Made by a program: the position numbers and the translations under genes. Under the pieces are notes generated by a model. It was not told where the DNA came from and searched no databases. It was given only the letters and a program-made list of their open reading frames with translations. A stretch of DNA of 64,000 nucleotides from Candidatus Latescibacterota bacterium (GTDB lineage: Bacteria > Latescibacterota > UBA2968 > UBA8231): positions 608,001 to 672,000 of the forward strand of contig CBDCSU010000005.1 in assembly GCA_965221775.1 (NCBI GenBank), written 5' to 3'. Of the stretch, positions 1 through 64,000 are shown piece by piece; position 1 is the first letter of the stretch; each line of letters starts with the position of its first letter.

Positions 1-79
1 AGGGGCAGGTAAGCGGTCAACGACCCGGCCTCCCGGGGTTGGAGGTGGTCCCGGCGCCGCGGGAGACCGCCCTTCGGCT

Positions 80-337
80 TCAGACGGTGGCCTTCTCGCG
101 GATCTCCTGCTGCCCCGCGGCGGGTGCCGCAGCCGGATCGAAGCGCCGCTCGGGAACGTCGCCGCACGAGTCCCCTGGCCGGGCGCCGCACTCGCACATG
201 GGCTCGCCTTCGGCGGCCTGCAGGTTGGCCAGGCCGCCGCAGGAGCCGGTGATCCTGCGGTTGCCGAGGATCACTCCCACGGCCATGCCGGCGATCACCA
301 GGGCGAAGACGACGAGGGCTGATAGAAAGAGGGCCAT
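80..337 (-). CDS. nqrM: Na+-NQR maturation factor NqrM
   Basis: 85 aa; N-terminal TM helix followed by ITGSCGGL..CEC..C Cys motif; directly downstream of nqrF. Confidence 0.85.
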   Translation of the reverse strand: MALFLSALVVFALVIAGMAVGVILGNRRITGSCGGLANLQAAEGEPMCECGARPGDSCGDVPERRFDPAAAPAAGQQEIREKATV

Positions 338-366
338 GGGCGGTGTGCAAGCGCTCGGAGGGAGCC

Positions 367-1605
367 TCAGCTGCCGAAGTCGTCGAAGCGGATCATCTCC
401 TCTTCGACGCCCAGATCGTCGAGCATGGCGAGGACCGCCGTGAGCATCATGGGAGGGCCGCAGAGGTAGTACTCGATGTCCTCCGGCGCCGGGTGCTTGC
501 TCAGGTACTCGTCGAGCACGACCTGGTGGATGAAGCCGGTGGGGCCGGTCCAGTTGTCCTCGGGCAGGGGCTCGGACATGGCCACGTGGAAGGAGAAGTT
601 CGGGAACTTCTCCTCGAGGTCGCGGAAGTGGTCCTCGTAGAACAACTCCTTGCTCGACCGCGCCCCGTACCAGTAGGAGACCTTGCGTTGCGTGCCCTCG
701 GTGTGGAACAGGTGGAACAGGTGCGAGCGCAGAGGCGCCATGCCGGCGCCGCCGCCGATGTAGCACATCTCGCGCTCGGTCTCCTGGATGTAGAACTCCC
801 CGTAGGGGCCGGAGATCGTCACCTTGTCGCCCGGGTCGAGGGCGAAGGTGTACGACGAGGCCAGGCCCGGGTTGACCTTCTCCCAGCCGCCGGCCTTGCG
901 GTCGATGGGCGGCGTGGCGATGCGGATGTTGAGCATGACGATGTCGCCTTCGGCCGGGTGGTTGGCCATGGAGTAGGCCCGCACCGCCGTCTCCGTGCCC
1001 ACCGTGCGCAGGTCCCAGACCTTGAACCGGTCCCAGTCCTCGTGGAAGCGCTCGTCGATGTCGAAGTCCCGGAAGCTGCACTCGAAGGGCGGCACCTCGA
1101 TCTGGATGAAGCCGCCGGACTGGAAGTCCAGGGTCTCGCCCTCGGGCATCTTGAGGACCAGCTCCTTGATGAAGGTCGCCACGTTGTCGTTGGAGACGAC
1201 CTCGCACTCCATGCGCTTCACCGAGAACACCTCGGGCGGGACCTCGATCTTCATGTCCTGCTTGACCGTCACTTGGCAGGAGAGGCGCTCCCCCTCCTTC
1301 TCCTCGCGCCGGGTGATGTGCTCCTTCTCGGTGGCCAGGATCTCGCCGCCGCCGTCGTGGACCTTGACCCGGCACTGGGCGCAGGTGCCGCCGCCGCCGC
1401 AGGCCGAGGAGACGAAGAGGCCGTTGTCGGCGAGCACGTTCAGCAGCTTGCCGCCCGCCGGGGTGACCAGGTCGCGCTCGCCGTTGACCTCGATGTTTAC
1501 GTCGCCCGTGGCCACCAGCTTCGAGCGCGCCGCCAGGATGACGGCCACCAGGGCCAGGACCACGCCGGTGAACATGCTCACGCCGCCGAGGATGCTGTCG
1601 ATCAT
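367..1605 (-). CDS. nqrF: Na+-translocating NADH:quinone reductase subunit F
   Basis: Starts MIDSILGG; 2Fe-2S motif [12 protein letters not shown]; RAYSMAN; GGGAGMAP; CGPPMM; ends FDDFGS. Confidence 0.97.
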
Positions 1606-1619
1606 CAGTCGGTCGCTTC

Positions 1620-2234
1620 CTACAGCTGGATGCCGGAGAAGGCCATGAAGGCCATGGCCATGAGGCCCACGGTCATGAAGGTGATGCCCAGGCCGCGCAG
1701 GCCATGGGGTATGTCGGCGTAGCGCAGCTTCTCGCGGATGCCGGCGAGTCCGACGATGGCCAGGGCCCAGCCGACGCCGGAGCCGAAGCCGAAGACGACG
1801 CTCTCGCCGAAGCCGTAGTCGCGCTCGACCATGAACAGGGAGCCGCCGAGGATGGCGCAGTTCACCGTGATCAGGGGCAGGAAGATGCCCAGGGCGGTGT
1901 ACAGGGCCGGCACGTACTTGTCGAGGAACATCTCCAGGATCTGAACGCTGGCGGCGATGACACCGATGTAGCTGATGAGCCCCACGAAGGTGAGGTCGAC
2001 GCCGCCGAGGCCGAGGGCCGCCAGGGCCTCCTCGCGCAGGAGATGGCGGTAGACCAGGTTGTTCAGGGGCACGGTGATCGTCTGCACGACGACGACGGCG
2101 ATGCCGAGGCCGAAGGAGGTGGAGACGCGCTTGGAGACGGCCAGGAAGGTGCACATGCCGAGGAAGAAGGCGAGGGCGATGTTCTCGACGAAGACCGCCT
2201 TGACGAAGAGGTTGAGGCCGGCCTCGAACATCAC
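1620..2234 (-). CDS. nqrE: Na+-NQR subunit E
   Basis: [19 protein letters not shown]; [12 protein letters not shown]. Confidence 0.97.
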
Positions 2235-2884
2235 ACCCCCTCCTCAAGCGGCTGATCGACCGCAGGATCTTTGGCGATCTGCCTGGGTTTGAACCATCGC
2301 AGCACCCAGATGAAGGCGCCGATGATGAAGAAGGCGCTCGGCGGCAGCAGCATCAGGCCGTTGGGCACGTACCAGCCGCCCTCCGACGCCAGGGCCAGGA
2401 TCTCGGCGCCGAAGAGCTTGCCCGAGCCGAAGAGCTCGCGGAAGACCCCCACCACCAGCAGGATCAGGCTGTAGCCGAGGGCGTTGCCGAGGCCGTCGAG
2501 CATGCTCAGCCCGACGCCCTCCTTCATGGCGAAGGCCTCGGCCCGGCCCATGATGATGCAGTTGGTGATGATGAGCCCCACGAAGACCGACAACTGCTTG
2601 CTCATGCCGAAGGCATAGGCGCGCAGAAACTGGTCGACGATGATCACGAGGGAGGCGATGACCGTCATGTGCACGATCATGCGGATGTTGGTGGGGATGT
2701 GGGTGCGGATCAGGCTGATGGCGCCGTTGGAGAAGACGAGGACGAAGATCACCGCCAGGCACATGGTGACCGACGTCTCGAGCTTGCTGGTCACCGCCAG
2801 GGCCGAGCAGATCCCGAGGATCTGCAGGGCGATGGGGTTGTCCTCGAAGACAGGGGCCAGCAGGGTGTCTCGGGCCTTGCCCAT
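2231..2884 (-). CDS. nqrD: Na+-NQR subunit D
   Basis: [17 protein letters not shown]; [21 protein letters not shown]. Confidence 0.97.
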
Positions 2885-2887
2885 GGT

Positions 2888-3664
2888 TCAAGCCTCTCCT
2901 TCGTCCCGCAATCGCTCCAGGAAGGGGCCGTAGCCCTCCCCGCCGAGCCAGTAGTGGAGCATGTCCTGCACGCCGCGCGAGGTGATCGTCGCCCCCGACA
3001 GCCCGTCGACGCTGTGCACGGCGTCCGGGGCGCCGGCGGCGACGGCACCCCGCGGGATGCGGATCGCCACCCGGCCGTCGTCGCCGAAGGCGCGCTTGCC
3101 GTTCCACTGCGCCTTCCACGCCGGGTTGTCGACCTCGCCGCCGAGGCCGGGGGTCTCGCCGTGCTGGTAATATACGAGGCTGCGGATCGTGTCGAGGTCG
3201 TCCCGGTCGAGGGCGACGAAGCCGTAGAGGGTCGACCACAGTCCCCGGCCGAAGATCGGCATGATCACCTTGTCGACCTCTCCCCGGCGGCTGACCAGGT
3301 AGACGGGCATCAGTCTGGCGCGGCGCCGGATGCCGGCGCGGCTGCCCAGCTCGGAGGTGTCGACCCCCTGCTCGGGGTCGGCGGCGGCGGCGATGTAGTC
3401 GTAGGCGCCGGGATCGACGCCGTCCACGTAGGCGCCGGTGGACAGGTCGACGATGCGGACCTCGATGCGCTCGAAGAGCTCGTCGATGGTGCGGCCCTCC
3501 TCGGCGAGGCCCGCCGCCATCAGGATGTTGCGCTTCTTGTCCAGCAGCTTGTTGATCTCCTGGGTGGGCCGCAGCACCACCGCCGCCCCGGAGACCAGGA
3601 CCGAGCAGACGACGCACAGGAGGAAGGCGACGGTGAAGGTCTGGCCCATGCTCTCTCTGGCCAT
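2888..3664 (-). CDS. nqrC: Na+-NQR subunit C
   Basis: N-terminal TM; GLWSTLYGF; HGETPGLGGEV; FMN site VDGLSGATITS. Confidence 0.96.
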   Translation of the reverse strand: MARESMGQTFTVAFLLCVVCSVLVSGAAVVLRPTQEINKLLDKKRNILMAAGLAEEGRTIDELFERIEVRIVDLSTGAYVDGVDPGAYDYIAAAADPEQGVDTSELGSRAGIRRRARLMPVYLVSRRGEVDKVIMPIFGRGLWSTLYGFVALDRDDLDTIRSLVYYQHGETPGLGGEVDNPAWKAQWNGKRAFGDDGRVAIRIPRGAVAAGAPDAVHSVDGLSGATITSRGVQDMLHYWLGGEGYGPFLERLRDEGEA

Positions 3665-3675
3665 GGCGCCGTCCC

Positions 3676-4884
3676 CTACGATACGGCCGTGCGCAGGGCG
3701 CGCCGGCGGATGTTGGCCTGCACCACGAGGTAGTCGAAGACCGGGGCGAAGACGTTGCCGAAGAGGATGGCGAGCATCACCCCCTCCGGGAAGGCCGGAT
3801 TGACGACCCGGATGAGCACGGTCATGACCCCGATCAGGGCGCCGTAGAGCCACTTGCCGAGGTTGGTGAAGGAGGCCGACACCGGGTCGGTGGCCATGTA
3901 TACGCAACCGAAGGCGAAGCCTCCGAGCAGCAGGTGCCAGACCGGGTCGAGGGCGAACATGTGGTTGGTCTGGCTGTCGACCTGGTGCAGCAGCCAGGCC
4001 AGCAGGAAGGTGGTGGCCGTCATGCTCGCCATGATGCGCCACGAGCCGATGCCGGTGGCGATGAGGATGACGGCGCCGATGAGGCAGGCCAGGACCGAGG
4101 TCTCGCCCATCGACCCGGGGAGCACCCCGAGGAAGGCCTGCATCTTGGTGAAGCCCGCCTCCATGGGGGCGATGCCGTCGGCCGGGACCTGGCCGAGGGG
4201 GGTGGCCCGGGAGTAGCCGTCGACGGCGACCCAGATGCGGTCCCCCGTGATCTCCACCGGGTAGGCGAAGTAGAGGAAGGCGCGGGCCGTGAGGGCCGGG
4301 TTGAGGAAGTTCTTGCCCGTGCCGCCGAAGATCTCCTTGCCGATGACGACGCCGAAGGAGATGCCCACCGCCACCTGCCACAGGGGGATCGTCGGCGGCA
4401 GGGTGAGGGGGAAGAGCATGCCCGTCACCAGGAAGCCCTCGTTCACCTCGTGGCGGCGGATCGTCGAGAACAGGGCCTCCCAGAAGCCGCCCACGGCGTT
4501 GCACACCAGGAAGACCGGCAGGAACCAGAGGGCGCCGTGGACGACGTTGGCCACCAGGCTGCCCGGGTCGACGCCGACCCCGAGGACGGTGAGGACGACC
4601 CCGCGCCAGCCGTCGGCGGTGGTGCGGCCCAACTCGGCCAGGGCCAGGTTCGCCTGGTACCCCGTGTTCCACATGGCCATGAAGATGCACGGCACCATTG
4701 CCAGAACGACGGTGATCATCATGCGCTTCAGGTCGAGGCCGTCGCGCACGTGGGCGGCGTTGCGGGTGACGTCGGAGGGGGTGTACAGGAACGTGTCGAC
4801 CAGCTCGTAGAGCGGATAGAGGCGCTCGAGCCGTCCGCCCCGCTCGAAGTGGGGCTCCACCGAGTCGAGGAGCTGGCGCAGCAC
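3676..4884 (-). CDS. nqrB: Na+-NQR subunit B
   Basis: GTG start inferred; [12 protein letters not shown]; [16 protein letters not shown]; MATDPVS. Confidence 0.96.
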
Positions 4885-4886
4885 GA

Positions 4887-6245
4887 TCAGAAGTCCCTCT
4901 CGATGAGTTCGAGGTTCTGCCGCAGCAGCGGCCCGTACTCGGTCTTGCCCGGGCAGACGAAGGTGCACAGGCCGAGGTCTTCCTCGTCGAGCTCCAGCGC
5001 GCCCAGCTCGACGGCGCGCTCGGCGTCGCCGGTGATCAGGGCCCGCAGCAGGAAGGTGGGCAGGATGTCGAGGGGCATGACCGCCTCGTAGGAGCCCACC
5101 GGCACCATCGCCCGCGGCGAGCCGTTGGTGCTGGTGTCGAAGGCGAAGCGCCGCCGGGGGAGCATGGCCGAGGCGAAGACCCGCTTGACCGAGAACTTGT
5201 CCGCCCCCGGGGACTGCCAGCCGAGAAGCTCGCGCGCGCGGTTCTCGCGCACCGCCGAGACCTGCAGGTGCCAGCGGCCGAGGAAGTCGAGAGGCCCGGA
5301 GGCCTGGCGCCCGGCCAGCAGCGATCCGGAGACGACGCGCGCCTCCACGCCCGAGGTCAGCTCCCCCGCCACGAGATCGCCGAGGCAGGCGCCCATGCGC
5401 GTGCGCAGGAGCCGGGGCCGCTCGACCAACGGCCCGCCGAGGGCGACGACGCGCTCGTGGTTGATGCGCCCCGTCAGGAACAGGTCGCCCACGGCGGCCA
5501 CGTCCTGGTAGTTGATCCAGAACACCTGCTTCTGCAGGCCGGCGCCGTCGAGGAAGTGGATGTGGGTCCCGGCGAGGCCGGCCGGGTGGGGCCCGCTGAA
5601 CTCGGCCACGGTGACGTCGGCGCCGTCCGCCGGGATGGCGGCGCCCGGGGCCTTGCACAGGTAGATCTCGCCGGCTCCCAGTCGGCCGAGGGCGGCCAGG
5701 CCGGCGCGGAAGGCGTCCTCGCGGCCGGCGAGGGCGACGGCGGGGTCGGCGCACAGCGGGTTGGTGTCGATGGCGGTTACGAAGATCGAATGCGGCTGAG
5801 TACCCGGCAGCGGCACCTTGCTGTAGGGTCGCTGCCGCAGCCCGGTCCACAGGCCCGACTGCACGAGGGCGCCGCGCACCTGCTCGGGACTCAGGTCCTC
5901 CGGGCGCCGGCCGCCGATGTCGAAGGTCTCCTCGCCGACCCGGTCGTCGAGCTCGACGATGACGGAGAGGAGCCGGCGCTTGTCGCCGCGGTGGACGCCG
6001 GCGACCCTGCCCGCTCCCGGCGAGGTGAAGCGCAGTCCGGGCCGCCGCTTGTCCTCGAAGAGCAGCTGGCCGGCGCGGACGCTGTCGCCCTCCTGCACGG
6101 CCATCGTCGGCCGCAGGTCGTGGTAGTCGAGGCCGACGAGGGCCACCCGCGCCGGGGCGGGCGCGTCCTCCACGACCTGCCGGCACTCGCCCGTGATCGG
6201 CAGGTCGAGGCCCTTGCGGAGGGTGAAGGAGCGGTTCTCAGCCAT
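4887..6245 (-). CDS. nqrA: Na+-NQR subunit A
   Basis: KGLDLPITG; [13 protein letters not shown]; [18 protein letters not shown]. Confidence 0.97.
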
Positions 6246-6485
6246 GGGAGCGGCCCATGCCCGCGAGGCGGATGGCCGCCCCGGGGGGTGGCGCGCCCGC
6301 GGCGGCGGTACGGGGTCGAAACCGGTGTTTGGGAGACGCTGGCCGGAGGGCCCGATGTGGAGGGAGGGCGCAGACCGGACGCGTCGGGTGGCAGGACAAG
6401 GCTTGCTGTCGGCGATCCGTGGGGGGAGGTGTGGACTGGATACGCACCGGGAACCGGTGCTGTGACATCGTCCTGAAGTTGAGTT

Positions 6486-6514
6486 AGGTTAGGGCCGCCG
6501 CCGAGGACTGTCAA
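6486..6514 (-). promoter_or_regulatory. Sigma70-type promoter for the nqr operon
   Basis: Minus strand TTGACA (6514-6509), 17-bp spacer, TAACCT (6491-6486). Confidence 0.65.
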
Positions 6515-6594
6515 GGATTCCCGCACACCCGTCGAGGTGCCATGAAAACGAGCCCGTCGGCGCCGGCCGGCCGGCAGCCGAAGGTGGTGAATCG

Positions 6595-7830
6595 GTGAGC
6601 CGGGGGGTCGTCGTCACCGGCTTGGGGGCAGTAACGCCTCTCGGCTCCGGGGCGGCGCGTTTCTGGGACCGGTTGTGCGCCGGCCGGTCCGGGGTCGGGC
6701 CGATCACCCTCTTCGATGCCGGGGCCTTCCCGGTGCGCATCGCCGGCGAGGTCGCCGGCTTCAGCCTGCCCGCCGGGATCGACCGCAAGCGTCTCCGGCG
6801 CCTGGACCGCTACGCCCTGTTCGGAGTCGCGGCGGCGCTGCAGGCCTGGCGCGACGCCGGCGTCGAGGACCACGATCCCTGGCAGGCGGGGATCGTCCTC
6901 GGCTCCAGCCACGGCGGCGAGAGCACGGCCCTCCAGGCCGCGGCGGCCCTCGGTCCCCGGCCCTCGCCGAAAGCGGCCAGCCCCCTGGTGATCCCGCGCA
7001 TGCTCAACAACATGGCCGCCGCCCAGGCGGCGATGCTACTCGACCTGCGCGGCCCGGGCTTCGCCCTCGCCTCGGCGTGCGCCACCGGCGGCCACGCCCT
7101 CGGCGAGGCATCCGAGATCATCCGCAGGGGCGATGCCGAGGTGATGGTCGCCGGCGCCGCCGAGGCCTGCATCACCCCCCTTACCCTGGCCGGCGACCAC
7201 GCCCTCGGAGCCCTGTCGCGGCGCAGCGCCGAACCGCACCGGGCCTGCCGCCCCTTCGACCGCGACCGCGACGGTTTCGTCCTCGCCGAAGGTGCGGCCG
7301 CCCTGGTCCTGGAGGAGCGGGAGCACGCCCGCAGACGCGGCGCCCGCGTCTACGCCGAGCTCTCGGGGTACGGGGCGACGACGGACGCCGTCCACGAGAC
7401 GCGCCCGGACCCGACGGGTACGGCCGCGGCGCGGGCGATCACCCGCGCCCTGGCCAAGTCCGGGACCGGCCCCCGCCAGGTCGACGCGGTCTTCGCCCAC
7501 GCCGCCGGCACCCGGGCGGGCGACGCCGCCGAGGCCCGCGCCCTCGGCGCCTCCCTCGGGGCGGCCCTCGGCGCCATCCCGGTGACCGCCGTCAAGTCGA
7601 TGACGGGCCACATGTTCGCCGCCTCCGGGGCGGCCCAGGCGGTGGCCGCGGTCAAGGCGATCGAGGCGGGGGCCGTCCCCCCCACGATCAACTGCGGCCG
7701 CATCGACGTGACCGGGATCGCCTGCGTGCCCGGCGAGATGCTGCGGAAGCCGCTGTCGCGGGTGCTCTCCAACTCCTTCGGCTTCGGCGGCCACAACGCC
7801 GCCCTCCTCTTTTCGGCGGCGGCCGGCTGA
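6595..7830 (+). CDS. fabF: Beta-ketoacyl-ACP synthase II (FabF-like paralog) heading the biotin operon
   Basis: VVVTGLG; ASACATG (Cys); AHAAGT (His); KSMTGH (His); SNSFGFGGHN; stop overlaps the bioB ATG (TGATG). Confidence 0.9.
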   Translation: MSRGVVVTGLGAVTPLGSGAARFWDRLCAGRSGVGPITLFDAGAFPVRIAGEVAGFSLPAGIDRKRLRRLDRYALFGVAAALQAWRDAGVEDHDPWQAGIVLGSSHGGESTALQAAAALGPRPSPKAASPLVIPRMLNNMAAAQAAMLLDLRGPGFALASACATGGHALGEASEIIRRGDAEVMVAGAAEACITPLTLAGDHALGALSRRSAEPHRACRPFDRDRDGFVLAEGAAALVLEEREHARRRGARVYAELSGYGATTDAVHETRPDPTGTAAARAITRALAKSGTGPRQVDAVFAHAAGTRAGDAAEARALGASLGAALGAIPVTAVKSMTGHMFAASGAAQAVAAVKAIEAGAVPPTINCGRIDVTGIACVPGEMLRKPLSRVLSNSFGFGGHNAALLFSAAAG

Positions 7831-8822
7831 TGACCGAGTCCCCCACCCTTCCCGCCTTCGCCGCCCTCGCCGACAAGGCGATCGCCGGCGAACCCCTTGC
7901 GCGCGAGGAGTGCCACGCGGTTCTCGCCACGCCGGACGGCGAGGTTCCCGGTCTGCTCGCCGAGACCCACCGCGTGCGCCGCCGCTTCTGCGGCGACAAG
8001 GTGCACCTGCACGTCCTGACGAACGCCAAGAGCGGCCTCTGTCCCGAGGACTGCGGCTACTGCTCGCAGTCGCGCCTGTCGGAAGCGGCGATCGAGAAGT
8101 ACCCCATGGTCAGCCGGGAGCGGCTCCTCGAAGAAGCACACGCCGCCCGCCGCTCCCGGGCCCGGCGCTTCTGCATCGTCACCAGCGGCCGCGGCGCCAC
8201 CTGGGGCGAGGTGGAGCACCTGGCCGACGCCGTGCGCACCATCCGCGAGGAGGTCGGCATCGGGATCTGCGCCTGCGTCGGTCTCCTCGACGAAGAGAAG
8301 GCGAAGGCCCTGAAGGAGGCCGGTGTCGACCGGTTGAACCACAATCTCAATACCAGCGAGCGGTTCACCCCCGGCATCGTCACCACCCACGGATACGACG
8401 ACCGCGTGAAGACGTTGGAGGCGGCGCGCAAGGCGGGCCTCGACCTGTGCAGCGGCGCCATCTTCGGCATGGGGGAAACCGACGATGACGTGATCGACGT
8501 CCTCATGGCGCTCCGCGACCTCGACCCGCAGTCGATACCGGTCAACTTCCTCCATCCCATCGACGGAACCCCCCTGGAAGGGACGTGGAGGCTGACCCCC
8601 CTGCACTGCCTGCGGATCCTGTCTCTGGCGCGGCTGCTGCACCCGCACCGGGAGATCCGCGTCGCCGGCGGGCGCGAGCTGCATCTGCGGTCGCTGCAGC
8701 CGCTGGCCCTCTACGCGGCCAACTCGATCTTCGTCGAGGGCTACCTCACCACCCCCGGACAGGGCACGAGGGAGGCCCTGCGGATGATCGAGGACATGGG
8801 GTTCGAGGTCGAAGAGGCGTGA
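7830..8822 (+). CDS. bioB: Biotin synthase
   Basis: NAKSGLCPEDCGYCSQS radical-SAM motif; NHNLNTS; IPVNFL; RVAGGRE; YLTT. Confidence 0.97.
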   Translation: MTESPTLPAFAALADKAIAGEPLAREECHAVLATPDGEVPGLLAETHRVRRRFCGDKVHLHVLTNAKSGLCPEDCGYCSQSRLSEAAIEKYPMVSRERLLEEAHAARRSRARRFCIVTSGRGATWGEVEHLADAVRTIREEVGIGICACVGLLDEEKAKALKEAGVDRLNHNLNTSERFTPGIVTTHGYDDRVKTLEAARKAGLDLCSGAIFGMGETDDDVIDVLMALRDLDPQSIPVNFLHPIDGTPLEGTWRLTPLHCLRILSLARLLHPHREIRVAGGRELHLRSLQPLALYAANSIFVEGYLTTPGQGTREALRMIEDMGFEVEEA

Positions 8823-10171
8823 CCGCGGGGCCGCCGCCCGGCATCTGGAACGCCTTCACGCCGATGGCCCGCTACGACAGCGAGCCGAGGCTGGTCATCG
8901 ACCGCGCCGAGGGCAACCGCATCATCGACAGGGACGGCCGCGAGTACATCGACGGCGTGGCCTCGATCTGGGCGATCGTCCACGGCCACGGGCACCCGCA
9001 CATCGTCGAGGCGATCCGGCGCCAGGCGGAGCGGCTGCAGCACAGCACCCTCCTCGGCGCCGCCCACTCCCCCGCCCTCGAGCTGACGCAACGGCTCGCC
9101 GCGCACGTGCCCGGGGGGCTTACCCGCTTCTTCTACAGCTCCGACGGCGCCAGCGCCGTCGAGGCGGCCCTCAAGATGGCGCTCCAGTACTGGGTCAACA
9201 CCGGCCGGCCCGAGCGCCGCCGCTTCGCGGTGATGGAGATGGCCTACCACGGCGACACCCTCGGCGCCGCCTCGCTGGGAGGGGAGGGGGCCTTCCGCAA
9301 GCCCTACGAGTCGGCCATGTTCGAGCCCCTGCGGTTCGCCAACCCCCATCCCCGGGGCTGCGGGCTCTGCTCCCCCGAAGGCGGATGCAGCCTCGCCTGC
9401 GTCGGGTCCCTGGAGCGTCTGCTCGACGAGCGCGGCGGAGAGATCGCCGCGGTGGTCGTCGAGCCCCGGGTGCAGGGGGCCGCGGGGATCGTCGTCGCCC
9501 CGGAGGGACATCTGGCCCGGGTCGCCGACCTCTGCCGCTCTCACGGCGTGCTGCTTATCGCCGACGAGGTGGCCACCGGCTTCGGCAAGACCGGCGCCAT
9601 GTTCGCCTGCGACCTCGAGGGGGTCAGCCCCGACATCATGGTGCTGGGCAAGGGGATCAGCGGCGGCTGCCTGCCGCTGTCGGCGACGGTGGCGAGCGAG
9701 GGTGTCTACGAAGCCTTCCACGACGCGCACGACTACGCCAAGACCCTCTACCATGGACACACCTACGGGGGCAACCCGATCGCCTGCGCCGCCGCCCTGG
9801 CGAGCCTCGACATCTTCGAGCGCGAGCCGGTCCTGGCGAGGGTTGGCGACCGCGCCGCCTGCCTCGGCGAGAGGCTGAGAGAGGTCCTCGGCGAACATCC
9901 CCTCGTGGGGGAGATCCGCCAGCAGGGCCTGATGGCCGCCGTCGATCTGGTCGCCGACCGCTGCTCCCGACGGCCGCTGCCCGCCTCGGAGCAGACCGGA
10001 TGGCGGGCCTGCATGAAGGCGCGGGACCGCGGCGTCTTCGTCCGCCCCATCGGCGACACCGTGGTGGTCATGCCCCCCCTCTCCATCGAGGAAGGCGAGC
10101 TCTCACAGATCTGCGAGGCGGTGAGGTATGGGCTCGACAGCGTCGCCCGGTCCACCCCGGCCCTGGGCTGA
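8819..10171 (+). CDS. bioA: 7,8-diaminopelargonate aminotransferase
   Basis: AVEAALKMA; YHGDTLGA; IADEVATGFGKTG; LGKGISGG; HGHTYGGNP; located in bio cluster. Confidence 0.94.
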   Translation: MTAGPPPGIWNAFTPMARYDSEPRLVIDRAEGNRIIDRDGREYIDGVASIWAIVHGHGHPHIVEAIRRQAERLQHSTLLGAAHSPALELTQRLAAHVPGGLTRFFYSSDGASAVEAALKMALQYWVNTGRPERRRFAVMEMAYHGDTLGAASLGGEGAFRKPYESAMFEPLRFANPHPRGCGLCSPEGGCSLACVGSLERLLDERGGEIAAVVVEPRVQGAAGIVVAPEGHLARVADLCRSHGVLLIADEVATGFGKTGAMFACDLEGVSPDIMVLGKGISGGCLPLSATVASEGVYEAFHDAHDYAKTLYHGHTYGGNPIACAAALASLDIFEREPVLARVGDRAACLGERLREVLGEHPLVGEIRQQGLMAAVDLVADRCSRRPLPASEQTGWRACMKARDRGVFVRPIGDTVVVMPPLSIEEGELSQICEAVRYGLDSVARSTPALG

Positions 10172-11309
10172 GTTCCTGCGCTCGGAGCGCCGGCGCCTCG
10201 GCCGGCTCGGTCTGCGCCGGTCGGTGGTGACCCCGGAGAGCCGCGCCGGGGTCCGGGCCACCCTCTCCGGCCGCGAGTACGTCCTCTTCACCTCGAACGA
10301 CTACCTCGGCCTCGCCGCCCATCCGGAGGTGACCGCCGCGGCCGGGGAGGCAGCCCGCCGCTTCGGCGCCGGTGCCGCATCGGCGCGGCTGCTGCACGGC
10401 TCCACCCCCCTGCACGAGGACCTGCAGGAACGCCTGGCGCGGCTCACGGGGCGGCCTTCCTCCCTGCTCTTCAGCTCGGGGTACATGGCCAACCTGGGGG
10501 TCCTCGCCGCCCTGGCCGGGCGGGGGGACGCGATCTTCTACGACGAGCGCTCCCACGCCTCGATCATCGACGGCGCCAGGCTGTCCCGCGCCACCGCACT
10601 GGCCTTCCCGCACAACGACGCCGGCCGCCTCGACGACCTCCTGCGCCAGACCCCCGCCCGCCGGCGCATGGTCGTCACCGAGAGCGTCTTCAGCATGGAC
10701 GGCGACCTGGCGCCCCTCCGGGCCCTGGGGGAGACCGCCTCGCGCCACGAGGCGCTGCTGGTCGTCGACGAGGCGCACGCCATCGGGGTCTTCGGGGATG
10801 GCGCCGGTCTCCTGGGGGACCTTGATCTCGAGATCCCGGCCGTCATCACCGGGACCCTGTCGAAGGCGCTGGGCTCGATCGGCGGCTTTGCCGCCGGCCA
10901 CGGGGCCCTCATCGAGTACCTCGTCGACCGCGCCCGCACCTTCATCTTCGATACCGCCCTGCCGCCGTCGGCGGTTGCGGCGGCGGCCGCCGCCCTCGAG
11001 GTCGCGCGGAACGAGCCCTGGCGCCGGAAGCGGGTCCTCGACCTCGGCGCGACGCTGCGCTCCGGTCTGCAGTGCCTCGGCGGCCCTGACTGCCACTCCG
11101 CCTCGCAGATCGTGCCGCTGCTCCTCGGCAGGCCGGCCGCGGCGGTAGCCGCGGAGGAACATCTCAAGAGCCACGGGATCCTGGCACGCGCCGTGCGGCC
11201 CCCCGCGGTGCCCCGCGGCACGTCGCGGATCCGCTTCGGGGTCACCGCCGCCCACGAGGAGGAGCACCTGCGGCAGGTCATCGGGGCGATGGAGTCCTTC
11301 GTTGGGTAG
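10128..11309 (+). CDS. bioF: 8-amino-7-oxononanoate synthase
   Basis: SNDYLGL; SGYMAN; HASIIDG; SVFSMDGD; DEAHAIG; TLSKALG. Confidence 0.95.
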   Translation: MGSTASPGPPRPWAEFLRSERRRLGRLGLRRSVVTPESRAGVRATLSGREYVLFTSNDYLGLAAHPEVTAAAGEAARRFGAGAASARLLHGSTPLHEDLQERLARLTGRPSSLLFSSGYMANLGVLAALAGRGDAIFYDERSHASIIDGARLSRATALAFPHNDAGRLDDLLRQTPARRRMVVTESVFSMDGDLAPLRALGETASRHEALLVVDEAHAIGVFGDGAGLLGDLDLEIPAVITGTLSKALGSIGGFAAGHGALIEYLVDRARTFIFDTALPPSAVAAAAAALEVARNEPWRRKRVLDLGATLRSGLQCLGGPDCHSASQIVPLLLGRPAAAVAAEEHLKSHGILARAVRPPAVPRGTSRIRFGVTAAHEEEHLRQVIGAMESFVG

Positions 11310-12003
11310 GATCGTGCTGGTGACCGGGACCGACACCGGCGTCGGCAAGACGGTCGCCGCCGCCTGGCTGGCGTGGAAGGCGTCGAGGGCGGGAAGGGTG
11401 GCCCTGCTTAAGGCGGTGCAGACCGGCGCCGGTCCCGGGGTCGACGGCGACGAGGCGTTCTACCGCGGAGCCCTCCGCGGCACCGGCGTGACCCTGGGGA
11501 CGCTGGCCTCCTTCCCCGAGCCGCTGGCGCCGCTGATCGCGGCGAGGCGCGCCGGACGGCCGATCGACTTCGAGGGCCTGGCGCGGCAGTGCGAGTCCGT
11601 GGCCGCGGCTCACGACCTCACTCTCGTGGAGGGCTCGGGAGGGCTCCTGGTGCCGATCGACGAGCGGCGGGATGTCGCCGACCTCGCCCGGCGCCTGAAG
11701 GCCTGCCTGGCCGTCGTCGTCCGCCCCGGCCTCGGGACGCTGAACCACACCGCCCTCACCCTGGAGGCGGCGGAGCGCCGGGGCCTGGAGGTCCCCCTGC
11801 TGATCTGCAGCGGAACCTCACCCGACGCGGACGTGGTCGAGGCCGAGAACCTGCGCTTCTTCGCGGCCCTGCGGGAGGCGCGCCAGGAGCGCGCGCCGAT
11901 GGCGTTGATGGTGATCGAGCGCGCCCTCGGAGGCGACGCCTCCAGGCCGGAGAGGCTCGCCGTCAGGATCGAGGGACCGCCGCCGGATTGGCTGCCCGCT
12001 TGA
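11302..12003 (+). CDS. bioD: Dethiobiotin synthase
   Basis: VTGTDTGVGKT; KAVQTG; VEGSGGLLVP; LGTLNHT. Confidence 0.95.
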   Translation: MGRIVLVTGTDTGVGKTVAAAWLAWKASRAGRVALLKAVQTGAGPGVDGDEAFYRGALRGTGVTLGTLASFPEPLAPLIAARRAGRPIDFEGLARQCESVAAAHDLTLVEGSGGLLVPIDERRDVADLARRLKACLAVVVRPGLGTLNHTALTLEAAERRGLEVPLLICSGTSPDADVVEAENLRFFAALREARQERAPMALMVIERALGGDASRPERLAVRIEGPPPDWLPA

Positions 12004-12012
12004 GCCGCCCCT

Positions 12013-12056
12013 GCCGGCCTCCGGTCTTGATCGCCCGGAGGCCGGCCGCCTATACT
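12013..12056 (+). promoter_or_regulatory. 12-bp hairpin after bioD overlapping a putative promoter for the symporter
   Basis: Inverted repeat GCCGGCCTCCGG (12013-12024) / CCGGAGGCCGGC (12035-12046); TTGATC (12027) N18 TATACT (12051). Confidence 0.5.
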
Positions 12057-12118
12057 GGAACGCGCAGCCTGCCGCAGAATCCCTCACCCACACACCCGAC
12101 CCGAAAGAGGAGGAATCC

Positions 12119-13642
12119 ATGGGCAGAGCCCTGGGAGCCCTCTTCCTGCTCACCACCATGGCGGCCCCGGCCCTGGCCGAGGACGCAGCCGGTGGGAGCG
12201 GGATCCAGCATCACCTGAGCCGCCTCGACGCGCTCTTCGCCGACACCGTCAAGCTGCTGGAGACCTTCCTCTTCGTCGACTTCGGCACCGGCGTCCCCCT
12301 CATCGTCGCCGTCCTCGTGGCCGGCGGCGTCTACTTCAGCTTCTACTTCGGCTGGCTGTCGATCCGCGGCTTCAAGCACTCCATCGACATCATCCGCGGG
12401 CGCTACGACAACCCCGACGACCCGGGCGAGATCTCCCACTTCCAGGCCCTCACCAGCGCCCTGTCGGCGACGATCGGCCTCGGCAACATCGCCGGCGTCG
12501 CCATCGCCGTCAGCGTCGGCGGTCCCGGGGCCGTGTTCTGGATGCTCCTCACCGCCCTCATCGGCATGTCCTCCAAGCTCGCCTCCTGCACCCTGGCGGT
12601 GATGTACCGCAACGTCCACCCCGACGGCCGCGTCTCCGGCGGACCGATGTACTACCTGGAGAAGGGGCTGGCGACGATCGGCCTGGCCCAGTTCGGCCGC
12701 ACCCTGGCGGTGATCTTCGCCTTCCTCACCATCGGCGGCTCCCTGGGCGGCGGCAACATGTTCCAGGCCAACCAGACCCTCGAGATCCTCGCCACCGTGT
12801 CGCCCTGGTTCAAGAGCTACAACTGGGTCATGGGCCTGATCATGGCCGGCCTCGTGGCCCTGGTCATCATCGGCGGCATCCGCCGCATCGGCCGGGTGAC
12901 GTCGCGGATCGTCCCCGGCATGTGCCTGCTCTACGCCATCACCGCGATCTTCATCATCGTGTGGAACATCCAGGCGGTGCCGGCCACCCTCGCGCGGATC
13001 GTCTCCGACGCCTTCACCGGTCCGGCGATGTACGGCGGCTTCCTCGGCGTCCTCGTCATGGGCGTCCGGCGCGCCGCCTTCTCCAACGAGGCCGGCCTCG
13101 GCTCGGCCGCCTTCGCCCACGCCGCGGCCAAGACCGACGAGCCCGCGCGCGAGGGCATGGTGGCGATGATCGGCCCCTTCATCGACACCATCGTCATCTG
13201 CCTGATGACGGCGCTGGTCTGCACCATCACCGGCGTCTTCGAGCAGCCCGAGTTCCAGTCGGGGGGCGGCAGCATCGTCGGCGTGCGCATGACCGCCGCC
13301 GCCTTCGACTCCTTCATCCCCGGGGCCCGCTACGTGCTGGCCGTGGCGGTCCTGCTCTTCGCCTACTCGACGATGATCTCCTGGTCCTACTACGGCGAGC
13401 GCGCCTGGGAGTACCTCTTCGGCCAGGGCTCCGTCCTCATCTACCGCCTTATCTTCGTGTTCTTCGTCTTCGCCGGATCGGTGGTCACCTTGGGCAACGT
13501 CATCGGGTTCTCGGACATGATGATCCTGGGGATGGCTTTCCCCAACATCCTCGGCGGGGTGCTGCTGAGCCGGCAGATCAAGGCGACGCTGAACGAGTAC
13601 TGGGGGCGGCTGCAGCGCGGCGAGATGAAGGTCTATCGCTGA
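12119..13642 (+). CDS. Sodium:alanine/glycine symporter (AGCS family)
   Basis: GEISHFQAL; GLGNIAGVA; GGPGAVFWM; FSNEAGLGS; WSYYGE. Confidence 0.93.
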   Translation: MGRALGALFLLTTMAAPALAEDAAGGSGIQHHLSRLDALFADTVKLLETFLFVDFGTGVPLIVAVLVAGGVYFSFYFGWLSIRGFKHSIDIIRGRYDNPDDPGEISHFQALTSALSATIGLGNIAGVAIAVSVGGPGAVFWMLLTALIGMSSKLASCTLAVMYRNVHPDGRVSGGPMYYLEKGLATIGLAQFGRTLAVIFAFLTIGGSLGGGNMFQANQTLEILATVSPWFKSYNWVMGLIMAGLVALVIIGGIRRIGRVTSRIVPGMCLLYAITAIFIIVWNIQAVPATLARIVSDAFTGPAMYGGFLGVLVMGVRRAAFSNEAGLGSAAFAHAAAKTDEPAREGMVAMIGPFIDTIVICLMTALVCTITGVFEQPEFQSGGGSIVGVRMTAAAFDSFIPGARYVLAVAVLLFAYSTMISWSYYGERAWEYLFGQGSVLIYRLIFVFFVFAGSVVTLGNVIGFSDMMILGMAFPNILGGVLLSRQIKATLNEYWGRLQRGEMKVYR

Positions 13643-13675
13643 GCGCGCGGGGCGGCTTCGGCCGCCCCGTCTCCT

Positions 13676-15469
13676 TCAGTCGAGGGCGGGGGCCTCGCCC
13701 TCCTGAAGGAAGTCCTCCTCGAGGAGCAGGTCGGAGAACGACCGCCTCCAGGCATCCGGAAACACCTGGTCGGGCTGGACCTCGAGCCTCACCCGCCACA
13801 GCATGGCGAGGCGGCTGATTCCGAAGGTCACGGTGGCCACCCTCCCTCCCCGGAGCCGCACCTCCAGGCCCTGCTTCACGCCCCGGTGCTCGACCTCGAT
13901 CCAGTGGGTTCCGGCGGCGAGGTTGTGGAGCACCACCCCCTGCAGGTCCGGGCGCAGCAGGTCGATCCGGTAGCGGCCGTCGATGCGCACCGCGATCCCC
14001 CCGGGGCCGAAGCTCTCGCCCAGGGGCGAGCGCAGCACCGCCACCGAGCCGTCGAGGGCGTCCTCCAGGGCCGGGTCCACCTCGGAGGCCTCGGCCAGGG
14101 CGGCCGGGTCGCCGAGGGGCAGGACGCCGGCGGCGGCCACCCGCGGCCGGTTGCGGAACCAGGCCGGCTGCTCCTGGCGGCTGGCGAGGGTCCCGGTCCG
14201 GGTGAGGGCGTGGACGACCAGGTTGACCCCGGCCACCAGGGCCGGTCCCGACCAGCTCGGCGGCGGCGGCTCCTCCCCCTCCTCCGCCGGCTCGTCCTCA
14301 TCGGCCATCTCCGACCAGGCGGCGTGGAGGGGCAGGTCGCTGACGATGGCCACCAGGGTGTCGCCGAGGGAGACGCCCCACAGGCCGTTGCGCCGGACGC
14401 CCTCGGCGGGGTCCACCAGCTCGGGATCGATGTTGGGCGGCGGCGGGGGAGCCGGAGGCTCCGGCGTCGGGTAGCTCCACGACTGCCTGAGGTCCTTCAG
14501 GTAGTCCCAGCGCTCCTTGTCCTCGCCGGGAAAGCCGCCGGAGAAGGTGTAGAACGAGTGGTAGACGGGGTGCTCCGACGGGACCGGCCGGATCCCCGGG
14601 GCCTCCGGAAGGAGCTCGCGCAGGAGGGTCACGGCCTCTTTCAGGAACAGACCGCCCCCCTCGATGTAGAGCAGGCCGCCGCCGCGCAGGTACTCCTCCA
14701 GGAGCGCCCTCTCCTCCGGGGAGAGCTGCAGCCGCGGCCAGTCCCCGACCGTCGGCAGGCCTTCGCCCTGCACCAGGAAGTGGATGGGGTCGCGCAGCAG
14801 CTCGCGGCCGGTGAAGTAGTGGACGGTCTCGGGCCGCACCCGCGTCAGCAGCGAGGTGCGGTCGCGCATGAAGCGCGACAGGTGGTCCAGCCCCCGTCCG
14901 CCGCCGGCGCCGCGGGTGAAGACCCGCGTCAGGTTGACGAAGCCGGTCATGTGCCGGCGGTTGTCGGGGTCGGAGCGGACGATCGCCCGCTCGCGGCCCT
15001 GCGCCAGGTCCCAGATGCGCATCAGGTCGAGGGACTGGCGGCGGATCGAGTCCCCGAGGGCCTGGGCGGCGGCCAGGGACCTGACGAGGTCGGGCTCGGT
15101 CTCGGACCGGAAGCTGTCGGCCCGCGCGGCGATATCGAAGGAACGCAGGGCCACGGGGGCGTCCGGCGCCGGCGCCGGCCGGTGCGGCAGCGACGGATCC
15201 TCGAGCCGCGGGCGGGGCAGGAGCCCGGACGGCCGGTACTCCATCTCGGTCCTCGGCCGGACCTCCTCCGGGCCGGCGGCGGTGAAGCGCTCGGGCTCGA
15301 AGCGCAGGACCTGGCTCAGGCGGGCGCGGAAGGCCTCGGACTCGCGCTCGCCGCGGCGCCAGTCGTCGATGGTCAGCAGCACCGCGAGGTGCAGGATCAG
15401 GGAGAGGAGCAGGCTGCCCGAAAGGCGCAGGCCGGGGCGGCGGCGGGGCTTGCGGGGTCCCTCGTTCAC
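13676..15469 (-). CDS. Membrane-anchored protein with DUF4159-like domain
   Basis: N-terminal TM (LLLSLILHLAVLL); LEEYLRGGGLLYIE and HPVYHSFYTF resemble DUF4159. Confidence 0.6.
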   Translation of the reverse strand: MNEGPRKPRRRPGLRLSGSLLLSLILHLAVLLTIDDWRRGERESEAFRARLSQVLRFEPERFTAAGPEEVRPRTEMEYRPSGLLPRPRLEDPSLPHRPAPAPDAPVALRSFDIAARADSFRSETEPDLVRSLAAAQALGDSIRRQSLDLMRIWDLAQGRERAIVRSDPDNRRHMTGFVNLTRVFTRGAGGGRGLDHLSRFMRDRTSLLTRVRPETVHYFTGRELLRDPIHFLVQGEGLPTVGDWPRLQLSPEERALLEEYLRGGGLLYIEGGGLFLKEAVTLLRELLPEAPGIRPVPSEHPVYHSFYTFSGGFPGEDKERWDYLKDLRQSWSYPTPEPPAPPPPPNIDPELVDPAEGVRRNGLWGVSLGDTLVAIVSDLPLHAAWSEMADEDEPAEEGEEPPPPSWSGPALVAGVNLVVHALTRTGTLASRQEQPAWFRNRPRVAAAGVLPLGDPAALAEASEVDPALEDALDGSVAVLRSPLGESFGPGGIAVRIDGRYRIDLLRPDLQGVVLHNLAAGTHWIEVEHRGVKQGLEVRLRGGRVATVTFGISRLAMLWRVRLEVQPDQVFPDAWRRSFSDLLLEEDFLQEGEAPALD

Positions 15470-15608
15470 GTCCTCTGGAGGCCTCCTCCCCGGGGCGAGG
15501 CAGGGGGGCCGCCGGAGTTGGCCCTCCGGGCGGCTTTCCTTATTTTACTCATTCCGGTTCCGATCCGCTTTCCCTCCCGGAACCGCCACTCCCACCTCAG
15601 AGAATCCG

Positions 15609-18299
<2,691 letters not shown>

Positions 18300-18307
18300 G
18301 AGGACCC

Positions 18308-19693
18308 GTGGCCGAGTTCAAGCTGCCCGATCTGGGCGAGAACATCGAAGCGGGCGAGGTCATCAACGTCCTCGTCGCCGAGGGCGACGCCCTGGCCGAG
18401 GACCAGCCCGTGATCGAGCTGGAGACCGACAAGGCGGTCATCGAGGTGCCCTCCACGGTGAGCGGCACGGTGTCGAAGGTGCTGGTGGCCGAGGGCGACC
18501 GCGCCCAGGTGGGCCAGGTGATCCTCACCGTCGAGGAGGTTGGAGCCGAAGCCGCGCCCCTTGCGGCTCCCGCCGATGGGGCGGCCGCCTCCCCCGCTGA
18601 GGGTGCTCCCGCCGCTGCTGCCGAGGACCCGAGCCCTGCCGAGATCGGCGAGACCGGCCAATCAACGTCTGCCGCCGACGATGGGGCCGCCGCTCCCCCG
18701 CCCGAAGCGGGCTCCCCCGCGCCTGCCGGCGACCGGGAGGCAGCCGACGGCGGCGGGCCCGCCGAAGCCGCACCGGCCGCCGGAGACGAGGCCAGGCTGA
18801 TCCCGGCGGCGCCCTCGGTGCGCCGGCTGGCGCGCGAGATCGGCGTCGACATCGCCCGGGCGGAGGGCACGGGCCCGGGCGGCCGCATCAGCGAGGAGGA
18901 CGTGAAGACCCTCTCCCGGCGGCTTCACGAGAGCCCCGCCGCGGCGCCCGGATCGCCCGCGGCGGCGGCGCTGCCCGACTTCTCGAAGTGGGGCGAGATC
19001 GAGGTCGAGCCCTTCAGCAACGTGCGCCGCATCACCGCGCAGCGCATGGCCGCGGCCTGGTCGGCGATCCCCCACGTGACCCAGCACGACCAGGCCGACA
19101 TCACCGGGCTCGAGGCTTGGCGCAAGGGCTACGCCCCCCAGGTGGAGAAGGCCGGCGCCAGGCTGACGCCCACGGCGCTGCTCCTCAAGGTGGCGGCCTC
19201 GGCCCTGCGCGCCTTCCCGAGCTTCAACGCCAGCATCGACATGGCGGGCGAGCAGATCATCTTCAAGAGCTACGTGCACATCGGCGTCGCCGTGGACACG
19301 CCCCGGGGGCTGCTGGTGCCGGTGATCCGCGACGTCGACCGCAAGTCGGTGACCGAGATCTCCCTCGAGCTGGGGGAGATGGCGGAGCGGACCCGCACCG
19401 GCAAGGTGGCCGTGACCGACCTGGAGGGCGGCACCTTCACGGTGAGCAACCTCGGCGGCCTGGGGGGCACCGCCTTCACGCCGATCGTCAACGCGCCGGA
19501 GGTGGCCATCCTCGGCGCCGCCCGCAGCCGCACCGAGCCCGTCTACGTCGACGGCGAGCTGCAGCCGCGCCTGATCCTGCCTCTCTCCCTGTCCTACGAC
19601 CACCGGCTGATCGACGGCGCCGACGGGGTCCGCTTCCTGCGCCATCTCTGCCAGGGGCTGGAGAACCCCTACTTCCTCGCCTTCGAGGGCTGA
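18308..19693 (+). CDS. aceF: Dihydrolipoamide acetyltransferase E2
   Basis: Single lipoyl domain ETDKA; Ala/Pro linker; PSVRRLARE; DHRLIDG. Confidence 0.95.
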   Translation: MAEFKLPDLGENIEAGEVINVLVAEGDALAEDQPVIELETDKAVIEVPSTVSGTVSKVLVAEGDRAQVGQVILTVEEVGAEAAPLAAPADGAAASPAEGAPAAAAEDPSPAEIGETGQSTSAADDGAAAPPPEAGSPAPAGDREAADGGGPAEAAPAAGDEARLIPAAPSVRRLAREIGVDIARAEGTGPGGRISEEDVKTLSRRLHESPAAAPGSPAAAALPDFSKWGEIEVEPFSNVRRITAQRMAAAWSAIPHVTQHDQADITGLEAWRKGYAPQVEKAGARLTPTALLLKVAASALRAFPSFNASIDMAGEQIIFKSYVHIGVAVDTPRGLLVPVIRDVDRKSVTEISLELGEMAERTRTGKVAVTDLEGGTFTVSNLGGLGGTAFTPIVNAPEVAILGAARSRTEPVYVDGELQPRLILPLSLSYDHRLIDGADGVRFLRHLCQGLENPYFLAFEG

Positions 19694-19696
19694 CTC

Positions 19697-21115
19697 ATGG
19701 CCGAGCGCACACAGGTCGCCATCATCGGCGGCGGACCCGGCGGCTACGTGGCCGCCTTCCGCGCCGCCGACCTGGGTCTCCAGGTCACACTCGTCGACCC
19801 GGAGGAGCGCCCCGGCGGCGTCTGCCTCTACCGCGGCTGCATCCCGTCGAAGGCGCTGCTGCACGTGGGCCGGCTGCTGTCCGAGGCGCGGGAAGCCGAG
19901 GATTGGGGGGTCTCCTTCGGCGAGCCCCGGATCGACCTGGAGAAGCTGCGCGCCCACCGCGACCGGGTGGTGGCCAACATGTCCGGCGGCCTCGGCCAGT
20001 TGTCCCGCGGCCGCGGTGTGACCCTGGTGCGCGGCCTCGCACGCTTCACCGGTCCGCAGTCGCTGCGGGTCGAAGCCGCCGGCGGCGGCTCCCGCGAGAT
20101 CGGCTTCGAGCACGCCGTGCTGGCCACGGGATCGCGGCCGATCGCGCTGCCCGCCTTCGCCAGCGGCGGCGGCCGCGTCATGGACTCCACCGGGGCCCTG
20201 GAGCTGACCGACGTGCCTGAGCGGCTGCTCGTGGTGGGCGGCGGCATCATCGGCCTCGAGCTCGGACAGGTCTACGCCGCCCTCGGGTCGCGGGTGACGG
20301 TGGTGGAGATGACCGACGGCCTCATCCCCGGCGCCGACCGCGACCTCGTGCGGGTCCTGCAGAAACGGCTCGAGGAGCAGTTCGAGGCGATCCACCTCGA
20401 CAGCGCGGTGACGGCGGCGGCGGAGACCGCCGACGGTCTCGCCGTGACCTGGGAGCCGGCGGCCGGAGGGGCCGCCGAGACGCGGACTTTCGACCGCGTC
20501 CTGCAGTCGGTGGGCCGGCGCCCGAACACCGAGGACCTGGGCCTGGAGAACACCGGTGTCGGCCTCGACCCGAGGGGGTTCGTCGAGGTCGACGCGCAGC
20601 GCCGCAGCGCCGAGCCGTCGATCTTCGCCGTGGGCGACGTCATCGGCTCGGCCCTGGCCCACACCGCCTCCCACGAGGGCACGATCGCCGCCGACGTCAT
20701 CGCCGGCCGGCGCGCCGCCTTCGAGCCCAACGCCATCCCGAGTGTCGTCTACACCGACCCGGAGATCGCCTGGTGCGGCCTCACCGAGACCGAGGCCCAG
20801 GCCCGCGACCTCGACGTGTCGATCTCGCGCTTTCCCTGGTCCGCCTCGGGCCGCGCCATCACTCTCGGCCGCAGCGACGGCGTCACCAAGCTCCTCGTCG
20901 ACCCGGCCACGGAGCGCATCCTGGGCGTCGGCGTGGCCGGCCCCGGCGCCGGCGAGCTGATCGCCGAGGGTGTCCTCGCCGTGGAGATGGCCGCCGTGGT
21001 GCAGGACCTGGCCCTCTCCATCCATCCCCACCCCACCCTCTCCGAGACCCTGATGGAGGCGGCCGAGGCCTACCACGGGCTCAGCTCCCACATCATCGCT
21101 CCCAAACGACCCTAG
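19697..21115 (+). CDS. lpdA: Dihydrolipoyl dehydrogenase
   Basis: GGGPGGY; GGVCLYRGCIPSK; HPHPTLSE. Confidence 0.97.
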   Translation: MAERTQVAIIGGGPGGYVAAFRAADLGLQVTLVDPEERPGGVCLYRGCIPSKALLHVGRLLSEAREAEDWGVSFGEPRIDLEKLRAHRDRVVANMSGGLGQLSRGRGVTLVRGLARFTGPQSLRVEAAGGGSREIGFEHAVLATGSRPIALPAFASGGGRVMDSTGALELTDVPERLLVVGGGIIGLELGQVYAALGSRVTVVEMTDGLIPGADRDLVRVLQKRLEEQFEAIHLDSAVTAAAETADGLAVTWEPAAGGAAETRTFDRVLQSVGRRPNTEDLGLENTGVGLDPRGFVEVDAQRRSAEPSIFAVGDVIGSALAHTASHEGTIAADVIAGRRAAFEPNAIPSVVYTDPEIAWCGLTETEAQARDLDVSISRFPWSASGRAITLGRSDGVTKLLVDPATERILGVGVAGPGAGELIAEGVLAVEMAAVVQDLALSIHPHPTLSETLMEAAEAYHGLSSHIIAPKRP

Positions 21116-21214
21116 ACGCCGGCCCCGGTTGCCGGCTGCCGGAGCCCCTGGTTATCTTGTGGGGACTCCCCGTTCGGCCCCGCTCAACACCACACTCCAG
21201 CTACCGTCCCGCCC

Positions 21215-23363
21215 ATGTCCGTCACGCTCCGTCAGGCGCTCGGATCCACCGTTCTGGCCGGCCTGCTGCTGCTGCCCTTCGCCGCCCGGCTCTTCAGAGA
21301 GAGCCCGCCGCCGCCGCCGCCGCCGCCACCGCCGCTTCCGGTCCTGACGGCGCCCACCGAGGTGGTCGTCCTCATCCGCCGCCACCGCTACGAGGAGGCC
21401 CACGCCGCCCTGCGCAGGTCCGGCCCCCCGGACGACCCGTCCCAGGCCACCCTGTACCAGTTCCGCCTGGCCGTGTGCGAGCGCGCCCTGGGGCTGGCCG
21501 ACAGCGCCCATGCCCGCCTGCTGCGTCTCGAGGGCCGGCGCCCCGAGATCGAGGCCTACCGCCGGCTGTGGCTGGCCCACACCCTGCAGTTGCTCGAGAG
21601 GCGGGAAGAAGCGATCGCAGGCTATGAAGCGCTGCTCGTGAAGGGCGCCAACGCGGCCGTGGCCGACTCCGCCCGTCTCTACCTGGCCCGGCTCTTCGTG
21701 GCCGGCGGCGACCACCGCCGGGCCCTCGCCCTGTACCGCGCCCAGCGCGCCTCCACGGGGCCCACCGCCACGCTGCTGCTCAGCATCGCCGAGGGGCTGA
21801 AGCGCGGCGGCGACGAGGCGGGGCACCGCGAGACCCTGATGGAGCTGATGGAGCGCTACGCCGGCAGCCGCCTGGCCCTCCGGGTGGCGTCGCGCTTCCG
21901 GCCGCGCACCATCGACGAGCGCTACACCCGGGCCCAGGTCTACGCCCGCCACGGGGACGACCGCGCCATCTCCGACCTGCAGCAGGTGGTCCGCAACGCC
22001 CCGGGCCACGAGCTGGCCCCCCACGCCGCCTACGCCCTCGGCCGCGCCCTGGGGCGCTCAGGCCAGTTCGACCGCGCGCGGGCGACCTACAGGCGCCTGT
22101 ACGACGACCACGGCTGGGCCCCCGCCCTCTACCGGATCGCCGGGCTCGACGTCCGCGCCGGCCGCGACCAGGAGGCGATCGAGGCCTACGTGGCCCTCTC
22201 GCGGAAGTATCCGCGCCACACCCTCGCCGACGACGCCCTGTGGCAGGCCGCCAAGGCCGCCGAGCGCAAGGGCCAGTTCGAGCGCGCCGGCAGCATCCAC
22301 GCCGACCTCGCCGAGCGCTACCCTTCGAGCGAGCACGCCGAGGACGCCTCCTGGGGCGCCGGCTTCAGCCTCTACTGCCGGGAGCGGTTCGAGGAGGCCG
22401 CCGCCGGCTTCGCCGAGCTCAGCCGCAAGGCCCGCCAGCCGCACCTGGTCGACCAGAGCCTCTACTGGGCCGGCAAGAGCGCCTGGCGCCTGGGGCGGAA
22501 GGACGAGGCCGGCAGCCACTTCACCGGCGCGGCCCTCGGCTTTCCGCGCTCGTACTACTCGGCGCGGGCGGTGAGCCTCGGCTACGGCGAGGCCCGCCTG
22601 CCGGCCCCGGTCCTGGTGTCGAAGGCGCCGGCCCCCGGCGTCCTGCGGGAGACCCGGTCACCTGCGGCGGGCCCTGTCCCTCGGCGAGCTGGGCCTGGCC
22701 TCCACCGCCGGGCGCGAGCTGCGGCTGGCGGAGCGGGCCAACGAGGGAGACAGGGAGGCCCTGCGGGTCCTGCGCGAGGCCTACGAGGCGCTGGGGCTGC
22801 ACACGCGCGCCATGCAGCTGACGGCGCGGATCGGCGACGGCGGCGGCAACACCACCCGCCTCTATCCGAGCTACTACTGGGAGGAGGTCGAGGCCGCCTC
22901 GAGGAAGGCCGAGGTCGACCCCTTCCTGGTGCTGTCGGTGATCCGCCAGGAGAGCTTCTTCAACGAGTCCGCCGTCTCGCGGGCCGGCGCCGTGGGCCTG
23001 ATGCAGATCATGCCCAGGACGGGGCGCAAGCTCGCACGCCGCTTCGGCCTGCAGCCGTTCCACCGGCGCCAGCTCTTCGACCCCGGACTGTCGATCCAGC
23101 TCGGCACCCGCTACCTGGCCGACCAGATGCGCGCCTTCGAGGACGCCGGCGGCGGCGGGCTCCGCTTCCAGCTCGGGCTGGCGGCCTACAACGCCGGCCC
23201 CCACGTGGCCCGGCGCTGGGTGGAGCGCTTCCCCCTCGAGGACGAGGACGTCTTCGTGGAGCGCATCCCCTACCGCGAGACCCGCCTCTACGTGAAGAAG
23301 GTCCTCAAGAGCTACACCATCTACAAGGCTCTCCACCGGAGCCGGGACGCCTCCAGGGCATGA
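21215..23363 (+). pseudogene. TPR-repeat soluble lytic transglycosylase split by a +1 frameshift near 22655 (pseudogene or sequence error)
   Basis: TPR helices in the frame of 21215; from 22659 another frame reads HLRRALSLGELG...VIRQES...AVGLMQIMP...AAYNAGP...IPYRETRLYVKKV. Confidence 0.85.
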
Positions 23364-23590
23364 TCCCCTCCCCCTCCGATCCGCAGAAGCCCGACCCCGG
23401 CCGCCGGGCCCGCCTCGCCGAGGACATCTTCATCCTCCTCTGCATCCTGAGCCTGTGGCCGGTGATCTTCGGTTGGAACCACCCCGCCTTCGAGGTTCTG
23501 CTCTACGCGGCCCTGGCGGGGCTGGTGATCATCCTCGTCCGGCGGGTGCGCCGCTTCGCCCAGGCCCGCCGCGAGGCCGACGGGGACTGA
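23360..23590 (+). CDS. Small two-TM membrane protein
   Basis: ATGA overlap with the transglycosylase stop; two hydrophobic helices. Confidence 0.65.
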   Translation: MIPSPSDPQKPDPGRRARLAEDIFILLCILSLWPVIFGWNHPAFEVLLYAALAGLVIILVRRVRRFAQARREADGD

Positions 23591-23594
23591 CCCT

Positions 23595-24230
23595 TCAGAA
23601 CCACTCCCCCGCCGCGTAGATCCCTCCCAGAAGCAGGACCACGAAGAGCACCGCCAGCAGGTCGAAGCGGCGGTCGATGAAGCCGCGCACCGGCTCGCCG
23701 TACCTCCACAGCAGCCCGGCTACCAGGAAGAACCGCGCCGACCGGCTCACCAGCGAAGCGCTGACGAAGACCGGGAAGGAGATCTCGAAGGCCCCGGCCG
23801 AGATGGTGATCACCTTGTAGGGCAGGGGCGTGAAGCCGGCGGTGAAGACCACCCAGAACCCCCAGCTCTCGTACTGGGCCTGCACGCGCTCGAACTTCTC
23901 CACGGTGAAGCCCGGGACGCGGTCGAAGAAGAGCTGGGCCACCTGGGACAGCTCCCCCGGCCCCGACCACCACAGCCAGTGGCCGATGCCGTACCCGGCG
24001 ACGCCCCCGAGGACGGAGGCGATCGAGGCGATGACAGCGAAGCGCCAGGCCTGGCTCCGGGCGCCCAGGACCATGGCGATGAGGAAGGCGTCGGGGGGGA
24101 TGGGGAAGACGGAGGACTCGAAGAAGGCCCAGAGGAACAGGACGAGGCCGCCGTAGGGGGTCTCCGCCCAGCCGAGGAGACCGTCGTAGAGACGCCGGAG
24201 GGGTCCGGCCCGCGAGCCCCGCTCAGCCAC
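23595..24230 (-). CDS. DedA/YqaA (VTT domain) membrane protein
   Basis: AFFESSVFPIPPD; GFTPLPYKVITI. Confidence 0.9.
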   Translation of the reverse strand: MAERGSRAGPLRRLYDGLLGWAETPYGGLVLFLWAFFESSVFPIPPDAFLIAMVLGARSQAWRFAVIASIASVLGGVAGYGIGHWLWWSGPGELSQVAQLFFDRVPGFTVEKFERVQAQYESWGFWVVFTAGFTPLPYKVITISAGAFEISFPVFVSASLVSRSARFFLVAGLLWRYGEPVRGFIDRRFDLLAVLFVVLLLGGIYAAGEWF

Positions 24231-25362
24231 CGAGCCAGCCCTCCGTGCGGAAGTGCCCGCGGCGGCGGCCCTCCCAGCCGAGGCGGGCGATGATCTTGCG
24301 GTCCGCCCGCGGCATGGGGTAGCCGTCGAGGCCGCCCGGCGAGACCCAGGCCCAGTCGGCGCAGCCGATGGCCCGCACCCGGCCGCCGAGGCAGCGGGCG
24401 GCGAAGGCGTGGAGCCGGATCGAGCGGTGCGAGTAGTCGTGATCGACCACCGCCAGCGGGCGCTCCACCTCGATGTCGACGTCCAGCTCCTCCCGGACCT
24501 CGCGGCGCAGGCAGGCGGGCAGGCTCTCCCCCGGTTCCTGCTTGCCGCCGGGGAACTCCCACATCCCCGCGAGCATGCCCCCGGGCGGACGCTGCGCCAG
24601 CAGCAGCCGGTTGCCGCGGCGGATCAGTCCCGCCGCCACCTCCAGGTGGGGCCGGGGCCGGCGTTCCGGCCGCAGCGGCAGCACCGACGGGTCGTCCAGC
24701 TCGGCGCGGGCGCGGCAGTGGTCGGCCCACGGGCAGTCGCCGCAGCGCGGGCTCGACGGGGTGCAGACGCGGGCGCCGAGCTCCATCAGGGCCTGGTTGA
24801 ACTCCCCCGGGCGGGACCTCGGCATGAGGGCCTCACCGGCGGCGATGAGCCGCGCCCGCGTCTCGGCCCGCCGCGGGTCCTCCTCGACCCGCAGCAGCCG
24901 GCAGAGGAGGCGGGTCACGTTGCCGTCGAGGACGGGATGGGGCCGGTCGAAGGCGATGGAGCTGACCGCCGCCGCCGTGTACGGCCCGACGCCGGGCAGG
25001 TCGAGGAGGCCGTCGTAGGTATCGGGCAGCCGGCCTCCGTGCTCGCCGGCGACGGCGCGCGCGGCCCGGTGCAGGTTGCGGGCCCGGGAGTAGTAGCCCA
25101 TCCCCTCCCACGCCTTGAGGACCTCGCCCTCGTCGGCGGCGGCCAGGGCCTCGACCGTCGGGAAGGCCGCCAGGAAGCGCTCGTAGTAGCCGCGCGCCGT
25201 CTCCACCCGGGTCTGCTGCAGCATCACCTCCGAGACCCAGACCCGGTAGGGGTCCGCCGTGCGGCGCCAAGGCAGGTCGCGGCGGTGACGGCGGTACCAG
25301 GCCAGCAGCCGGCGCCGCAGGCCGGCGCGCCAGCGGGCATCCGCGAGGCGGTCCTCCGTCAC
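24223..25362 (-). CDS. mutY: A/G-specific adenine glycosylase with C-terminal Nudix domain (alternative in-frame start at 25443)
   Basis: WVSEVMLQQT; GYYSRARNL; LPGVGPYTA; CxxxxxxCxxCxxxxxC; WEFPGGK..REVREE. Confidence 0.95.
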   Translation of the reverse strand: MTEDRLADARWRAGLRRRLLAWYRRHRRDLPWRRTADPYRVWVSEVMLQQTRVETARGYYERFLAAFPTVEALAAADEGEVLKAWEGMGYYSRARNLHRAARAVAGEHGGRLPDTYDGLLDLPGVGPYTAAAVSSIAFDRPHPVLDGNVTRLLCRLLRVEEDPRRAETRARLIAAGEALMPRSRPGEFNQALMELGARVCTPSSPRCGDCPWADHCRARAELDDPSVLPLRPERRPRPHLEVAAGLIRRGNRLLLAQRPPGGMLAGMWEFPGGKQEPGESLPACLRREVREELDVDIEVERPLAVVDHDYSHRSIRLHAFAARCLGGRVRAIGCADWAWVSPGGLDGYPMPRADRKIIARLGWEGRRRGHFRTEGWLGG

Positions 25363-25439
25363 CGGACCTCCGCTCCCAGCCGATCCGCCGGCAGCGGCGG
25401 GGTACCGTCCGGGGCGGGCATCTTCCAGCCGGTCCGGCG

Positions 25440-26447
25440 TCACCGGTCCGCTCCCAGGCGACCGGCGGGCAGGGGCGGGGAGCCGTCGAGGCCGGCTTGG
25501 CCGCTGGCCGCCACCACGGCGTTGAGGACCGCCTCCTCGCAGATCTCGGCGGCGGCGGCGAAGAGCTCGGGCAGCCCGCTCTCGGCGGTGGCGGAGGCGC
25601 GCACCGTTCCCGGACCGGCGGGCGTGTCGTCGCGCAGCGCCGTGGTGGACAGGGCGAGGATGGTGCCGCCGGAGGTGCGCTCGTCGAGCAGACCCACCCG
25701 CACGAGGCCGAAGGAGGCCCGCCGGGCCAGGCGGTCGAGCTGAACCGGCAGCAGGGGGGCGTCGGTGACGATCACGGCGGCGAAGGTGCGGCGCCTCTGC
25801 GGCGCCAGGGGGGGCAGCCCAAGCCGCGGGCCGACGCGCTCGCCGTCGACGGTCAGGCCCCCGGGCTCGCCGCCGTTGGCGGCCAGCAGGACGCCCACCA
25901 CCGCGCCGGGCAGCCGCCGCGAGGCGGTACCGACGCCGGCCCGCGCCCCGAAGGCGGCCAGGCCGCGGCCGACGCCGGACTGGCCCTCGGCGGGCGGTTC
26001 TCCGGTGGCGGCGGCCAGGGCGGCGGCCACTGTGTCCTGCGTCAGGGCGGCGTGCAGTGACGCCGCCGGGGCCGGCACGCCGTCCACGGCGATCAGACCG
26101 GGCGGCCAGCCGGCGTCCTCGGGCAGGCCGGCGTCGAGCTGGAAGCCGTAGGCCAGCAGGCCGTCGTAGATCCTTCCGGCGGCCTGGGGCGGCGCCAGCA
26201 CCAGCGGCGTGGAGAGGGCGCCGAAGTCCTCGGTCATGGCCAGCCCGCCGGTCAGCTCGTCGCCGCCGTCGAGGGACCAGCGGCCGGCGAAGAACCGGCG
26301 GGGCGCCCCGGCGAAGGGGACCAGCGCCGTCACCCCGCTCCCGCCTCCCGCCGCGTGCCCCACGTGCACCCCGGCCACGTCGGTGACGGCGTTGGCGGCG
26401 CCCGGCTCCAGGCGGCCCACGGCGAGGCCGAGATCGCGCAGCCTCAT
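25440..26447 (-). CDS. DmpA/P1 (S58) peptidase-like protein, divergent paralog
   Basis: RLRDLG; NAVTDVAGVHVGH; GVGTASR; TDAPLLP; EEAVLNA. Confidence 0.8.
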   Translation of the reverse strand: MRLRDLGLAVGRLEPGAANAVTDVAGVHVGHAAGGGSGVTALVPFAGAPRRFFAGRWSLDGGDELTGGLAMTEDFGALSTPLVLAPPQAAGRIYDGLLAYGFQLDAGLPEDAGWPPGLIAVDGVPAPAASLHAALTQDTVAAALAAATGEPPAEGQSGVGRGLAAFGARAGVGTASRRLPGAVVGVLLAANGGEPGGLTVDGERVGPRLGLPPLAPQRRRTFAAVIVTDAPLLPVQLDRLARRASFGLVRVGLLDERTSGGTILALSTTALRDDTPAGPGTVRASATAESGLPELFAAAAEICEEAVLNAVVAASGQAGLDGSPPLPAGRLGADR

Positions 26448-27688
26448 TCCCCGCCGGCCTCCCCGTAGCCCTCCATGACCTCGACGAACTCCTCCAGGGG
26501 CAGGCCGTGGATGGTGTTGCCGTCGCGGCCGACCATGGTGCCCGCCGCCGTCAGGGCGTTCAGGACCGCCTCCTCGGCGGCTTCCACAACGCCGGCGAAG
26601 AGGCGGCTCATGTGGGAGTAGTGCAGGACCTGCAGCGAGCCCGCCGCCGTGGCGGGATCGTTGCCGGTGGAGAAGGCGATCACCAGGTCGCCGCTGCCGT
26701 GGGTGGAGATGCCGCCGGTGCGGGCCATGCCGACGAGGGCGCGCTTGCACAGGCGCTTCAGCTGCACCGGGATCAGCGGCGCGTCGGTGGCCACCACCAT
26801 GAGCAGCGAGTTGCCGGGGGCCACGGCCGACTCCGGCGCTCCCCGCTCGGGGAGGCGGTCCGTCAGCCGGCGACCCACGGGAACCCCCTTCACCCGCAGC
26901 TGCGGCCGGCGGCCGAAGTTCGCCTGCACCAGGAGGCCCACGGTGTACTCGCCCTCGCCGCCGCGGCCGACGGCGATGCGCCGCGAGGCGGTGCCGATGC
27001 CGGCCTTGAACTGGAAGGCGCGCATGCCGGTGCCGCCGCCCACGGAGCCCTCGGCCACCGGCCCCCCCGAGGCCCCGTCCAGGGCCCGGGCCACGTGGCG
27101 GGGACCCAGGTGCCCGCCGGCGGTGTCGTGGAGGAAGCCGGCCCACGTCTCCCCCACCACGGGGTCCGGCCGGAAGGGCCCGTCGAAGGCGGCCGGGTCC
27201 CGGTCCAGGGCCCAGCCGACGGCGCCATCGTAGGCGCGGCCGACGCTGCCGGTGTCGGTGAGCAGGACGGGGGCGGCCAGGACCCCGGTGCGGCGCACCG
27301 GTCCCAGGCCGGTGAGCTCGCCGTTGCCGTTGATCGTCAGGTCGGCGGCGAAGACCGGCCGGCGCCAGGGCAGCTCCGGGCGCGGCAGGACGGCGGTGAC
27401 GCCGGTGCGCACGGGACCGCGGCCGACGACGAGGGGGCCGTGGCCGTGGATCAGGGTGACGTGGCCGACGCGGACCCCCGGCACGTCGGTGATGGCGTTG
27501 GCCGCGCCGGCCGGCAGATCGCCGATGACCACGCCGAGGTCGCGCAGCCGCGGGCGGACCGCCGTGCCCGGGGCCGCCGGGGCGATGGGGGAAGCCAGGC
27601 CGGGAGAGGCCACGGCCGGCAGGGCCGCGGCGGTCAGGCCGAGACCGAGGAACCGCCGCCGCGACAGGGGCGGACCGGAAGGGCTCAC
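26444..27688 (-). CDS. DmpA/P1 (S58) aminopeptidase with Tat signal
   Basis: SRRRFLG Tat motif; NAITDVPGVRVGH; NGNGELTG; EGSVGGGTGM; QANFG; GNS..VVATDAP. Confidence 0.9.
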   Translation of the reverse strand: MSPSGPPLSRRRFLGLGLTAAALPAVASPGLASPIAPAAPGTAVRPRLRDLGVVIGDLPAGAANAITDVPGVRVGHVTLIHGHGPLVVGRGPVRTGVTAVLPRPELPWRRPVFAADLTINGNGELTGLGPVRRTGVLAAPVLLTDTGSVGRAYDGAVGWALDRDPAAFDGPFRPDPVVGETWAGFLHDTAGGHLGPRHVARALDGASGGPVAEGSVGGGTGMRAFQFKAGIGTASRRIAVGRGGEGEYTVGLLVQANFGRRPQLRVKGVPVGRRLTDRLPERGAPESAVAPGNSLLMVVATDAPLIPVQLKRLCKRALVGMARTGGISTHGSGDLVIAFSTGNDPATAAGSLQVLHYSHMSRLFAGVVEAAEEAVLNALTAAGTMVGRDGNTIHGLPLEEFVEVMEGYGEAGGE

Positions 27689-28542
27689 GCCTGGCGCTGG
27701 TCGGCGATCGCCTTGCACTGGCGCAGACCGACCCCGGACCGGTCCTCCAGCCCCTTCCAGGCGTAGGGGTCCTCGCCGCAGATCATGACGATGTCGCGGA
27801 AGTCGGCCCGGGCCGGGCTCTCGCCCTCGAGGGGGTGCCACGGCAGCCGCGACCAGGCGTTCATGTAGTGGTTCACCAGCACGCGGCGGAAGACGCCGCT
27901 GCGGTTCTTCCGGGAGCGGTGCAGCAGATAGCCGTTGAAGAACACCGCGTCCCCCGTCTTCGCCTCCACCGGGACCTCCGCGGAGTCGTCGAAGCCGTAG
28001 GACTCGGGGGCGCTGTCGAACTCCTCGGGGTCGTCGTGGGGGCGCTGGTCGTAGAGGGCCCACTGGTGGGAGCCGGGGAGCACCCACATGCAGCCGTTGT
28101 CGAGGGTGGCGTCGTCGAGGGCGATCCAGCCTCCGGTGAGGGAGCGGTCGCGGGTGGGGATGAAGATCTCGTCCTGGTGCCAGCCCTGCCCCTGGAACCC
28201 CGGCGGCTTGACGAAAAGCATGGACTGCATGCACTTCACGTCCGGCCCGATGAGGCGCGACAGCACCCGTGCCAGGCCGGCGTGGCGGACCCCGCGGTCG
28301 AGCATCACCGGGGAGACCTTGTGGGGCTGGTGGATGCACAGGAAGCCGCGCAGCACCTCGTCGTCGGTCAGTCCCGCCGGCATCGGCTCCAGGCTCGGGT
28401 GGGGGTACTCGCCGCGGCACACCCGCAGGGCATCGGCGCGCAACACCTCCACCTCCTCGGGGCTCACGAGCCCGGGCACCACGAGGTAGCCCTGCTCGCG
28501 GTAGGACTGCACGTCGGCGTCGCTCACAAGTCCGTTCTTCAT
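27685..28542 (-). CDS. PhyH-family Fe(II)/2OG dioxygenase
   Basis: WHQD; WIALDDATLDNGCMWVLPGSH; LLHRS. Confidence 0.9.
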   Translation of the reverse strand: MKNGLVSDADVQSYREQGYLVVPGLVSPEEVEVLRADALRVCRGEYPHPSLEPMPAGLTDDEVLRGFLCIHQPHKVSPVMLDRGVRHAGLARVLSRLIGPDVKCMQSMLFVKPPGFQGQGWHQDEIFIPTRDRSLTGGWIALDDATLDNGCMWVLPGSHQWALYDQRPHDDPEEFDSAPESYGFDDSAEVPVEAKTGDAVFFNGYLLHRSRKNRSGVFRRVLVNHYMNAWSRLPWHPLEGESPARADFRDIVMICGEDPYAWKGLEDRSGVGLRQCKAIADQRQA

Positions 28543-28554
28543 CTCCAGGCTCCT

Positions 28555-29646
28555 TCAGCTCTCCACGGCCCGCGCCACCGCCCGCCCCAGCTCGGCCGTG
28601 GTCATGGCGCCGCCGATGTCGGGTGTGCCCGTCCCCTCCTCGGCCAGGACGGCGGCCACGGCGGCGTCGATGCGGGCGGCGGCGGCCCGGGCCTCGTCGT
28701 CGCCGTGGCGATCTCCGAGCCAGCGCAGCATCATCGCCCCCGAGAGGATGGCGGCCACCGGGTTGGCGATCCCCTGGCCGGCGATGTCGGGCGCCGTGCC
28801 GTGAGAGGGCTGGAAGACGGCGGCCTCCTCGCCGATGTCGCCCGAGGGGGCCATGCCGAGTCCTCCCACGAGGCCGGCCCCCAGGTCGGAGAGAATGTCG
28901 CCGTACATGTTCTCGGTGACCATCACGTCCCAGCTCTCCGGCTGGCGCACGAGATAGAGGGCCATGGCGTCCACGTACGCGTGGCCGGACTCGATGTCGT
29001 GATCGGCGGCGACCTCGTCGAAGACCTGGCGGAAGAACGCCATGGAGCGGAAGACGTTCGCCTTGTCCACGAGGGTCACCTGCGCCGGCCGCTCCCCCCG
29101 CCGCCCCTCGAGACGCTCGGCGCGCCGCTGCAGGGCCAGGCCGAAGGCATAGCGCGAGATGCGCTCGGAGCCGGAGCGGGTGATCACCATGGTGTCCACG
29201 GCGGTTTCCTCGCGCAGCCGCACGCCGCCGTTCATGGAGGCGAAGAGGCCCTCCACGTTCTCCCGGAGGATGACGAAGTCGATGTCGCCGGCGCCGTAGC
29301 CCTTCAGCGGGCAGTGGTGGGCGGCATGGAGGTAGATCGGCCGCACGCCGGCGTAGAGGTCGAGGAGGATGCGCAGGTCGATCTGGGGCCGCATCTCGGT
29401 GCCGTCGGGCCAGCGCACGTCGGGCAGTCCCATGGCGCCGAGGAGGACGGCGTCGGCCCGGCGGCAGGCCTCCACCGTGGACTCCGGGAGAGGGTCCCCC
29501 TGGTCCAGGTAGCAGCCGGCGCCGCAGGGATGCTCCGCGTACCTCAGCACCGGTCCTCCGGCCGCGTCGAGGACGCGCCGCGCCTCGGCCACCACCTCCG
29601 GGGCGATGCCGTCCCCCGGCAGGACGGCGATGTCGTAGGCGGCCAC
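28555..29646 (-). CDS. Isocitrate/isopropylmalate/tartrate dehydrogenase family protein
   Basis: GDGIAPEV; RENVEG; VDKANV; NMYGDILSD; [15 protein letters not shown]. Confidence 0.88.
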
Positions 29647-29647
29647 C

Positions 29648-30913
29648 TCAGCTCCAGAGCCGGTCGCTGGAGGTCTCGGAGTCCCAGCCGTCGCTGGGCC
29701 CGAAGGGCTCCCCCGCTTCCGGGTCGGCGAACTCGCGCTGCACCTCCTCGTTCAGCCCCTCGAAGCCGAGGCCCGGCGTCTCGGGCACGGCGATGTGGCC
29801 GTCCTCGATGAGAGGCACGGGCAGTCCCGTCACCAGGCTGCTCCAGCGCTCCAGGTCGTCCACCGAGTGGTTCTCCAACACGAGGAAGTTCTCCGTCGCC
29901 GCCGCCGCGTGCACCGAGGCCATGGCCGCCACCGGGCTCATGGCCATGTGCAGGGCCATGGCGATGCCTGCCTCCTGGGCGGCGTCGCCGATCTTCTTGG
30001 TCTCCAGGATGCCGCCGGCCGAGGCCAGGTCCGGGTGGGCCACGGCGATGGCGCGCCGCCCGAAGAGGTCGGCGAAGCCCTCCTTCAGATAGATGTCCTC
30101 GCCGGTGCAGACCGGCGTCTCCACCGACTCCGAGAGCCGCTGGTACTGATCGGCGAGCTGCCAGGGGATCATGTCCTCGTACCAGGCTAGGCTGAACTGA
30201 TCCAGGGCGCGGCCCAGGCGGATGCACGACTCCAGGCCGAGGTGGCCGAAGTGGTCGGCCGCCAGCGGCACCTCGTAGCCGATCTCGCCGCGCACGGCGG
30301 CGACGTACTCGCACAACAGGCCGATCCCCCGCTCGGTGATCTGGATGCCGGTGAAGGGGTGCATGACGGTGGACGACTCCAGCATCCCCGGCGGCGCGAT
30401 GACGCAGTCGGGCCGCCCCCGCAATACGCCCAGGCCGATGTCCATCTTGAGGAAGGCGAAGCCCTCTTCCATGCGCTGCCGCAGGCGGCGGCCCATCTCG
30501 CGGCCGTCGTCGACGGTAGGGGTGTCGCAGTAGCACAGGACCCGGTGGCGGAAGCGGCCCCCCGCCAGCTGGTACGCGGGGACGCCGTACGCCCGCCCCG
30601 CCAGATCCATGAGGGCCATCTCCACGGCGCAGACACCGCCGGCCTGGCGGGCGTGGTGGCCGAACTGCTTGATCCGCCGGAAGAGGCGGTCCACGTCGCA
30701 GGGGTTCTGGCCGAGGAGGCGGCTCTTCAGCATGAGGGCGTACGTGGGGCTGCCGCCGTCGCGGACCTCGCCGTACCCGCAGATCCCCTGGTCGGTGTCG
30801 ATGCGGATGAGAGTGGAGTGGAAGGGGGTTCCCCGGAGACGGGCGACGCGGAGGTCGGTGATCTTCAGGCTCGACGGACGGGAGGCGGTGCGGACGTTGG
30901 CTTCCGGGCTCAC
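29648..30913 (-). CDS. Mandelate racemase/muconate lactonizing enzyme family protein
   Basis: GTG after AGGAG; LKITDLR; GYGEVRDG; KMD; DHFGH; TGED. Confidence 0.88.
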   Translation of the reverse strand: MSPEANVRTASRPSSLKITDLRVARLRGTPFHSTLIRIDTDQGICGYGEVRDGGSPTYALMLKSRLLGQNPCDVDRLFRRIKQFGHHARQAGGVCAVEMALMDLAGRAYGVPAYQLAGGRFRHRVLCYCDTPTVDDGREMGRRLRQRMEEGFAFLKMDIGLGVLRGRPDCVIAPPGMLESSTVMHPFTGIQITERGIGLLCEYVAAVRGEIGYEVPLAADHFGHLGLESCIRLGRALDQFSLAWYEDMIPWQLADQYQRLSESVETPVCTGEDIYLKEGFADLFGRRAIAVAHPDLASAGGILETKKIGDAAQEAGIAMALHMAMSPVAAMASVHAAAATENFLVLENHSVDDLERWSSLVTGLPVPLIEDGHIAVPETPGLGFEGLNEEVQREFADPEAGEPFGPSDGWDSETSSDRLWS

Positions 30914-31122
30914 GCCGGTCTCCTGGAGGTCGGTGGGACGAGGCTGGGTGGGTGACGCTCGAAGCGGGATAGGGTAGCCGTGGTGCGGGGTGGGCGCAAC
31001 GGGGGTGAGAACGAGCACTTGCCGCTCGCCGCAATGCGCAATTCTCCATCCACCGCTATCTTTTCCTGCGCCTGCCTCCCCTCCCGCCGCGACGCGACCC
31101 GCATCCCAGCTGAGCCTATGAC

Positions 31123-32577
31123 ATGAGTTACGTCTGGACGCCGATCGAAGACTACGAGTCGCACGATGCTCTTGCCCACAGGGAGCTCGGCGCTCTGGCC
31201 GAGGTTTGGCGTGAACGGCGCGAACAACTGACCACGCAGCAGGAGTACCGTGACTTCGAGGGCCGACTGAAACGGGAGTGGGCCATCGAGACGGGCCTGA
31301 TCGAGCGTCTCTACACCCTCGACCGCGGCATCACTCAACTGCTCATCGAGCACGGCATACAGGCGGCGGTGATCCCCCACGGAAGCGTTGCGAACCCGGA
31401 AGCCACGGTGGCCATGATCGAGGATCACGAAGCGGCGGTGGAAGGTGTGTTCCAGTTCGTGAAAGACGAGCGATCCCTGTCCACAAGCTACATCAAGGAA
31501 CTCCACGCGCTGATGACGCGGCATCAGCAAACCGTGGAAGGCGTCGACTCCCATGGCAGAAGGACAGAGACCCCTCTCATCCGCGGCGATTACAAGCGGC
31601 TGCCGAACAATCCCAGTCGGCCGGACGGCTCGGTCCATGAGTATTGCCCACCCGAGCAGGTCACTGCCGAGATGGACCGGCTCATCGCCATGCACGAGAC
31701 CCACGCCGGCGCCGCTCCCGAGGTGGAGGCCGCCTGGCTGCACCACCGTTTCACCCAGATACATCCCTTCCAGGACGGCAACGGACGCATTGCCCGCGCC
31801 ATCGCGACGCTGGTATTCATCAAGGGAGGTTGGTTCCCTCTCGTAGTCAGGGACCGGGAACGGGCCCGCTACATCGAAGCGCTGGAACAGGCCGATGGCG
31901 GCGACCTGAAACCACTCGTGGACTACTTCGCGCGCCTGCAGAAGGACGAGTTCGTCCGGGCCCTCAGCATTGCCGAAGACGTTCAAAGGTCCCGCCGGGC
32001 CGAGGACGCGATCAAGTCCGTGCGGCAGCGGTTGCAGGCCCGCAAAGACGCGCTCGTCGCCGAGTGGGAGACGGCGAAGGCCGTCGCCGCCGAGCTGAGA
32101 GACCTCTCACAAGGCCGCCTCAAGGAGGTCTCTGACGAGTTGCGCAGCGAGATGGGCGACGTGCTGGAGCACGGCTCCTACTTCGCCGATGGCGCGGCCG
32201 AGGGTGGGGACAGGAGCCACTATTGCCGCTACCAGATCATCCAGACCGCAAGGCAGCTCGACTACTTCGCAAACACCCACACATACCGTTCGTGGGCACG
32301 CCTTGTGATGAGAAACGACAATCAGACGGAAATGTTGATCGCCTTCCACGGAATCGGCCATGAGTTCCAAGGGGTTCTCGCGTGCTCGGCGACCTGGTTC
32401 CAGCGTGTGGAGACAGAGGAAGGCGAGAGGGAAATCGGCCCGGTGACGCCCGTGACGGACGACGTATTCCAGATCAACTACAAGGAGCCTCGCGAGGATG
32501 TGGAGGTCAGGTTCCGGAACTGGCTGGAGGAGGCCATCGTCCGTGGTCTGGGCCTGTGGCAGGAGACCTCCCTGTGA
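31123..32577 (+). CDS. Fic family protein (AMPylase) with C-terminal extension
   Basis: HPFQDGNGRIAR motif; TGLIE inhibitory-helix-like motif. Confidence 0.92.
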   Translation: MSYVWTPIEDYESHDALAHRELGALAEVWRERREQLTTQQEYRDFEGRLKREWAIETGLIERLYTLDRGITQLLIEHGIQAAVIPHGSVANPEATVAMIEDHEAAVEGVFQFVKDERSLSTSYIKELHALMTRHQQTVEGVDSHGRRTETPLIRGDYKRLPNNPSRPDGSVHEYCPPEQVTAEMDRLIAMHETHAGAAPEVEAAWLHHRFTQIHPFQDGNGRIARAIATLVFIKGGWFPLVVRDRERARYIEALEQADGGDLKPLVDYFARLQKDEFVRALSIAEDVQRSRRAEDAIKSVRQRLQARKDALVAEWETAKAVAAELRDLSQGRLKEVSDELRSEMGDVLEHGSYFADGAAEGGDRSHYCRYQIIQTARQLDYFANTHTYRSWARLVMRNDNQTEMLIAFHGIGHEFQGVLACSATWFQRVETEEGEREIGPVTPVTDDVFQINYKEPREDVEVRFRNWLEEAIVRGLGLWQETSL

Positions 32578-32659
32578 GGCGGTCGCCCCGTATCCTGCCG
32601 ACGATCATCTGCCCGCTGGTCTCGGGCTGAGCCCGCCACACCCCGTCCGCGGAGGTCCC

Positions 32660-33256
32660 TTGCGCATCGTCACCGGCAGCCTGCGCGGCCGCAGGATCCC
32701 CGTCAGCTCCGGCCGGCAGGGGGACATCGGCGTCACCCCGGGCCGGCTGAAGGAGGCCGTCTTCGCCAAGCTCGGGCCGTCCCTGGAGGGGATCGCCTTC
32801 CTCGACCTGTGCGCCGGCTCCGGGCAGATGGCCCTGGAAGCCTACAGCCGCGGCGCCCGGGTGACCGCGGTGGAGCCCGACCGCCGCCGGCGCGAGGCCC
32901 TGCGCCGGCTCATGGAGAGCTGGGGTGTCAACCACTTGGAGCTGCTCGGAGGCCGCGCCCAGACGGTGCTGAGGAAGCTGGCCGCCGAGGGCCGGCGTTT
33001 CGACGTCATCTACCTCGACCCGCCGTACCGGGCGCTGCACAACGGCCGTCCCCTGAGCCAGGTCCTGCTCGCCGCCGCCGGCCGCTCCGGGATCCTCGCC
33101 GAGGACGGCCTGCTGCTCGTGCAGCACCCGAAGGGCCTCGACCTGCCCGAGTCGCCGCAGGGGCTGCGCCGGGCCGACGCGCGCCGGCACGGGACCACCG
33201 GCCTGAGCGAGTACCGCCCCGCCCCCTTGACCACCTCCATGACGGGGCTATCCTAG
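32660..33256 (+). CDS. rsmD: RsmD-family 16S rRNA methyltransferase
   Basis: TTG after GGAGG; RIVTGSLRGR; LDLCAGSG; DPPY. Confidence 0.85.
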   Translation: MRIVTGSLRGRRIPVSSGRQGDIGVTPGRLKEAVFAKLGPSLEGIAFLDLCAGSGQMALEAYSRGARVTAVEPDRRRREALRRLMESWGVNHLELLGGRAQTVLRKLAAEGRRFDVIYLDPPYRALHNGRPLSQVLLAAAGRSGILAEDGLLLVQHPKGLDLPESPQGLRRADARRHGTTGLSEYRPAPLTTSMTGLS

Positions 33257-33261
33257 TCGCC

Positions 33262-34119
33262 ATGGACTTCACCCCCCTTACCGACGAACAACGGCAGAGC
33301 TTCGACCGGGACGGATTCCTCGTCGTGCCGGGTGCCCTGCCCGACGACCTGCGGACGCGCCTCGAGGCCGCCTGCGACCGCCTCTACGCCGAGGGCCTGG
33401 CCGCCGAGGGCCTGAACGACCGCGGCTTCTGGCAGATGCGCAACTGCCTGCCGCGGGACGACGCCTTCCTCGACCTGCTCGACTGCGCGGCCACGGTCCC
33501 CCTGGTGGTGCAGCTCCTCACCCACAACGTGCAGCTCATCACCTCCCACCTCGTGGTGCGCCCGCCGAGCGCCGACGGTCCCGGGGGCGACCGCAAGGTC
33601 TCGGGCTGGCACCGCGACGGCGGCACCTCGCCCAGCGACCTGGGCCTGGCGCAGCCGCGCATGTTCATCAAGATCGCCTACTGGCTCTCCGACCTGTCCG
33701 AGCCCGGACGGGGCGCCATCCGCCTGCTGGCCGGCAGCAACGACACCTCGGTGCCCAAGCCCGACGCCGACACCGACGGCGACCACCTCGAGATCCGCGC
33801 CCGGCCCGGCGACGCCGTGCTCTTCGAGAACCGCACCCTCCACGCCGTGGGCAACAACTACTCGACGGTCACCCGCAAGAGCGTGTTCTTCGGCTACGGG
33901 TACCGGTGGATCCGGCCCATGGACTACGCCGCCCACTCCGACGAGTTGCTGGCGCGCTGCGACCCCGTCCGCCGGCAGCTGCTCGGCGACAGCTCCGGCC
34001 CCATGGGCTTCCAGCTCCCCGAGCCCGGGGAGGTGCCGCTGAGGGAGTGGCTCGGCGAGCACACGGGCGAGGTCGTCTCGGCGAAGGCGGAGACCCCCGG
34101 CATCTTCGCCACCCGCTGA
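33262..34119 (+). CDS. PhyH-family dioxygenase
   Basis: FDRDGFLVV; WHRD; GDAVLFENRTLHA. Confidence 0.88.
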   Translation: MDFTPLTDEQRQSFDRDGFLVVPGALPDDLRTRLEAACDRLYAEGLAAEGLNDRGFWQMRNCLPRDDAFLDLLDCAATVPLVVQLLTHNVQLITSHLVVRPPSADGPGGDRKVSGWHRDGGTSPSDLGLAQPRMFIKIAYWLSDLSEPGRGAIRLLAGSNDTSVPKPDADTDGDHLEIRARPGDAVLFENRTLHAVGNNYSTVTRKSVFFGYGYRWIRPMDYAAHSDELLARCDPVRRQLLGDSSGPMGFQLPEPGEVPLREWLGEHTGEVVSAKAETPGIFATR

Positions 34120-34194
34120 GCAAGCGGGACCCTCCCCAAGACCTGTTCCCCGCTCCGGACCCGGATCCCCGGTCCGGGCCGCACCGGACCTGCC

Positions 34195-34950
34195 ATGCGC
34201 TTCCGCCCCTGCATCGACCTCCACGAAGGACGGGTGAAGCAGATCGTCGGCGGCAGCCTGCGCGAGGGCGAGGCGCCGCGGACGAACTTCGACGCCGGCA
34301 GGCCCCCGGCGTACTACGCGGACCTCTACCGGCGCGACGGCCTGCCCGGCGGCCACGTGATCATGCTCGGCCCCGGGAACGAGGCGGCCGCCGCCGAGGC
34401 CCTGGCCGCCTTCCCCGGCGGCCTGCAGGTTGGCGGCGGCATCGACCCCGGCAACGCAGCCGACTGGCTCGACCGGGGAGCCGCCGCCGTCATCGCCACC
34501 TCCTTCGTCTTCCGAGGCGGCAGCTTCCGGCCCGGCGCCCTGCGGGAGCTGTCCGCGGCTGCCGGCCGCGAGCGCCTTGTCCTCGACCTCAGCTGCGCTC
34601 CCCTGGAGGACGGCCGCTACGTCGTCGCCGCCGACCGCTGGCAGCGCCTCACCGACTTCGAGATCACCCGGGACGGACTTGAGCGGCTGGCCGAGCACTG
34701 CTCTGAGTTCCTCGTCCACGCCACCCAGGTGGAGGGTCTGCAGGAAGGCGTGGACGAGCGCCTCGTCGCCCTGCTGGCCGAGACCTCCCCCCTGCCCACG
34801 ACCTACGCCGGCGGCGTGCGCTCCCTGGCCGACGTGGACCGCATCGCCGAGCTGGGCGGCGGACGCCTGGACTACACGGTGGGCAGCGCCCTGGACTTGT
34901 TCGGGGGTTCGGGGGTGAGGTACGCGGACCTCGTGGAGCGGGAACCCTGA
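34195..34950 (+). CDS. hisA: ProFAR isomerase, HIS6 (eukaryote-like) type
   Basis: MRFRPCIDLHEGRVKQIVGG; GGHVIMLG; LDLSC; TVGSALD. Confidence 0.92.
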   Translation: MRFRPCIDLHEGRVKQIVGGSLREGEAPRTNFDAGRPPAYYADLYRRDGLPGGHVIMLGPGNEAAAAEALAAFPGGLQVGGGIDPGNAADWLDRGAAAVIATSFVFRGGSFRPGALRELSAAAGRERLVLDLSCAPLEDGRYVVAADRWQRLTDFEITRDGLERLAEHCSEFLVHATQVEGLQEGVDERLVALLAETSPLPTTYAGGVRSLADVDRIAELGGGRLDYTVGSALDLFGGSGVRYADLVEREP

Positions 34951-35001
34951 CAATTCGGGAGCGAACTCCAGAATTATCATGAGGATTCGGGAGTTCGGGC
35001 G

Positions 35002-35802
35002 GTGAACCTCGCATCCTTCACGGGCCCTCCGGCCTTCGGCAAGGCCTACCGGCAGATGCTCGACAACGACTCCCACGCCCCCGGGAGCGTCGACCGCGAG
35101 ATCGCGTCGAGCATGGTGAGGCTCCGCGAGGAGACGGCCTCTCACCTCTACGGCGCGTACACGGATCTGCACATCGGGTATGTCGCGGGATCCCGTCCCG
35201 GTCTCGAGGACTTCCTCTCCCGGACTGAACCGTCAGACGCCGACCCTGCGCGGCAGGTGGCCGCCATCGCCGAGCTCACCTCCGGCCTGGCAGCGAAGGG
35301 GCCGGACGACGGAATGTCCGCGATGAGGTTTGGAGGTTCCGAAGAGGAGATCATCGAGAGGGGCTCGGACTGGTGCACCGACGTGGCTCGAGTGGGGTGC
35401 GCGCTGTACCAAGTGGCCGGATACCCGGCCCGCATGGTGCATCTCTTCAACCTGAATGCGGCCTACAGCGGCCATGTGATCGTCGAGGTCCACCGGTCCG
35501 GGACCTGGGGTGCCGTCGACACCAGCTCGGGCGTCGTCTACCGGCTGGGCGATGGAATGCCCGCGACGACCTGGGATCTCATGAACGACGCAGAGCTGGT
35601 GGTCCAGCACCAGGGCCCCGAAGTGTGGTACACACACCCGGAGCAGTTCGCGGCGGCGGGCATCGCCAACTACCACCTGCGGGACTCGGACCGGTATGGC
35701 TTCACGGTGGCCGGGGTGAACGACTACTACCGCGCCATCCTGTCCATGGCCGGCCGGGGCTGGCCGGGCGGCCTCCGCTGGCTCCACGCCGAAGACGGAT
35801 GA
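35002..35802 (+). CDS. Transglutaminase-like (Cys-His-Asp) protein
   Basis: DWCTDVAR..AGYPAR..GHVIVEV..WGAVD. Confidence 0.75.
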   Translation: MNLASFTGPPAFGKAYRQMLDNDSHAPGSVDREIASSMVRLREETASHLYGAYTDLHIGYVAGSRPGLEDFLSRTEPSDADPARQVAAIAELTSGLAAKGPDDGMSAMRFGGSEEEIIERGSDWCTDVARVGCALYQVAGYPARMVHLFNLNAAYSGHVIVEVHRSGTWGAVDTSSGVVYRLGDGMPATTWDLMNDAELVVQHQGPEVWYTHPEQFAAAGIANYHLRDSDRYGFTVAGVNDYYRAILSMAGRGWPGGLRWLHAEDG

Positions 35803-35817
35803 ACACTGCTGTATCCC

Positions 35818-36585
35818 ATGGAACGGTCTGACACGTCAGAAGAGGGCCGTTACTTCGCCTCGGTCGCCGAGACCTACGATCGGCTTCAGCCCGTGCTGAG
35901 CCCTCCCTACGAGAGAGGCCTTGGGATGATCGTCGACCTCATCCCCTTCGATCCCGAGGAGGCCTTCGAGTTCGTCGATCTCGGGTGCGGCACGGCGGAA
36001 CCGAGCCTTCGCGTGCTGCAACACTTCCCCCATGCCACCGGTACCTGCATCGACAGCGAGCCGGGGATGCTCTCAATCGCCAAGGAGAAGCTCGCCGCGT
36101 TTACAGGCCGGGCGGAGGTCCTGCCGGGGGACATGACCCGCTGCGAGATCCCCGGGTGCGACGTGGTGCTCTCGGCCAAGGCCGTTCACCACGTGTCCCC
36201 GGACGACCTCTCCGCCCTGTTCGCCAGGATCCGCGGCGCCATCCGGCCCGGCGGATGCTTCATCCTCTACGACGCCATGTCACTGGGACCTGCCTGGGGG
36301 CCGGGTGCCCGGCAGCTGGCGTCACGCTTCCGCGAGCGTCACGTGAGGCGCGCCGTCGCCGCGGGGATCGCCACGGAGGAGGAGATCGAGCTCAGGCGGG
36401 ACTACAAGCGGAGGATGAAGGCCGCGGGAAAGGACGTCGAGTACGAGCACGGGGCGGAGGGGTTGATGCGCAGGATGGAGGAGGCCGGCTTCGACGAGGT
36501 GGCCGTCGCCTGGCGGATGTTCGCCGACACGATCCTGGTGGCCTTCAGTCAAGGAGAACCGGAGCCGACGCTGTCCGGCACATGA
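35818..36585 (+). CDS. Class I SAM-dependent methyltransferase
   Basis: VDLGCGTA; AVHH; IRPGG. Confidence 0.85.
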   Translation: MERSDTSEEGRYFASVAETYDRLQPVLSPPYERGLGMIVDLIPFDPEEAFEFVDLGCGTAEPSLRVLQHFPHATGTCIDSEPGMLSIAKEKLAAFTGRAEVLPGDMTRCEIPGCDVVLSAKAVHHVSPDDLSALFARIRGAIRPGGCFILYDAMSLGPAWGPGARQLASRFRERHVRRAVAAGIATEEEIELRRDYKRRMKAAGKDVEYEHGAEGLMRRMEEAGFDEVAVAWRMFADTILVAFSQGEPEPTLSGT

Positions 36586-36636
36586 TACGGCAGGCTACCT
36601 CGACGGACTCACCGTCCTCCGATCTCGAGGAACGCC

Positions 36637-36968
36637 CTACGAGATCGCCAGGAACGCGGCTCCCGCCTCGGACCCGAAAACGAGCACCCCTGTCCGGTTG
36701 GACCGAAGCAACGCCTCGATGTCCGCCGTGGTGCAGTTGCCTCGGCGGATCCAGATGACCTTCGGAGGCGGCCCTCGAAGGAAGCTCACCTGGTGAAAGT
36801 CCGAGTCCTTCGAGACGATGGTGAGGTCATGCTCCTTGGCGTAGTCCCAGACCGCCGCGTCGCTCGCACGGGACAAGCCGACATCGCGGACGTGGACGGA
36901 GCCCGGGAACACGTCCGACAGACCGCCGACCAGGCGCGGGGACAGGTTCGCGTCGAAAGGAGCTTCAC
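36637..36968 (-). pseudogene. DUF5615 PIN-like toxin with a 1-nt deletion after codon 4
   Basis: GTG AAG CTC CTT then an out-of-frame TTC GAC GCG AAC (MKLL-FDANLSPRL); SKDSDF; PPKVIWIRRGN. Confidence 0.85.
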
Positions 36969-37192
36969 CCGGGCGGGATCGAAACGAGCCTGCGTTCACG
37001 CTCCGCCGCGAAGGCGAGCGCCGCCCGGATGTCGGCGCGCTCCAAGTCCGGGAAATCGGCCAGGATCTCGGCCTCCGTCATCCCGGCCGCCAAGTACTCG
37101 AGGACATCGTACACCGTGATCCTGAGCCCGCGAATGCACGGCTTCCCGCCCCTCTTCCCCGGCTCCAGCGTGATGCGATCCAGTTTGCCCAT
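36965..37192 (-). CDS. DUF433 antitoxin
   Basis: RITLEPGKRGGKPCIRGLRITVYDVLEYLA..DFPDL. Confidence 0.92.
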   Translation of the reverse strand: MGKLDRITLEPGKRGGKPCIRGLRITVYDVLEYLAAGMTEAEILADFPDLERADIRAALAFAAERERRLVSIPPG

Positions 37193-37198
37193 GCCGGC

Positions 37199-38533
37199 TC
37201 ACCCGCCCCCCGTCCACTTCAGATACAGGTTGACCGCCGTGAAGTTGACGATCGCCCAGAGGCTGGCCATCAGGCCCAGCTCCAGCCACATCGACATGCG
37301 CCGGTCCGCCGCCTCGCGCATGGCCAGGTGGAGGACGCCGAAGGCGAGGGGGATGAGCAGCAGGTTGTTGGCGTTGGCCCCGAGCAGCACCAGCAGGAAG
37401 GGGGTATCCGACTTGACTAGGATCACCAGCAGCCAGAAGGCTGGGAACGCCACCTGCAGGGCGCGGGCAACGCGCATGCGCCCGGTCTCGCCGGCGGCGG
37501 CAGGCAGCTTCAGGCGCTGCAGGAAGTCGGCGCCGATCCGCCCGGAGCTGGCGGCGAAGACCAGCAGGGTCGAGAACAGGGTGCAGAAGGCGCCGAACAT
37601 GAAGACCGCCTTGGCCGCCGGCCCCAGGGTCTCGGTGAAGATCAGGGAGACGCGGTCGGCCACGTCGATCCCCGCGGGCAGGACCTGCAGGCGCGACAGC
37701 ACCGAGGCGCCGAGCAGGTAGTAGGCGCAGGTGATGGCCAGGGCGATCGCCGTGCACACCCCGGCGTCGGTGGCCAGGACCCGCATCCAGCCTCGGTAGC
37801 GGGCGCGCCACTCGGGGGTGCCGTCGTCGGGGCCGACGAAGCGCGGATAGCCTTTCTCGCGCACCCAGTAGGGATACATGAACAGCTCCACCGCGGTGGC
37901 CCCCACCGAGCCCATCACCGCCAGGGCCACGAAGGCGCCCTCGGCGGGCATCTCGAAGCGGAACCCCGAGGCCACCTCGGCCGCCGACATGGCGTGGGGG
38001 GTGGTCTGCAGGACGATCAGGCAGCCGATGACGATGGTGCTGAAAGTGGCTACCAGGACGGCGACCATCTTTTCCAGGTCCTGGTACAGCCCCCGCCACA
38101 ACAGCACGGTCATCACCACGAAGACCAGCACCGCCCACGCCTGGTAGGGGAGGACGGGCAGCACCGACTGCATGAGTCCCGCCACCGAGCCGAGGATGCC
38201 GATGACGGCGATGAAGACCGAGAAGTAGCCGGCCACGCAGATCCAGGTGGCCAGCGAGACGCCGCCGGGACGGAACCCGGGGAGCCGGTCGAGGGCGTCG
38301 ATGGTGGTGTCGTCGTGGAGCAGGCACTGGCGGCCGAGCTCGAGCTGGATGAAGAACTTGACGACGCAGGCCAGGATCACCCCCCAGAGGAAGACGAAGC
38401 CGACCTCGGCGCCCATGCGGGTGGTCACCAGCAGCTCGCCGGAACCGACCACCGAGCCGGAGACCACGACCCCCGGCCCGATGTTGCGCAGCAGGCCCCA
38501 CAATCCCCGGGGCGGCGGACGCCTGGCGCTCAC
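37199..38533 (-). CDS. Nramp-like (APC superfamily) transporter
   Basis: IGPGVVVSGSVVGSGEL; about 11 TM helices; YPYWVREKG. Confidence 0.8.
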   Translation of the reverse strand: MSARRPPPRGLWGLLRNIGPGVVVSGSVVGSGELLVTTRMGAEVGFVFLWGVILACVVKFFIQLELGRQCLLHDDTTIDALDRLPGFRPGGVSLATWICVAGYFSVFIAVIGILGSVAGLMQSVLPVLPYQAWAVLVFVVMTVLLWRGLYQDLEKMVAVLVATFSTIVIGCLIVLQTTPHAMSAAEVASGFRFEMPAEGAFVALAVMGSVGATAVELFMYPYWVREKGYPRFVGPDDGTPEWRARYRGWMRVLATDAGVCTAIALAITCAYYLLGASVLSRLQVLPAGIDVADRVSLIFTETLGPAAKAVFMFGAFCTLFSTLLVFAASSGRIGADFLQRLKLPAAAGETGRMRVARALQVAFPAFWLLVILVKSDTPFLLVLLGANANNLLLIPLAFGVLHLAMREAADRRMSMWLELGLMASLWAIVNFTAVNLYLKWTGGG

Positions 38534-38850
38534 CCGCGGGTCTCCGGGCGGGCGGGGTACGGGCCGCGGGGGAACTCCCCGCCCCGAGGCGCGGCTTGAG
38601 CCCCGTGCTCCGGGCGGCGGCTCCGGCGGCCCGGGAATCCCTCGTCCGCCGCGGGTCGGGTCCCGGGCTGGCCCGGGGTGGCCCCCTGTCCGGCGATCAG
38701 CGCTGCCATCGGCCCTCCTTCCAGGTGAGCGTCGCCCCTCATCTACGCAGATCGCCGCCGCCCGGCAAGGCGGGAACGCCGGCGGAGCCGGGTCACCGCT
38801 TGCCCGTTTCCGTGAGGCCGGCTTTCGTTGACCGCAGGAAAGGAGCCGCC

Positions 38851-39603
38851 ATGCTGTCCACCGAGCAGACCGAACGCTTTCACGTCGAGGGATACCTGAT
38901 CCTCGACCCGTGCCTGGAGGAGGAAGAGTTGGAGGCCCTGCGCGAGCGCGTGCGCGGGATCGCCGATGGCGACCTCGACTTCCCCGAGAGCTCCGTCGAG
39001 TACGAGCCCGGGGCCTCGGGCCGGCGCATGGCGAGCCTGCGCAAGATCAACCACCCCAGCCGCCACGACTCGTTCTTCGTCGACCACGCCCGCCATCCGC
39101 GCATCCTCGAGGCGATGGTCGACCTCCTGGGCGAGGACATCAAGCTCTTCGGCGACCAGCTGTTCATGAAGCCCCCCGGCGGCATCGAGAAGACCTACCA
39201 CCAGGACTGCCCCTACTTCCCCGTCCGCCCCATGGAGGTGATCACCGCCTGGGTCGCCCTCGACGAGGTGACCGTGGAGAACGGCTGCATGTACGTGGTG
39301 CCGGGCAGCCACAAGCTCGGCGCCGTCGACCACAGCGAGCCGTGGATGGTGGGCGAGCGCAAGGACATGAAGATCCCCGACGCCGCCATCGACCGGGAGC
39401 GGGAGCGGCCCGTGACCCTGCGCGCCGGGGGCTGCTCCTTCCACCACGGCCTGATCCAGCACCGCTCCGGCGCCAACCGCACGCAGAGCTTCCGCCGCGG
39501 CCTGGCCACCCACTACATGACGGCGAAGTCCCGCTGGGTCGGAGAGGGCGAGCGGCCCGGCTACCACCTGCTCAGCGGCCGGGAGTACGAAGGCTGCGTC
39601 TGA
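38851..39603 (+). CDS. PhyH-family dioxygenase
   Basis: RBS AAGGAG; YHQD; WVALDEVTVENGCMYVVPGSH; HRSGAN. Confidence 0.9.
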   Translation: MLSTEQTERFHVEGYLILDPCLEEEELEALRERVRGIADGDLDFPESSVEYEPGASGRRMASLRKINHPSRHDSFFVDHARHPRILEAMVDLLGEDIKLFGDQLFMKPPGGIEKTYHQDCPYFPVRPMEVITAWVALDEVTVENGCMYVVPGSHKLGAVDHSEPWMVGERKDMKIPDAAIDRERERPVTLRAGGCSFHHGLIQHRSGANRTQSFRRGLATHYMTAKSRWVGEGERPGYHLLSGREYEGCV

Positions 39604-39714
39604 GCGCGGGCGCCTGAAGGGCCGCGGGGCCCGCTCGGGGAACGGCCCTCCGGCAACCTTCCGGGCCCGCTCGGGCCCGCGGATCCAGTCCGCGCCACCT
39701 GACCCGCCGCCGGC

Positions 39715-40737
39715 TCAGCCCGGCGCCTGGCGGTCCAGACTCTCCAGCAGCACCCGGGCCTTCTCGCGGCGCCCGGGATCCTTGTCGCGGGCGACGATCC
39801 GCTGCAGGGTCGAGCGCGCCCGCGGGTCCCCCTTCTCGGCCATCTCCAGGGCCATGGCGTCCCGCTTCGCGTGGTAGCTGGGGTCGTACTCCTTCAGGTC
39901 CAGGCTGCGCCCCTCCCAGTAGAAGCGGTACGGCGAGTCGGGCCTCCAGCCGGCGTAGATCTCTTCCCACGTCTGGGGCCGCGTGAAGGGCATCAGCGTC
40001 TCCGGCGCGATCGGGTCGCCGACGCGCTGGAAGCGGGCGTCGAAGGACATGCGCAGGCGCTCGGAGACGTTGGGAACGCCCCGGTGCACGGCGAGGCTGT
40101 GGAAGAACAGGATGTCGCCCTGGGCGAAGGGACCGCCGCGCCAGGTGCCGTCGAAGGAGCGGGTGATCTCGATGCCGCCGGCGCCGAGACCCGGCCGGAA
40201 GTCGTAGACCCCGCCCAGATGCGAGCCCTCGGCGATCTGGACGCCGCCCATCTCCGCGGACAGGTCCGAGAGCGGGATCCAGGCGGTGTACGTCGACTCC
40301 GTGCCCTGGATGGGGATGAAGTCCTGGTGTGGCGGGGTCGTGTACGCCTCCCGCTGCGGGAAGATGGCCCGCGGGATCAGCCTCGGGTGGGGCAGGACCT
40401 CGGCGCCGCCGCACAGGCGCCCGAGCAGGCTCAGCAGCCCCGGGTCGTGCTGCAGGGCGTGAAACTCCTCCAGCCCGTGGACGGCGCGGATCACGGCCAT
40501 GTACTCCGGCTGCGGCTCGACCGTGAAGCCGTCGAGATCGGCCAAGGCCTCGGCGGGGTCCGTGTTGTCCAGGAGCCAGCCGGCGTCGCCGGCAAAGCCG
40601 AGGAAGCGCCGGCGCACGCTCTCCAGGTGATCGGCGGGCAGCAGGTTCCGCACGAAGAGGTAGCCGTCGCGGTCCATGCGCCGCGCCAGCTCGGGGCCGT
40701 CGTCGACGGCGTCGGTGGAATCGAGAAACGGTTTCAC
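39715..40737 (-). CDS. PhyH-family dioxygenase
   Basis: RDGYLF; PHQD; WIPLSD; FHSLAVH; RMSFDARF. Confidence 0.88.
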   Translation of the reverse strand: MKPFLDSTDAVDDGPELARRMDRDGYLFVRNLLPADHLESVRRRFLGFAGDAGWLLDNTDPAEALADLDGFTVEPQPEYMAVIRAVHGLEEFHALQHDPGLLSLLGRLCGGAEVLPHPRLIPRAIFPQREAYTTPPHQDFIPIQGTESTYTAWIPLSDLSAEMGGVQIAEGSHLGGVYDFRPGLGAGGIEITRSFDGTWRGGPFAQGDILFFHSLAVHRGVPNVSERLRMSFDARFQRVGDPIAPETLMPFTRPQTWEEIYAGWRPDSPYRFYWEGRSLDLKEYDPSYHAKRDAMALEMAEKGDPRARSTLQRIVARDKDPGRREKARVLLESLDRQAPG

Positions 40738-40876
40738 GCTCTCCCCCGTGGGTGAGGTAGTGGGCTTGGTGCGCCGTCAAAGGTAGGACATGGCGGCGGG
40801 GAGCCGCAGGCGCCGCAGCCCCGAGGGGCACCGGCTTCTCGGCCGCCCGCCCGCGCCCGGAGCCATGGTGTCGGCT

Positions 40877-41290
40877 CTCGCTGCAGCCGCCAGAACACGC
40901 CTGAGCCCGGTGTCTGCCGCCGGCATGGGGTAGCCCATCGGCGCTGCATCCACCGCCGGCCCCCGGGCGGTCCTGTCGGCTGCGCCCATCCGCCAACGCC
41001 CGGCATCCGCCCGCTGCCCACCGCCGGCGTGGGGCGCCGTTTCGCTGCGGGCGCCAAGAACCGCCTGAACCCGGTGTCTACCGCCGGCCTGGGGGTAGCC
41101 CATCGGCACTGCATCCACCGCCGGCCCCCGGGCGGTCCTGTCGGCTGCGCCCATCCGCCAACGCCCGGTATCCGCCCGCTGCCCACGCCGGCATGGGGCG
41201 CCCCCTTCGCTGCGGGCGCCAGGAACCGCCTGAGCCCGGTGTCTACCGCCGGCATGGGGTAGCCCATCGGCGCTGCATCCACCGCCGGCC
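40877..41290. repeat. Intergenic tandem repeat, about 164-165 bp unit, about 2.5 copies
   Basis: CGCCTGA(G/A)CCCGGTGTCT recurs at 40898, 41062 and 41227, with near-identical following sequence. Confidence 0.92.
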
Positions 41291-41454
41291 GTCGGCTGCG
41301 GGCTCCTCCTTTGGCCCTCCGCCCCGCCCTCCGGTATGTTGTCGGCTCTCAAGCGCAGCCGGCCTGACCCGCATCGACCCGGTGCCACCGCCGGGCATCG
41401 GGTCAATGGCCAGCTCGCCGATAGCCGCGGCAACCCGCCCTTGGAGGACCAAAG

Positions 41455-43335
41455 ATGATCTCTCCCGCCCTGGCGCCCGATCCACCCCGGCTCCGACGGA
41501 TTCGCCTCTCCCTGTGCGTTCTCGCCGCCGCCGGGATCCTCGCGGCTCTTCCGGCCGGCGCGGAAACCCTGCACGAGGGCCTGCCCGAGGGGCCGGGTCT
41601 CCTGCTCGAGGACCGCGGCGGCCGTATCTACGCCGCTGTCCCCGGCCCGGCGGGCGTGGTCGCCCGGGGCGGCGACGACGGCGGCTGGGAGACCTTCGCC
41701 GAGGGCCGCCTGGGCGGCCTGCAGATCACCCCGGACGGCGACCTGTGGATCGCCCTCGGGGACGAGGTCCTGCGCTACCCGCGGGCCGGGGGCTCCCCGG
41801 TCTCCCGCACCCCGTCCTTCCGTCCGGAGGGGCCGCCTGGACCGCTGCTGGCCACCCGCTGGGGAGATGTCTGGTGTGTCGGGTGCGCCGACGTCCGCCG
41901 GGGCGACGCCATGTTCCAGGCCGCCCCCCTGGCCCCGCCGGGGTGGGAGATCACGCCGGTCTGCGACGATCCCTTCGGCAACGTCTGGGCCGTGGCCGCC
42001 GACGGCGAGCGGCTGGACCTGGCCGTGCTCACCGACCGGGGTCCCCATGCCTGGCAGCGCCTCGACCTGCCGGCGGACCTGCTCACCGGCCCCTGGAGCG
42101 GCGCGGCCGACGACGACGCCGGCTTCGTCTGGGCGGCGGCGGGGAACACCCTCGTGCGCGCCGACGCGCGCACCGCCGGCCACCGCTCCTTTGCCAGCCC
42201 CGTGGACGCCCCCATCACCGCCGTCGCCCGCGGCGGCGGCCAGCTGCTGGTGGGCTTCGGCGACGGCAGCCTGCGCGAGCTGCTGGTCAACGCCGACGAC
42301 CCGCCCGACTGGCGCGACGTCCTGCCGCCGGGCGAGGGCCCGGTGCGGGCCATCCTGCACGCCGGCTCCGGCGGTCTCTGGGTGCTGCGGGCAGGACAGG
42401 TACAGCGCTTCGCCGACCTCCAGCAGCCCTGGCACTCCCACTGGGAGGAGCTGCCCCTCATGCCGGCGGGCAACCACGACAACATCTTCGCCCGCATCGG
42501 CGACCGCCTCTACACCGCCGGCGGCAAGACCTTCTTCGGATGGCCCGCCGACGAGTGGGTCAACCTCGACCACGTCTGGTCCTACCACGTCCCCACCGGC
42601 ACCTGGCGCGTGGAGGCGCCCATGCTGGAGCCCGGCAAGGCCTACTCCGGCATCGCCGTCCTCGAGGACGAGCTGTGGCTGTTGGGGGGCCTCTTCCGCC
42701 ACGGCGAGGGCGACGCCACGAGGCCCACGGCGACGGTGGAGATCTTCGATCCGGCGACGCAGCGCTACCGCCTCGGCCCGCCCCTGCCGCAGAAAGCCGG
42801 ACAAGTGGTGGCTCTCAGCGCCGCGGGGCGGCTCTACGGCGTCGGCGGCGCCGCCGAGGAAGAGCACCTGGCGCAGCTCCTCAGCATCGGCCCCGGCGAA
42901 ACCGACTGGCGCGTCGACACCCCGCCCCCGGGTACCGTGTACCAGGCCAGCGGCTGCGTCCTCGACGACCGCCTCTACATCGCCGCGGGACCCAAGAGCC
43001 AGTGCCCGGGCCTGTTCATCTACGACCCCGGCCGGGACCGCTGGAGCGAGGTGGACCACCCGGTCAAGGCGCCGAACGCCCCCCTGTGCACGGCCTTCGA
43101 GAATCGCGTCTGGGTGCTGGGCGGGCAGGCCGACGGCGGCCGTACCGAGAGCTACGCCTACGACCCGGCCAGCGGCGACTGGACCCGCGGACCCGACCTG
43201 CCCCTGAGGCTGAGCTGGGCGGCGGCGGCCGACGCCGACGGCCGGCTGCTGGTGGCGGGCGGGGCGTTCTGGGACGACCGCGTCAACGACGTGCTCAACA
43301 CGGACCGGGTGTTCCTGATGCGGTCGGTCCCTTAG
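41455..43335 (+). CDS. Secreted double beta-propeller protein with C-terminal Kelch repeats
   Basis: Signal peptide; repeated LYxxGG / YDP..W Kelch motifs. Confidence 0.8.
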   Translation: MISPALAPDPPRLRRIRLSLCVLAAAGILAALPAGAETLHEGLPEGPGLLLEDRGGRIYAAVPGPAGVVARGGDDGGWETFAEGRLGGLQITPDGDLWIALGDEVLRYPRAGGSPVSRTPSFRPEGPPGPLLATRWGDVWCVGCADVRRGDAMFQAAPLAPPGWEITPVCDDPFGNVWAVAADGERLDLAVLTDRGPHAWQRLDLPADLLTGPWSGAADDDAGFVWAAAGNTLVRADARTAGHRSFASPVDAPITAVARGGGQLLVGFGDGSLRELLVNADDPPDWRDVLPPGEGPVRAILHAGSGGLWVLRAGQVQRFADLQQPWHSHWEELPLMPAGNHDNIFARIGDRLYTAGGKTFFGWPADEWVNLDHVWSYHVPTGTWRVEAPMLEPGKAYSGIAVLEDELWLLGGLFRHGEGDATRPTATVEIFDPATQRYRLGPPLPQKAGQVVALSAAGRLYGVGGAAEEEHLAQLLSIGPGETDWRVDTPPPGTVYQASGCVLDDRLYIAAGPKSQCPGLFIYDPGRDRWSEVDHPVKAPNAPLCTAFENRVWVLGGQADGGRTESYAYDPASGDWTRGPDLPLRLSWAAAADADGRLLVAGGAFWDDRVNDVLNTDRVFLMRSVP

Positions 43336-43342
43336 TCAGCCG

Positions 43343-44605
43343 TTACTCCCACAGGCGGGCCATCGGAACGGCGTACAGGCCATCTCCGAAGGGGACCGTG
43401 GTTTCTCCGTCGTACAGCACGACACCCTGGCGGAAACGGTCGCCCGCGGCGCCCCGCAGTTTCCGAAGCCCCTGGAAATCGCCGCGCCTGACGGTCGCCG
43501 ATGCCTTGACCTCGACGCCGGCGACGGCGTGCGAGCCCTGCTCCATCACGATGTCCACCTCCACTCCATCTCTGTCGCGGAAGTGGGAGAATTCGACGGG
43601 CACCTCCTGCCAGCTGGCCTGTCTCCGCAGTTCCTGGAAGACGAAGGTCTCGAGGAGTTGCCCCAGCAGGGAACGATCCGCCGCCAACTGCGCGGGACCG
43701 AGGTTGAGAAGCGCGGCGGAGAGACCCGTGTCTCCGAGGTGGAGCTTGGGGGTCTTGACCAGACGGCTCAGACGATTGCTGTGCCAGGGCGGGAGTCTCT
43801 CGAGAAGGAACAGGCTTTCGAGAAGCGTGACGTACTCCCCGATCGTAGGACGGCTGAGTTGGAACGGCGCGGCCAGGTCGGCGAGGTTGAAGAGCCGGGC
43901 CGTCTGCGAGGCGGCGGCGCGCAGGAGTGGCGGAAGGGTCTCGAGCGATCGGATGCGGGCCAGGTCGCGCACGTCGCGTTGAACCAGTGTCTCGACGTAG
44001 TCACGATACCAGTTGGCCTGTCGCCGAGGGGTGGGTCGCGCCAGCGCCGGCGGGAATCCGCCAGCGACGATGTGCTCTGCCAGTCGTGAACCGAGCCTCG
44101 GGACCTGAACGATCTTGAACCCTCCCTCGAACAGGTCGGATACGAACCCCCTGCTCGGATTCGATGCGGCCACGGAAGACCGCGACGCCAGTTCGTACCG
44201 TGACAGCGGATGGAGCCGGACGATCTGCAGCCGTCCGGCAAGGGACTCGGAGAGGGCCGGCAGGAGCAGAACGTTGGTGGAGCCGGCAAGGATGAATCGG
44301 CCGGGTACCCGGTTCCGGTCGACTTCGAGCTTCAGGGCCGGGAAGAGCTCCGGGACGAGCTGGATCTCGTCCAGGATGACGCGTGCCGGGAGATCGGCAA
44401 CGAACCCGGCGGGGTCCGCTCGGGCGCCGTCCCTCACGATGGCATCGTCGAAGCTGATGTATCCGTACTTCGGTGCATAGGCGTACTGGGCGAGTGTCGT
44501 CTTGCCGCACTGGCGCGGGCCGTGGATGAGTACGACCGGCGAGTCCTCCAGGGCCTCGGCGAGCCGGGGCTCGATGAGTCGCGGATAGAAGGTCTGTTCG
44601 GGCAT
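43343..44605 (-). CDS. AAA_14 ATPase with DUF4143 domain
   Basis: GPRQCGKTT; ILDEIQ; KTPKLHLGDTG; EVDIV..GVEVK. Confidence 0.92.
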   Translation of the reverse strand: MPEQTFYPRLIEPRLAEALEDSPVVLIHGPRQCGKTTLAQYAYAPKYGYISFDDAIVRDGARADPAGFVADLPARVILDEIQLVPELFPALKLEVDRNRVPGRFILAGSTNVLLLPALSESLAGRLQIVRLHPLSRYELASRSSVAASNPSRGFVSDLFEGGFKIVQVPRLGSRLAEHIVAGGFPPALARPTPRRQANWYRDYVETLVQRDVRDLARIRSLETLPPLLRAAASQTARLFNLADLAAPFQLSRPTIGEYVTLLESLFLLERLPPWHSNRLSRLVKTPKLHLGDTGLSAALLNLGPAQLAADRSLLGQLLETFVFQELRRQASWQEVPVEFSHFRDRDGVEVDIVMEQGSHAVAGVEVKASATVRRGDFQGLRKLRGAAGDRFRQGVVLYDGETTVPFGDGLYAVPMARLWE

Positions 44606-44630
44606 CGAGCGGATTCCGGGTGCGCGACTT

Positions 44631-44714
44631 CGGCTGATTGCAAGGTTTGGGGCCGGCCAATTGTAAGGTTAGATAGCGGCTAATTGCAAGTTTCCGTGTC
44701 GGCTGATCGAAAGG
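44631..44714. repeat. Four direct repeats with exact 23-bp period upstream of the AAA/DUF4143 gene
   Basis: CGGCTGATTGCAAGG (44631), CGGCCAATTGTAAGG (44654), CGGCTAATTGCAAGT (44677), CGGCTGATCGAAAGG (44700). Confidence 0.85.
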
Positions 44715-44770
44715 CAACAGCCTTGCGGACGGCTTGGATCGGCTAGGCGTGACATGCGAGAGGGGGCCTG

Positions 44771-45028
44771 TCGGCGACTGCCTCTACATGGCCGGCGGCA
44801 AGGCCCTTTCGCGTCTGGGTCCTGGGTGGACGCGCCGACGGTGGCGAGGGCTACGCCTACAACCCGGCCAGCGCCGAGACCCGGGGCCCGGACACGCCCC
44901 TGGAGCTGAGCTGGGCGGCGACGGCCGACGCCGACGACTGGCTGCTGGTGGCCGGCGGGGCGTTCTGGGACGACCGCGTCAACGACGTGCTCAACACGGA
45001 CCGGGTGTTTCTGATGAGGTCCCCGTAG
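44771..45028 (+). pseudogene. Remnant second copy of the Kelch gene 3' region
   Basis: Matches 42497-42535, then 43104-43335; 56-bp identity 44954-45009 = 43258-43313. Confidence 0.9.
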
Positions 45029-45392
45029 TGAGCCCCGCCAGCAGCATCGGCGACGGGCGCAGTTCCCGCTTCAGGGGATCCAGCACGTAGCCCAGGGCCT
45101 CGAGGGTGACCACACCCAGAAGATTGCTGTCGCCGGCCTCGCCGAAGATGACCGGCGCGGCCCCCCGGTGCTCGTTGTATCGGAAGAGGGCATCCCCCAG
45201 GGCGCGTTCGATCTGATCGCCATTGGCCAAGGTGAAGGTCCGGTGTGAGTGCGGCTCGATGCCCAGGTCCTCCAAGACCGGACCCTGGACTACCGAATAG
45301 ACGGCCCCCGAGTCGATCAGGAACTGCTCGGTGCGGAACTCCTCCGGCCGGGCGGGACTGGCGATGTCGATGTCGAGGCAGGCAGGTCCCAT
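44991..45392 (-). CDS. Clan AA (retropepsin-like) aspartic protease
   Basis: FLIDSGA; TFTLANG; LLGVVTLEALG..DP. Confidence 0.85.
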   Translation of the reverse strand: MGPACLDIDIASPARPEEFRTEQFLIDSGAVYSVVQGPVLEDLGIEPHSHRTFTLANGDQIERALGDALFRYNEHRGAAPVIFGEAGDSNLLGVVTLEALGYVLDPLKRELRPSPMLLAGLTTGTSSETPGPC

Positions 45393-45400
45393 GCGCCGAG

Positions 45401-46537
45401 TCAAGGCCCCGCGACGGTCGCCTCCATCACCACATCCACCACCGCCCGCAGCGCCTCCTCGTGCGAGGCCCCCGCCTCCATCGCCTCCCTGTACGCCCGC
45501 GCCTGCATGTGGGAGCTGGTCCCCCGCTCGACGATGGTGCGGGCGTGTTCCACCTCCTCGACGCAGCCGAAGTGCTCGGCGTCCTCCCGGACCAGCTCCA
45601 GCAGCTCGTCCATCAGTTGCGGGAAGGGCACGATCTCGCCGCGGCCGAAGTCGACCATGCCCTCGTCGATGCCGTAGCGCTGGGCGCGCCAGCGGTTCTC
45701 GTCCACCAGGGTGCGGGTGTAGATCCGCCAGCGCTGGTTGTCGCGCCGCAGCCGGTAGAGCATGCGGCAGATGCAGCGGAAGAGGGCGGTGCAGCAGAGG
45801 GCGTCCTCCAGGCGGGTGCAGACGTCGGTGACGCGCATCTCCAGGGTCGGGAAGCGGGCGCTCGGGCGCACGTCCCACCACAGCTTGGTGGCGTCCTCGA
45901 TCAGGCCCGCCGCGGTCATCAGCTCCACCGTGCGGCGGTACTCGTCGTGGCTCTCGAAGCGCTCGGGCAGGCCCGTGCGGGGCAGCTCGTCGAAGACGCA
46001 CAGGCGGTAGGACTGCAGGCCGGTATCCGTGCCCTCCCAAAACGGCGAGGAAGTGCTCAGGGCCAGCAGGTGGGGCAGGAAGTAGGAGACCTGGTTGAGG
46101 ATGTCGACGCGCAGCTCGTCGTCCTCGATGCCCACGTGGACGTGCATGCCGCAGATGAGCAGGCGCTGGGCCACGACCTGCATGTCCTGGTGGAGGATGT
46201 TGTAGCGCGGCTTGTCGGTGTGCTTCTGGTCCCGCCAGCGGGCGAAGGGATGGGTGGAGGCGGCGATGAGGCCGAGGCCGTGGCCGCCGGCGATTCCGGC
46301 CACGGTGCGCCGCAGGTGCTCCAGGTCGGCGCGGACCTCGGCGGTGGAGTCGCGCACGGGGGTGCCGACCTCGACCTGGGGCCGCAGGAACTCGGGGCTG
46401 AAGTGACCCCCCAGCTCCCGCTCGAGGTGGTCGATCAGCTCGGGCGGAGGCTCGCTCACGAGGTCCCGGGAGTCCCGGTCGACCAGCAGGTACTCCTCCT
46501 CGACGCCGAGGCTGAAGCTGGGCTCGTGCAGGGCCAT
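45401..46537 (-). CDS. YbdK-type carboxylate-amine ligase (GCS2)
   Basis: LGVEEEYLLVD; CGMHVHVG; SSPFW; WWDVRP; TLEMR. Confidence 0.92.
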   Translation of the reverse strand: MALHEPSFSLGVEEEYLLVDRDSRDLVSEPPPELIDHLERELGGHFSPEFLRPQVEVGTPVRDSTAEVRADLEHLRRTVAGIAGGHGLGLIAASTHPFARWRDQKHTDKPRYNILHQDMQVVAQRLLICGMHVHVGIEDDELRVDILNQVSYFLPHLLALSTSSPFWEGTDTGLQSYRLCVFDELPRTGLPERFESHDEYRRTVELMTAAGLIEDATKLWWDVRPSARFPTLEMRVTDVCTRLEDALCCTALFRCICRMLYRLRRDNQRWRIYTRTLVDENRWRAQRYGIDEGMVDFGRGEIVPFPQLMDELLELVREDAEHFGCVEEVEHARTIVERGTSSHMQARAYREAMEAGASHEEALRAVVDVVMEATVAGP

Positions 46538-47346
46538 CAGGGAAGAACCTCCTCCAGCACCTCGGCCAGGATGCGCTCGCAGCGGGCGATGCCGGCCTCG
46601 TCGGCGAGCAGGTCCTCGCGGATCTCGATCATGGCGTTCGGGAGCCCGGCCGGCGCGGCGTGGTGGCCGTTGGAGAACGCGCCGTGGTCGCGCCCCGAGT
46701 AGGGCTCGTTGTCGCCGATCTCGCGTCCCGTGCGCCGGCCCAGGGCCTCGATCAGGGGCCGGGCGATGCGATCGTCGCGGTCCCAGAGCACGCCGAAGTG
46801 CCAGGGGCGCGCCATGCCGTTCATGCTGGGTGTGAAAGTGTGGAGGGCGACGTAGGCGGGGGTCTCTCCGCGCGAGCGGATGCTCTCCAGGACCCCTGCG
46901 ATCGCCTCGTGGTACGGATGAAAGAGGGTCCGCGCCCGCCGCTCGGCGTCCTCCGGCGTGAGACCGCGGTTCCCGGGGACCGGGGTGCCGTCGCTCTCTG
47001 ACAGGATCGACTCCGGATGGCCGGGCTCGCGGTTGCAGTCGATCACCAGGCGCGAGTACCCGGAGAGAACGGCGGGGACGTCGAACCGCCGCGAGAGCCG
47101 CCGGGCCAGCTCGGCGGCGCCCGCGTCCCAGCCGATGTGGCGGCGCAGGTCGGCCGGGTCGAGGCCCAGGCCGTCGAGAGCCGCGGGCACGGCGTGGGAG
47201 GCGTGGTCGCAGGTGAGGACCATCATCCCCCGGCCCGAGGGGTTGACGACCTCGAAGGGGGGCGGATCGCCTGCGGCCAGCAGCCCGGGGCGGCGCGGCG
47301 CCGACCTGCCGGCCGGGTACTCTTGCGGTTTCAGCGACTCATCCAA
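46537..47346 (-). CDS. N-formylglutamate amidohydrolase (start uncertain)
   Basis: CDHAS; HIGWDAG; SRLVIDCNR; NEPY; IEIR. Confidence 0.9.
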   Translation of the reverse strand: MDESLKPQEYPAGRSAPRRPGLLAAGDPPPFEVVNPSGRGMMVLTCDHASHAVPAALDGLGLDPADLRRHIGWDAGAAELARRLSRRFDVPAVLSGYSRLVIDCNREPGHPESILSESDGTPVPGNRGLTPEDAERRARTLFHPYHEAIAGVLESIRSRGETPAYVALHTFTPSMNGMARPWHFGVLWDRDDRIARPLIEALGRRTGREIGDNEPYSGRDHGAFSNGHHAAPAGLPNAMIEIREDLLADEAGIARCERILAEVLEEVLP

Positions 47347-47461
47347 GGCTTCAGCTCTCCAGCTGTCGGCAGCGGTCCCGAGGCTGCCTCCCCGGAAAGG
47401 GTACACGGAGCTTGGCCGGTAAGGAAGCGCGAAAACCCCCAACTCGGGGCTGCGCTTCTGG

Positions 47462-48643
47462 TCAGGGCGGCGGCGCCGGCGTCGACCCACGGCTCTCCCA
47501 CCAGCGCCTCCAGGCGGCGGCGTCGTTGCCCCATCTCTCCCCGGTCAGGGATCGCAGGGCGTTGGCCGCCTGCTGCCGAACGGTCGGGGCGTCGCGGCTC
47601 AGCGCCTCGATCAGCAGCGGCACCGCGGTCTCGCCGCCGATTCGGCCCAGGGCCTCGGCGGCGCTGGCGCGCAGCGCCGGATCGAAGGCCGAGCGCAGGA
47701 CCTCCAGCAGGTCCCCCGCGGCGCTCGCGTCGCCGATCCGGCCCAAGGCGGTCACGAGGGCCCCCTGGAGTCGGAAGTTGGCCGTCTCGCCCAGCATCGT
47801 CCGCAGCGGTTGCACCGATGTCGAGTCGCCCAGATCGCCCAAGGCCTCGATGGCCGCAACCCGCAGGGGCACCGCCCCTTCCATCGCGGTACCGACCAGG
47901 GGCCCGGGGCCGTACAGCCGTCCGATCATGGCCGCCAGCTCGGGCGCCACGATGGTGTGGAAGGCCGCTTCGAAAGGCGCGTCCTCGGGCCGCGGAAAGT
48001 CTTCCGAGTCGATGCGCTCCGGCGGGCTGTACATGCCATCGAAGGACTGGTCGTACAGCCTTTCCCCCGCCGTCGACAGCCAGACCGACCCGCGCAGGCC
48101 GGCGCCCGCGTACCGTCTCGTCACGGCGCCCAGGGGCAGGTTGCGCTCGTTCACCGGCGCGTAGGGCTGGCTCACGGCGCGTCCCTCGAGGCGCAGGCCC
48201 AGCACGCCATCGGCGGCCCCGCCCCCGTCCCGCGCGATCCTCAGCCCCGCCTGCCGCAGCAGCGCCGCCGCCGTCTGGGCGACAGGCAGCGCAAGGCCCT
48301 CGATCTCCCGGTCGGCGCGGCCGTGCACGTAGCTCTGGCGAATCTCGAGGTGGACGGACTCGACCCGCCGCAGGGCCTCGTAGAGCGCCTGCAGGCGCCC
48401 CCGGGCCGCCTCGGACCGGGGGCCGCCGGGGTAACGCTCGATGAACGCCCCGTAGGCCGGGATCGTGTCCGTCTTGAGGGTTGTCTTCCACAGCTGGCTC
48501 TCCAGCGACGGCGCGCAGGCGACGACGACGAGAGCCGGCAACGGCCAGAGATGTGAGATGGAAGAACGGATGGCTCGGCTCGCCGGTGGCAACCCGGGAC
48601 CGCTGGTTGCCGGACGGGGCGGGTACAACCTATTTCCGGGCAT
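47462..48643 (-). CDS. HEAT-repeat lipoprotein (start uncertain)
   Basis: VVVAC lipobox-like motif; repeated AEALGRIG helices. Confidence 0.7.
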   Translation of the reverse strand: MPGNRLYPPRPATSGPGLPPASRAIRSSISHLWPLPALVVVACAPSLESQLWKTTLKTDTIPAYGAFIERYPGGPRSEAARGRLQALYEALRRVESVHLEIRQSYVHGRADREIEGLALPVAQTAAALLRQAGLRIARDGGGAADGVLGLRLEGRAVSQPYAPVNERNLPLGAVTRRYAGAGLRGSVWLSTAGERLYDQSFDGMYSPPERIDSEDFPRPEDAPFEAAFHTIVAPELAAMIGRLYGPGPLVGTAMEGAVPLRVAAIEALGDLGDSTSVQPLRTMLGETANFRLQGALVTALGRIGDASAAGDLLEVLRSAFDPALRASAAEALGRIGGETAVPLLIEALSRDAPTVRQQAANALRSLTGERWGNDAAAWRRWWESRGSTPAPPP

Positions 48644-48669
48644 CTCCAACGGAAAGGAGTCCCTGGCCA

Positions 48670-50334
48670 ATGCACCCGACACCGCCGGGACCGAGACCCA
48701 TCAGACCCAGGGGCGACATCCGCCTGCTCTTCGCCGCCGACCTCTCGAGTCACGCGCGACCACCGTTCGTCGGCGATCCGGCCACTCCCGAGCAGATCCG
48801 CACGCTCGTCGACCACTTCGCTCTGAGTGGGGCGGACGCGCTCGGGCAGGAGGTCTTCGGACAGGGGTGGGTGCTGCACTTCCGCTCCGACACCTACGAG
48901 TACGATCAGCGGCCTCAGCATCGGCGCTGGATACCCATGCTGGATCGGGGCATCCATCCCATCGAGGTGTTCAGCGACCAGGCGCACCAGCGCGGGATGA
49001 AGTTCATCGCCGGGGCACGGTTCGGCGACGACCACGGCGCGCCCACACAGGGCGCCCGGTGGATATTCGATCACCCGGAGTTCATCCTGAGAGACCTGCC
49101 GCCGGGGCCTCTGAGCAAGCCGGGCAACACCCTCGATTTCTCGTTCCGCGAGGTGAGGGACTTCCATTTCGGGGCGATCGAGGAGATCGCGCGCCGTTTC
49201 GACGTGGACGGCATCGAGATCACCTTCCGCAGCGACAATCACTTCCCCTACCCCCGCTCGATCTCCCGGGAACGACAGCCCCTGATGACGGAACTGATGC
49301 AACGCATCCGCGACATGCTCGACGATGAGGCGCGCAACAAGGGCAGGGAGCTGCTTCTCGGCGTTCGTGTCCCGGAGACCGTCGACGAGTGCCGCGATTG
49401 CGGCCTCGATCTTCCCACGTGGATCACCACGGGTATTCTCGACTACGCGAGCCCGGGCAACTCCATGTACTCGAACCACAGTGCGCGATGGGAGGAGTTT
49501 TCGAGGCTGGCGGAAGGGACCGCCTGCCGCCTGCTTCCGGGAGTCATGCCGTTCTGCTCGGCAACCGACTCACGGAGCGACACCGTCCCCTGGGCGCTGC
49601 AGCCGGGTACCGGCGAGAGCGGCACGAGGGACCACATGGCGTTTCAGTCCCGGGTATACCTGCGTCCCATGACCTCGGACAACTACCGCGCACTCGCCAA
49701 CAACATGTACGGAGCCGGCGCCGACGGCGTTTCGAGCTTCAACTTCCACGAGCAGTACACGGGGAACCTCATCGGCGGGTTCCCCGGGGAACTGGCCCTG
49801 CTCAGGCAGCTCAAGGACCCCGAAGCGATCAAGGCACGCCACCGCACGTACCTGTTCCGGTCGATGCTCGGAGGGGTGGACTACCACGGCGCGCCGGGCA
49901 TGGCTTCCACCGGTGCCATCAAGGACGACAGGATCGACCTGAGCCGTGAGGCCCCCGGGGTCCGCAAGGAGTACCGGCTGCGTCTGTGCGAGCAGTGGGA
50001 CGAAGTCGGCCACGCCTGCATGGCGGTCCGTGCCCAGAACCTTCGCCCCGAAGAGCGTCTGGTCTTCGACGTGAACGGGGTGGCGACCCCCGACGAGAGC
50101 GTCCGTCGGATGTGGCACCCGGACGGCCGCTCCACCAACATCGGGCGTCCGCTCCCCGCCTACTCGACCCTCATGTTCGACCTCGGCACGGAGTACATGC
50201 TCGATGGGGACAACACACTCGGCGTGAGGCTGGCAGAGGTGGAAAACGGCTCCGATGGCGATATCGTCATCGACGAAATCGACGTCACCGTGATACCCTG
50301 CGGGCTTCAGCCAACGGAAAGGAGTCGCTCGTGA
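48670..50334 (+). CDS. Glycoside hydrolase-like (GH10-like/DUF187) TIM-barrel protein
   Basis: LDFSFREVRD; RFDVDGIEITF; GADGVSSFNF; C-terminal beta domain. Confidence 0.65.
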   Translation: MHPTPPGPRPIRPRGDIRLLFAADLSSHARPPFVGDPATPEQIRTLVDHFALSGADALGQEVFGQGWVLHFRSDTYEYDQRPQHRRWIPMLDRGIHPIEVFSDQAHQRGMKFIAGARFGDDHGAPTQGARWIFDHPEFILRDLPPGPLSKPGNTLDFSFREVRDFHFGAIEEIARRFDVDGIEITFRSDNHFPYPRSISRERQPLMTELMQRIRDMLDDEARNKGRELLLGVRVPETVDECRDCGLDLPTWITTGILDYASPGNSMYSNHSARWEEFSRLAEGTACRLLPGVMPFCSATDSRSDTVPWALQPGTGESGTRDHMAFQSRVYLRPMTSDNYRALANNMYGAGADGVSSFNFHEQYTGNLIGGFPGELALLRQLKDPEAIKARHRTYLFRSMLGGVDYHGAPGMASTGAIKDDRIDLSREAPGVRKEYRLRLCEQWDEVGHACMAVRAQNLRPEERLVFDVNGVATPDESVRRMWHPDGRSTNIGRPLPAYSTLMFDLGTEYMLDGDNTLGVRLAEVENGSDGDIVIDEIDVTVIPCGLQPTERSRS

Positions 50335-51473
50335 AGATCACCCAGGTTGAGGCAATCCCCTTCGCCAGCTTCCTCTACGTCAGGATCGATACCGACGAGG
50401 GCGTGCACGGCATCGGCGAGGCCAGCCTCAGCGGCCGCAACCGGGCCGTGGCCGCCGCCTTCGATCACATCACCCCCCTGCTGATCGGCCAGGACGCCAC
50501 CCGGATCGAGTTCATCTGGCAGGACCTGTTCCGCGGCACCTTCTGGCGCGGCGGCCCGGTGCTGCAGTCGGCCCTGGCCGGCGTCGACCTGGCGCTGTGG
50601 GACCTCAACGGCAAGGCCCTCGGCGTGCCGGCGTACCGCCTCCTCGGCGGCCTCGCCCGCGACAAGGTCCTCCTCTACCGGCACGTCGGCGGCGCCACGC
50701 CGGAAGGGCTGGTCGAGAGCTCCCGGGCCCTGCTCGACGACGGCTGGAAGGTGCTGCGCATCTCGCCGATCGTCGCCGGCCGCGGCATCGACCACCGGGC
50801 GGACGTCGGTTTCGACCCGCGCCGCGCGATCCTCAACGGCGTCGCTCACATGACCGCCCTGCGCGAGGCCGTCGGGCCGGAGGTGGAGATCATCTTCGAG
50901 GTCCACACGCGGCTGTCGCCGGCGCGCGCCGTCGAGTTGTGCCGGCAACTGGAGGACCTGCGTCCGTTCTTCGTGGAGGACCCGATCCGCTCGGAGAACC
51001 CCGGCGCCTTCCGCACCCTGCGTGAGCACACCTCGGTACCGATCGGCACCGGCGAGCAGCTGCACGACAAGTGGGCCTACCGAGAGCTGATCGAGGGCGA
51101 GCTGATCGACTACCTGCGCGTCGACATCTGCCACACCGGCGGCATCACCGAGGGCCGCAAGCTGGCCCACATGGCCGAGGTCCACTACCAGGAGCTGGCC
51201 ACCCACTACACCTCGAGCCCGGTGAGCTCGGCGGCGATGCTGCACCTGAACCTGTCGATCGCCAACTGCGCCGTGCAGGAGTTCGCGCCGCCCTCGGCGG
51301 CCATGAACGAAGTGGTGGACCACGATCTGCGCGTCGAGGACGGGTACCTGCTGGCCTCGGACCGGCCGGGCCTGGGGATCGACCTGGACGTGGAGGCGGC
51401 CCGGCGGCTCGGCACCGACGATCACGAGCCGCCGCATCTGCGCCGGCCGGACGGGGCCGTGCAGGACTGGTAG
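50331..51473 (+). CDS. Galactonate dehydratase-like enolase-superfamily enzyme
   Basis: GTFWRGGPV; DLALWDLNGK; EVHTRL; EDP; TGEQ; RRPDGAVQDW. Confidence 0.88.
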   Translation: MKITQVEAIPFASFLYVRIDTDEGVHGIGEASLSGRNRAVAAAFDHITPLLIGQDATRIEFIWQDLFRGTFWRGGPVLQSALAGVDLALWDLNGKALGVPAYRLLGGLARDKVLLYRHVGGATPEGLVESSRALLDDGWKVLRISPIVAGRGIDHRADVGFDPRRAILNGVAHMTALREAVGPEVEIIFEVHTRLSPARAVELCRQLEDLRPFFVEDPIRSENPGAFRTLREHTSVPIGTGEQLHDKWAYRELIEGELIDYLRVDICHTGGITEGRKLAHMAEVHYQELATHYTSSPVSSAAMLHLNLSIANCAVQEFAPPSAAMNEVVDHDLRVEDGYLLASDRPGLGIDLDVEAARRLGTDDHEPPHLRRPDGAVQDW

Positions 51474-51489
51474 TGCTGGGCGGGCTCCC

Positions 51490-51582
51490 GGCGCTATGCG
51501 CGTCGATGCCGTCGGCGCCGGTCTGCGCGGCGGAGCGCAGGTAGCCGTCGGAGAGATCGCGCTGGCGGAGGAGGACCTTCAT
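51490..51582 (-). pseudogene. 5' remnant of a deleted gene (mannonate-dehydratase-like N-terminus)
   Basis: MKVLLRQRDLSDGYLRSAAQTGADGID, then runs into the convergent gene; family assignment from memory only. Confidence 0.45.
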
Positions 51583-51727
51583 CGACGGGAGCCTCCCGTG
51601 GCGCCCGGGGGCCGGCTACGCGGAGAAGCCGCGGAACCCCGCTGCGTAGCCGGCGAGCACGGCGTCGGAGAGCTCGCGCTGACGTCCGAGGACCCCCATC
51701 GGTGGGACCTTCCCAGGCGCGGGCGGG

Positions 51728-52534
51728 CTATGCGGAGAAACCGCGGAAGCCCGCGGCGTAGTTGGCGAGCACGGCGTCGGGGTCGTGATCGCTGCCGGGG
51801 GCGTGGATCACCTCCACGGAGAACCAGCCGTCGTAGCCCGCGGCCTCCAGCAGGCGCACCGGCGTTGCGTGATCGATGACGCCGTCGCCGAGGGCGCAGA
51901 CCTGCATGCGGCCGTCCACGTAGCGGCCGTCGTGGGCGTGGAGGTGGCGGGTCAGCGGGCCGAGCGTCCGGAAGGACTCCTCCGGCGTCTCCATCATGCG
52001 CTGGGTGTGCATCGCGTCCCACAGGACCTGCACGGCCGGGTGGTCCACGGCCTCGATGACGGCCCGCACCGGCGCCGAGCAGCACCAGTCGTCGTGGGTC
52101 TCCATCAGCACCGTGACCCCCGCCGCCCCGGCCTCGCCCGCCACCTGGCGGTAGCCCTCGGCGGTGTGCTCCACCGCGGCGGCCAGCTCCCCCGCGTGGC
52201 CCCGGGAGCCGCCGAAGGTGCGCAGGAGCCCGCAGCCGAGGTCGGTCGCCAGCTCGATGTAGCGGCGCACATCCTCCACGTGGCCCGCCCGCTCCGGCTC
52301 CGCCACGGCCATGCGCGCGCCGGTGGCGATGCAGCAGATCTCCAGCCCCTCGTCGGCGAAGCGGCGCCTCACCTCGGCGCGTTCCGCCTTGGACAGGCCG
52401 GCCTCGATGCCGCTGGCGTGGCCCCACTCGACTCGCGGCTCCAGGCCCTTGTACCCGTGCCGCTTCATGCCGGCCACGACCTCGTACAGGCGCCAGTCGG
52501 GGCAGACGCTGGTCATCGTCGCAAGGTCGGTCAT
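51728..52534 (-). CDS. Sugar phosphate isomerase/epimerase (AP endonuclease 2 TIM barrel)
   Basis: GYKGLEPR; METHD; WDAMH; HLHAHD; GWFSVE. Confidence 0.88.
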   Translation of the reverse strand: MTDLATMTSVCPDWRLYEVVAGMKRHGYKGLEPRVEWGHASGIEAGLSKAERAEVRRRFADEGLEICCIATGARMAVAEPERAGHVEDVRRYIELATDLGCGLLRTFGGSRGHAGELAAAVEHTAEGYRQVAGEAGAAGVTVLMETHDDWCCSAPVRAVIEAVDHPAVQVLWDAMHTQRMMETPEESFRTLGPLTRHLHAHDGRYVDGRMQVCALGDGVIDHATPVRLLEAAGYDGWFSVEVIHAPGSDHDPDAVLANYAAGFRGFSA

Positions 52535-52799
52535 CTGTCTCCTCTCAGTTGGGGTTCCGGGCGCGAGCATACGCGCCGTCGTTTCAGCGGGAGCAATCTA
52601 AGGAGCGGCGCGGATCGCCGGCTACGTGGCGCGCCGGGCGGGCGCCCCGGGCGGCTGGCGGGAACTCCCCTCAGGCATGGGCCAGGAGTTCGGCACCGCG
52701 CGGCCGCGGCCCCTGCGAGCCACGGCGGCACCTCCCTTCAGGCCGCAAAAGGAGGCTCCGTGCAGATCCGCGGCTCCGGCCCACCTCGGCGGAGCCCCT

Positions 52800-53516
52800 T
52801 CAGGCCTCGGCGAGAAGCCGGGCCCCGTGCTTGCCGCGGCCGACCACGGCGAGGCCGTCCACGGCTCTCAGGCAGTAGGTCATGCGCGCCGCCAGGGCGG
52901 GGCTCAGGCCCGCGGCCTCGGCCAGGGCCCGGTTGGTGAAGGGGCGGGGCAGTTCTGCGGCGGAAGGAAGCAGCGCCAGCAGGCGGGCCGGCGTCGACAG
53001 GTCGCAGCGGCGCACCACCTTCAGCAGGCGGCGGTCCGTGCGCCGCCACTCCGGGTGGCGCCAGGAGCCGCGGCCGTCGTGGCAGCGGACCTCCTCCTCC
53101 TGGATCAGCAGAACCTCCAAGGCGAAGCCGGGGCGCGCCGGCAGGTCGGGGATGCTCACCAGCTCGTGGAATACGTCTTCCAGGCGGCCGCGCTTCGGGG
53201 ACTTGCGCCGGCCCAGGCGCTCGCCCGCGGCGTCGACGCGCAGGATCCACTTCTCCGCGGCGATGGGGTGCACGAGGCGCACCCGCCGGCGCTCGGTGAG
53301 CCGGCGCAGCTTGGCCTTCAGGGGCGCAAAGCTGCGCGTCTGGATCTCCACCAGCAGGTTGTCGTCGCGCTCGATGTCGACGACGTAGCCTTCGACCCGG
53401 GTCTCCAGGCGGTCCTGGGGACGCGCGTACCAGGACTTGACCGCGGCGTGCAGGGAACGCTCTCGCAGGACGCCGATGTGCGGGGGTGCCGGCAATCCAC
53501 CTCCGGGACGGGACAA
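52800..53516 (-). CDS. Conserved hypothetical protein with PD-(D/E)xK-like motif
   Basis: ERSLHAAVK..YVVDI..LVEIQT; C-terminal HTH-like segment. Confidence 0.7.
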   Translation of the reverse strand: MSRPGGGLPAPPHIGVLRERSLHAAVKSWYARPQDRLETRVEGYVVDIERDDNLLVEIQTRSFAPLKAKLRRLTERRRVRLVHPIAAEKWILRVDAAGERLGRRKSPKRGRLEDVFHELVSIPDLPARPGFALEVLLIQEEEVRCHDGRGSWRHPEWRRTDRRLLKVVRRCDLSTPARLLALLPSAAELPRPFTNRALAEAAGLSPALAARMTYCLRAVDGLAVVGRGKHGARLLAEA

Positions 53517-53754
53517 CCGTCCTGTGGATGGACGCGGGGAGAGGGAGGCCGGGCCGCGGCGGGGGTGCGCGGCGAACGGCGAGAGTGGAGGATCCGCCGC
53601 CCGGCTGCCGACCGAAGATAGGGCGGCGGCGCCGGGAACGCCGCGGGACAGGGATCGCCGCAGGTACTGCGCTCTCCCTCTCCACCTGCAGGCCGATGCC
53701 GGTGAACCCCGAGGCCGGCGACCCGGACTGCTGCCTGCGAGGAAGCGCCGCCGC

Positions 53755-54480
53755 CTACCCCGGACCCGGCGCGCCCCCCGGAGCGGCCAAGGCCCCCATG
53801 GCCGTCCAGATGAGCCAGGGCGCCAGCACCACGGCCAGGGCCCGCCCCCGCGGCGCCCCGGTGACCACGGCCATGCCGATTCCGAGGAGGATGGCCTGCC
53901 ACAGATCGAAGAGGTTCAGGCCCATCAGGAACCGCCCCGCGAAGCTCTCTTCCGCCCCGTCCGGCAGCAGGAAGCCGGCGTGGAAGACCGCCGGACTGGT
54001 GAACGGCACCAGGGGCGGACAGGCGCCGATGCGCACCAGCAGCGTCAGCAGGAACCACTGGGGCACGCACACGACGGAGGCGTAGCTCTTGATGGCCAGC
54101 ATCTGCCGCAGACCGGCCTCCGAGCGCAGGACCCACCGCGCCAGGCCGACCAGGACCAGGGCGGCGGCGGCCAGACTGGAGAACCGGGCCACCAGGGGAG
54201 AGCTGATCCAGCCGTGGGTGCGCCACTGCTGGTTGCGGAGGGTGGTGGACTCCCTCTCCTTCTCGTCGAGCTGCTCCCACCCCTCGATCGCCGCCGGCTC
54301 CTCGGGCGCCGCCAGGGACAGGGTCGCCAGGTTGTGGGCCGCCCAGACGCCGGCGCCCAGGGCCACCGGCAGCACCCAGTCGGTCCACTTCCCGCCATCG
54401 GCGACGGCCTCGAAGGCGAGCCGGGGCGCGCGAAAGACGGCGATCAGGCGCTCGCCCATGCCGGTCTGCTCGATCGTCAT
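53755..54480 (-). CDS. Yip1-family membrane protein
   Basis: VFRAPRLAF; NLFDLW; multiple TM helices. Confidence 0.75.
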   Translation of the reverse strand: MTIEQTGMGERLIAVFRAPRLAFEAVADGGKWTDWVLPVALGAGVWAAHNLATLSLAAPEEPAAIEGWEQLDEKERESTTLRNQQWRTHGWISSPLVARFSSLAAAALVLVGLARWVLRSEAGLRQMLAIKSYASVVCVPQWFLLTLLVRIGACPPLVPFTSPAVFHAGFLLPDGAEESFAGRFLMGLNLFDLWQAILLGIGMAVVTGAPRGRALAVVLAPWLIWTAMGALAAPGGAPGPG

Positions 54481-55304
54481 TCCCAGGCCTCCGGCCACGA
54501 CCGGAAGAGCTGCCGCTGCTCCTCCGACCAGCGGGCCCGGGTGGCCTTCGTGACGAAGGGGGGCTCGTCCATGGTGGCCATGTTCTGGGACGGCATCCAG
54601 TAGGGTCCGTAGCCGACGTGGATCGTCTTGCGCACCCGGTCGGAGCGGTTGGTCCGCCCCCCGTGGCGCAGGGCCTCGGTGAAGAAGATCCCCCAGCCCG
54701 CCTTCACCTCCAGCGCCACCGTCCCCGGCTCGGTGTCGGGATCGTTGCCGTAGGGGGACGGCAGGTTGGACTTGTGGGTGCCGGGGACCACGGTGAAGGC
54801 GCCGCCCTCGGCGTCGTTGTCGTGGAGGAAGTAGATCATGCGCACCATCATGCAGTCGATGCGCTCGGAGGCGAAGTTGTAGCGGTACTTCTGGTCCTCG
54901 CCGCGGCTGCCGCCGTGATGGGGGCTGGCGTTGCCCCTGTAGCGGATGCGGATCTCCGAGTTGTTCACCGTCGGCCGCTGCATCACCGCGGCGCCCACGT
55001 ACTCCAGGGTGCGCTCGTGCCCCACGAGCACGTCGAAGGCCTCGTCGGCGTTCCAGAAGTCCTCGATGATCAGCGTCTGGCCCTCGGCCCGCTCGCCCTG
55101 CACGTGATAGCCCAGGTCCTCGTCGGCATGGTACTCCGCCCCCCAGGCCGACTTCTTGCGCGGCGGCTTGTCCACCCGGGCGGCGGCGTGCTCCTCCAGG
55201 CGGTCGACGGCCGCCTTCAGCGACGCCACCTCGCCGGCGGTGAGCATCTCCTCGATGACGACGTAGCCGTTGCGGTCGAACTCGTAGCGCTCCTCCTCGT
55301 TCAT
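54477..55304 (-). CDS. PhyH-family dioxygenase with HxG motif
   Basis: FDRNGYVV; HHGG; VVPGTHK; FTEALRHGG. Confidence 0.85.
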   Translation of the reverse strand: MNEEERYEFDRNGYVVIEEMLTAGEVASLKAAVDRLEEHAAARVDKPPRKKSAWGAEYHADEDLGYHVQGERAEGQTLIIEDFWNADEAFDVLVGHERTLEYVGAAVMQRPTVNNSEIRIRYRGNASPHHGGSRGEDQKYRYNFASERIDCMMVRMIYFLHDNDAEGGAFTVVPGTHKSNLPSPYGNDPDTEPGTVALEVKAGWGIFFTEALRHGGRTNRSDRVRKTIHVGYGPYWMPSQNMATMDEPPFVTKATRARWSEEQRQLFRSWPEAWE

Positions 55305-55406
55305 CCTCTCCCTCCTCTGGCGGGAACGGGGTCAAGGGTAAGGAATGAGCCCCCGCCGCGCCGGTCCGCCAGCGCCGGCCGCCCCCCGGCTCCCGGCCCC
55401 GCGGCG

Positions 55407-55435
55407 TTGACATTGTCGGACCGGGTGGCTAGCTT
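55407..55435 (+). promoter_or_regulatory. Sigma70 promoter of tRNA-Glu
   Basis: TTGACA (55407) N17 TAGCTT (55430). Confidence 0.75.
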
Positions 55436-55469
55436 TTTTCGTCCTCGGCAGGATGGTTCAACCGACTGT

Positions 55470-55545
55470 GGCCCCTTCGTCTAGAGGCCTAGGACGCCGG
55501 CCTCTCACGCCGGTAACACGGGTTCGAATCCCGTAGGGGCTACCA
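55470..55545 (+). tRNA. tRNA-Glu (anticodon CTC)
   Basis: Acceptor GGCCCCT/AGGGGCT; anticodon arm CCGGC-CTCTCAC-GCCGG; GGTTCGAATCC; encoded CCA. Confidence 0.97.
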
Positions 55546-55554
55546 CTTCTCTCC

Positions 55555-55992
55555 ATGACAGCCACGACGCGCAGACGGCCCGCGGTCTTCGACAGACCCC
55601 GGGCCGCTTGTCTTTGCGGCTCCCTCCTCGTCGCCGCGGCGCTGCTGTGGCTGCCGGTCCACCGTGCCGGCGCCACGGCCGAGAGCCTCGCGGCAGAGGC
55701 GGTGCAACCCGTAGCGGCGGAGACCGGTGACGTGGACAGCAGCACCGTGGTGGCGGACTCCCTGAAGGCCGGTGCCATCGACAGCGCCGCGGTGCAGGCT
55801 GGTGCCGTCGACGCGGACACCCTGGCCGCGGCAACCCGAGGGGTGGGATTCCGGCCGTCCTTCCCGGCCAGGGGGCTCCGGCTGGACGGCTCGACGGGCA
55901 TCCTGCGGGACGTGGACCTGCGGCGCTGGCGCATGACGTTCTTCCAGGTTGCCGAGCCAAGGGTCGAACCTGAGCGGCAGGGCAGCGAGTGA
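55555..55992 (+). CDS. Secreted hypothetical protein, probably a truncated homolog of 59324..60364
   Basis: Signal peptide; AGAIDS repeats; RLDGSTGILRDVD resembles RLAGLAGVVKAVD. Confidence 0.5.
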   Translation: MTATTRRRPAVFDRPRAACLCGSLLVAAALLWLPVHRAGATAESLAAEAVQPVAAETGDVDSSTVVADSLKAGAIDSAAVQAGAVDADTLAAATRGVGFRPSFPARGLRLDGSTGILRDVDLRRWRMTFFQVAEPRVEPERQGSE

Positions 55993-56209
55993 ATCTCCCG
56001 CCAACGGTCGCCCGCAGTTGACCCGGGAGCGCCCTTCCCTTCGCAGGTCCTCCTGCCAGATCCCCGGGGTAGCCTGACAACGGTCGTCGCGCGGCGATTC
56101 CGAGATCTTCCACTTCTCCTGCCACTCCCCGCGAGCCCCTTGGGTGAGCGAGGCGAACCGTCTTGACAAGGCCGCAGCGAACCCCCTGTTCCAGAGCAAG
56201 GCGGAAGCA

Positions 56210-56509
56210 ATGAACCCACAGGTCTCCCTGTCCAAAGCTGCGCTTACTGCTTTCTGCAGGAAGAGTGGCATCAAGCGGCTCTCCATCTTCGGCTCGGCCC
56301 TGCGAGAGGACTTCGGCCCCGAGAGCGACATAGATGTGCTCGTCGAGTTCGAGCCCGGCCGCATTCCCGGACTGCTGGGAATCGCGGGCATGGAGCTGGC
56401 GCTGTCCGAACTCTTCGGAGGCCGCAAGGTCGATCTCAGAACGGCCGAGGATCTGAGTCCGTACTTCCGACAGGACGTCCTGGCCGCGGCGGAAGTCGAT
56501 GAACATTGA
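56210..56509 (+). CDS. Minimal nucleotidyltransferase (MNT)
   Basis: IFGSALREDFGPESDIDVLVEF; RKVDL; LSPYFR. Confidence 0.92.
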   Translation: MNPQVSLSKAALTAFCRKSGIKRLSIFGSALREDFGPESDIDVLVEFEPGRIPGLLGIAGMELALSELFGGRKVDLRTAEDLSPYFRQDVLAAAEVDEH

Positions 56510-57905
56510 CCACATCACAACTCTCGCCGCCTCCGGCGAGTCCGAGACCCTGGAGTTCAAGGAGACGACCGGCACCCGCCGGGAGGCGGCCATGACGGTG
56601 TGCGCCTTTCTGAACCAGCGTGGTGGTCAGGTGATGTTCGGCGTGACCCAGGATGGGACTGTGGCCGGGCAACAGGTCAGCGAGCGCACCATCGAAGAGT
56701 TGAGTGCTGAACTCCGGCGAATCGATCCCCCGGCGTTTCCGGCGGTGGAACGGGTCTCCGTGGACGGCGGTGGTGAAGTCATCATGGTCAACACCGGCCA
56801 AGGGGCATCAGGGCCGTACACGTACCGAGGCAAAGCCTACCGCCGGGTCGGGAACACCACACTCGCAATGGCGGCCCAAGAGTACAACCAAGTGCTCTTC
56901 GAGCGGATGCACAGTGAGCAACGCTGGGAGAACCAGCCGGCCGCAGGGTGGTCCATAGACGACCTCGACGAAGCGGAAATTCGGCGGACGGTCGCTGAGG
57001 CGGTCCGGCGCGGGCGTCTCGAAGAGCCTGTAGGCGGAGAGCCAACCGACATGCTGAGGGGCCTCGGCCTTCTGCGCGACGGCGCGCTGTTGCGGGCGGC
57101 GGCGGTGCTGTTCGGCAGCACGGAGCGGTTGGAGTTCGAGATGCCGCAGTGCCTGCTCCGGGTCGCCCGCTTCCGGGGACTCGACCGGATGGAGTTCCTG
57201 GACAACCGCCAATTCAACGGCAACGCTTTCGCGCTTCTCGTCAACGCCGAGCGCTTCCTGCGCGACACCCTGCCCATAGCCGGCAGGTTCGAGCAGGACC
57301 GCTTCGAGCGAATCGACGAGCCCCTGTATCCGCCTCTGGCCACGCGCGAGGCGCTGGCAAACGCCCTGTGCCATCGCGACTACTCCATCGGCGGCGGCTC
57401 CGTTGGCGTAGCGGTCTACGACGACCGCCTGGAGGTGACATCCTCCGGTTCCCTGCACTTCGGCCTGACGCCGGAGAAGCTGTTCGCCCCGCACGAATCG
57501 CGGCCATGGAATCCGCTGATCGCCCGCACCTTCTACCGGCGCGGGATCATCGAGGAGTGGGGAAGCGGGACCCTGAAGATGGCGGAGATGGCCAGCAGCG
57601 CCGGCCTTCCGGTGCTGGAGATAGACGATGACGGGGGAGCCGTCACCGTGCGATTCCGACATAGCCTGTTTGTGCGCCAGCCAGAGGGCAGCGAGGTCAG
57701 TCCTGCCAAGAGGCGGGAGATGATACTTGCCCTGCTGGATGACGCGGCAGAGGGCTTGACGCGCCGCGAGATTCATGCACGTCTGCGTCCCGGGGTGAGC
57801 GAACGTCAGGTGCGAACGACGCTGGAGGAGTTGAGAGACGGGGGACTGGTCACGTCCAAGGCTCGCGGACCGTTGACGCGATGGTGCGCGATAGGTGCGA
57901 GATAG
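56499..57905 (+). CDS. Schlafen/AlbA_2 + HATPase-like + HTH protein
   Basis: GESETLEFKE; CAFLN..GG..FGV; REALANALCHRDY; NPLIA; GSGT; C-terminal wHTH. Confidence 0.9.
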   Translation: MNIDHITTLAASGESETLEFKETTGTRREAAMTVCAFLNQRGGQVMFGVTQDGTVAGQQVSERTIEELSAELRRIDPPAFPAVERVSVDGGGEVIMVNTGQGASGPYTYRGKAYRRVGNTTLAMAAQEYNQVLFERMHSEQRWENQPAAGWSIDDLDEAEIRRTVAEAVRRGRLEEPVGGEPTDMLRGLGLLRDGALLRAAAVLFGSTERLEFEMPQCLLRVARFRGLDRMEFLDNRQFNGNAFALLVNAERFLRDTLPIAGRFEQDRFERIDEPLYPPLATREALANALCHRDYSIGGGSVGVAVYDDRLEVTSSGSLHFGLTPEKLFAPHESRPWNPLIARTFYRRGIIEEWGSGTLKMAEMASSAGLPVLEIDDDGGAVTVRFRHSLFVRQPEGSEVSPAKRREMILALLDDAAEGLTRREIHARLRPGVSERQVRTTLEELRDGGLVTSKARGPLTRWCAIGAR

Positions 57906-57953
57906 GTGCGCGATGGTGCGTGATAGGTGCGAGATAGGTGCGCGATGAGAGCG
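57879..57953. repeat. 10/11-bp tandem repeat (NGAT[A]GGTGCG)
   Basis: cgatggtgcg cgataggtgcg agataggtgcg repeated twice; degenerate TATAGGGGGC units continue to about 58086. Confidence 0.85.
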
Positions 57954-58230
57954 CCACAGGGGCGGGAAATTGGCGCTATCAAGCAGTACTCAGGGGGCGC
58001 GATAGGGACGACGGGAGCCAATAGGGCGCTATGAATGGTGCATAAGTCCCCCTGGGGGCCTATAGGGGGCTTATAGGGGGCCTATGCTGCACGATACCTG
58101 CGCGATGGGGGGCGAGACAGGGTCAAGCCATGATTGACCTGAGGATCACCGAAGCCGGTTCCGTCCAGTCCCGGAAGTCCGTGTTGCGCCAGCACCAGCC
58201 CGAAGAGCTAATCCCCAGGAGCAAGCCACA

Positions 58231-59319
58231 ATGTCCGTGAACCAGCCTGACCCGGGCCGCACCCGCCTGTCGGCGGCAGCCGCCGTGATCTGGCGGTCCG
58301 TGCAGGTGGCGGTGGCCGTCTCCATCGCCGTCGTGCCCTTCGCCTACGCGACCACCGGCGTGCACCGCGAAGTCCTGATCGCGGCGAGTTGCGGTTTCGC
58401 GATAGGCGTCGGCCTCAGTCTGCGCATGGGCGAACGAGGCGGGAGGTCGTCAGGCATCCTGATCGGCTCGGCTGTCGGCATCCTCTCGGCGCTCGCGGCG
58501 GGTTTCACCCCGGGCGGGTCGGGAGCCGTGTTCATCGTCCCCCCGGTGCTGGCGCCCCTTGCCCTCGGCCTGATCGACGGACTCGGTCCGTCGCGCCTCT
58601 CGGGGTATCGGGAGACGAGCATCATGGCGTTGATGGTGAGCGCCCTTCTCGGGTTCGGGTTGCTGCCCAACCTCGGGTTCACTGTGCTCATCCTCCTTCT
58701 CTGGGTGCCGCAGAACGCACTCATCGCGGGGTACTTCAACCGCAATCCGGAAGGCCGGCTCCACTCCCGCCCGCCGCTCTGGCTGCTCCTCGCCTTCCTG
58801 GCTGCCGTTGCCGCGAATGGCGCCATCGGGTTGTGGGAGTCAGGCTGGCTGCAGACTCTCCTCGTCCTTCCCCTGATGATGTTGCTCGCCCCTGCCGCCG
58901 TCTTCCTGGCCGCTCGGGCCTTCGCGATCTGGATGAAGCCGCGCCTCGACGTGTACGTGCAGCTCGTCGAGTATCTCCGCGTCATGTGGATCCCCATCGG
59001 CGGGTTCTCCGCCGGGTACCTGGCGATCATCATCGTCTTCGCGGGGTTCAGCGGCATGCTGGAGCGCTTCCACCCCGGCTCCTTCGCCGGCGCCGCGGAC
59101 GCCGGCATCGGTGACTGGCTGTCGTTCTCGTTCTTCTCGGCCCTGGCCCAGGACTACACCGGCATCACCCCGGCCTCGTTGGCGGCGCGGACCCTCGTGG
59201 GCGCCAGGCTGCTGCTGTCGGTCGGCTGGGCGCTGGTCGTCTTCGCCGCGATCATGTCGGCCATCCAGCCCCAGCTCGAGCGGATCGCTCGGCGCAACAC
59301 ACGGTCGGTCGACGAGTGA
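58231..59319 (+). CDS. Multi-pass membrane protein with C-terminal ion-channel-like module
   Basis: About 10 TM helices; TM - WLSFSFFSALAQDYTGITPAS - TM arrangement. Confidence 0.65.
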   Translation: MSVNQPDPGRTRLSAAAAVIWRSVQVAVAVSIAVVPFAYATTGVHREVLIAASCGFAIGVGLSLRMGERGGRSSGILIGSAVGILSALAAGFTPGGSGAVFIVPPVLAPLALGLIDGLGPSRLSGYRETSIMALMVSALLGFGLLPNLGFTVLILLLWVPQNALIAGYFNRNPEGRLHSRPPLWLLLAFLAAVAANGAIGLWESGWLQTLLVLPLMMLLAPAAVFLAARAFAIWMKPRLDVYVQLVEYLRVMWIPIGGFSAGYLAIIIVFAGFSGMLERFHPGSFAGAADAGIGDWLSFSFFSALAQDYTGITPASLAARTLVGARLLLSVGWALVVFAAIMSAIQPQLERIARRNTRSVDE

Positions 59320-59323
59320 CCTG

Positions 59324-60364
59324 ATGCGGACCTGCGTCCTTGCGGCCATGGTCCTGCTCCTGCCCTTGCCGGTCTGCCATGCAGCCGCGAATCCGGCAAG
59401 CGATCCGGACGGAGAGCCGCAGGCCCAGGTGATCCTGGAGGCCGGCGCCATCGACAGCACCACCGTGGTGGTGGGGGCCGCGGCCGTGGTCGTCTATGGC
59501 CTCGGGTACCGCGATCCGGTCTCGGGGAAGTGGCCCCGCCTGGCCGGGTTGGCCGGGGTCGTGAAGGCGGTGGACGAGCATCGGCTGCTGCTGGCGCTCG
59601 AGGAACAACGGTGGCCTCAGCGCATCGATCTGGAGCGCGTTCAGAGGCTGATCCTGCTGGGTCCCGCTGCCGCGGGATCGTCGCAGGGAGGCGGCACTCC
59701 CCCCGGAGGCGCTGTCGACATCAACAAGGTGGCCAGGGGCAAGACCCCTCCTTACCCGCAACGGGAGGACAGCCATGACCGAATCGGACTCAGGAGACTT
59801 GTCGACACCTTGATCATGGGTGATCTGCCCAACCCCCAGGTCGCACCCACGGAGACCACCGAGTTGGACACCGTACACTCACTTGAAGGAGCTGTACTGC
59901 AGGGCGGGTCTCAACTTGAGAGAAACGACCGGATCTCCCGAAAACTCTCCACGAGCGCGCTTCTGTCCACCGGGTTCCTCTACGGAGGGTTCAAGCTCCT
60001 GGTACACTCGTGCGGCGGCGATGGCGACGATCCCGACGATCTGGGCACTGCCTTCTGTGTACTGGAGGGATGGCCTCTGCTTGCGGTCTCGGGCAGCCTC
60101 ATCGCGGTCCCCATGGGCGTGACGGTATGGGATCCCTACGACAACCCCGGCGCCGTATGGCTGGGCAGCCTCACCGGTCTCCTGGGAGGAGCCGCGTTCT
60201 CCCTCGGTCTCAAGACCTTGTTCCCCGTTGTCCTCGGTCCCCCCATCATGGCTACCATGATGTCCGAGTGGTCGCGCAGTCATCCGGGGACACGCGGCCT
60301 CTCCATCGGCCTGGTGCCGAACCGACGCGGGGGGTTGTCAGCCGTGGCGTCGTTGCGTTTCTGA
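59324..60364 (+). CDS. Secreted/membrane hypothetical protein ending in Phe
   Basis: Signal peptide; Gly-rich hydrophobic C-terminal half; ends SLRF. Confidence 0.65.
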   Translation: MRTCVLAAMVLLLPLPVCHAAANPASDPDGEPQAQVILEAGAIDSTTVVVGAAAVVVYGLGYRDPVSGKWPRLAGLAGVVKAVDEHRLLLALEEQRWPQRIDLERVQRLILLGPAAAGSSQGGGTPPGGAVDINKVARGKTPPYPQREDSHDRIGLRRLVDTLIMGDLPNPQVAPTETTELDTVHSLEGAVLQGGSQLERNDRISRKLSTSALLSTGFLYGGFKLLVHSCGGDGDDPDDLGTAFCVLEGWPLLAVSGSLIAVPMGVTVWDPYDNPGAVWLGSLTGLLGGAAFSLGLKTLFPVVLGPPIMATMMSEWSRSHPGTRGLSIGLVPNRRGGLSAVASLRF

Positions 60365-60379
60365 ACAGGAACAGCCATC

Positions 60380-61147
60380 ATGCACCTGTTCCGGTCTCTT
60401 TCCGTGGGGGCGCTTCTCTCCGCCGGATGCGCGGCGCCCCTGACCGAGGTAGCGGCCACCCGTGAGAGCGGGATCGGGCAGGATCTGTTTGAAGAGGGTG
60501 AACAGGTGTGGATCACCTATCAGGGAATAGGGATTGAGAAGACAGGGAGAGGGATCGTTCTCGAATCGGACGAGGATTCGGTCAGGCTCGATCTGGGGCG
60601 ATCGGGTATCCGCGATATCCGCTACCGATCGATACGAACCGTGCGGCGCCCGGCCGGAGACCGCTGGTACGCGGGCGTATCAACCGTCGCCTTTCCGGTG
60701 CTCGTCGGCCGACCGCAGGAATTGCCCTCCATGATTCGCTTGACAGGTGCGGGAGTATCGATCAGGCGCAGGACCCACCAGAATGGAGTGGAGGCGAATC
60801 TCACGATGGGCGGAAGAGGCGAGGGTGGGTATTCCTCGTGGATTGGCCTGGCGGGGAATGCCCACTTCTTCACCATCCTGCCCAGGTCCTACGTTGTCCT
60901 GGGGACGGGGAGGATCTGGCCCCGCCCCATGGAAGCCTTCAATCTCTACCACAACTACCGCTCCGGCGGGTCCTTGACCTATGTCCGCATCGGCTTTGGA
61001 GTAGCGGGCCCGGTCCTGAAGGGGTGGGAGTTGCGCCTGGAGGTCGAATCAAAGGGCATGCAAGCCATCTTGTCGGGGTCGGAGGCCACGGGCCTGGAAC
61101 CCGAACTGTTCGGGGCAACCCTGGGCATGGAATCCGTGCTGCGGTAG
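60380..61147 (+). CDS. Putative lipoprotein with beta-strand-rich C-terminus
   Basis: LSAGC lipobox; RBS AGGA. Confidence 0.6.
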   Translation: MHLFRSLSVGALLSAGCAAPLTEVAATRESGIGQDLFEEGEQVWITYQGIGIEKTGRGIVLESDEDSVRLDLGRSGIRDIRYRSIRTVRRPAGDRWYAGVSTVAFPVLVGRPQELPSMIRLTGAGVSIRRRTHQNGVEANLTMGGRGEGGYSSWIGLAGNAHFFTILPRSYVVLGTGRIWPRPMEAFNLYHNYRSGGSLTYVRIGFGVAGPVLKGWELRLEVESKGMQAILSGSEATGLEPELFGATLGMESVLR

Positions 61148-61160
61148 GACAAGTTCCCTG

Positions 61161-61997
61161 ATGCGGACCTACCTCGACCAACTCCAGCGGATCCTCGACC
61201 ACGGCGTGGAGAAGCGGGACCGCACCGGCGTGGGCACGCTCTCCCTCTTCGGCATGCAGGCGCGCTACGCCATGGACGACGGCTTTCCCGCGGTCACCAC
61301 CAAGAGGCTGGTGTGGAAGTCGATGCTCTCGGAGCTGCTGTGGTTCGTCTCGGGGTCGGACAACATCAACGACCTGAAGGCGATCTACCCGCACAACAAG
61401 CTCTGGGACGCCAACTACGAGGACTATCTCTCGCGCCTCGGGGTGGAGGAGAACGACGGCGCCATGGGGCGCATCTACGGCGTGCAGTGGCGCCGCTGGC
61501 GGGGGGTGGACCGCACCGTCGATCAGCTCCAGGAGGCCGTCGACCTGCTGCGCACGGACCCCGGCTCGCGGCGGATCATGGTCGATGCCTGGAACGCCGC
61601 CGAGACCGGGCCCGCCGACGTGGCCCTGCCGCCGTGCCACAACTTCTTCCAGCTCTACACCGCCGGCGACCGGCTCTCCCTGCAGATGTACCAGCGCTCC
61701 TGCGACATGTTCCTCGGCGTGCCCCTCAACATCGCCTCGTACTCCCTGCTGCTGCACATGGTGGCGCGGATCACCGGATTCGTGCCCCACGAGTTCATCC
61801 ACACCCTCGGCGACTGCCACATCTACCTGAACCACCTCGACGCCGTGAAAAAGCAGCTCCGCCGCGAGCCCCTGCCGCTGCCGCGCCTTCGCATCCGCGA
61901 CCGCGGCCAGCGCGAGATCGACGACTTCGTCTTCGACGACTTCGAGATGGAAGGCTACCGCAGCCACCCCGCCATCCGCGCCGACATGGCCGTCTGA
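61161..61997 (+). CDS. thyA: Thymidylate synthase
   Basis: DRTGVGT; ELLWF; YGVQWR; ALPPCH; YQRSCDMFLGVPLNIASY. Confidence 0.97.
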   Translation: MRTYLDQLQRILDHGVEKRDRTGVGTLSLFGMQARYAMDDGFPAVTTKRLVWKSMLSELLWFVSGSDNINDLKAIYPHNKLWDANYEDYLSRLGVEENDGAMGRIYGVQWRRWRGVDRTVDQLQEAVDLLRTDPGSRRIMVDAWNAAETGPADVALPPCHNFFQLYTAGDRLSLQMYQRSCDMFLGVPLNIASYSLLLHMVARITGFVPHEFIHTLGDCHIYLNHLDAVKKQLRREPLPLPRLRIRDRGQREIDDFVFDDFEMEGYRSHPAIRADMAV

Positions 61998-62012
61998 CCG
62001 GCGGCTGTCCCG

Positions 62013-62710
62013 TCAGACGAAGCGTTCGCGGTGCTGCAGGCGCAGGAGGCCGCCGAGGACGGCGAGGACCGACCCGGCGAGCAGGTAGGCGCGGTTGTGG
62101 AAGGTGTTGCCCGAGCGCACCAGACCCTCAACCTCGTCGAGGAGGTCGAAGGGGTTGTAGAACACGCTCCAGCGGCTGCCCTCCAGGGGCTGGGCGGTGA
62201 TCCAGAGAGCCAGGACGAGGAGCACGAGGATGGCCGCGGCGCCGTTGCCGCTGCGGGTGAAGGTGGCCACGAGGAATCCGGCGCTGGAGAGGAAGGCCAC
62301 GGGGAACATGAGGTGGAAGACCATCTCGTGGACGGCGAAGTCGGTGAGCGCGAAGCGGCAGAACAGGGCCAGCCCGGCCAGGACGACGGCCGCCGCCATC
62401 AGCATCACGGCGTGCCGGACCAACCACACTTTGTAGCGGTAGTCGGGAATCCCGAAAACGGTCTCCATCATGCCCGCGTCGGTCTCGCTCTGCAGGGCGT
62501 ACGCCGAGGGATAGATGACCAGCACCACGCCGGGGACGAGGAGGAAGTAGTAGATGAGATCGGGCCCCGGCGGCACCTTCTCCCCGGCCGTGTGGATCAC
62601 GGCGATGACCAGGAAGAGGGCCACGGCCAGCGCCAGGAACCAGGCGAAGCGGCCGGCGAAGACCTGCCGGGCGCTGTAGCGCAGGAAGGCGGGGGCGCTG
62701 CCCAGGGGCT

Positions 62711-62714
<4 letters not shown>
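62013..62714 (-). CDS. ABC-2 type permease
   Basis: Six TM helices; GTGA-coupled to the upstream ABC ATPase. Confidence 0.7.

Positions 62715-64000
<1,286 letters not shown>

Follow-up and report, generated by a model that had tools for sequence, protein, structure and literature searches.

What does a FabF-type ketosynthase do at the head of a biotin operon? The question is raised by a stretch of 64,000 nucleotides from a Candidatus Latescibacterota bacterium (hereafter the window; contig CBDCSU010000005.1, positions 608,001 to 672,000), in which a gene for such an enzyme opens an operon of the order ketosynthase-bioB-bioA-bioF-bioD, with other tailoring genes absent. The features concerned, in window coordinates, are as follows.

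4887..6245, minus strand: nqrA, left border of the bio-cluster slot (open reading frame; named from the nqrA-F operon order, no family scan)
6246..6594, plus strand: intergenic region between the divergent nqrA and ketosynthase genes (from sequence)
6595..7830, plus strand: FabF-type (KAS II) ketosynthase of the bio-linked clade (open reading frame, GTG start, 411 aa)
7830..8822, plus strand: bioB, biotin synthase (TIGR00433, 387.3 bits, cut-off 225)
8819..10171, plus strand: bioA (TIGR00508, 479.6 bits, cut-off 405)
10128..11309, plus strand: bioF, 8-amino-7-oxononanoate synthase, start codon uncertain (TIGR00858, 418.3 bits, just below the cut-off of 426.45; best match by far)
11302..12003, plus strand: bioD, dethiobiotin synthase (TIGR00347, 123.6 bits, cut-off 83.3)
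12119..13642, plus strand: agcS, sodium:alanine symporter family, right border of the slot (TIGR00835, 404.7 bits)

Both borders are conserved neighbours in related genomes (nqrA with 56-97% identity). The ATG of bioB overlaps the TGA of the ketosynthase gene by one base (TGATG, 7828-7832), the GTG start of bioA overlaps the bioB stop (GTGA, 8819-8822), and the ketosynthase gene is, as read from these frames, linked and translationally coupled to bioBAFD. The answer that we favour, with a probability of roughly 0.65-0.7, is that the ketosynthase makes the pimeloyl moiety of biotin, by whatever route. This role is suggested jointly by the intact residues of catalysis, the FabF fold, a clade-specific pocket, the linkage to bioBAFD, and the fact that BioC, BioW and BioH were not found. 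A ketosynthase route of this kind to the biotin carbon chain is probably undescribed, as no description of a FabF-type ketosynthase standing alone in bio operons emerged from a search limited to PMC and bioRxiv.

The family assignment of the protein is clear at the level of fold. It contains the Pfam domains PF00109 (4e-48) and PF02801 (2.2e-30), and its AF2 model (pLDDT 94.2) has FabF structures as its best Foldseek matches (TM 0.97, rmsd 1.3 Å, ~411 columns), so that the two-domain thiolase fold of FabF is present on both lines of evidence. The most prosaic explanation would be an ordinary second FabF serving membrane or special lipids, the adjacency of bioB being meaningless. Such an enzyme would fit the 41-46% identity to true FabFs and the score against the broader subfamily model NF005589 (427.6 bits, over the cut-off of 387), with the source name beta-ketoacyl-ACP synthase II; it fits less well with the NCBIfam fabF equivalog TIGR03150, against which the protein reaches 440.2 bits and stays under the cut-off of 493.75. 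It is also at odds with the presence, in the same genome, of a normal housekeeping FabF located in a canonical fabD-fabG-acpP-fabF cluster, which at the same time rules out the ketosynthase as the sole FabF of the organism.

The genomic distribution of the gene bears on the same alternative. In the window's phylum the arrangement KAS-bioBAFD occurs in 7/7 carrier genomes, and within the genus the ketosynthase is found in four of ten genomes, exactly the four that have bioB. The gene is bio-linked also in four of the six carrier genomes from Chloroflexota, there with the orders bioFADB-KAS (G266), bioFADB followed by two small ORFs and KAS (G550), bioB-KAS (G584) and bioFAD-KAS (G683). A linkage that recurs in two phyla with varied gene orders and overlapping codons, and a ketosynthase whose presence follows bioB within the genus, both speak against a meaningless adjacency. 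The remaining two Chloroflexota carriers (G418 and G649) have the ketosynthase without any bio gene within ~9 kb; these unlinked genes count against a biotin role and are what an ordinary FabF would lead one to expect.

The protein itself offers a more direct view. Its residues were mapped in a MAFFT alignment of 183 sequences, with E. coli FabF numbering alongside:

6901..6921, plus strand: GSSHGGE, aa 103-109; Ser105, His106 and Glu109 replace E. coli G107, I108 and L111
6991..7011, plus strand: IPRMLNN, aa 133-139; Arg135 replaces E. coli S136 (Met in most FabF)
7078..7080, plus strand: codon of the catalytic Cys162 (E. coli C163) within ACATG, aa 161-165; Cys in 85/85 clade and 94/94 generic proteins
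7168..7197, plus strand: Cys192 through TLAGD (aa 192-201, TLAGD being 197-201); Cys192, Thr197 and Asp201 replace E. coli A193, G198 and F202
7390..7401, plus strand: VHET, aa 266-269, in gating loop 2; Glu268 replaces E. coli M269, His267 and Thr269 are retained
7492..7512, plus strand: F-A-H-A-A-G-T, aa 300-306, with the catalytic His302; Phe300 for N301, Ala303 for G304
7606..7638, plus strand: GHMF (aa 338-341, catalytic His339) to Gln348 (E. coli E349)
7780..7791, plus strand: GFGG, gating loop 1, aa 396-399, conserved as in FabF

A preliminary description of this DNA had proposed that the Cys-His-His triad and GFGG are intact and that polar or charged residues replace hydrophobic ones in the acyl pocket. 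The first part is borne out by the alignment, in which Cys162, His302, His339, Lys334, Asp264 and Asn401 correspond to E. coli C163, H303, H340, K335, D265 and N404 and GFGG aligns with its E. coli counterpart; T306 (E. coli T307) is likewise retained, and the His within VHET corresponds to H268 in the second gating loop of E. coli FabF and is distinct from the catalytic His. The E. coli motifs quoted there are correct: GSGIGGL, VPSTIVN, GVGGF, YHMT and GHLL all occur in K-12 FabF (NC_000913.3), and all five altered versions are found in the window protein. GHMF, however, has to be struck from the distinguishing changes, the clade having GH[LM][LMF], the same as ordinary FabF.

That the altered residues line the acyl channel holds for part of them. 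The positions of L111, S136, A193 and G198 presumably belong to the pocket, by homology. For I108 and F202 the case is firmer, these residues being described as the two halves of the E. coli FabF back gate, which closes the pocket at C7-C8 and opens once the chain exceeds C8 (PMC9006962); consistent with this, an I108F mutant is reported to yield mainly C6-C8 products (bioRxiv 10.64898/2026.02.26.708327, in the portion dealing with this mutant). M269 falls inside gating loop 2, given as residues 265-275 in the relevant part of PMC7138838. Compared with E. coli FabF (PDB 2GFW, 2GFY), the window protein thus shares the fold, the catalytic Cys, His, His and Lys, the GFGG loop 1 and the counterparts of Asp265 and Asn404, but it has His106 and Asp201 at the two gate positions instead of a hydrophobic pocket closed by I108-F202, belongs to a separate clade and is encoded in a bio operon instead of a fab cluster.

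To see how far these changes extend, we compared a clade set (n=85), picked by H, E and D at the positions of I108, L111 and F202, with a generic FabF-like set (n=94). The three residues are invariant in the clade (85/85) by this selection, the commonest generic residues being I/V/A, I/L/V and F/Y/L, respectively. Several further positions co-vary though they lie outside the split criterion (W85, S105, C192, T197, E268, K288, F300, A303 and Q348), and beyond the replacement of I108 and F202 there are ten more clade-specific changes relative to E. coli FabF. Ser or Thr occupies position 105 in 83/85 clade members, T197 is found in 85/85 and C192 in 81/85; position 135 carries R in 73/85 and K in 8/85, as against 8/94 and 11/94 in generic proteins. 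E268 (80/85) takes the place of a generic I, V or M, F300 (82/85) that of N (85/94 generic proteins) and Q348 (84/85) that of E (86/94), whereas H302 and H339 are invariant in the alignment. The resulting signature of the bio-linked clade, G-S-[ST]-H-G-G-E, T-x-x-G-D, H-E-T, F-A-H-A and Gln at the position of E349, is one to which the window protein conforms.

The 73 rows that carry the signature group in the tree, together with one variant row, as a single clade (74 rows) with an SH-like support of 99, and GS[ST]HGGE occurs in none of the 160 ordinary FabF loci among the matches listed from genome and metagenome contig scans (40-48% identity), a lone H or E at single signature positions being seen in a few generic proteins (P0114, P0056, P0145). 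Clade members were called at E <= 1e-172 with the A2 profile plus a motif check, a strict setting chosen because the profile gives ordinary FabFs 500-555 bits. Two expectations of the preliminary description, that the pocket changes would be conserved among bio-linked homologues and that they would be missing as a set from ordinary FabF, are thereby confirmed by the clade alignment with its genome contexts and by the generic proteins and contig scans, and the changes, as far as alignment and tree can tell, mark one well-supported clade and are not noise. None of the three refuting conditions set in that description came true, and its proposal that the pocket would suit a short carboxyl-terminated chain is partly supported. 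Clade-wide, the back-gate pair on which long chains depend has given way to charged or polar residues, and we consider an ordinary lipid-related FabF highly improbable.

If the enzyme belongs to biotin synthesis, the genomes should tell which step it serves. In the genome of the window (96.8% complete, 7.75% contamination) searches returned no BioC over the cut-off (best 55 bits), no BioW and no BioH over the cut-off; among five Chloroflexota carriers BioC is over the cut-off in 0/5 and BioW in 0/5, while BioB is found in 5/5. In relatives without the ketosynthase the nqrA-agcS slot has bioB together with bioA, bioD and bioF and with one gene resembling BioH and another resembling BioC. The BioC model matches the BioC-like gene over its full length with 129 bits, and no orthologue of this gene was found in five ketosynthase carriers. 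The comparison shows what reads as a bioC/bioH-type cluster exchanged, in one and the same chromosomal slot, for a foreign cassette of the ketosynthase type. In the BioC-BioH pathway, for which E. coli is the paradigm, the carboxyl is masked as a methyl ester, letting ordinary FabB/FabF act. A dedicated ketosynthase supplying the pimeloyl unit, a C7 dicarboxylate, would make methylation by BioC and demethylation by BioH unneeded; the end would be the same, pimeloyl-ACP for BioF, with the condensing enzyme itself apparently adapted where BioC and BioH were not found.

As to the route, our tentative choice, held at rather less than even odds, is that a glutaryl primer is elongated once to 3-oxopimeloyl-ACP, which would make the protein a FabF-type (KAS II) analogue of BioZ. 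A glutaryl thioester would be loaded onto Cys162, with its free omega-carboxyl placed at the rebuilt back gate (His106/Asp201 for I108/F202) and surrounded by Ser105, Thr197, Glu109 and Arg135; the gate would thus both bind the polar chain end and shut the tunnel to longer chains. Decarboxylative condensation with malonyl-ACP, driven by His302 and His339, would then give 3-oxopimeloyl-ACP, which housekeeping FabG, FabZ and FabI may convert to pimeloyl-ACP for BioF. Which substrate is bound, what each residue does and where glutaryl comes from are inferred from the pocket changes and the gene context. KAS II enzymes usually take acyl-ACP primers, and a source of glutaryl-ACP or glutaryl-CoA was not identified in this genome; both points weigh against a glutaryl primer. 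The acidic E109, D201 and E268, for their part, are not obviously favourable to a carboxylate and could repel it unless paired with His106, Arg135 or Lys288.

The precedent is BioZ, the KAS III-type 3-ketoacyl-ACP synthase of alpha-proteobacterial bio clusters (PMC7645780, PMC8024396, PMC12625853). Together with E. coli FabG, FabA and FabI it is reported to convert glutaryl-CoA and malonyl-ACP to pimeloyl-ACP, so that only the condensing enzyme must be added (PMC7645780, in the section on this reconstitution). The window operon, in adding the ketosynthase alone, resembles BioZ clusters, which suggests by analogy a glutaryl primer: in both cases a lone condensing-enzyme gene lies inside a biotin ring-assembly cluster (bioBFDA-type) in genomes without BioC, BioH and BioW, and in BioZ, as is proposed here also for the window protein, a fatty-acid ketosynthase scaffold is adjusted to a primer whose omega-carboxyl is charged, with housekeeping FabG, FabA/Z and FabI finishing the work. 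The differences are equally plain. BioZ is a FabH homologue with Cys-His-Asn that takes glutaryl-CoA; its specificity lies in a loop and Ala317, and the glutaryl carboxyl is held through side-chain hydrogen bonds, by Ser84 and Ser287 (PMC12625853). In the window protein, a FabF homologue with a predicted substrate, the catalytic set is Cys-His-His and Lys with GFGG; all its best families and structures are KAS II, so it is not a KAS III enzyme as BioZ is, and the rebuilding affects the back gate itself. BioZ was probed via the FabH model, and a second KAS III-like gene (C6:1034898-1035863, 146 bits) lies in a different cluster of the genome.

The condensing enzyme might instead act twice, starting from malonyl-ACP and using malonyl (C3) and then glutaryl (C5) primers with free carboxyls, at the cost of three malonates, with no methyl ester and with FabG, FabZ and FabI carrying out the reductions. 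ACP-bound primers would suit a KAS II enzyme, and malonyl-ACP is always present, so this route needs no glutaryl source (none was identified in the genome). The changes N301 to F, G304 to A and E349 to Q beside the catalytic histidines could fit a malonyl primer, and Ser105, closer to the cysteine, could contact a C3 carboxyl; the rebuilt residues at the C7-C8 position, on the other hand, would suit a C5 diacid better than C3. Chemistry adds a further difficulty: as a beta-keto acid, a free-carboxyl 3-oxoglutaryl-ACP would decarboxylate easily. The hydrophobic active sites of fatty acid synthesis are also given in PMC7645780 as the reason why free-carboxyl C5 intermediates are not tolerated.

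A malonyl-primed route has been proposed for the Desulfovibrio bio cluster (PMC10102598), whose ketosynthase DVU2563 (annotated FabF; Rodionov 2004, Lin & Cronan 2011) is, on genetic evidence, needed for D. vulgaris to grow when biotin is lacking; less hydrophobic active sites and the absence of methyl esters have already been suggested there for this type of cluster. The two systems have in common a KAS I/II-type ketosynthase in a bio cluster, in organisms lacking bioC and bioH. However, the Desulfovibrio-type cluster, as described there and as located by us in the Desulfobacteraceae MAG L275, comes with a dedicated ACP, an SDR reductase and two FabZ-like proteins, frequently joined by a nitroreductase, whereas the window operon holds the ketosynthase and bioBAFD only, and this want of a dedicated reductase, dehydratase and ACP tells against a malonyl start. 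The L275 ketosynthase, a long branch used as the tree outgroup, is 35% identical to the window protein and has Leu and Tyr at the positions of I108 and F202, Ala at H268, and Glu and Arg at those of L111 and S136. No member of the window clade was found with the A2 profile in 301 genomes of Desulfobacterota. Identity, residues, gene content and these 0/301 genomes rule out that the clade is the Desulfovibrio-type ketosynthase, as represented by L275. We regard the two-round route as unlikely on balance, and its wider formulation, in which a lone ketosynthase lets ordinary fatty-acid synthesis run C3 to C5 to C7 from malonyl-ACP to pimeloyl-ACP and a portable KAS-bioBAFD cassette has spread between phyla, as rather unlikely.

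Finally, the enzyme could be linked to biotin genes and still do another job, such as malonyl-ACP priming or decarboxylation, handling of another polar chain end (hydroxy, amino or oxo), or formation of a non-pimeloyl product. The acidic residues E109, D201 and E268 would fit a positive or neutral polar end no worse than a carboxylate, and the substrate is in any case wholly inferred. But BioF requires a pimeloyl thioester for which the carriers, searched for BioC, BioW and BioH, have no other known supplier; the retained Cys162 argues against a decarboxylase of the Cys-to-Gln type; and no other tailoring genes accompany the operon. Another job of this sort is, in our opinion, quite improbable.

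Many lineages have to obtain pimelate without BioC/BioH, BioW/BioI, BioZ or BioE, and the clade described here is a concrete candidate for its supply. Should the single elongation of a glutaryl primer be true, the FabF scaffold would prove re-specifiable for a charged short diacid primer through a rebuild of the I108/F202 gate. FabF is named as the ancestor of polyketide ketosynthases (PMC9006962). Such a rebuild could be useful to those who engineer ketosynthases towards dicarboxylic acids. Should a malonyl-primed, one-gene route be true, it would be a further independent way to the biotin precursor that does without a methyl ester, a dedicated ACP, reductase and dehydratase, and lysine-derived glutaryl-CoA. 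In either case annotation is affected, as pipelines would label the ketosynthase beta-ketoacyl-ACP synthase II.

A last observation concerns the start of the operon. No common operator was recognised upstream of the ketosynthase gene in the six genomes compared; the region 6246..6594 is conserved inside the genus and not shared with the second genus. A Shine-Dalgarno-like AAGGTGG stands directly upstream of the GTG start of the ketosynthase gene, and relatives in the second genus have ATG at the position of this codon.

The ketosynthase gene heading the biotin operon of the window starts with GTG just after an AAGGTGG stretch, and an ATG occupies the matching codon in the second genus that carries it. 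Its TGA stop overlaps with the ATG of bioB (TGATG), the GTG start of bioA overlaps with the bioB stop, and bioF and bioD follow, so that the unit reads KAS-bioB-bioA-bioF-bioD; it is flanked by a divergent nqr operon and by agcS.

Features of the window in and around the unit.
367-6245, minus strand: nqrA-F operon, from ORF translations; ordinary
6595-7830, plus strand: ketosynthase (KAS) ORF, 411 codons
13676-15469, minus strand: DUF4159 protein (Pfam); ordinary
14856-21115, plus strand: aceE, dihydrolipoamide acyltransferase and lpd of the pyruvate dehydrogenase complex, from ORF translations; ordinary

Both ketoacyl-synthase domains are found in the protein, and its nearest solved structures are FabF (1j3n, 3.9e-98; E. 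coli 2gfw, 1.3e-91). Against the NCBIfam fabF equivalog model it reaches 440 bits, short of the 493.75 cut-off, and it passes only the broader subfamily model. The housekeeping FabF of the same genome, encoded in fabD-fabG-acpP-fabF-rnc, is 46% identical to it and has normal motifs. A confident AlphaFold2 model built with 81 clade sequences as input (pLDDT 94.2, pTM 0.95) superimposes on FabF structures with a TM of 0.97 and an rmsd of 1.3 Å, so its residues can be matched soundly, one by one, to those of E. coli FabF. The preliminary description had listed polar or charged replacements in the acyl-pocket motifs; all of these motifs are indeed present where it placed them, and the E. coli counterparts it gave agree with FabF of E. 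coli K-12. The Cys-His-His triad and GFGG are intact, as it stated; Cys162, His302, His339, Lys334, Asp264 and Asn401 are kept in the alignment. Two of its items call for correction: GHMF in place of GHLL falls inside the usual FabF variation, and the VHET histidine corresponds to H268 of loop 2, which is conserved but not catalytic.

Substitutions in the window KAS (E. coli FabF numbering).
M85 to Trp
G107 to Ser
I108 to His
L111 to Glu
S136 to Arg
A193 to Cys
G198 to Thr
F202 to Asp
M269 to Glu
D289 to Lys
N301 to Phe
G304 to Ala
E349 to Gln

From homology, we take L111, S136, A193 and G198 to be probable channel positions. The change at M269 sits in loop 2 (residues 265-275), described as a cap over the GFGG gate (PMC7138838, in part), and the I108F mutation is reported to limit FabF to short chains (PMC9006962 and bioRxiv 10.64898/2026.02.26.708327, both in part).

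The pocket signature defines a clade. Among 179 aligned FabF-like proteins of 380-460 aa, drawn from two database searches, 83 carry His/Glu/Asp at the positions of I108/L111/F202; these are nearly all the proteins at least about 49% identical to the window KAS, and below that level the ordinary motifs (GSGIGG[LIM], xxxGF, YH[IM]T) come back. Nine more positions, outside the criteria of the split, co-vary with it. In a FastTree analysis of 170 rows, all 73 signature rows and one variant (P0206) lie behind one branch with an SH-like support of 99, a value that, coming from FastTree, counts for less than support from a full likelihood search would; the sister of this clade, the protein P0007, shows an intermediate residue pattern. 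Among the matches listed in contig scans, G[STAC][STA]HGGE occurs in none of 160 ordinary FabF loci.

The clade is rare and patchy in distribution. In the window's phylum it is found in seven of 168 genomes, namely four of the ten of the window's genus and all three of another. KAS-bioB-bioA lies in the same slot beside nqrA in all seven, and bioF and bioD are also visible in six; in the seventh (G002) the first base of the contig falls inside bioA, and bioF, bioD and agcS are outside view. Within the window's genus, bioB occurs in exactly the four KAS-bearing genomes. The other six (G001, G003, G005, G006, G008 and G009; two of them 95-96% complete) have neither KAS nor bioB and are probably biotin auxotrophs; the cassette is thus variably present inside one genus. 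A strict profile search (clade-alignment profile at E <= 1e-172 plus a motif check) found six carriers in Chloroflexota: three in a phylum-wide sample of 401 genomes, one more among the 39 genomes of an order and two more in a 151-genome sample of another order. At the same threshold no member turned up among 351 genomes of a Bacillota phylum, nor among 301 Desulfobacterota genomes. The KAS is bio-linked in four of the six, in differing gene orders, and in G418 and G649 it stands alone, with bioB on a different contig.

Bio-linked arrangements in Chloroflexota genomes.
G266: bioF-A-D-B-KAS
G550: bioF-A-D-B, two small ORFs, KAS
G584: bioB-KAS, short contig
G683: bioF-A-D-KAS

The small ORFs of G550 (169 and 119 aa; locus L138, 10141-11023) look, by eye, like a toxin-antitoxin pair.

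In the genome of the window, neither BioC nor BioH passes the cut-off and BioW is absent; in the five Chloroflexota carriers tested, BioB is present in all, BioC over the cut-off in none and BioW in none. In other genera of the same family, a different, unrelated bio cluster occupies the identical nqrA-agcS slot (window 4887-13642 compared with loci L263-L269 of the relatives G151, G019, G165, G017, G011, G013 and G118). It has bioB on one strand and bioF, a BioH-like gene, a BioC-like gene, bioD and bioA on the opposite one; the BioH-like product is an alpha/beta-hydrolase with BioH as top match, and the BioC-like one a methyltransferase with BioC as top match (129 bits, full-length alignment), with no orthologue in five carriers. 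The window BioB is 62-65% identical to BioB of Chloroflexota carriers, as against 36-39% to that of its own family; BioA, BioF and BioD show the same tendency in weaker form. Read most simply, these comparisons would mean that a foreign KAS-bioBAFD cassette replaced or refilled a native bioC/bioH-type cluster. In the relatives, a panB-like ORF, read from sequence, lies between bioF and agcS (L263, 14610-15494; L264, 13052-14062); in the window only 115 bases separate bioD from agcS, which leaves the slot without this gene.

E. coli hides the carboxyl of malonyl by methyl esterification; the accepted explanation is that fatty-acid enzymes have hydrophobic active sites (PMC7645780, in part). On Cys162 of the window KAS, a glutaryl group would place its carboxyl oxygens approximately at C6-C7 of a fatty chain, just before the rebuilt gate at the I108 and F202 positions, which would favour a glutaryl primer elongated once to 3-oxopimeloyl-ACP. 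We tentatively prefer this reading, with a probability of about 0.4, also because dedicated reductive enzymes are absent. The same absence counts against the main alternative, two rounds starting from malonyl-ACP, which we consider less likely; in its favour are that KAS II enzymes habitually take ACP primers and that no glutaryl source has been identified. Any simple carboxylate-binding picture of the pocket meets a difficulty in the three acidic substitutions; these residues may pair with His106, Arg135 and Lys288, plugging the tunnel.

Two routes around the methyl-ester mask have been published, BioZ and the Desulfovibrio-type cluster. The logic of a single added condensing enzyme is shared with BioZ, which joins glutaryl-CoA and malonyl-ACP before ordinary FabG, FabA and FabI yield pimeloyl-ACP (PMC7645780, in part), its Ser84 and Ser287 holding the glutaryl carboxyl (PMC12625853, in part). 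However, BioZ is a FabH homologue, and the Cys-His-His, FabF-like character of the window KAS rules out that it is a BioZ. The Desulfovibrio-type cluster, which encodes an ACP, a reductase, dehydratases and a FabF-like ketosynthase of its own, is genetically required without biotin, and its proposed route is free of methyl esters (PMC10102598, in part). Its ketosynthase has the scaffold in common with the window KAS, but identity to that of a Desulfobacteraceae MAG cluster (a MAG protein, not DVU2563) is 35%, and membership of this type was rejected. The MAG enzyme is without the His/Asp gate; in the alignment, however, its residues at the L111 and S136 positions are Glu and Arg, so that it may have converged in part with the window clade. 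Its locus (L275, 3660-11510; genome G700) holds a complete extended biotin cluster in the order birA, bioB, FabZ-like, SDR, ACP, nitroreductase-like, KAS, hotdog gene, bioF, bioD, a layout agreeing with the description in part of PMC10102598.

The idea of a less hydrophobic bio-cluster ketosynthase is thus already published for Desulfovibrio, and BioZ provides the functional precedent. In the PMC and bioRxiv papers searched, we found no account of bio operons with a FabF-type ketosynthase standing alone, source databases label the clade proteins simply KAS II, and the clade offers a clear residue-level hypothesis.

A third ketosynthase of the same genome, 32% identical to the window KAS, adjoins a KAS III-like gene (C6:1032574-1035863; L003, L285) whose score with the fabH model, 146 bits, is under the cut-off. 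This is a putative separate lipid or polyketide-type cluster and might conceivably have a BioZ-like function. Elsewhere in this genome (C6:2198926-2210460; L004, L005), very large open frames of about 3,300-4,000 aa, present also in many relatives, have multiple ketosynthase domains, which is the pattern of PfaA-type polyunsaturated fatty-acid or polyketide synthases.

Follow-up and report, generated by a model that had tools for sequence, protein, structure and literature searches.

Why should the end of one gene, or the start of the next, occur a second time beside the intact gene at several places in a single stretch of a bacterial genome? A first-pass annotation of the window analysed here, a 64-kb stretch of genome G000, had listed at least seven such "echo" sites and explained them by DNA imported from relatives. 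We compared the local-alignment score of each claimed pair with those of 2000 equally spaced segment pairs from the same window, checked tandem units with TRF and BLAST as well, and examined the corresponding regions of four relatives (G002, G004, G006 and G007), G004 being a separate assembly ~5% diverged from G000. Genes were called with a simple, purpose-built codon-score caller, which makes start positions and "intergenic" labels approximate. Three of the seven sites were solid (sites 1, 3 and 4; Table 1), two were weak (site 2 at 36609–36657 and site 5 at 52667–52850), and the two exact repeats belonged to the background.

Table 1. Features at the gene-end repeats of the window (positions counted from its first letter).
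Feature	Position	Strand	Evidence or remark
MutY-like glycosylase gene	24223..25443	-	Pfam HhH-GPD + NUDIX_4 + FeS
Site 1 echo unit: peptidase end, GTGA and MutY start, second copy	25333..25417	-	BLAST, alignment
Site 1 resident unit: 3' end of peptidase gene, GTGA overlap, opening ~27 nt of MutY	25414..25495	-	BLAST, TRF, alignment
S58 peptidase gene	25440..26447	-	Pfam Peptidase_S58, E 6.7e-52
Site 2: ~22-nt imperfect repeat at stop of DUF5615 gene	36609..36657	-	Local alignment
Kelch-repeat gene, insertion target	41455..43335	+	Pfam Kelch_1/Kelch_6
Site 3 resident copy of duplicated target	43104..43341 (BLAST limits)	+	BLAST, relatives
Inserted cargo: one AAA_14 + DUF4143 ATPase gene	43343..44605	-	Pfam, E 5.3e-46 and 2.6e-23
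Site 3 echo: displaced native Kelch 3' end	44753..45028	+	BLAST, comparison with relatives
Exact 16-mer over ribosome-binding site	48646..48661, repeat at 50311-50326	+	Exact match
N-terminal remnant of deleted gene	51474..51582	-	By eye; extends into convergent enolase-family gene
Site 4 second unit: gene-end echo (15 codons + stop), spacer, start of lost gene again	51546..51668	-	
Site 4 first unit (coding-strand order): true gene end, spacer with ribosome-binding site, first 12 codons of lost gene	51663..51780	-	
Xylose-isomerase-like TIM-barrel gene	51728..52534	-	Pfam AP_endonuc_2, E 7.8e-36
Site 5: end of gene 52800-53495 and two weak upstream-like copies	52662..52860	-	
Exact 14-mer at start codon	59320..59333, repeat at 61157-61170	+	Exact match

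Site 2 reached a score of 20, matched by 30 of the 2000 null pairs, a marginal result given that the site had been chosen by eye. The three units of site 5 (~62–70 nt each, with copies ending in TGA followed by a purine-rich run) gave pairwise scores that were reached by 70, 177 and 15 of 2000 nulls. TRF did not report this site at a score of at least 30, a hand-fitted alignment gave it a mean identity of 71% per column, and G004 lacks the region 52630–52799. The window contained 45 maximal exact direct repeats of at least 16 nt, ~30 of them unrelated to known repeats or gene ends, and 199 of at least 14 nt, where Markov-2 simulations gave 5.3 and 55.6, respectively. Because such repeats are abundant, we regard the 16-mer and the 14-mer as background. 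The window also holds a tandem array (165 nt x 2.5 at 40878–41290, 92% matches) that the earlier list did not include; contigs from other runs break at it, so its copy number is tentative.

Sites 1 and 4 both consisted of head-to-tail units. Site 1 was an 81-nt tandem duplication (25333–25495), lying over the boundary between the peptidase and MutY genes, whose resident half consists of the final ~51 nt of the peptidase gene and the GTGA stop/start overlap. None of the 2000 nulls scored as high as this pair (score 73); TRF gave a period of 78 with 1.9 copies, and BLAST aligned echo and resident at 77.6% identity over 85 nt with a single 3-nt indel. As a result of the duplication, the MutY-like gene has two candidate GTG starts, at 25443 and 25362, spaced by exactly 81 nt (27 codons). 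Site 4 was a 117-nt tandem duplication (51546–51780) in which the final 15 codons of the TIM-barrel gene form the resident part and the two units together make a chimeric mini-ORF of 27 codons; its pair scored 121, a value found in 1 of 2000 nulls, and TRF gave a period of 112 with 2.1 copies. Both sites were doubled in G000 and G004 and single in G002, G006 and G007. At site 1 the relatives were 76–81 nt shorter, and over the 51 nt of its peptidase part the resident unit had one difference from the single-copy versions in G007 and G002. At site 4, G002, G006 and G007 carried shorter, decayed remnants of the lost gene in the same position, as judged by eye.

Site 3 had a different structure, with an insert of ~1.4 kb, containing a single gene, flanked by a duplicate of 240–300 nt of the Kelch 3' end. 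The pair 43104–43341/44809–45034 scored 293 (0 of 2000 nulls), and BLAST found 84.9% identity over 238 nt. Judged against G007 and an X2-run contig (joint from 44734 to 43027), the resident copy has its left edge at ~43027–43035 and its right edge at ~43323, and the duplicated target therefore measures ~290–300 nt. Kelch orthologues were found in five related MAGs at 85–90% protein identity. The ATPase insert occupied the Kelch end in G000, G002, G004 and G007, and G006 had the empty site: its Kelch end leads straight to the downstream gene, and nothing there matches the ATPase gene. The G000 echo runs on into the native downstream flank, as in the arrangement of G006. Over ~220 nt the identity to the empty site was 0.895 for the resident and 0.868 for the echo. 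The GC content was reduced around the cargo (0.67–0.69 at 43–45 kb). The echoes carried different lesions in different genomes: a decaying fragment with a rearranged 5' part in G000, a 1-nt deletion and 3' truncation in G007, and an in-frame TAG with just ~90 nt remaining in G002 (the latter two read from the alignment).

Insertion with long target duplication, for which Furuta, Abe and Kobayashi (2010, Nucleic Acids Res 38:2428) cite Nobusato et al. (2000, Gene 259:99), offers a class that site 3 fits. In the parts of Furuta et al. 2010 (PMC2853133) used here, the class comprises small inserts without integrase or transposase, defined by an insert below 20 kb and direct repeats above 30 bp that both align with the single empty-site sequence of a related genome; repeat length depends on the case, the repeats often lie across a translation start or stop, and the mechanism is given as unknown. 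The cases published there were gathered for restriction-modification genes and have mostly near-identical repeats (PMC2853133). Site 3 likewise has an empty site in G006, long repeats and no mobile-element gene. Its cargo is an AAA_14/DUF4143 ATPase, unlike those cases, and Pfam showed no methyltransferase or restriction domain in this cargo; restriction-modification cargo was a screen criterion there, not part of the mechanism. The host, a sponge-associated Gemmatimonadaceae-type MAG, belongs to a group that is not named in those parts of Furuta et al. 2010. The repeats at site 3 are 85–90% identical, which indicates that the insertion is old.

Integrative elements such as e14 and phage 21 at the icd gene of E. 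coli bring a substitute gene end with them. Similarly, the Kelch target is kept intact by a second version of its 3' end that differs slightly, with the displaced end left as a downstream pseudo-end. However, e14 and phage 21 carry an integrase gene and rely on a fixed attachment core, whereas site 3 has a single-gene cargo with no tyrosine or serine recombinase detected by Pfam, and both of its copies are equally close to relatives. The claim that no transposase or integrase is visible was confirmed on the 58 called proteins across the window: a Pfam scan of these found no such recombinase family, the lone hint being a sub-threshold match to DDE_Tnp_1_2 in a Fic protein (E 4e-4, 21 bits against a cut-off of 29). 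Genome-wide, transposase-type domains occurred at 2 of 38 cargo-bearing spaced sites, and the cargo elsewhere in the genome was mostly ordinary metabolic or transport genes.

The genome-wide set of repeats bears on two further claims, that such joins survive only across gene boundaries and that the echoes had evolved as coding DNA in another lineage. The first held well. All 29 two-copy tandem duplications inside genes had a period divisible by 3, whereas those at gene junctions had period remainders 0, 1 and 2 in 13, 11 and 12 cases. This is a clear gene-boundary filter on tandem duplications. The second did not hold. The copies in the window had been said to differ mostly at synonymous positions, but for sites 1, 3 and 4 the unpolarised mismatches (raw counts at codon positions 1/2/3) were 1/3/6, 7/5/11 and 1/1/4, respectively, so that position 3 took 21 of 39, a mild bias. 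Across 46 resident/echo pairs the counts were 172/149/245 over 1495/1492/1499 sites, or 43% at position 3, compared to 61% between G000 and G007 orthologues (460/376/1302); positions 1 and 2 had diverged 2–2.5 times more than in orthologues, and the indels were mostly not multiples of 3, many being of 1 or 2 nt. When changes were assigned to the echo or resident branch by outgroups (polarised counts), the echo branch had 6/3/3 and the resident branch 1/2/7 at site 3, and the echo branch had 15/9/15 at five tandem sites outside the window. At site 3 and these five sites, the coding-like changes fall on the resident copy.

Copy identity formed a continuum from 100% to 66%, as expected if the copies were identical at origin. 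BLAST alignments extended 0–15 nt beyond one period (4–6 nt at sites 1 and 4), and the short words that the unit edges seem to share, read by eye at edges blurred by the age and divergence of the copies, were 8 nt long at C6:505848 and 6 nt long at both site 4 and C6:1154965. The first-pass annotation had named a frequency like that of other high-GC genomes as evidence against its own model, and a similar density was indeed found in the three other genomes sampled: junction-type two-copy repeats per 400 kb numbered 7, 9 and 5 in G000, 5 in G007, 3 in G017 and 8 in G026, two of the three controls having a lower GC content (0.59 and 0.55) and G026 a gene coverage of only 0.76.

We believe that duplication in place, a filter by selection and subsequent neutral decay probably account for what was observed, namely the structures and their occurrence in relatives, the restriction on frame inside genes and the way in which the copies have decayed. 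Two types of recombinase-independent event would copy the genome's own DNA in place. In one, tandem duplications of 60–330 nt would arise by slippage or by joining through microhomology of a few bases; where the unit lies across a junction, the upstream gene would retain its end and the downstream gene its start, with a useless start–end fusion in the middle. In the other, foreign DNA would insert with a long target duplication, here ~290 nt of the Kelch 3' end around the 1.4-kb ATPase gene; the copy adjoining the body of the Kelch gene would remain in use and the displaced native end would be left downstream. The molecular step may have been slippage, end-joining by Ku/LigD or the filling-in of staggered breaks, and Ku is encoded in the genome. 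Spontaneous tandem duplications in bacteria can be mediated by microhomology or slippage. Sites 1 and 4 resemble them in being adjacent, head-to-tail, without spacer and single-copy in relatives, and the tandem duplications of this genome as a whole do so in having units of 60–330 nt that apparently share a few edge bases, are readily lost between repeats and are in frame when inside genes. Nothing essential differs; what is distinctive here is that the surviving units straddle stop/start junctions and yield start-plus-end chimeric mini-ORFs.

The age of some copies is a counterpoint. Those at sites 1, 4 and C6:505848 differ by 20–22%, yet the duplication was present only in G000 and G004. An in-place origin would then be about as old as the split from G002/G007, with later loss there. 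At C6:1154965/1155032 the single functional gene end of G004 is of the type of the G000 echo, and at C6:505848 the gene-end echo resembles the G006 type; for these patterns, in-place origin needs old duplications of which different copies were lost in different lineages.

Such patterns lend some weight to import with an offset join, the model of the first-pass annotation, which we nonetheless consider doubtful as a general explanation. DNA from a related lineage would recombine by homology on one side and through an out-of-register microhomology joint on the other, placing donor and recipient gene ends side by side. This is homology-facilitated illegitimate recombination, which de Vries and Wackernagel are said to have described in 2002 for natural transformation; it needs no integrase, combines a single anchor in homologous sequence with a single joint at microhomology, and allows foreign DNA to be added beside a conserved gene. 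It predicts a donor tract by the joint and coding-type divergence from the start, neither of which was found in general here. The exception was site 1, where the echo branch, polarised on the peptidase frame, had 2/1/8 changes. These 8 of 11 at position 3 are unexpected under neutral decay, but the site was chosen for that look. At C6:1154965/1155032, copy A was like G007, G002 and G006 and copy B like G004, the alleles being single in the relatives. The echo at C6:505848 had 5 mismatches in 40 nt and no indel against G006, compared to 9 in 26 nt and an indel against the resident type (by eye). G007 carried in tandem two alternative upstream cassettes, each followed by a copy of a methyltransferase start, that are single in G000 and in G002/G006, respectively. 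Divergence at the sites shared with G004 only also lies at the upper limit for an in-place origin. Site 1 and a few sites elsewhere can therefore be read as local import. However, the share of position 3 was 43% genome-wide rather than ~61%, and echo branches were unbiased at site 3 and at the five tandem sites, which were unselected. The flanks of C6:505848 followed the species pattern as far as the unit edge, the G007-like stretch at C6:1154965 spanned ~100 nt, roughly the unit itself, and the Kelch 3' end was free of the identity drop against G006 that we looked for. No copy carried derived states of a non-sister lineage that contradict the species relationships, every case also fits an echo that is a fossil of the ancestral sequence, and pairs at 100%, 100% and 97% identity occur.

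It is rather improbable that the echoes are kept for a function, in that they would protect the downstream gene's ribosome-binding site, translational coupling or promoter context once a junction had been disturbed. Each unit at sites 1 and 4 does reproduce the whole junction from stop to start, in the form of GTGA at site 1 and of a stop codon, a ribosome-binding site and an ATG at site 4, and the 81 nt of site 1 are in frame for MutY. Between G000 and G004 the site-1 units differ at 1 position in ~165 nt, compared to 10 in ~116 nt of flank (counted by eye), but this low count lies inside the normal patchiness between the two genomes (0–18 mismatches per 100 nt). A single junction suffices in relatives, both site-4 units, at ~10% divergence between G000 and G004, have changed more than their coding flanks (by eye), and echo branches elsewhere are unbiased.

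A dedicated, undescribed insertion system, which would deliver cassettes to gene ends with target duplication as part of its chemistry, seems very unlikely. The Kelch end is a recurrent target, with the ATPase in G000, G002, G004 and G007, an outer-membrane beta-barrel gene and an echo of 47 nt in a fifth MAG, L161, and, nested within the locus of G002, an insert of 1.7 kb that has a duplication of 40 nt. In addition, a nuclease-like nature has been suggested for DUF4143, and all occupied genomes have the same short sequence directly after the new Kelch stop (by eye); this shared junction is accounted for by one founding insertion with subsequent cargo turnover. The duplications vary from 40 to ~300 nt, and the cargo is unrelated between sites (metabolic enzymes, transporters, toxin–antitoxin genes, a serpin, LRR and ankyrin proteins). 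Repeats flank only 2 of 16 ATPase paralogues, no recombinase family emerged from the window proteins or the cargo sites genome-wide, and tandem duplications without cargo have the same features.

An assembly artefact, in which contigs of co-existing strains were joined with their overlapping ends unmerged, is scarcely credible: G000 is a metagenome-assembled genome with an estimated contamination of 7.75%, and its copies diverge by 10–25%, like strains or species, but G004 carries both copies at sites 1, 4 and C6:505848, G002 and G007 have the site-3 insert and echo in common, both site-4 copies lie within contigs of other runs (X2 record 32, 50742–52630; X19 record 24, 51535–52630, with just 11 nt left of the first copy), and false joins would be expected mostly inside genes with broken frames, a pattern not seen. 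We regard the structures as real.

Under in-place duplication with selection and decay, events inside genes would be purged unless they keep the frame, and survivors would therefore accumulate at gene boundaries. There, neutral decay would erode the unused copy, and the copy in use would change mostly at synonymous positions, which would leave the mild excess at position 3 between copies. On this reading, the echoes would be genome scars of a known, ordinary kind.

For each proposed pair, the local alignment score was compared with the scores of 2000 pairs of window segments at equal spacing. The first-pass annotation had listed seven places where a second copy of a gene end or start (the echo) lies beside the copy of the intact gene (the resident). 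The scores of the peptidase/MutY junction (site 1) and the Kelch gene end (site 3) were reached by 0/2000 nulls each and that of the TIM-barrel gene end (site 4) by 1/2000, compared to 30/2000 for site 2 and 70, 177 and 15 of 2000 for the three pairs of site 5. The two exact repeats on the list (a 16-mer at 48646/50311 and a 14-mer at 59320/61157) are unexceptional in a window with 45 maximal exact direct repeats of at least 16 nt and 199 of at least 14 nt, most of which have no connection with gene ends. Three of the seven sites are therefore solid, two are weak and two belong to the background.

Sites 1 and 4 and one further tandem site are common to the genome under study (G000) and G004, a separate assembly ~5% diverged, and the insert at site 3 was found in three other assemblies. 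Both units of site 4 are also present in contigs of two other metagenome runs: X2 record 32 covers 50742-52630 including the site, and X19 record 24, with its start at 51535, extends only 11 nt beyond the first unit on the left. Contigs of the best-matching run break within the site-3 repeat, at 43284-43287 and 44980-44983, which is compatible with a true repeat though no proof by itself. With this contig-level support, the duplications are not an assembly artefact.

The genome comprises 5.36 Mb in 6 contigs at 70% GC (estimated completeness 96.8%, contamination 7.75%), and the runs with this sequence are sponge and marine metagenomes. In the window (C5:608001-672000), genes for Nqr, biotin synthesis and pyruvate dehydrogenase, all core functions, occupy bases 1-22 kb, and bases 24-62 kb carry accessory-like genes and form a mosaic of indels when set against four close relatives. 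Nucleotide identity to G000 is ~94-95% for G004, the closest, ~91-93% for G002 and G007, which are ~95% identical to each other, and ~88-90% for G006. Gene coordinates come from a purpose-made codon-score caller, so starts are approximate. The 165-nt array in the table had been overlooked in the first-pass annotation; short-read contigs break at it, and its unit seems to be present about once in G004 and in G006.

Positions of the echo sites and neighbouring features, in window coordinates
Feature	Position	Strand	Description
S58 peptidase end / MutY-like gene start (site 1)	25333-25495	minus	GTGA overlap; 81-nt unit twice
Site 2	36609-36657		
165-nt tandem array	40878-41290		2.5 copies in assembly, 92% matches; divergent promoter region, PhyH gene / Kelch gene
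Kelch gene end and echo (site 3)	43104-45034		
AAA_14/DUF4143 ATPase gene (site 3)	43343-44605	minus	between Kelch stop and 276-nt fragment repeating Kelch 3' end
TIM-barrel gene end (site 4)	51546-51780		
Site 5	52662-52860		
Tandem array	57877-57947		32-nt unit x 2.2, itself an 11-nt unit x 6.5; gap between Schlafen-type ATPase gene and next gene
Tandem array	58054-58085		second 11-nt unit x 2.9; same gap
Accessory-like genes	24-62 kb		five PhyH dioxygenases, two S58 peptidases, enolase-family enzymes, Fic, DUF433/DUF5615 pair, Schlafen-type ATPase, others

Site 3 is an insertion for which an empty counterpart exists. G006 has no ATPase gene at this locus, and its single Kelch end adjoins the same downstream sequence that lies behind the echo in G000, so the echo is the displaced native end. 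The insert is carried by G002, G004 and G007, with echoes damaged in different ways: by eye, that of G007 has a 1-nt deletion and a 3' truncation, and that of G002 has an in-frame TAG and only ~90 nt left. The duplicated Kelch target, with limits taken from the longer echo of G007 and the joint in the X2 contig, runs from ~43027-43035 to ~43323, roughly 290-300 nt; the few codons and stop past the end of homology are identical in all occupied genomes and supplied by the insert. Further DNA has entered the slot in G002 (1.7 kb, bordered by a duplicate of 40 nt from the ATPase gene end) and in G004 (~950 nt of other DNA between the Kelch and ATPase genes). A distant donor of the Kelch 3' end was rejected, as sliding identity among G000, G002, G006 and G007 showed no step at the duplicated part.

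The genome has 16 AAA_14/DUF4143 ATPase paralogues (24-37% identity), a large family for 5.4 Mb. Flanking direct repeats were found in 2/16, and we rejected self-mobility as a general property of this gene. One of the two repeat-flanked paralogues sits in a region outside the window (C6:1587098-1664214) where a dispersed repeat of ~210-350 nt recurs in 9-13 copies, spaced 1-3.5 kb apart within ~80 kb. There the repeat pair C6:1654181/1657224 (208 nt, 87.5%) flanks a second ATPase gene of this type together with a 500-aa gene without a Pfam match; the region may represent some form of cassette array.

The other two solid sites are tandem duplications. The unit of site 1 consists of ~51 nt from the peptidase gene end, the GTGA overlap and ~27 nt from the start of MutY; it is present twice in G000 and G004 and once in G002, G006 and G007, where the locus is 76-81 nt shorter. 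Because the unit equals 27 codons, either GTG can serve as the MutY start. As donors of this echo we rejected distant congeners (G001, G003, G005, G009 and G016), whose peptidase ends, read by eye, belong to a protein type unlike that of either copy. We likewise rejected a recent exchange at this site between G000 and G004, the low local divergence being within normal patchiness. The unit of site 4, ~117 nt, joins the last 15 TIM-barrel codons to a spacer, which includes a ribosome-binding site, and to 12 codons from the start of an otherwise deleted gene. G000 and G004 have two such units, which together create a start-plus-end mini-ORF of 27 codons, and the other three genomes have one; a decayed stub of the lost downstream gene is kept in all five genomes (by eye).

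Chunked self-BLAST of the whole genome for local direct repeats (spacing 40-4000 nt, length 40-450 nt) yielded 320 clusters: 120 inside one gene, 74 between two genes and 126 in contact with a gene terminus or with intergenic DNA. Manual addition of site 1 brought the junction repeats to 127, 20 in dispersed families and 107 as local pairs. In two-copy tandem duplications within genes the period was divisible by 3 in 29/29 cases, compared to remainders 0/1/2 of 13/11/12 at junctions (n = 36), which upholds the earlier proposal that joins survive only when they fall across gene boundaries. About 40 spaced pairs resemble site 3, with a gene end, one to five genes and then the echo. These are candidate insertions. 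The cargo of 38 of them amounted to 59 proteins, mostly ordinary enzymes and transporters with some toxin-antitoxin or defence-type proteins, and only 2/38 cargo-bearing sites had transposase-type domains, in agreement with the reported absence of an integrase.

Echo frequency did not set this genome apart. Three stretches of G000 had 7, 9 and 5 junction-type two-copy repeats per 400 kb, compared to 5 in G007, 3 in G017 (GC 0.59) and 8 in G026 (GC 0.55, with poor gene calls), so that the density in G000 is not unusual. Four of the 107 local pairs fall in the 64-kb window, and site 5 comes on top, compared to ~1.3 expected, a mild local excess that fits this indel-rich segment.

We examined the echoes as putative coding DNA from another lineage in 46 pairs with one copy in a long gene and the other not. 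Differences fell 172/149/245 at codon positions 1/2/3, that is, 43% at position 3, compared to 61% in true orthologues (G000 vs G007, G006 and G002). Per-site divergence was 0.115/0.100/0.163 by codon position, compared to 0.048/0.039/0.136 for G000 vs G007 orthologues, and many indels were of 1-2 nt. The echo pairs therefore contain a large position-independent component. A simple rate sum puts the position-3 share expected for a constrained and a neutral copy at an estimated ~40-45%, and the pattern fits such a pair. Polarised with outgroups, site 3 gave 6/3/3 on the echo branch and 1/2/7 on the resident branch; seven tandem sites gave 17/10/24 and 8/6/11, respectively (of two loci with a complex pattern in relatives, L184 was left out and L183 was polarised with two outgroups only). 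The echo branch of site 1 (2/1/8) is an outlier. This site had been picked for looking synonymous, so that unselected sites are the fair test; leaving out sites 1 and 4, the echo branch of the tandem sites was 15/9/15. These counts speak against evolution of the echoes as coding DNA elsewhere. Copy identity was continuous from 100% to 66%.

Import from a relative with an offset join would place donor and recipient versions of a gene end side by side. The copies at site 1, site 4 and C6:505848 differ by 20-22% and the duplication occurs in G000 and G004 alone, compared to an aligned intergenic divergence between G000 and G007 of 10.8% and a difference of ~25% (by eye) in the decayed gene stub at site 4; an origin in place must therefore be about as old as the split from G002 and G007, with loss in these two. 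In addition, the echo at C6:505848 resembles the gene end of G006, and at C6:1154965/1155032 the resident is of the type of G007, G002 and G006 and the echo of the type of the only gene end of G004. These points fit import with an offset join; they also fit old duplications, the echo being a fossil and different copies having been lost by lineage. No flank examined contained a donor-type tract, and no copies conflicted with species relationships. We therefore regard import as improbable and, given also the codon-position counts, do not retain it as the general source. A dedicated, undescribed insertion mechanism is unlikely, and ordinary duplication by microhomology or slippage matches the tandem cases.

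Site 3 matches the class termed insertion with long target duplication (PMC2853133). This class was described from restriction-modification genes: the repeats measure tens to hundreds of bp and often extend across a translation start or stop, the inserts lack mobile-element genes, and double-strand breakage has been suggested as the basis. G000 encodes Ku, so end-joining is available to the host and may be one candidate route. The Ku domain match (C5:826801-827343, L173) lies inside an 1128-aa open frame, which may include a fused ligase or polymerase domain or may be no more than a long open frame in high-GC DNA. The original observation is partly confirmed, and the echoes add a further case to event types already known.

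Other slots in the region also vary. The slot upstream of an RsmD-like methyltransferase gene (window 31004-32642; G007 L037 15308-18701) is hypervariable, with a Fic gene in G000, ~3 kb of other DNA in G002 and ~13.7 kb in G006. In G007 the Fic region and a 3.1-kb insert with Rieske and di-haem oxidoreductase genes are both present, and behind each of them stands a copy of the initial ~97 nt of the methyltransferase gene; the insert is flanked by a 115-nt duplicate of the gene start at 32642-32756. A further insert in G007, of 3.6 kb, lies at window 48654-48667, where gene 48670-50334 has its ribosome-binding site. The flanks overlap by 14 nt, and the insert holds a 297-nt fragment 90% identical to the start region of an enolase-family gene (50475-50772). 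A perfect 56-nt pair at C6:759449/760929 was rejected as a young insertion with an empty site, as its AbiE-type cargo is present in all four relatives and the flanks differ.

Tentatively, and with considerable doubt, we suggest that the slot between a gene end and its echo may serve as a recombinase-free hot spot for cargo and as a means of renewing gene termini. Such a neutral slot would gain, nest and swap unrelated cargo; the Kelch end holds the ATPase in four genomes and, in a fifth MAG (L161), an outer-membrane beta-barrel gene with a 47-nt echo. In terminus renewal, a duplicate would arise, the spare copy would diverge freely and the old one would then be deleted. At C6:1154965-1155104, the only version of the gene's last 20 codons in G004 (L199) is of the type of the unused echo downstream of the stop in G000, and this may be a gene-end replacement through a duplicate. 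If some spare copies came from relatives by one-sided homologous recombination, the same process would offer a route for allele stacking.

The chief value of these findings is one of caution: diverged second gene ends beside intact genes are what ordinary duplications should leave behind once selection has acted, and they are no evidence for a new import mechanism. With its lineage-specific cargo in a Ku-encoding genome, the Kelch locus could help to separate end-joining, staggered-break fill-in and one-sided homologous recombination.
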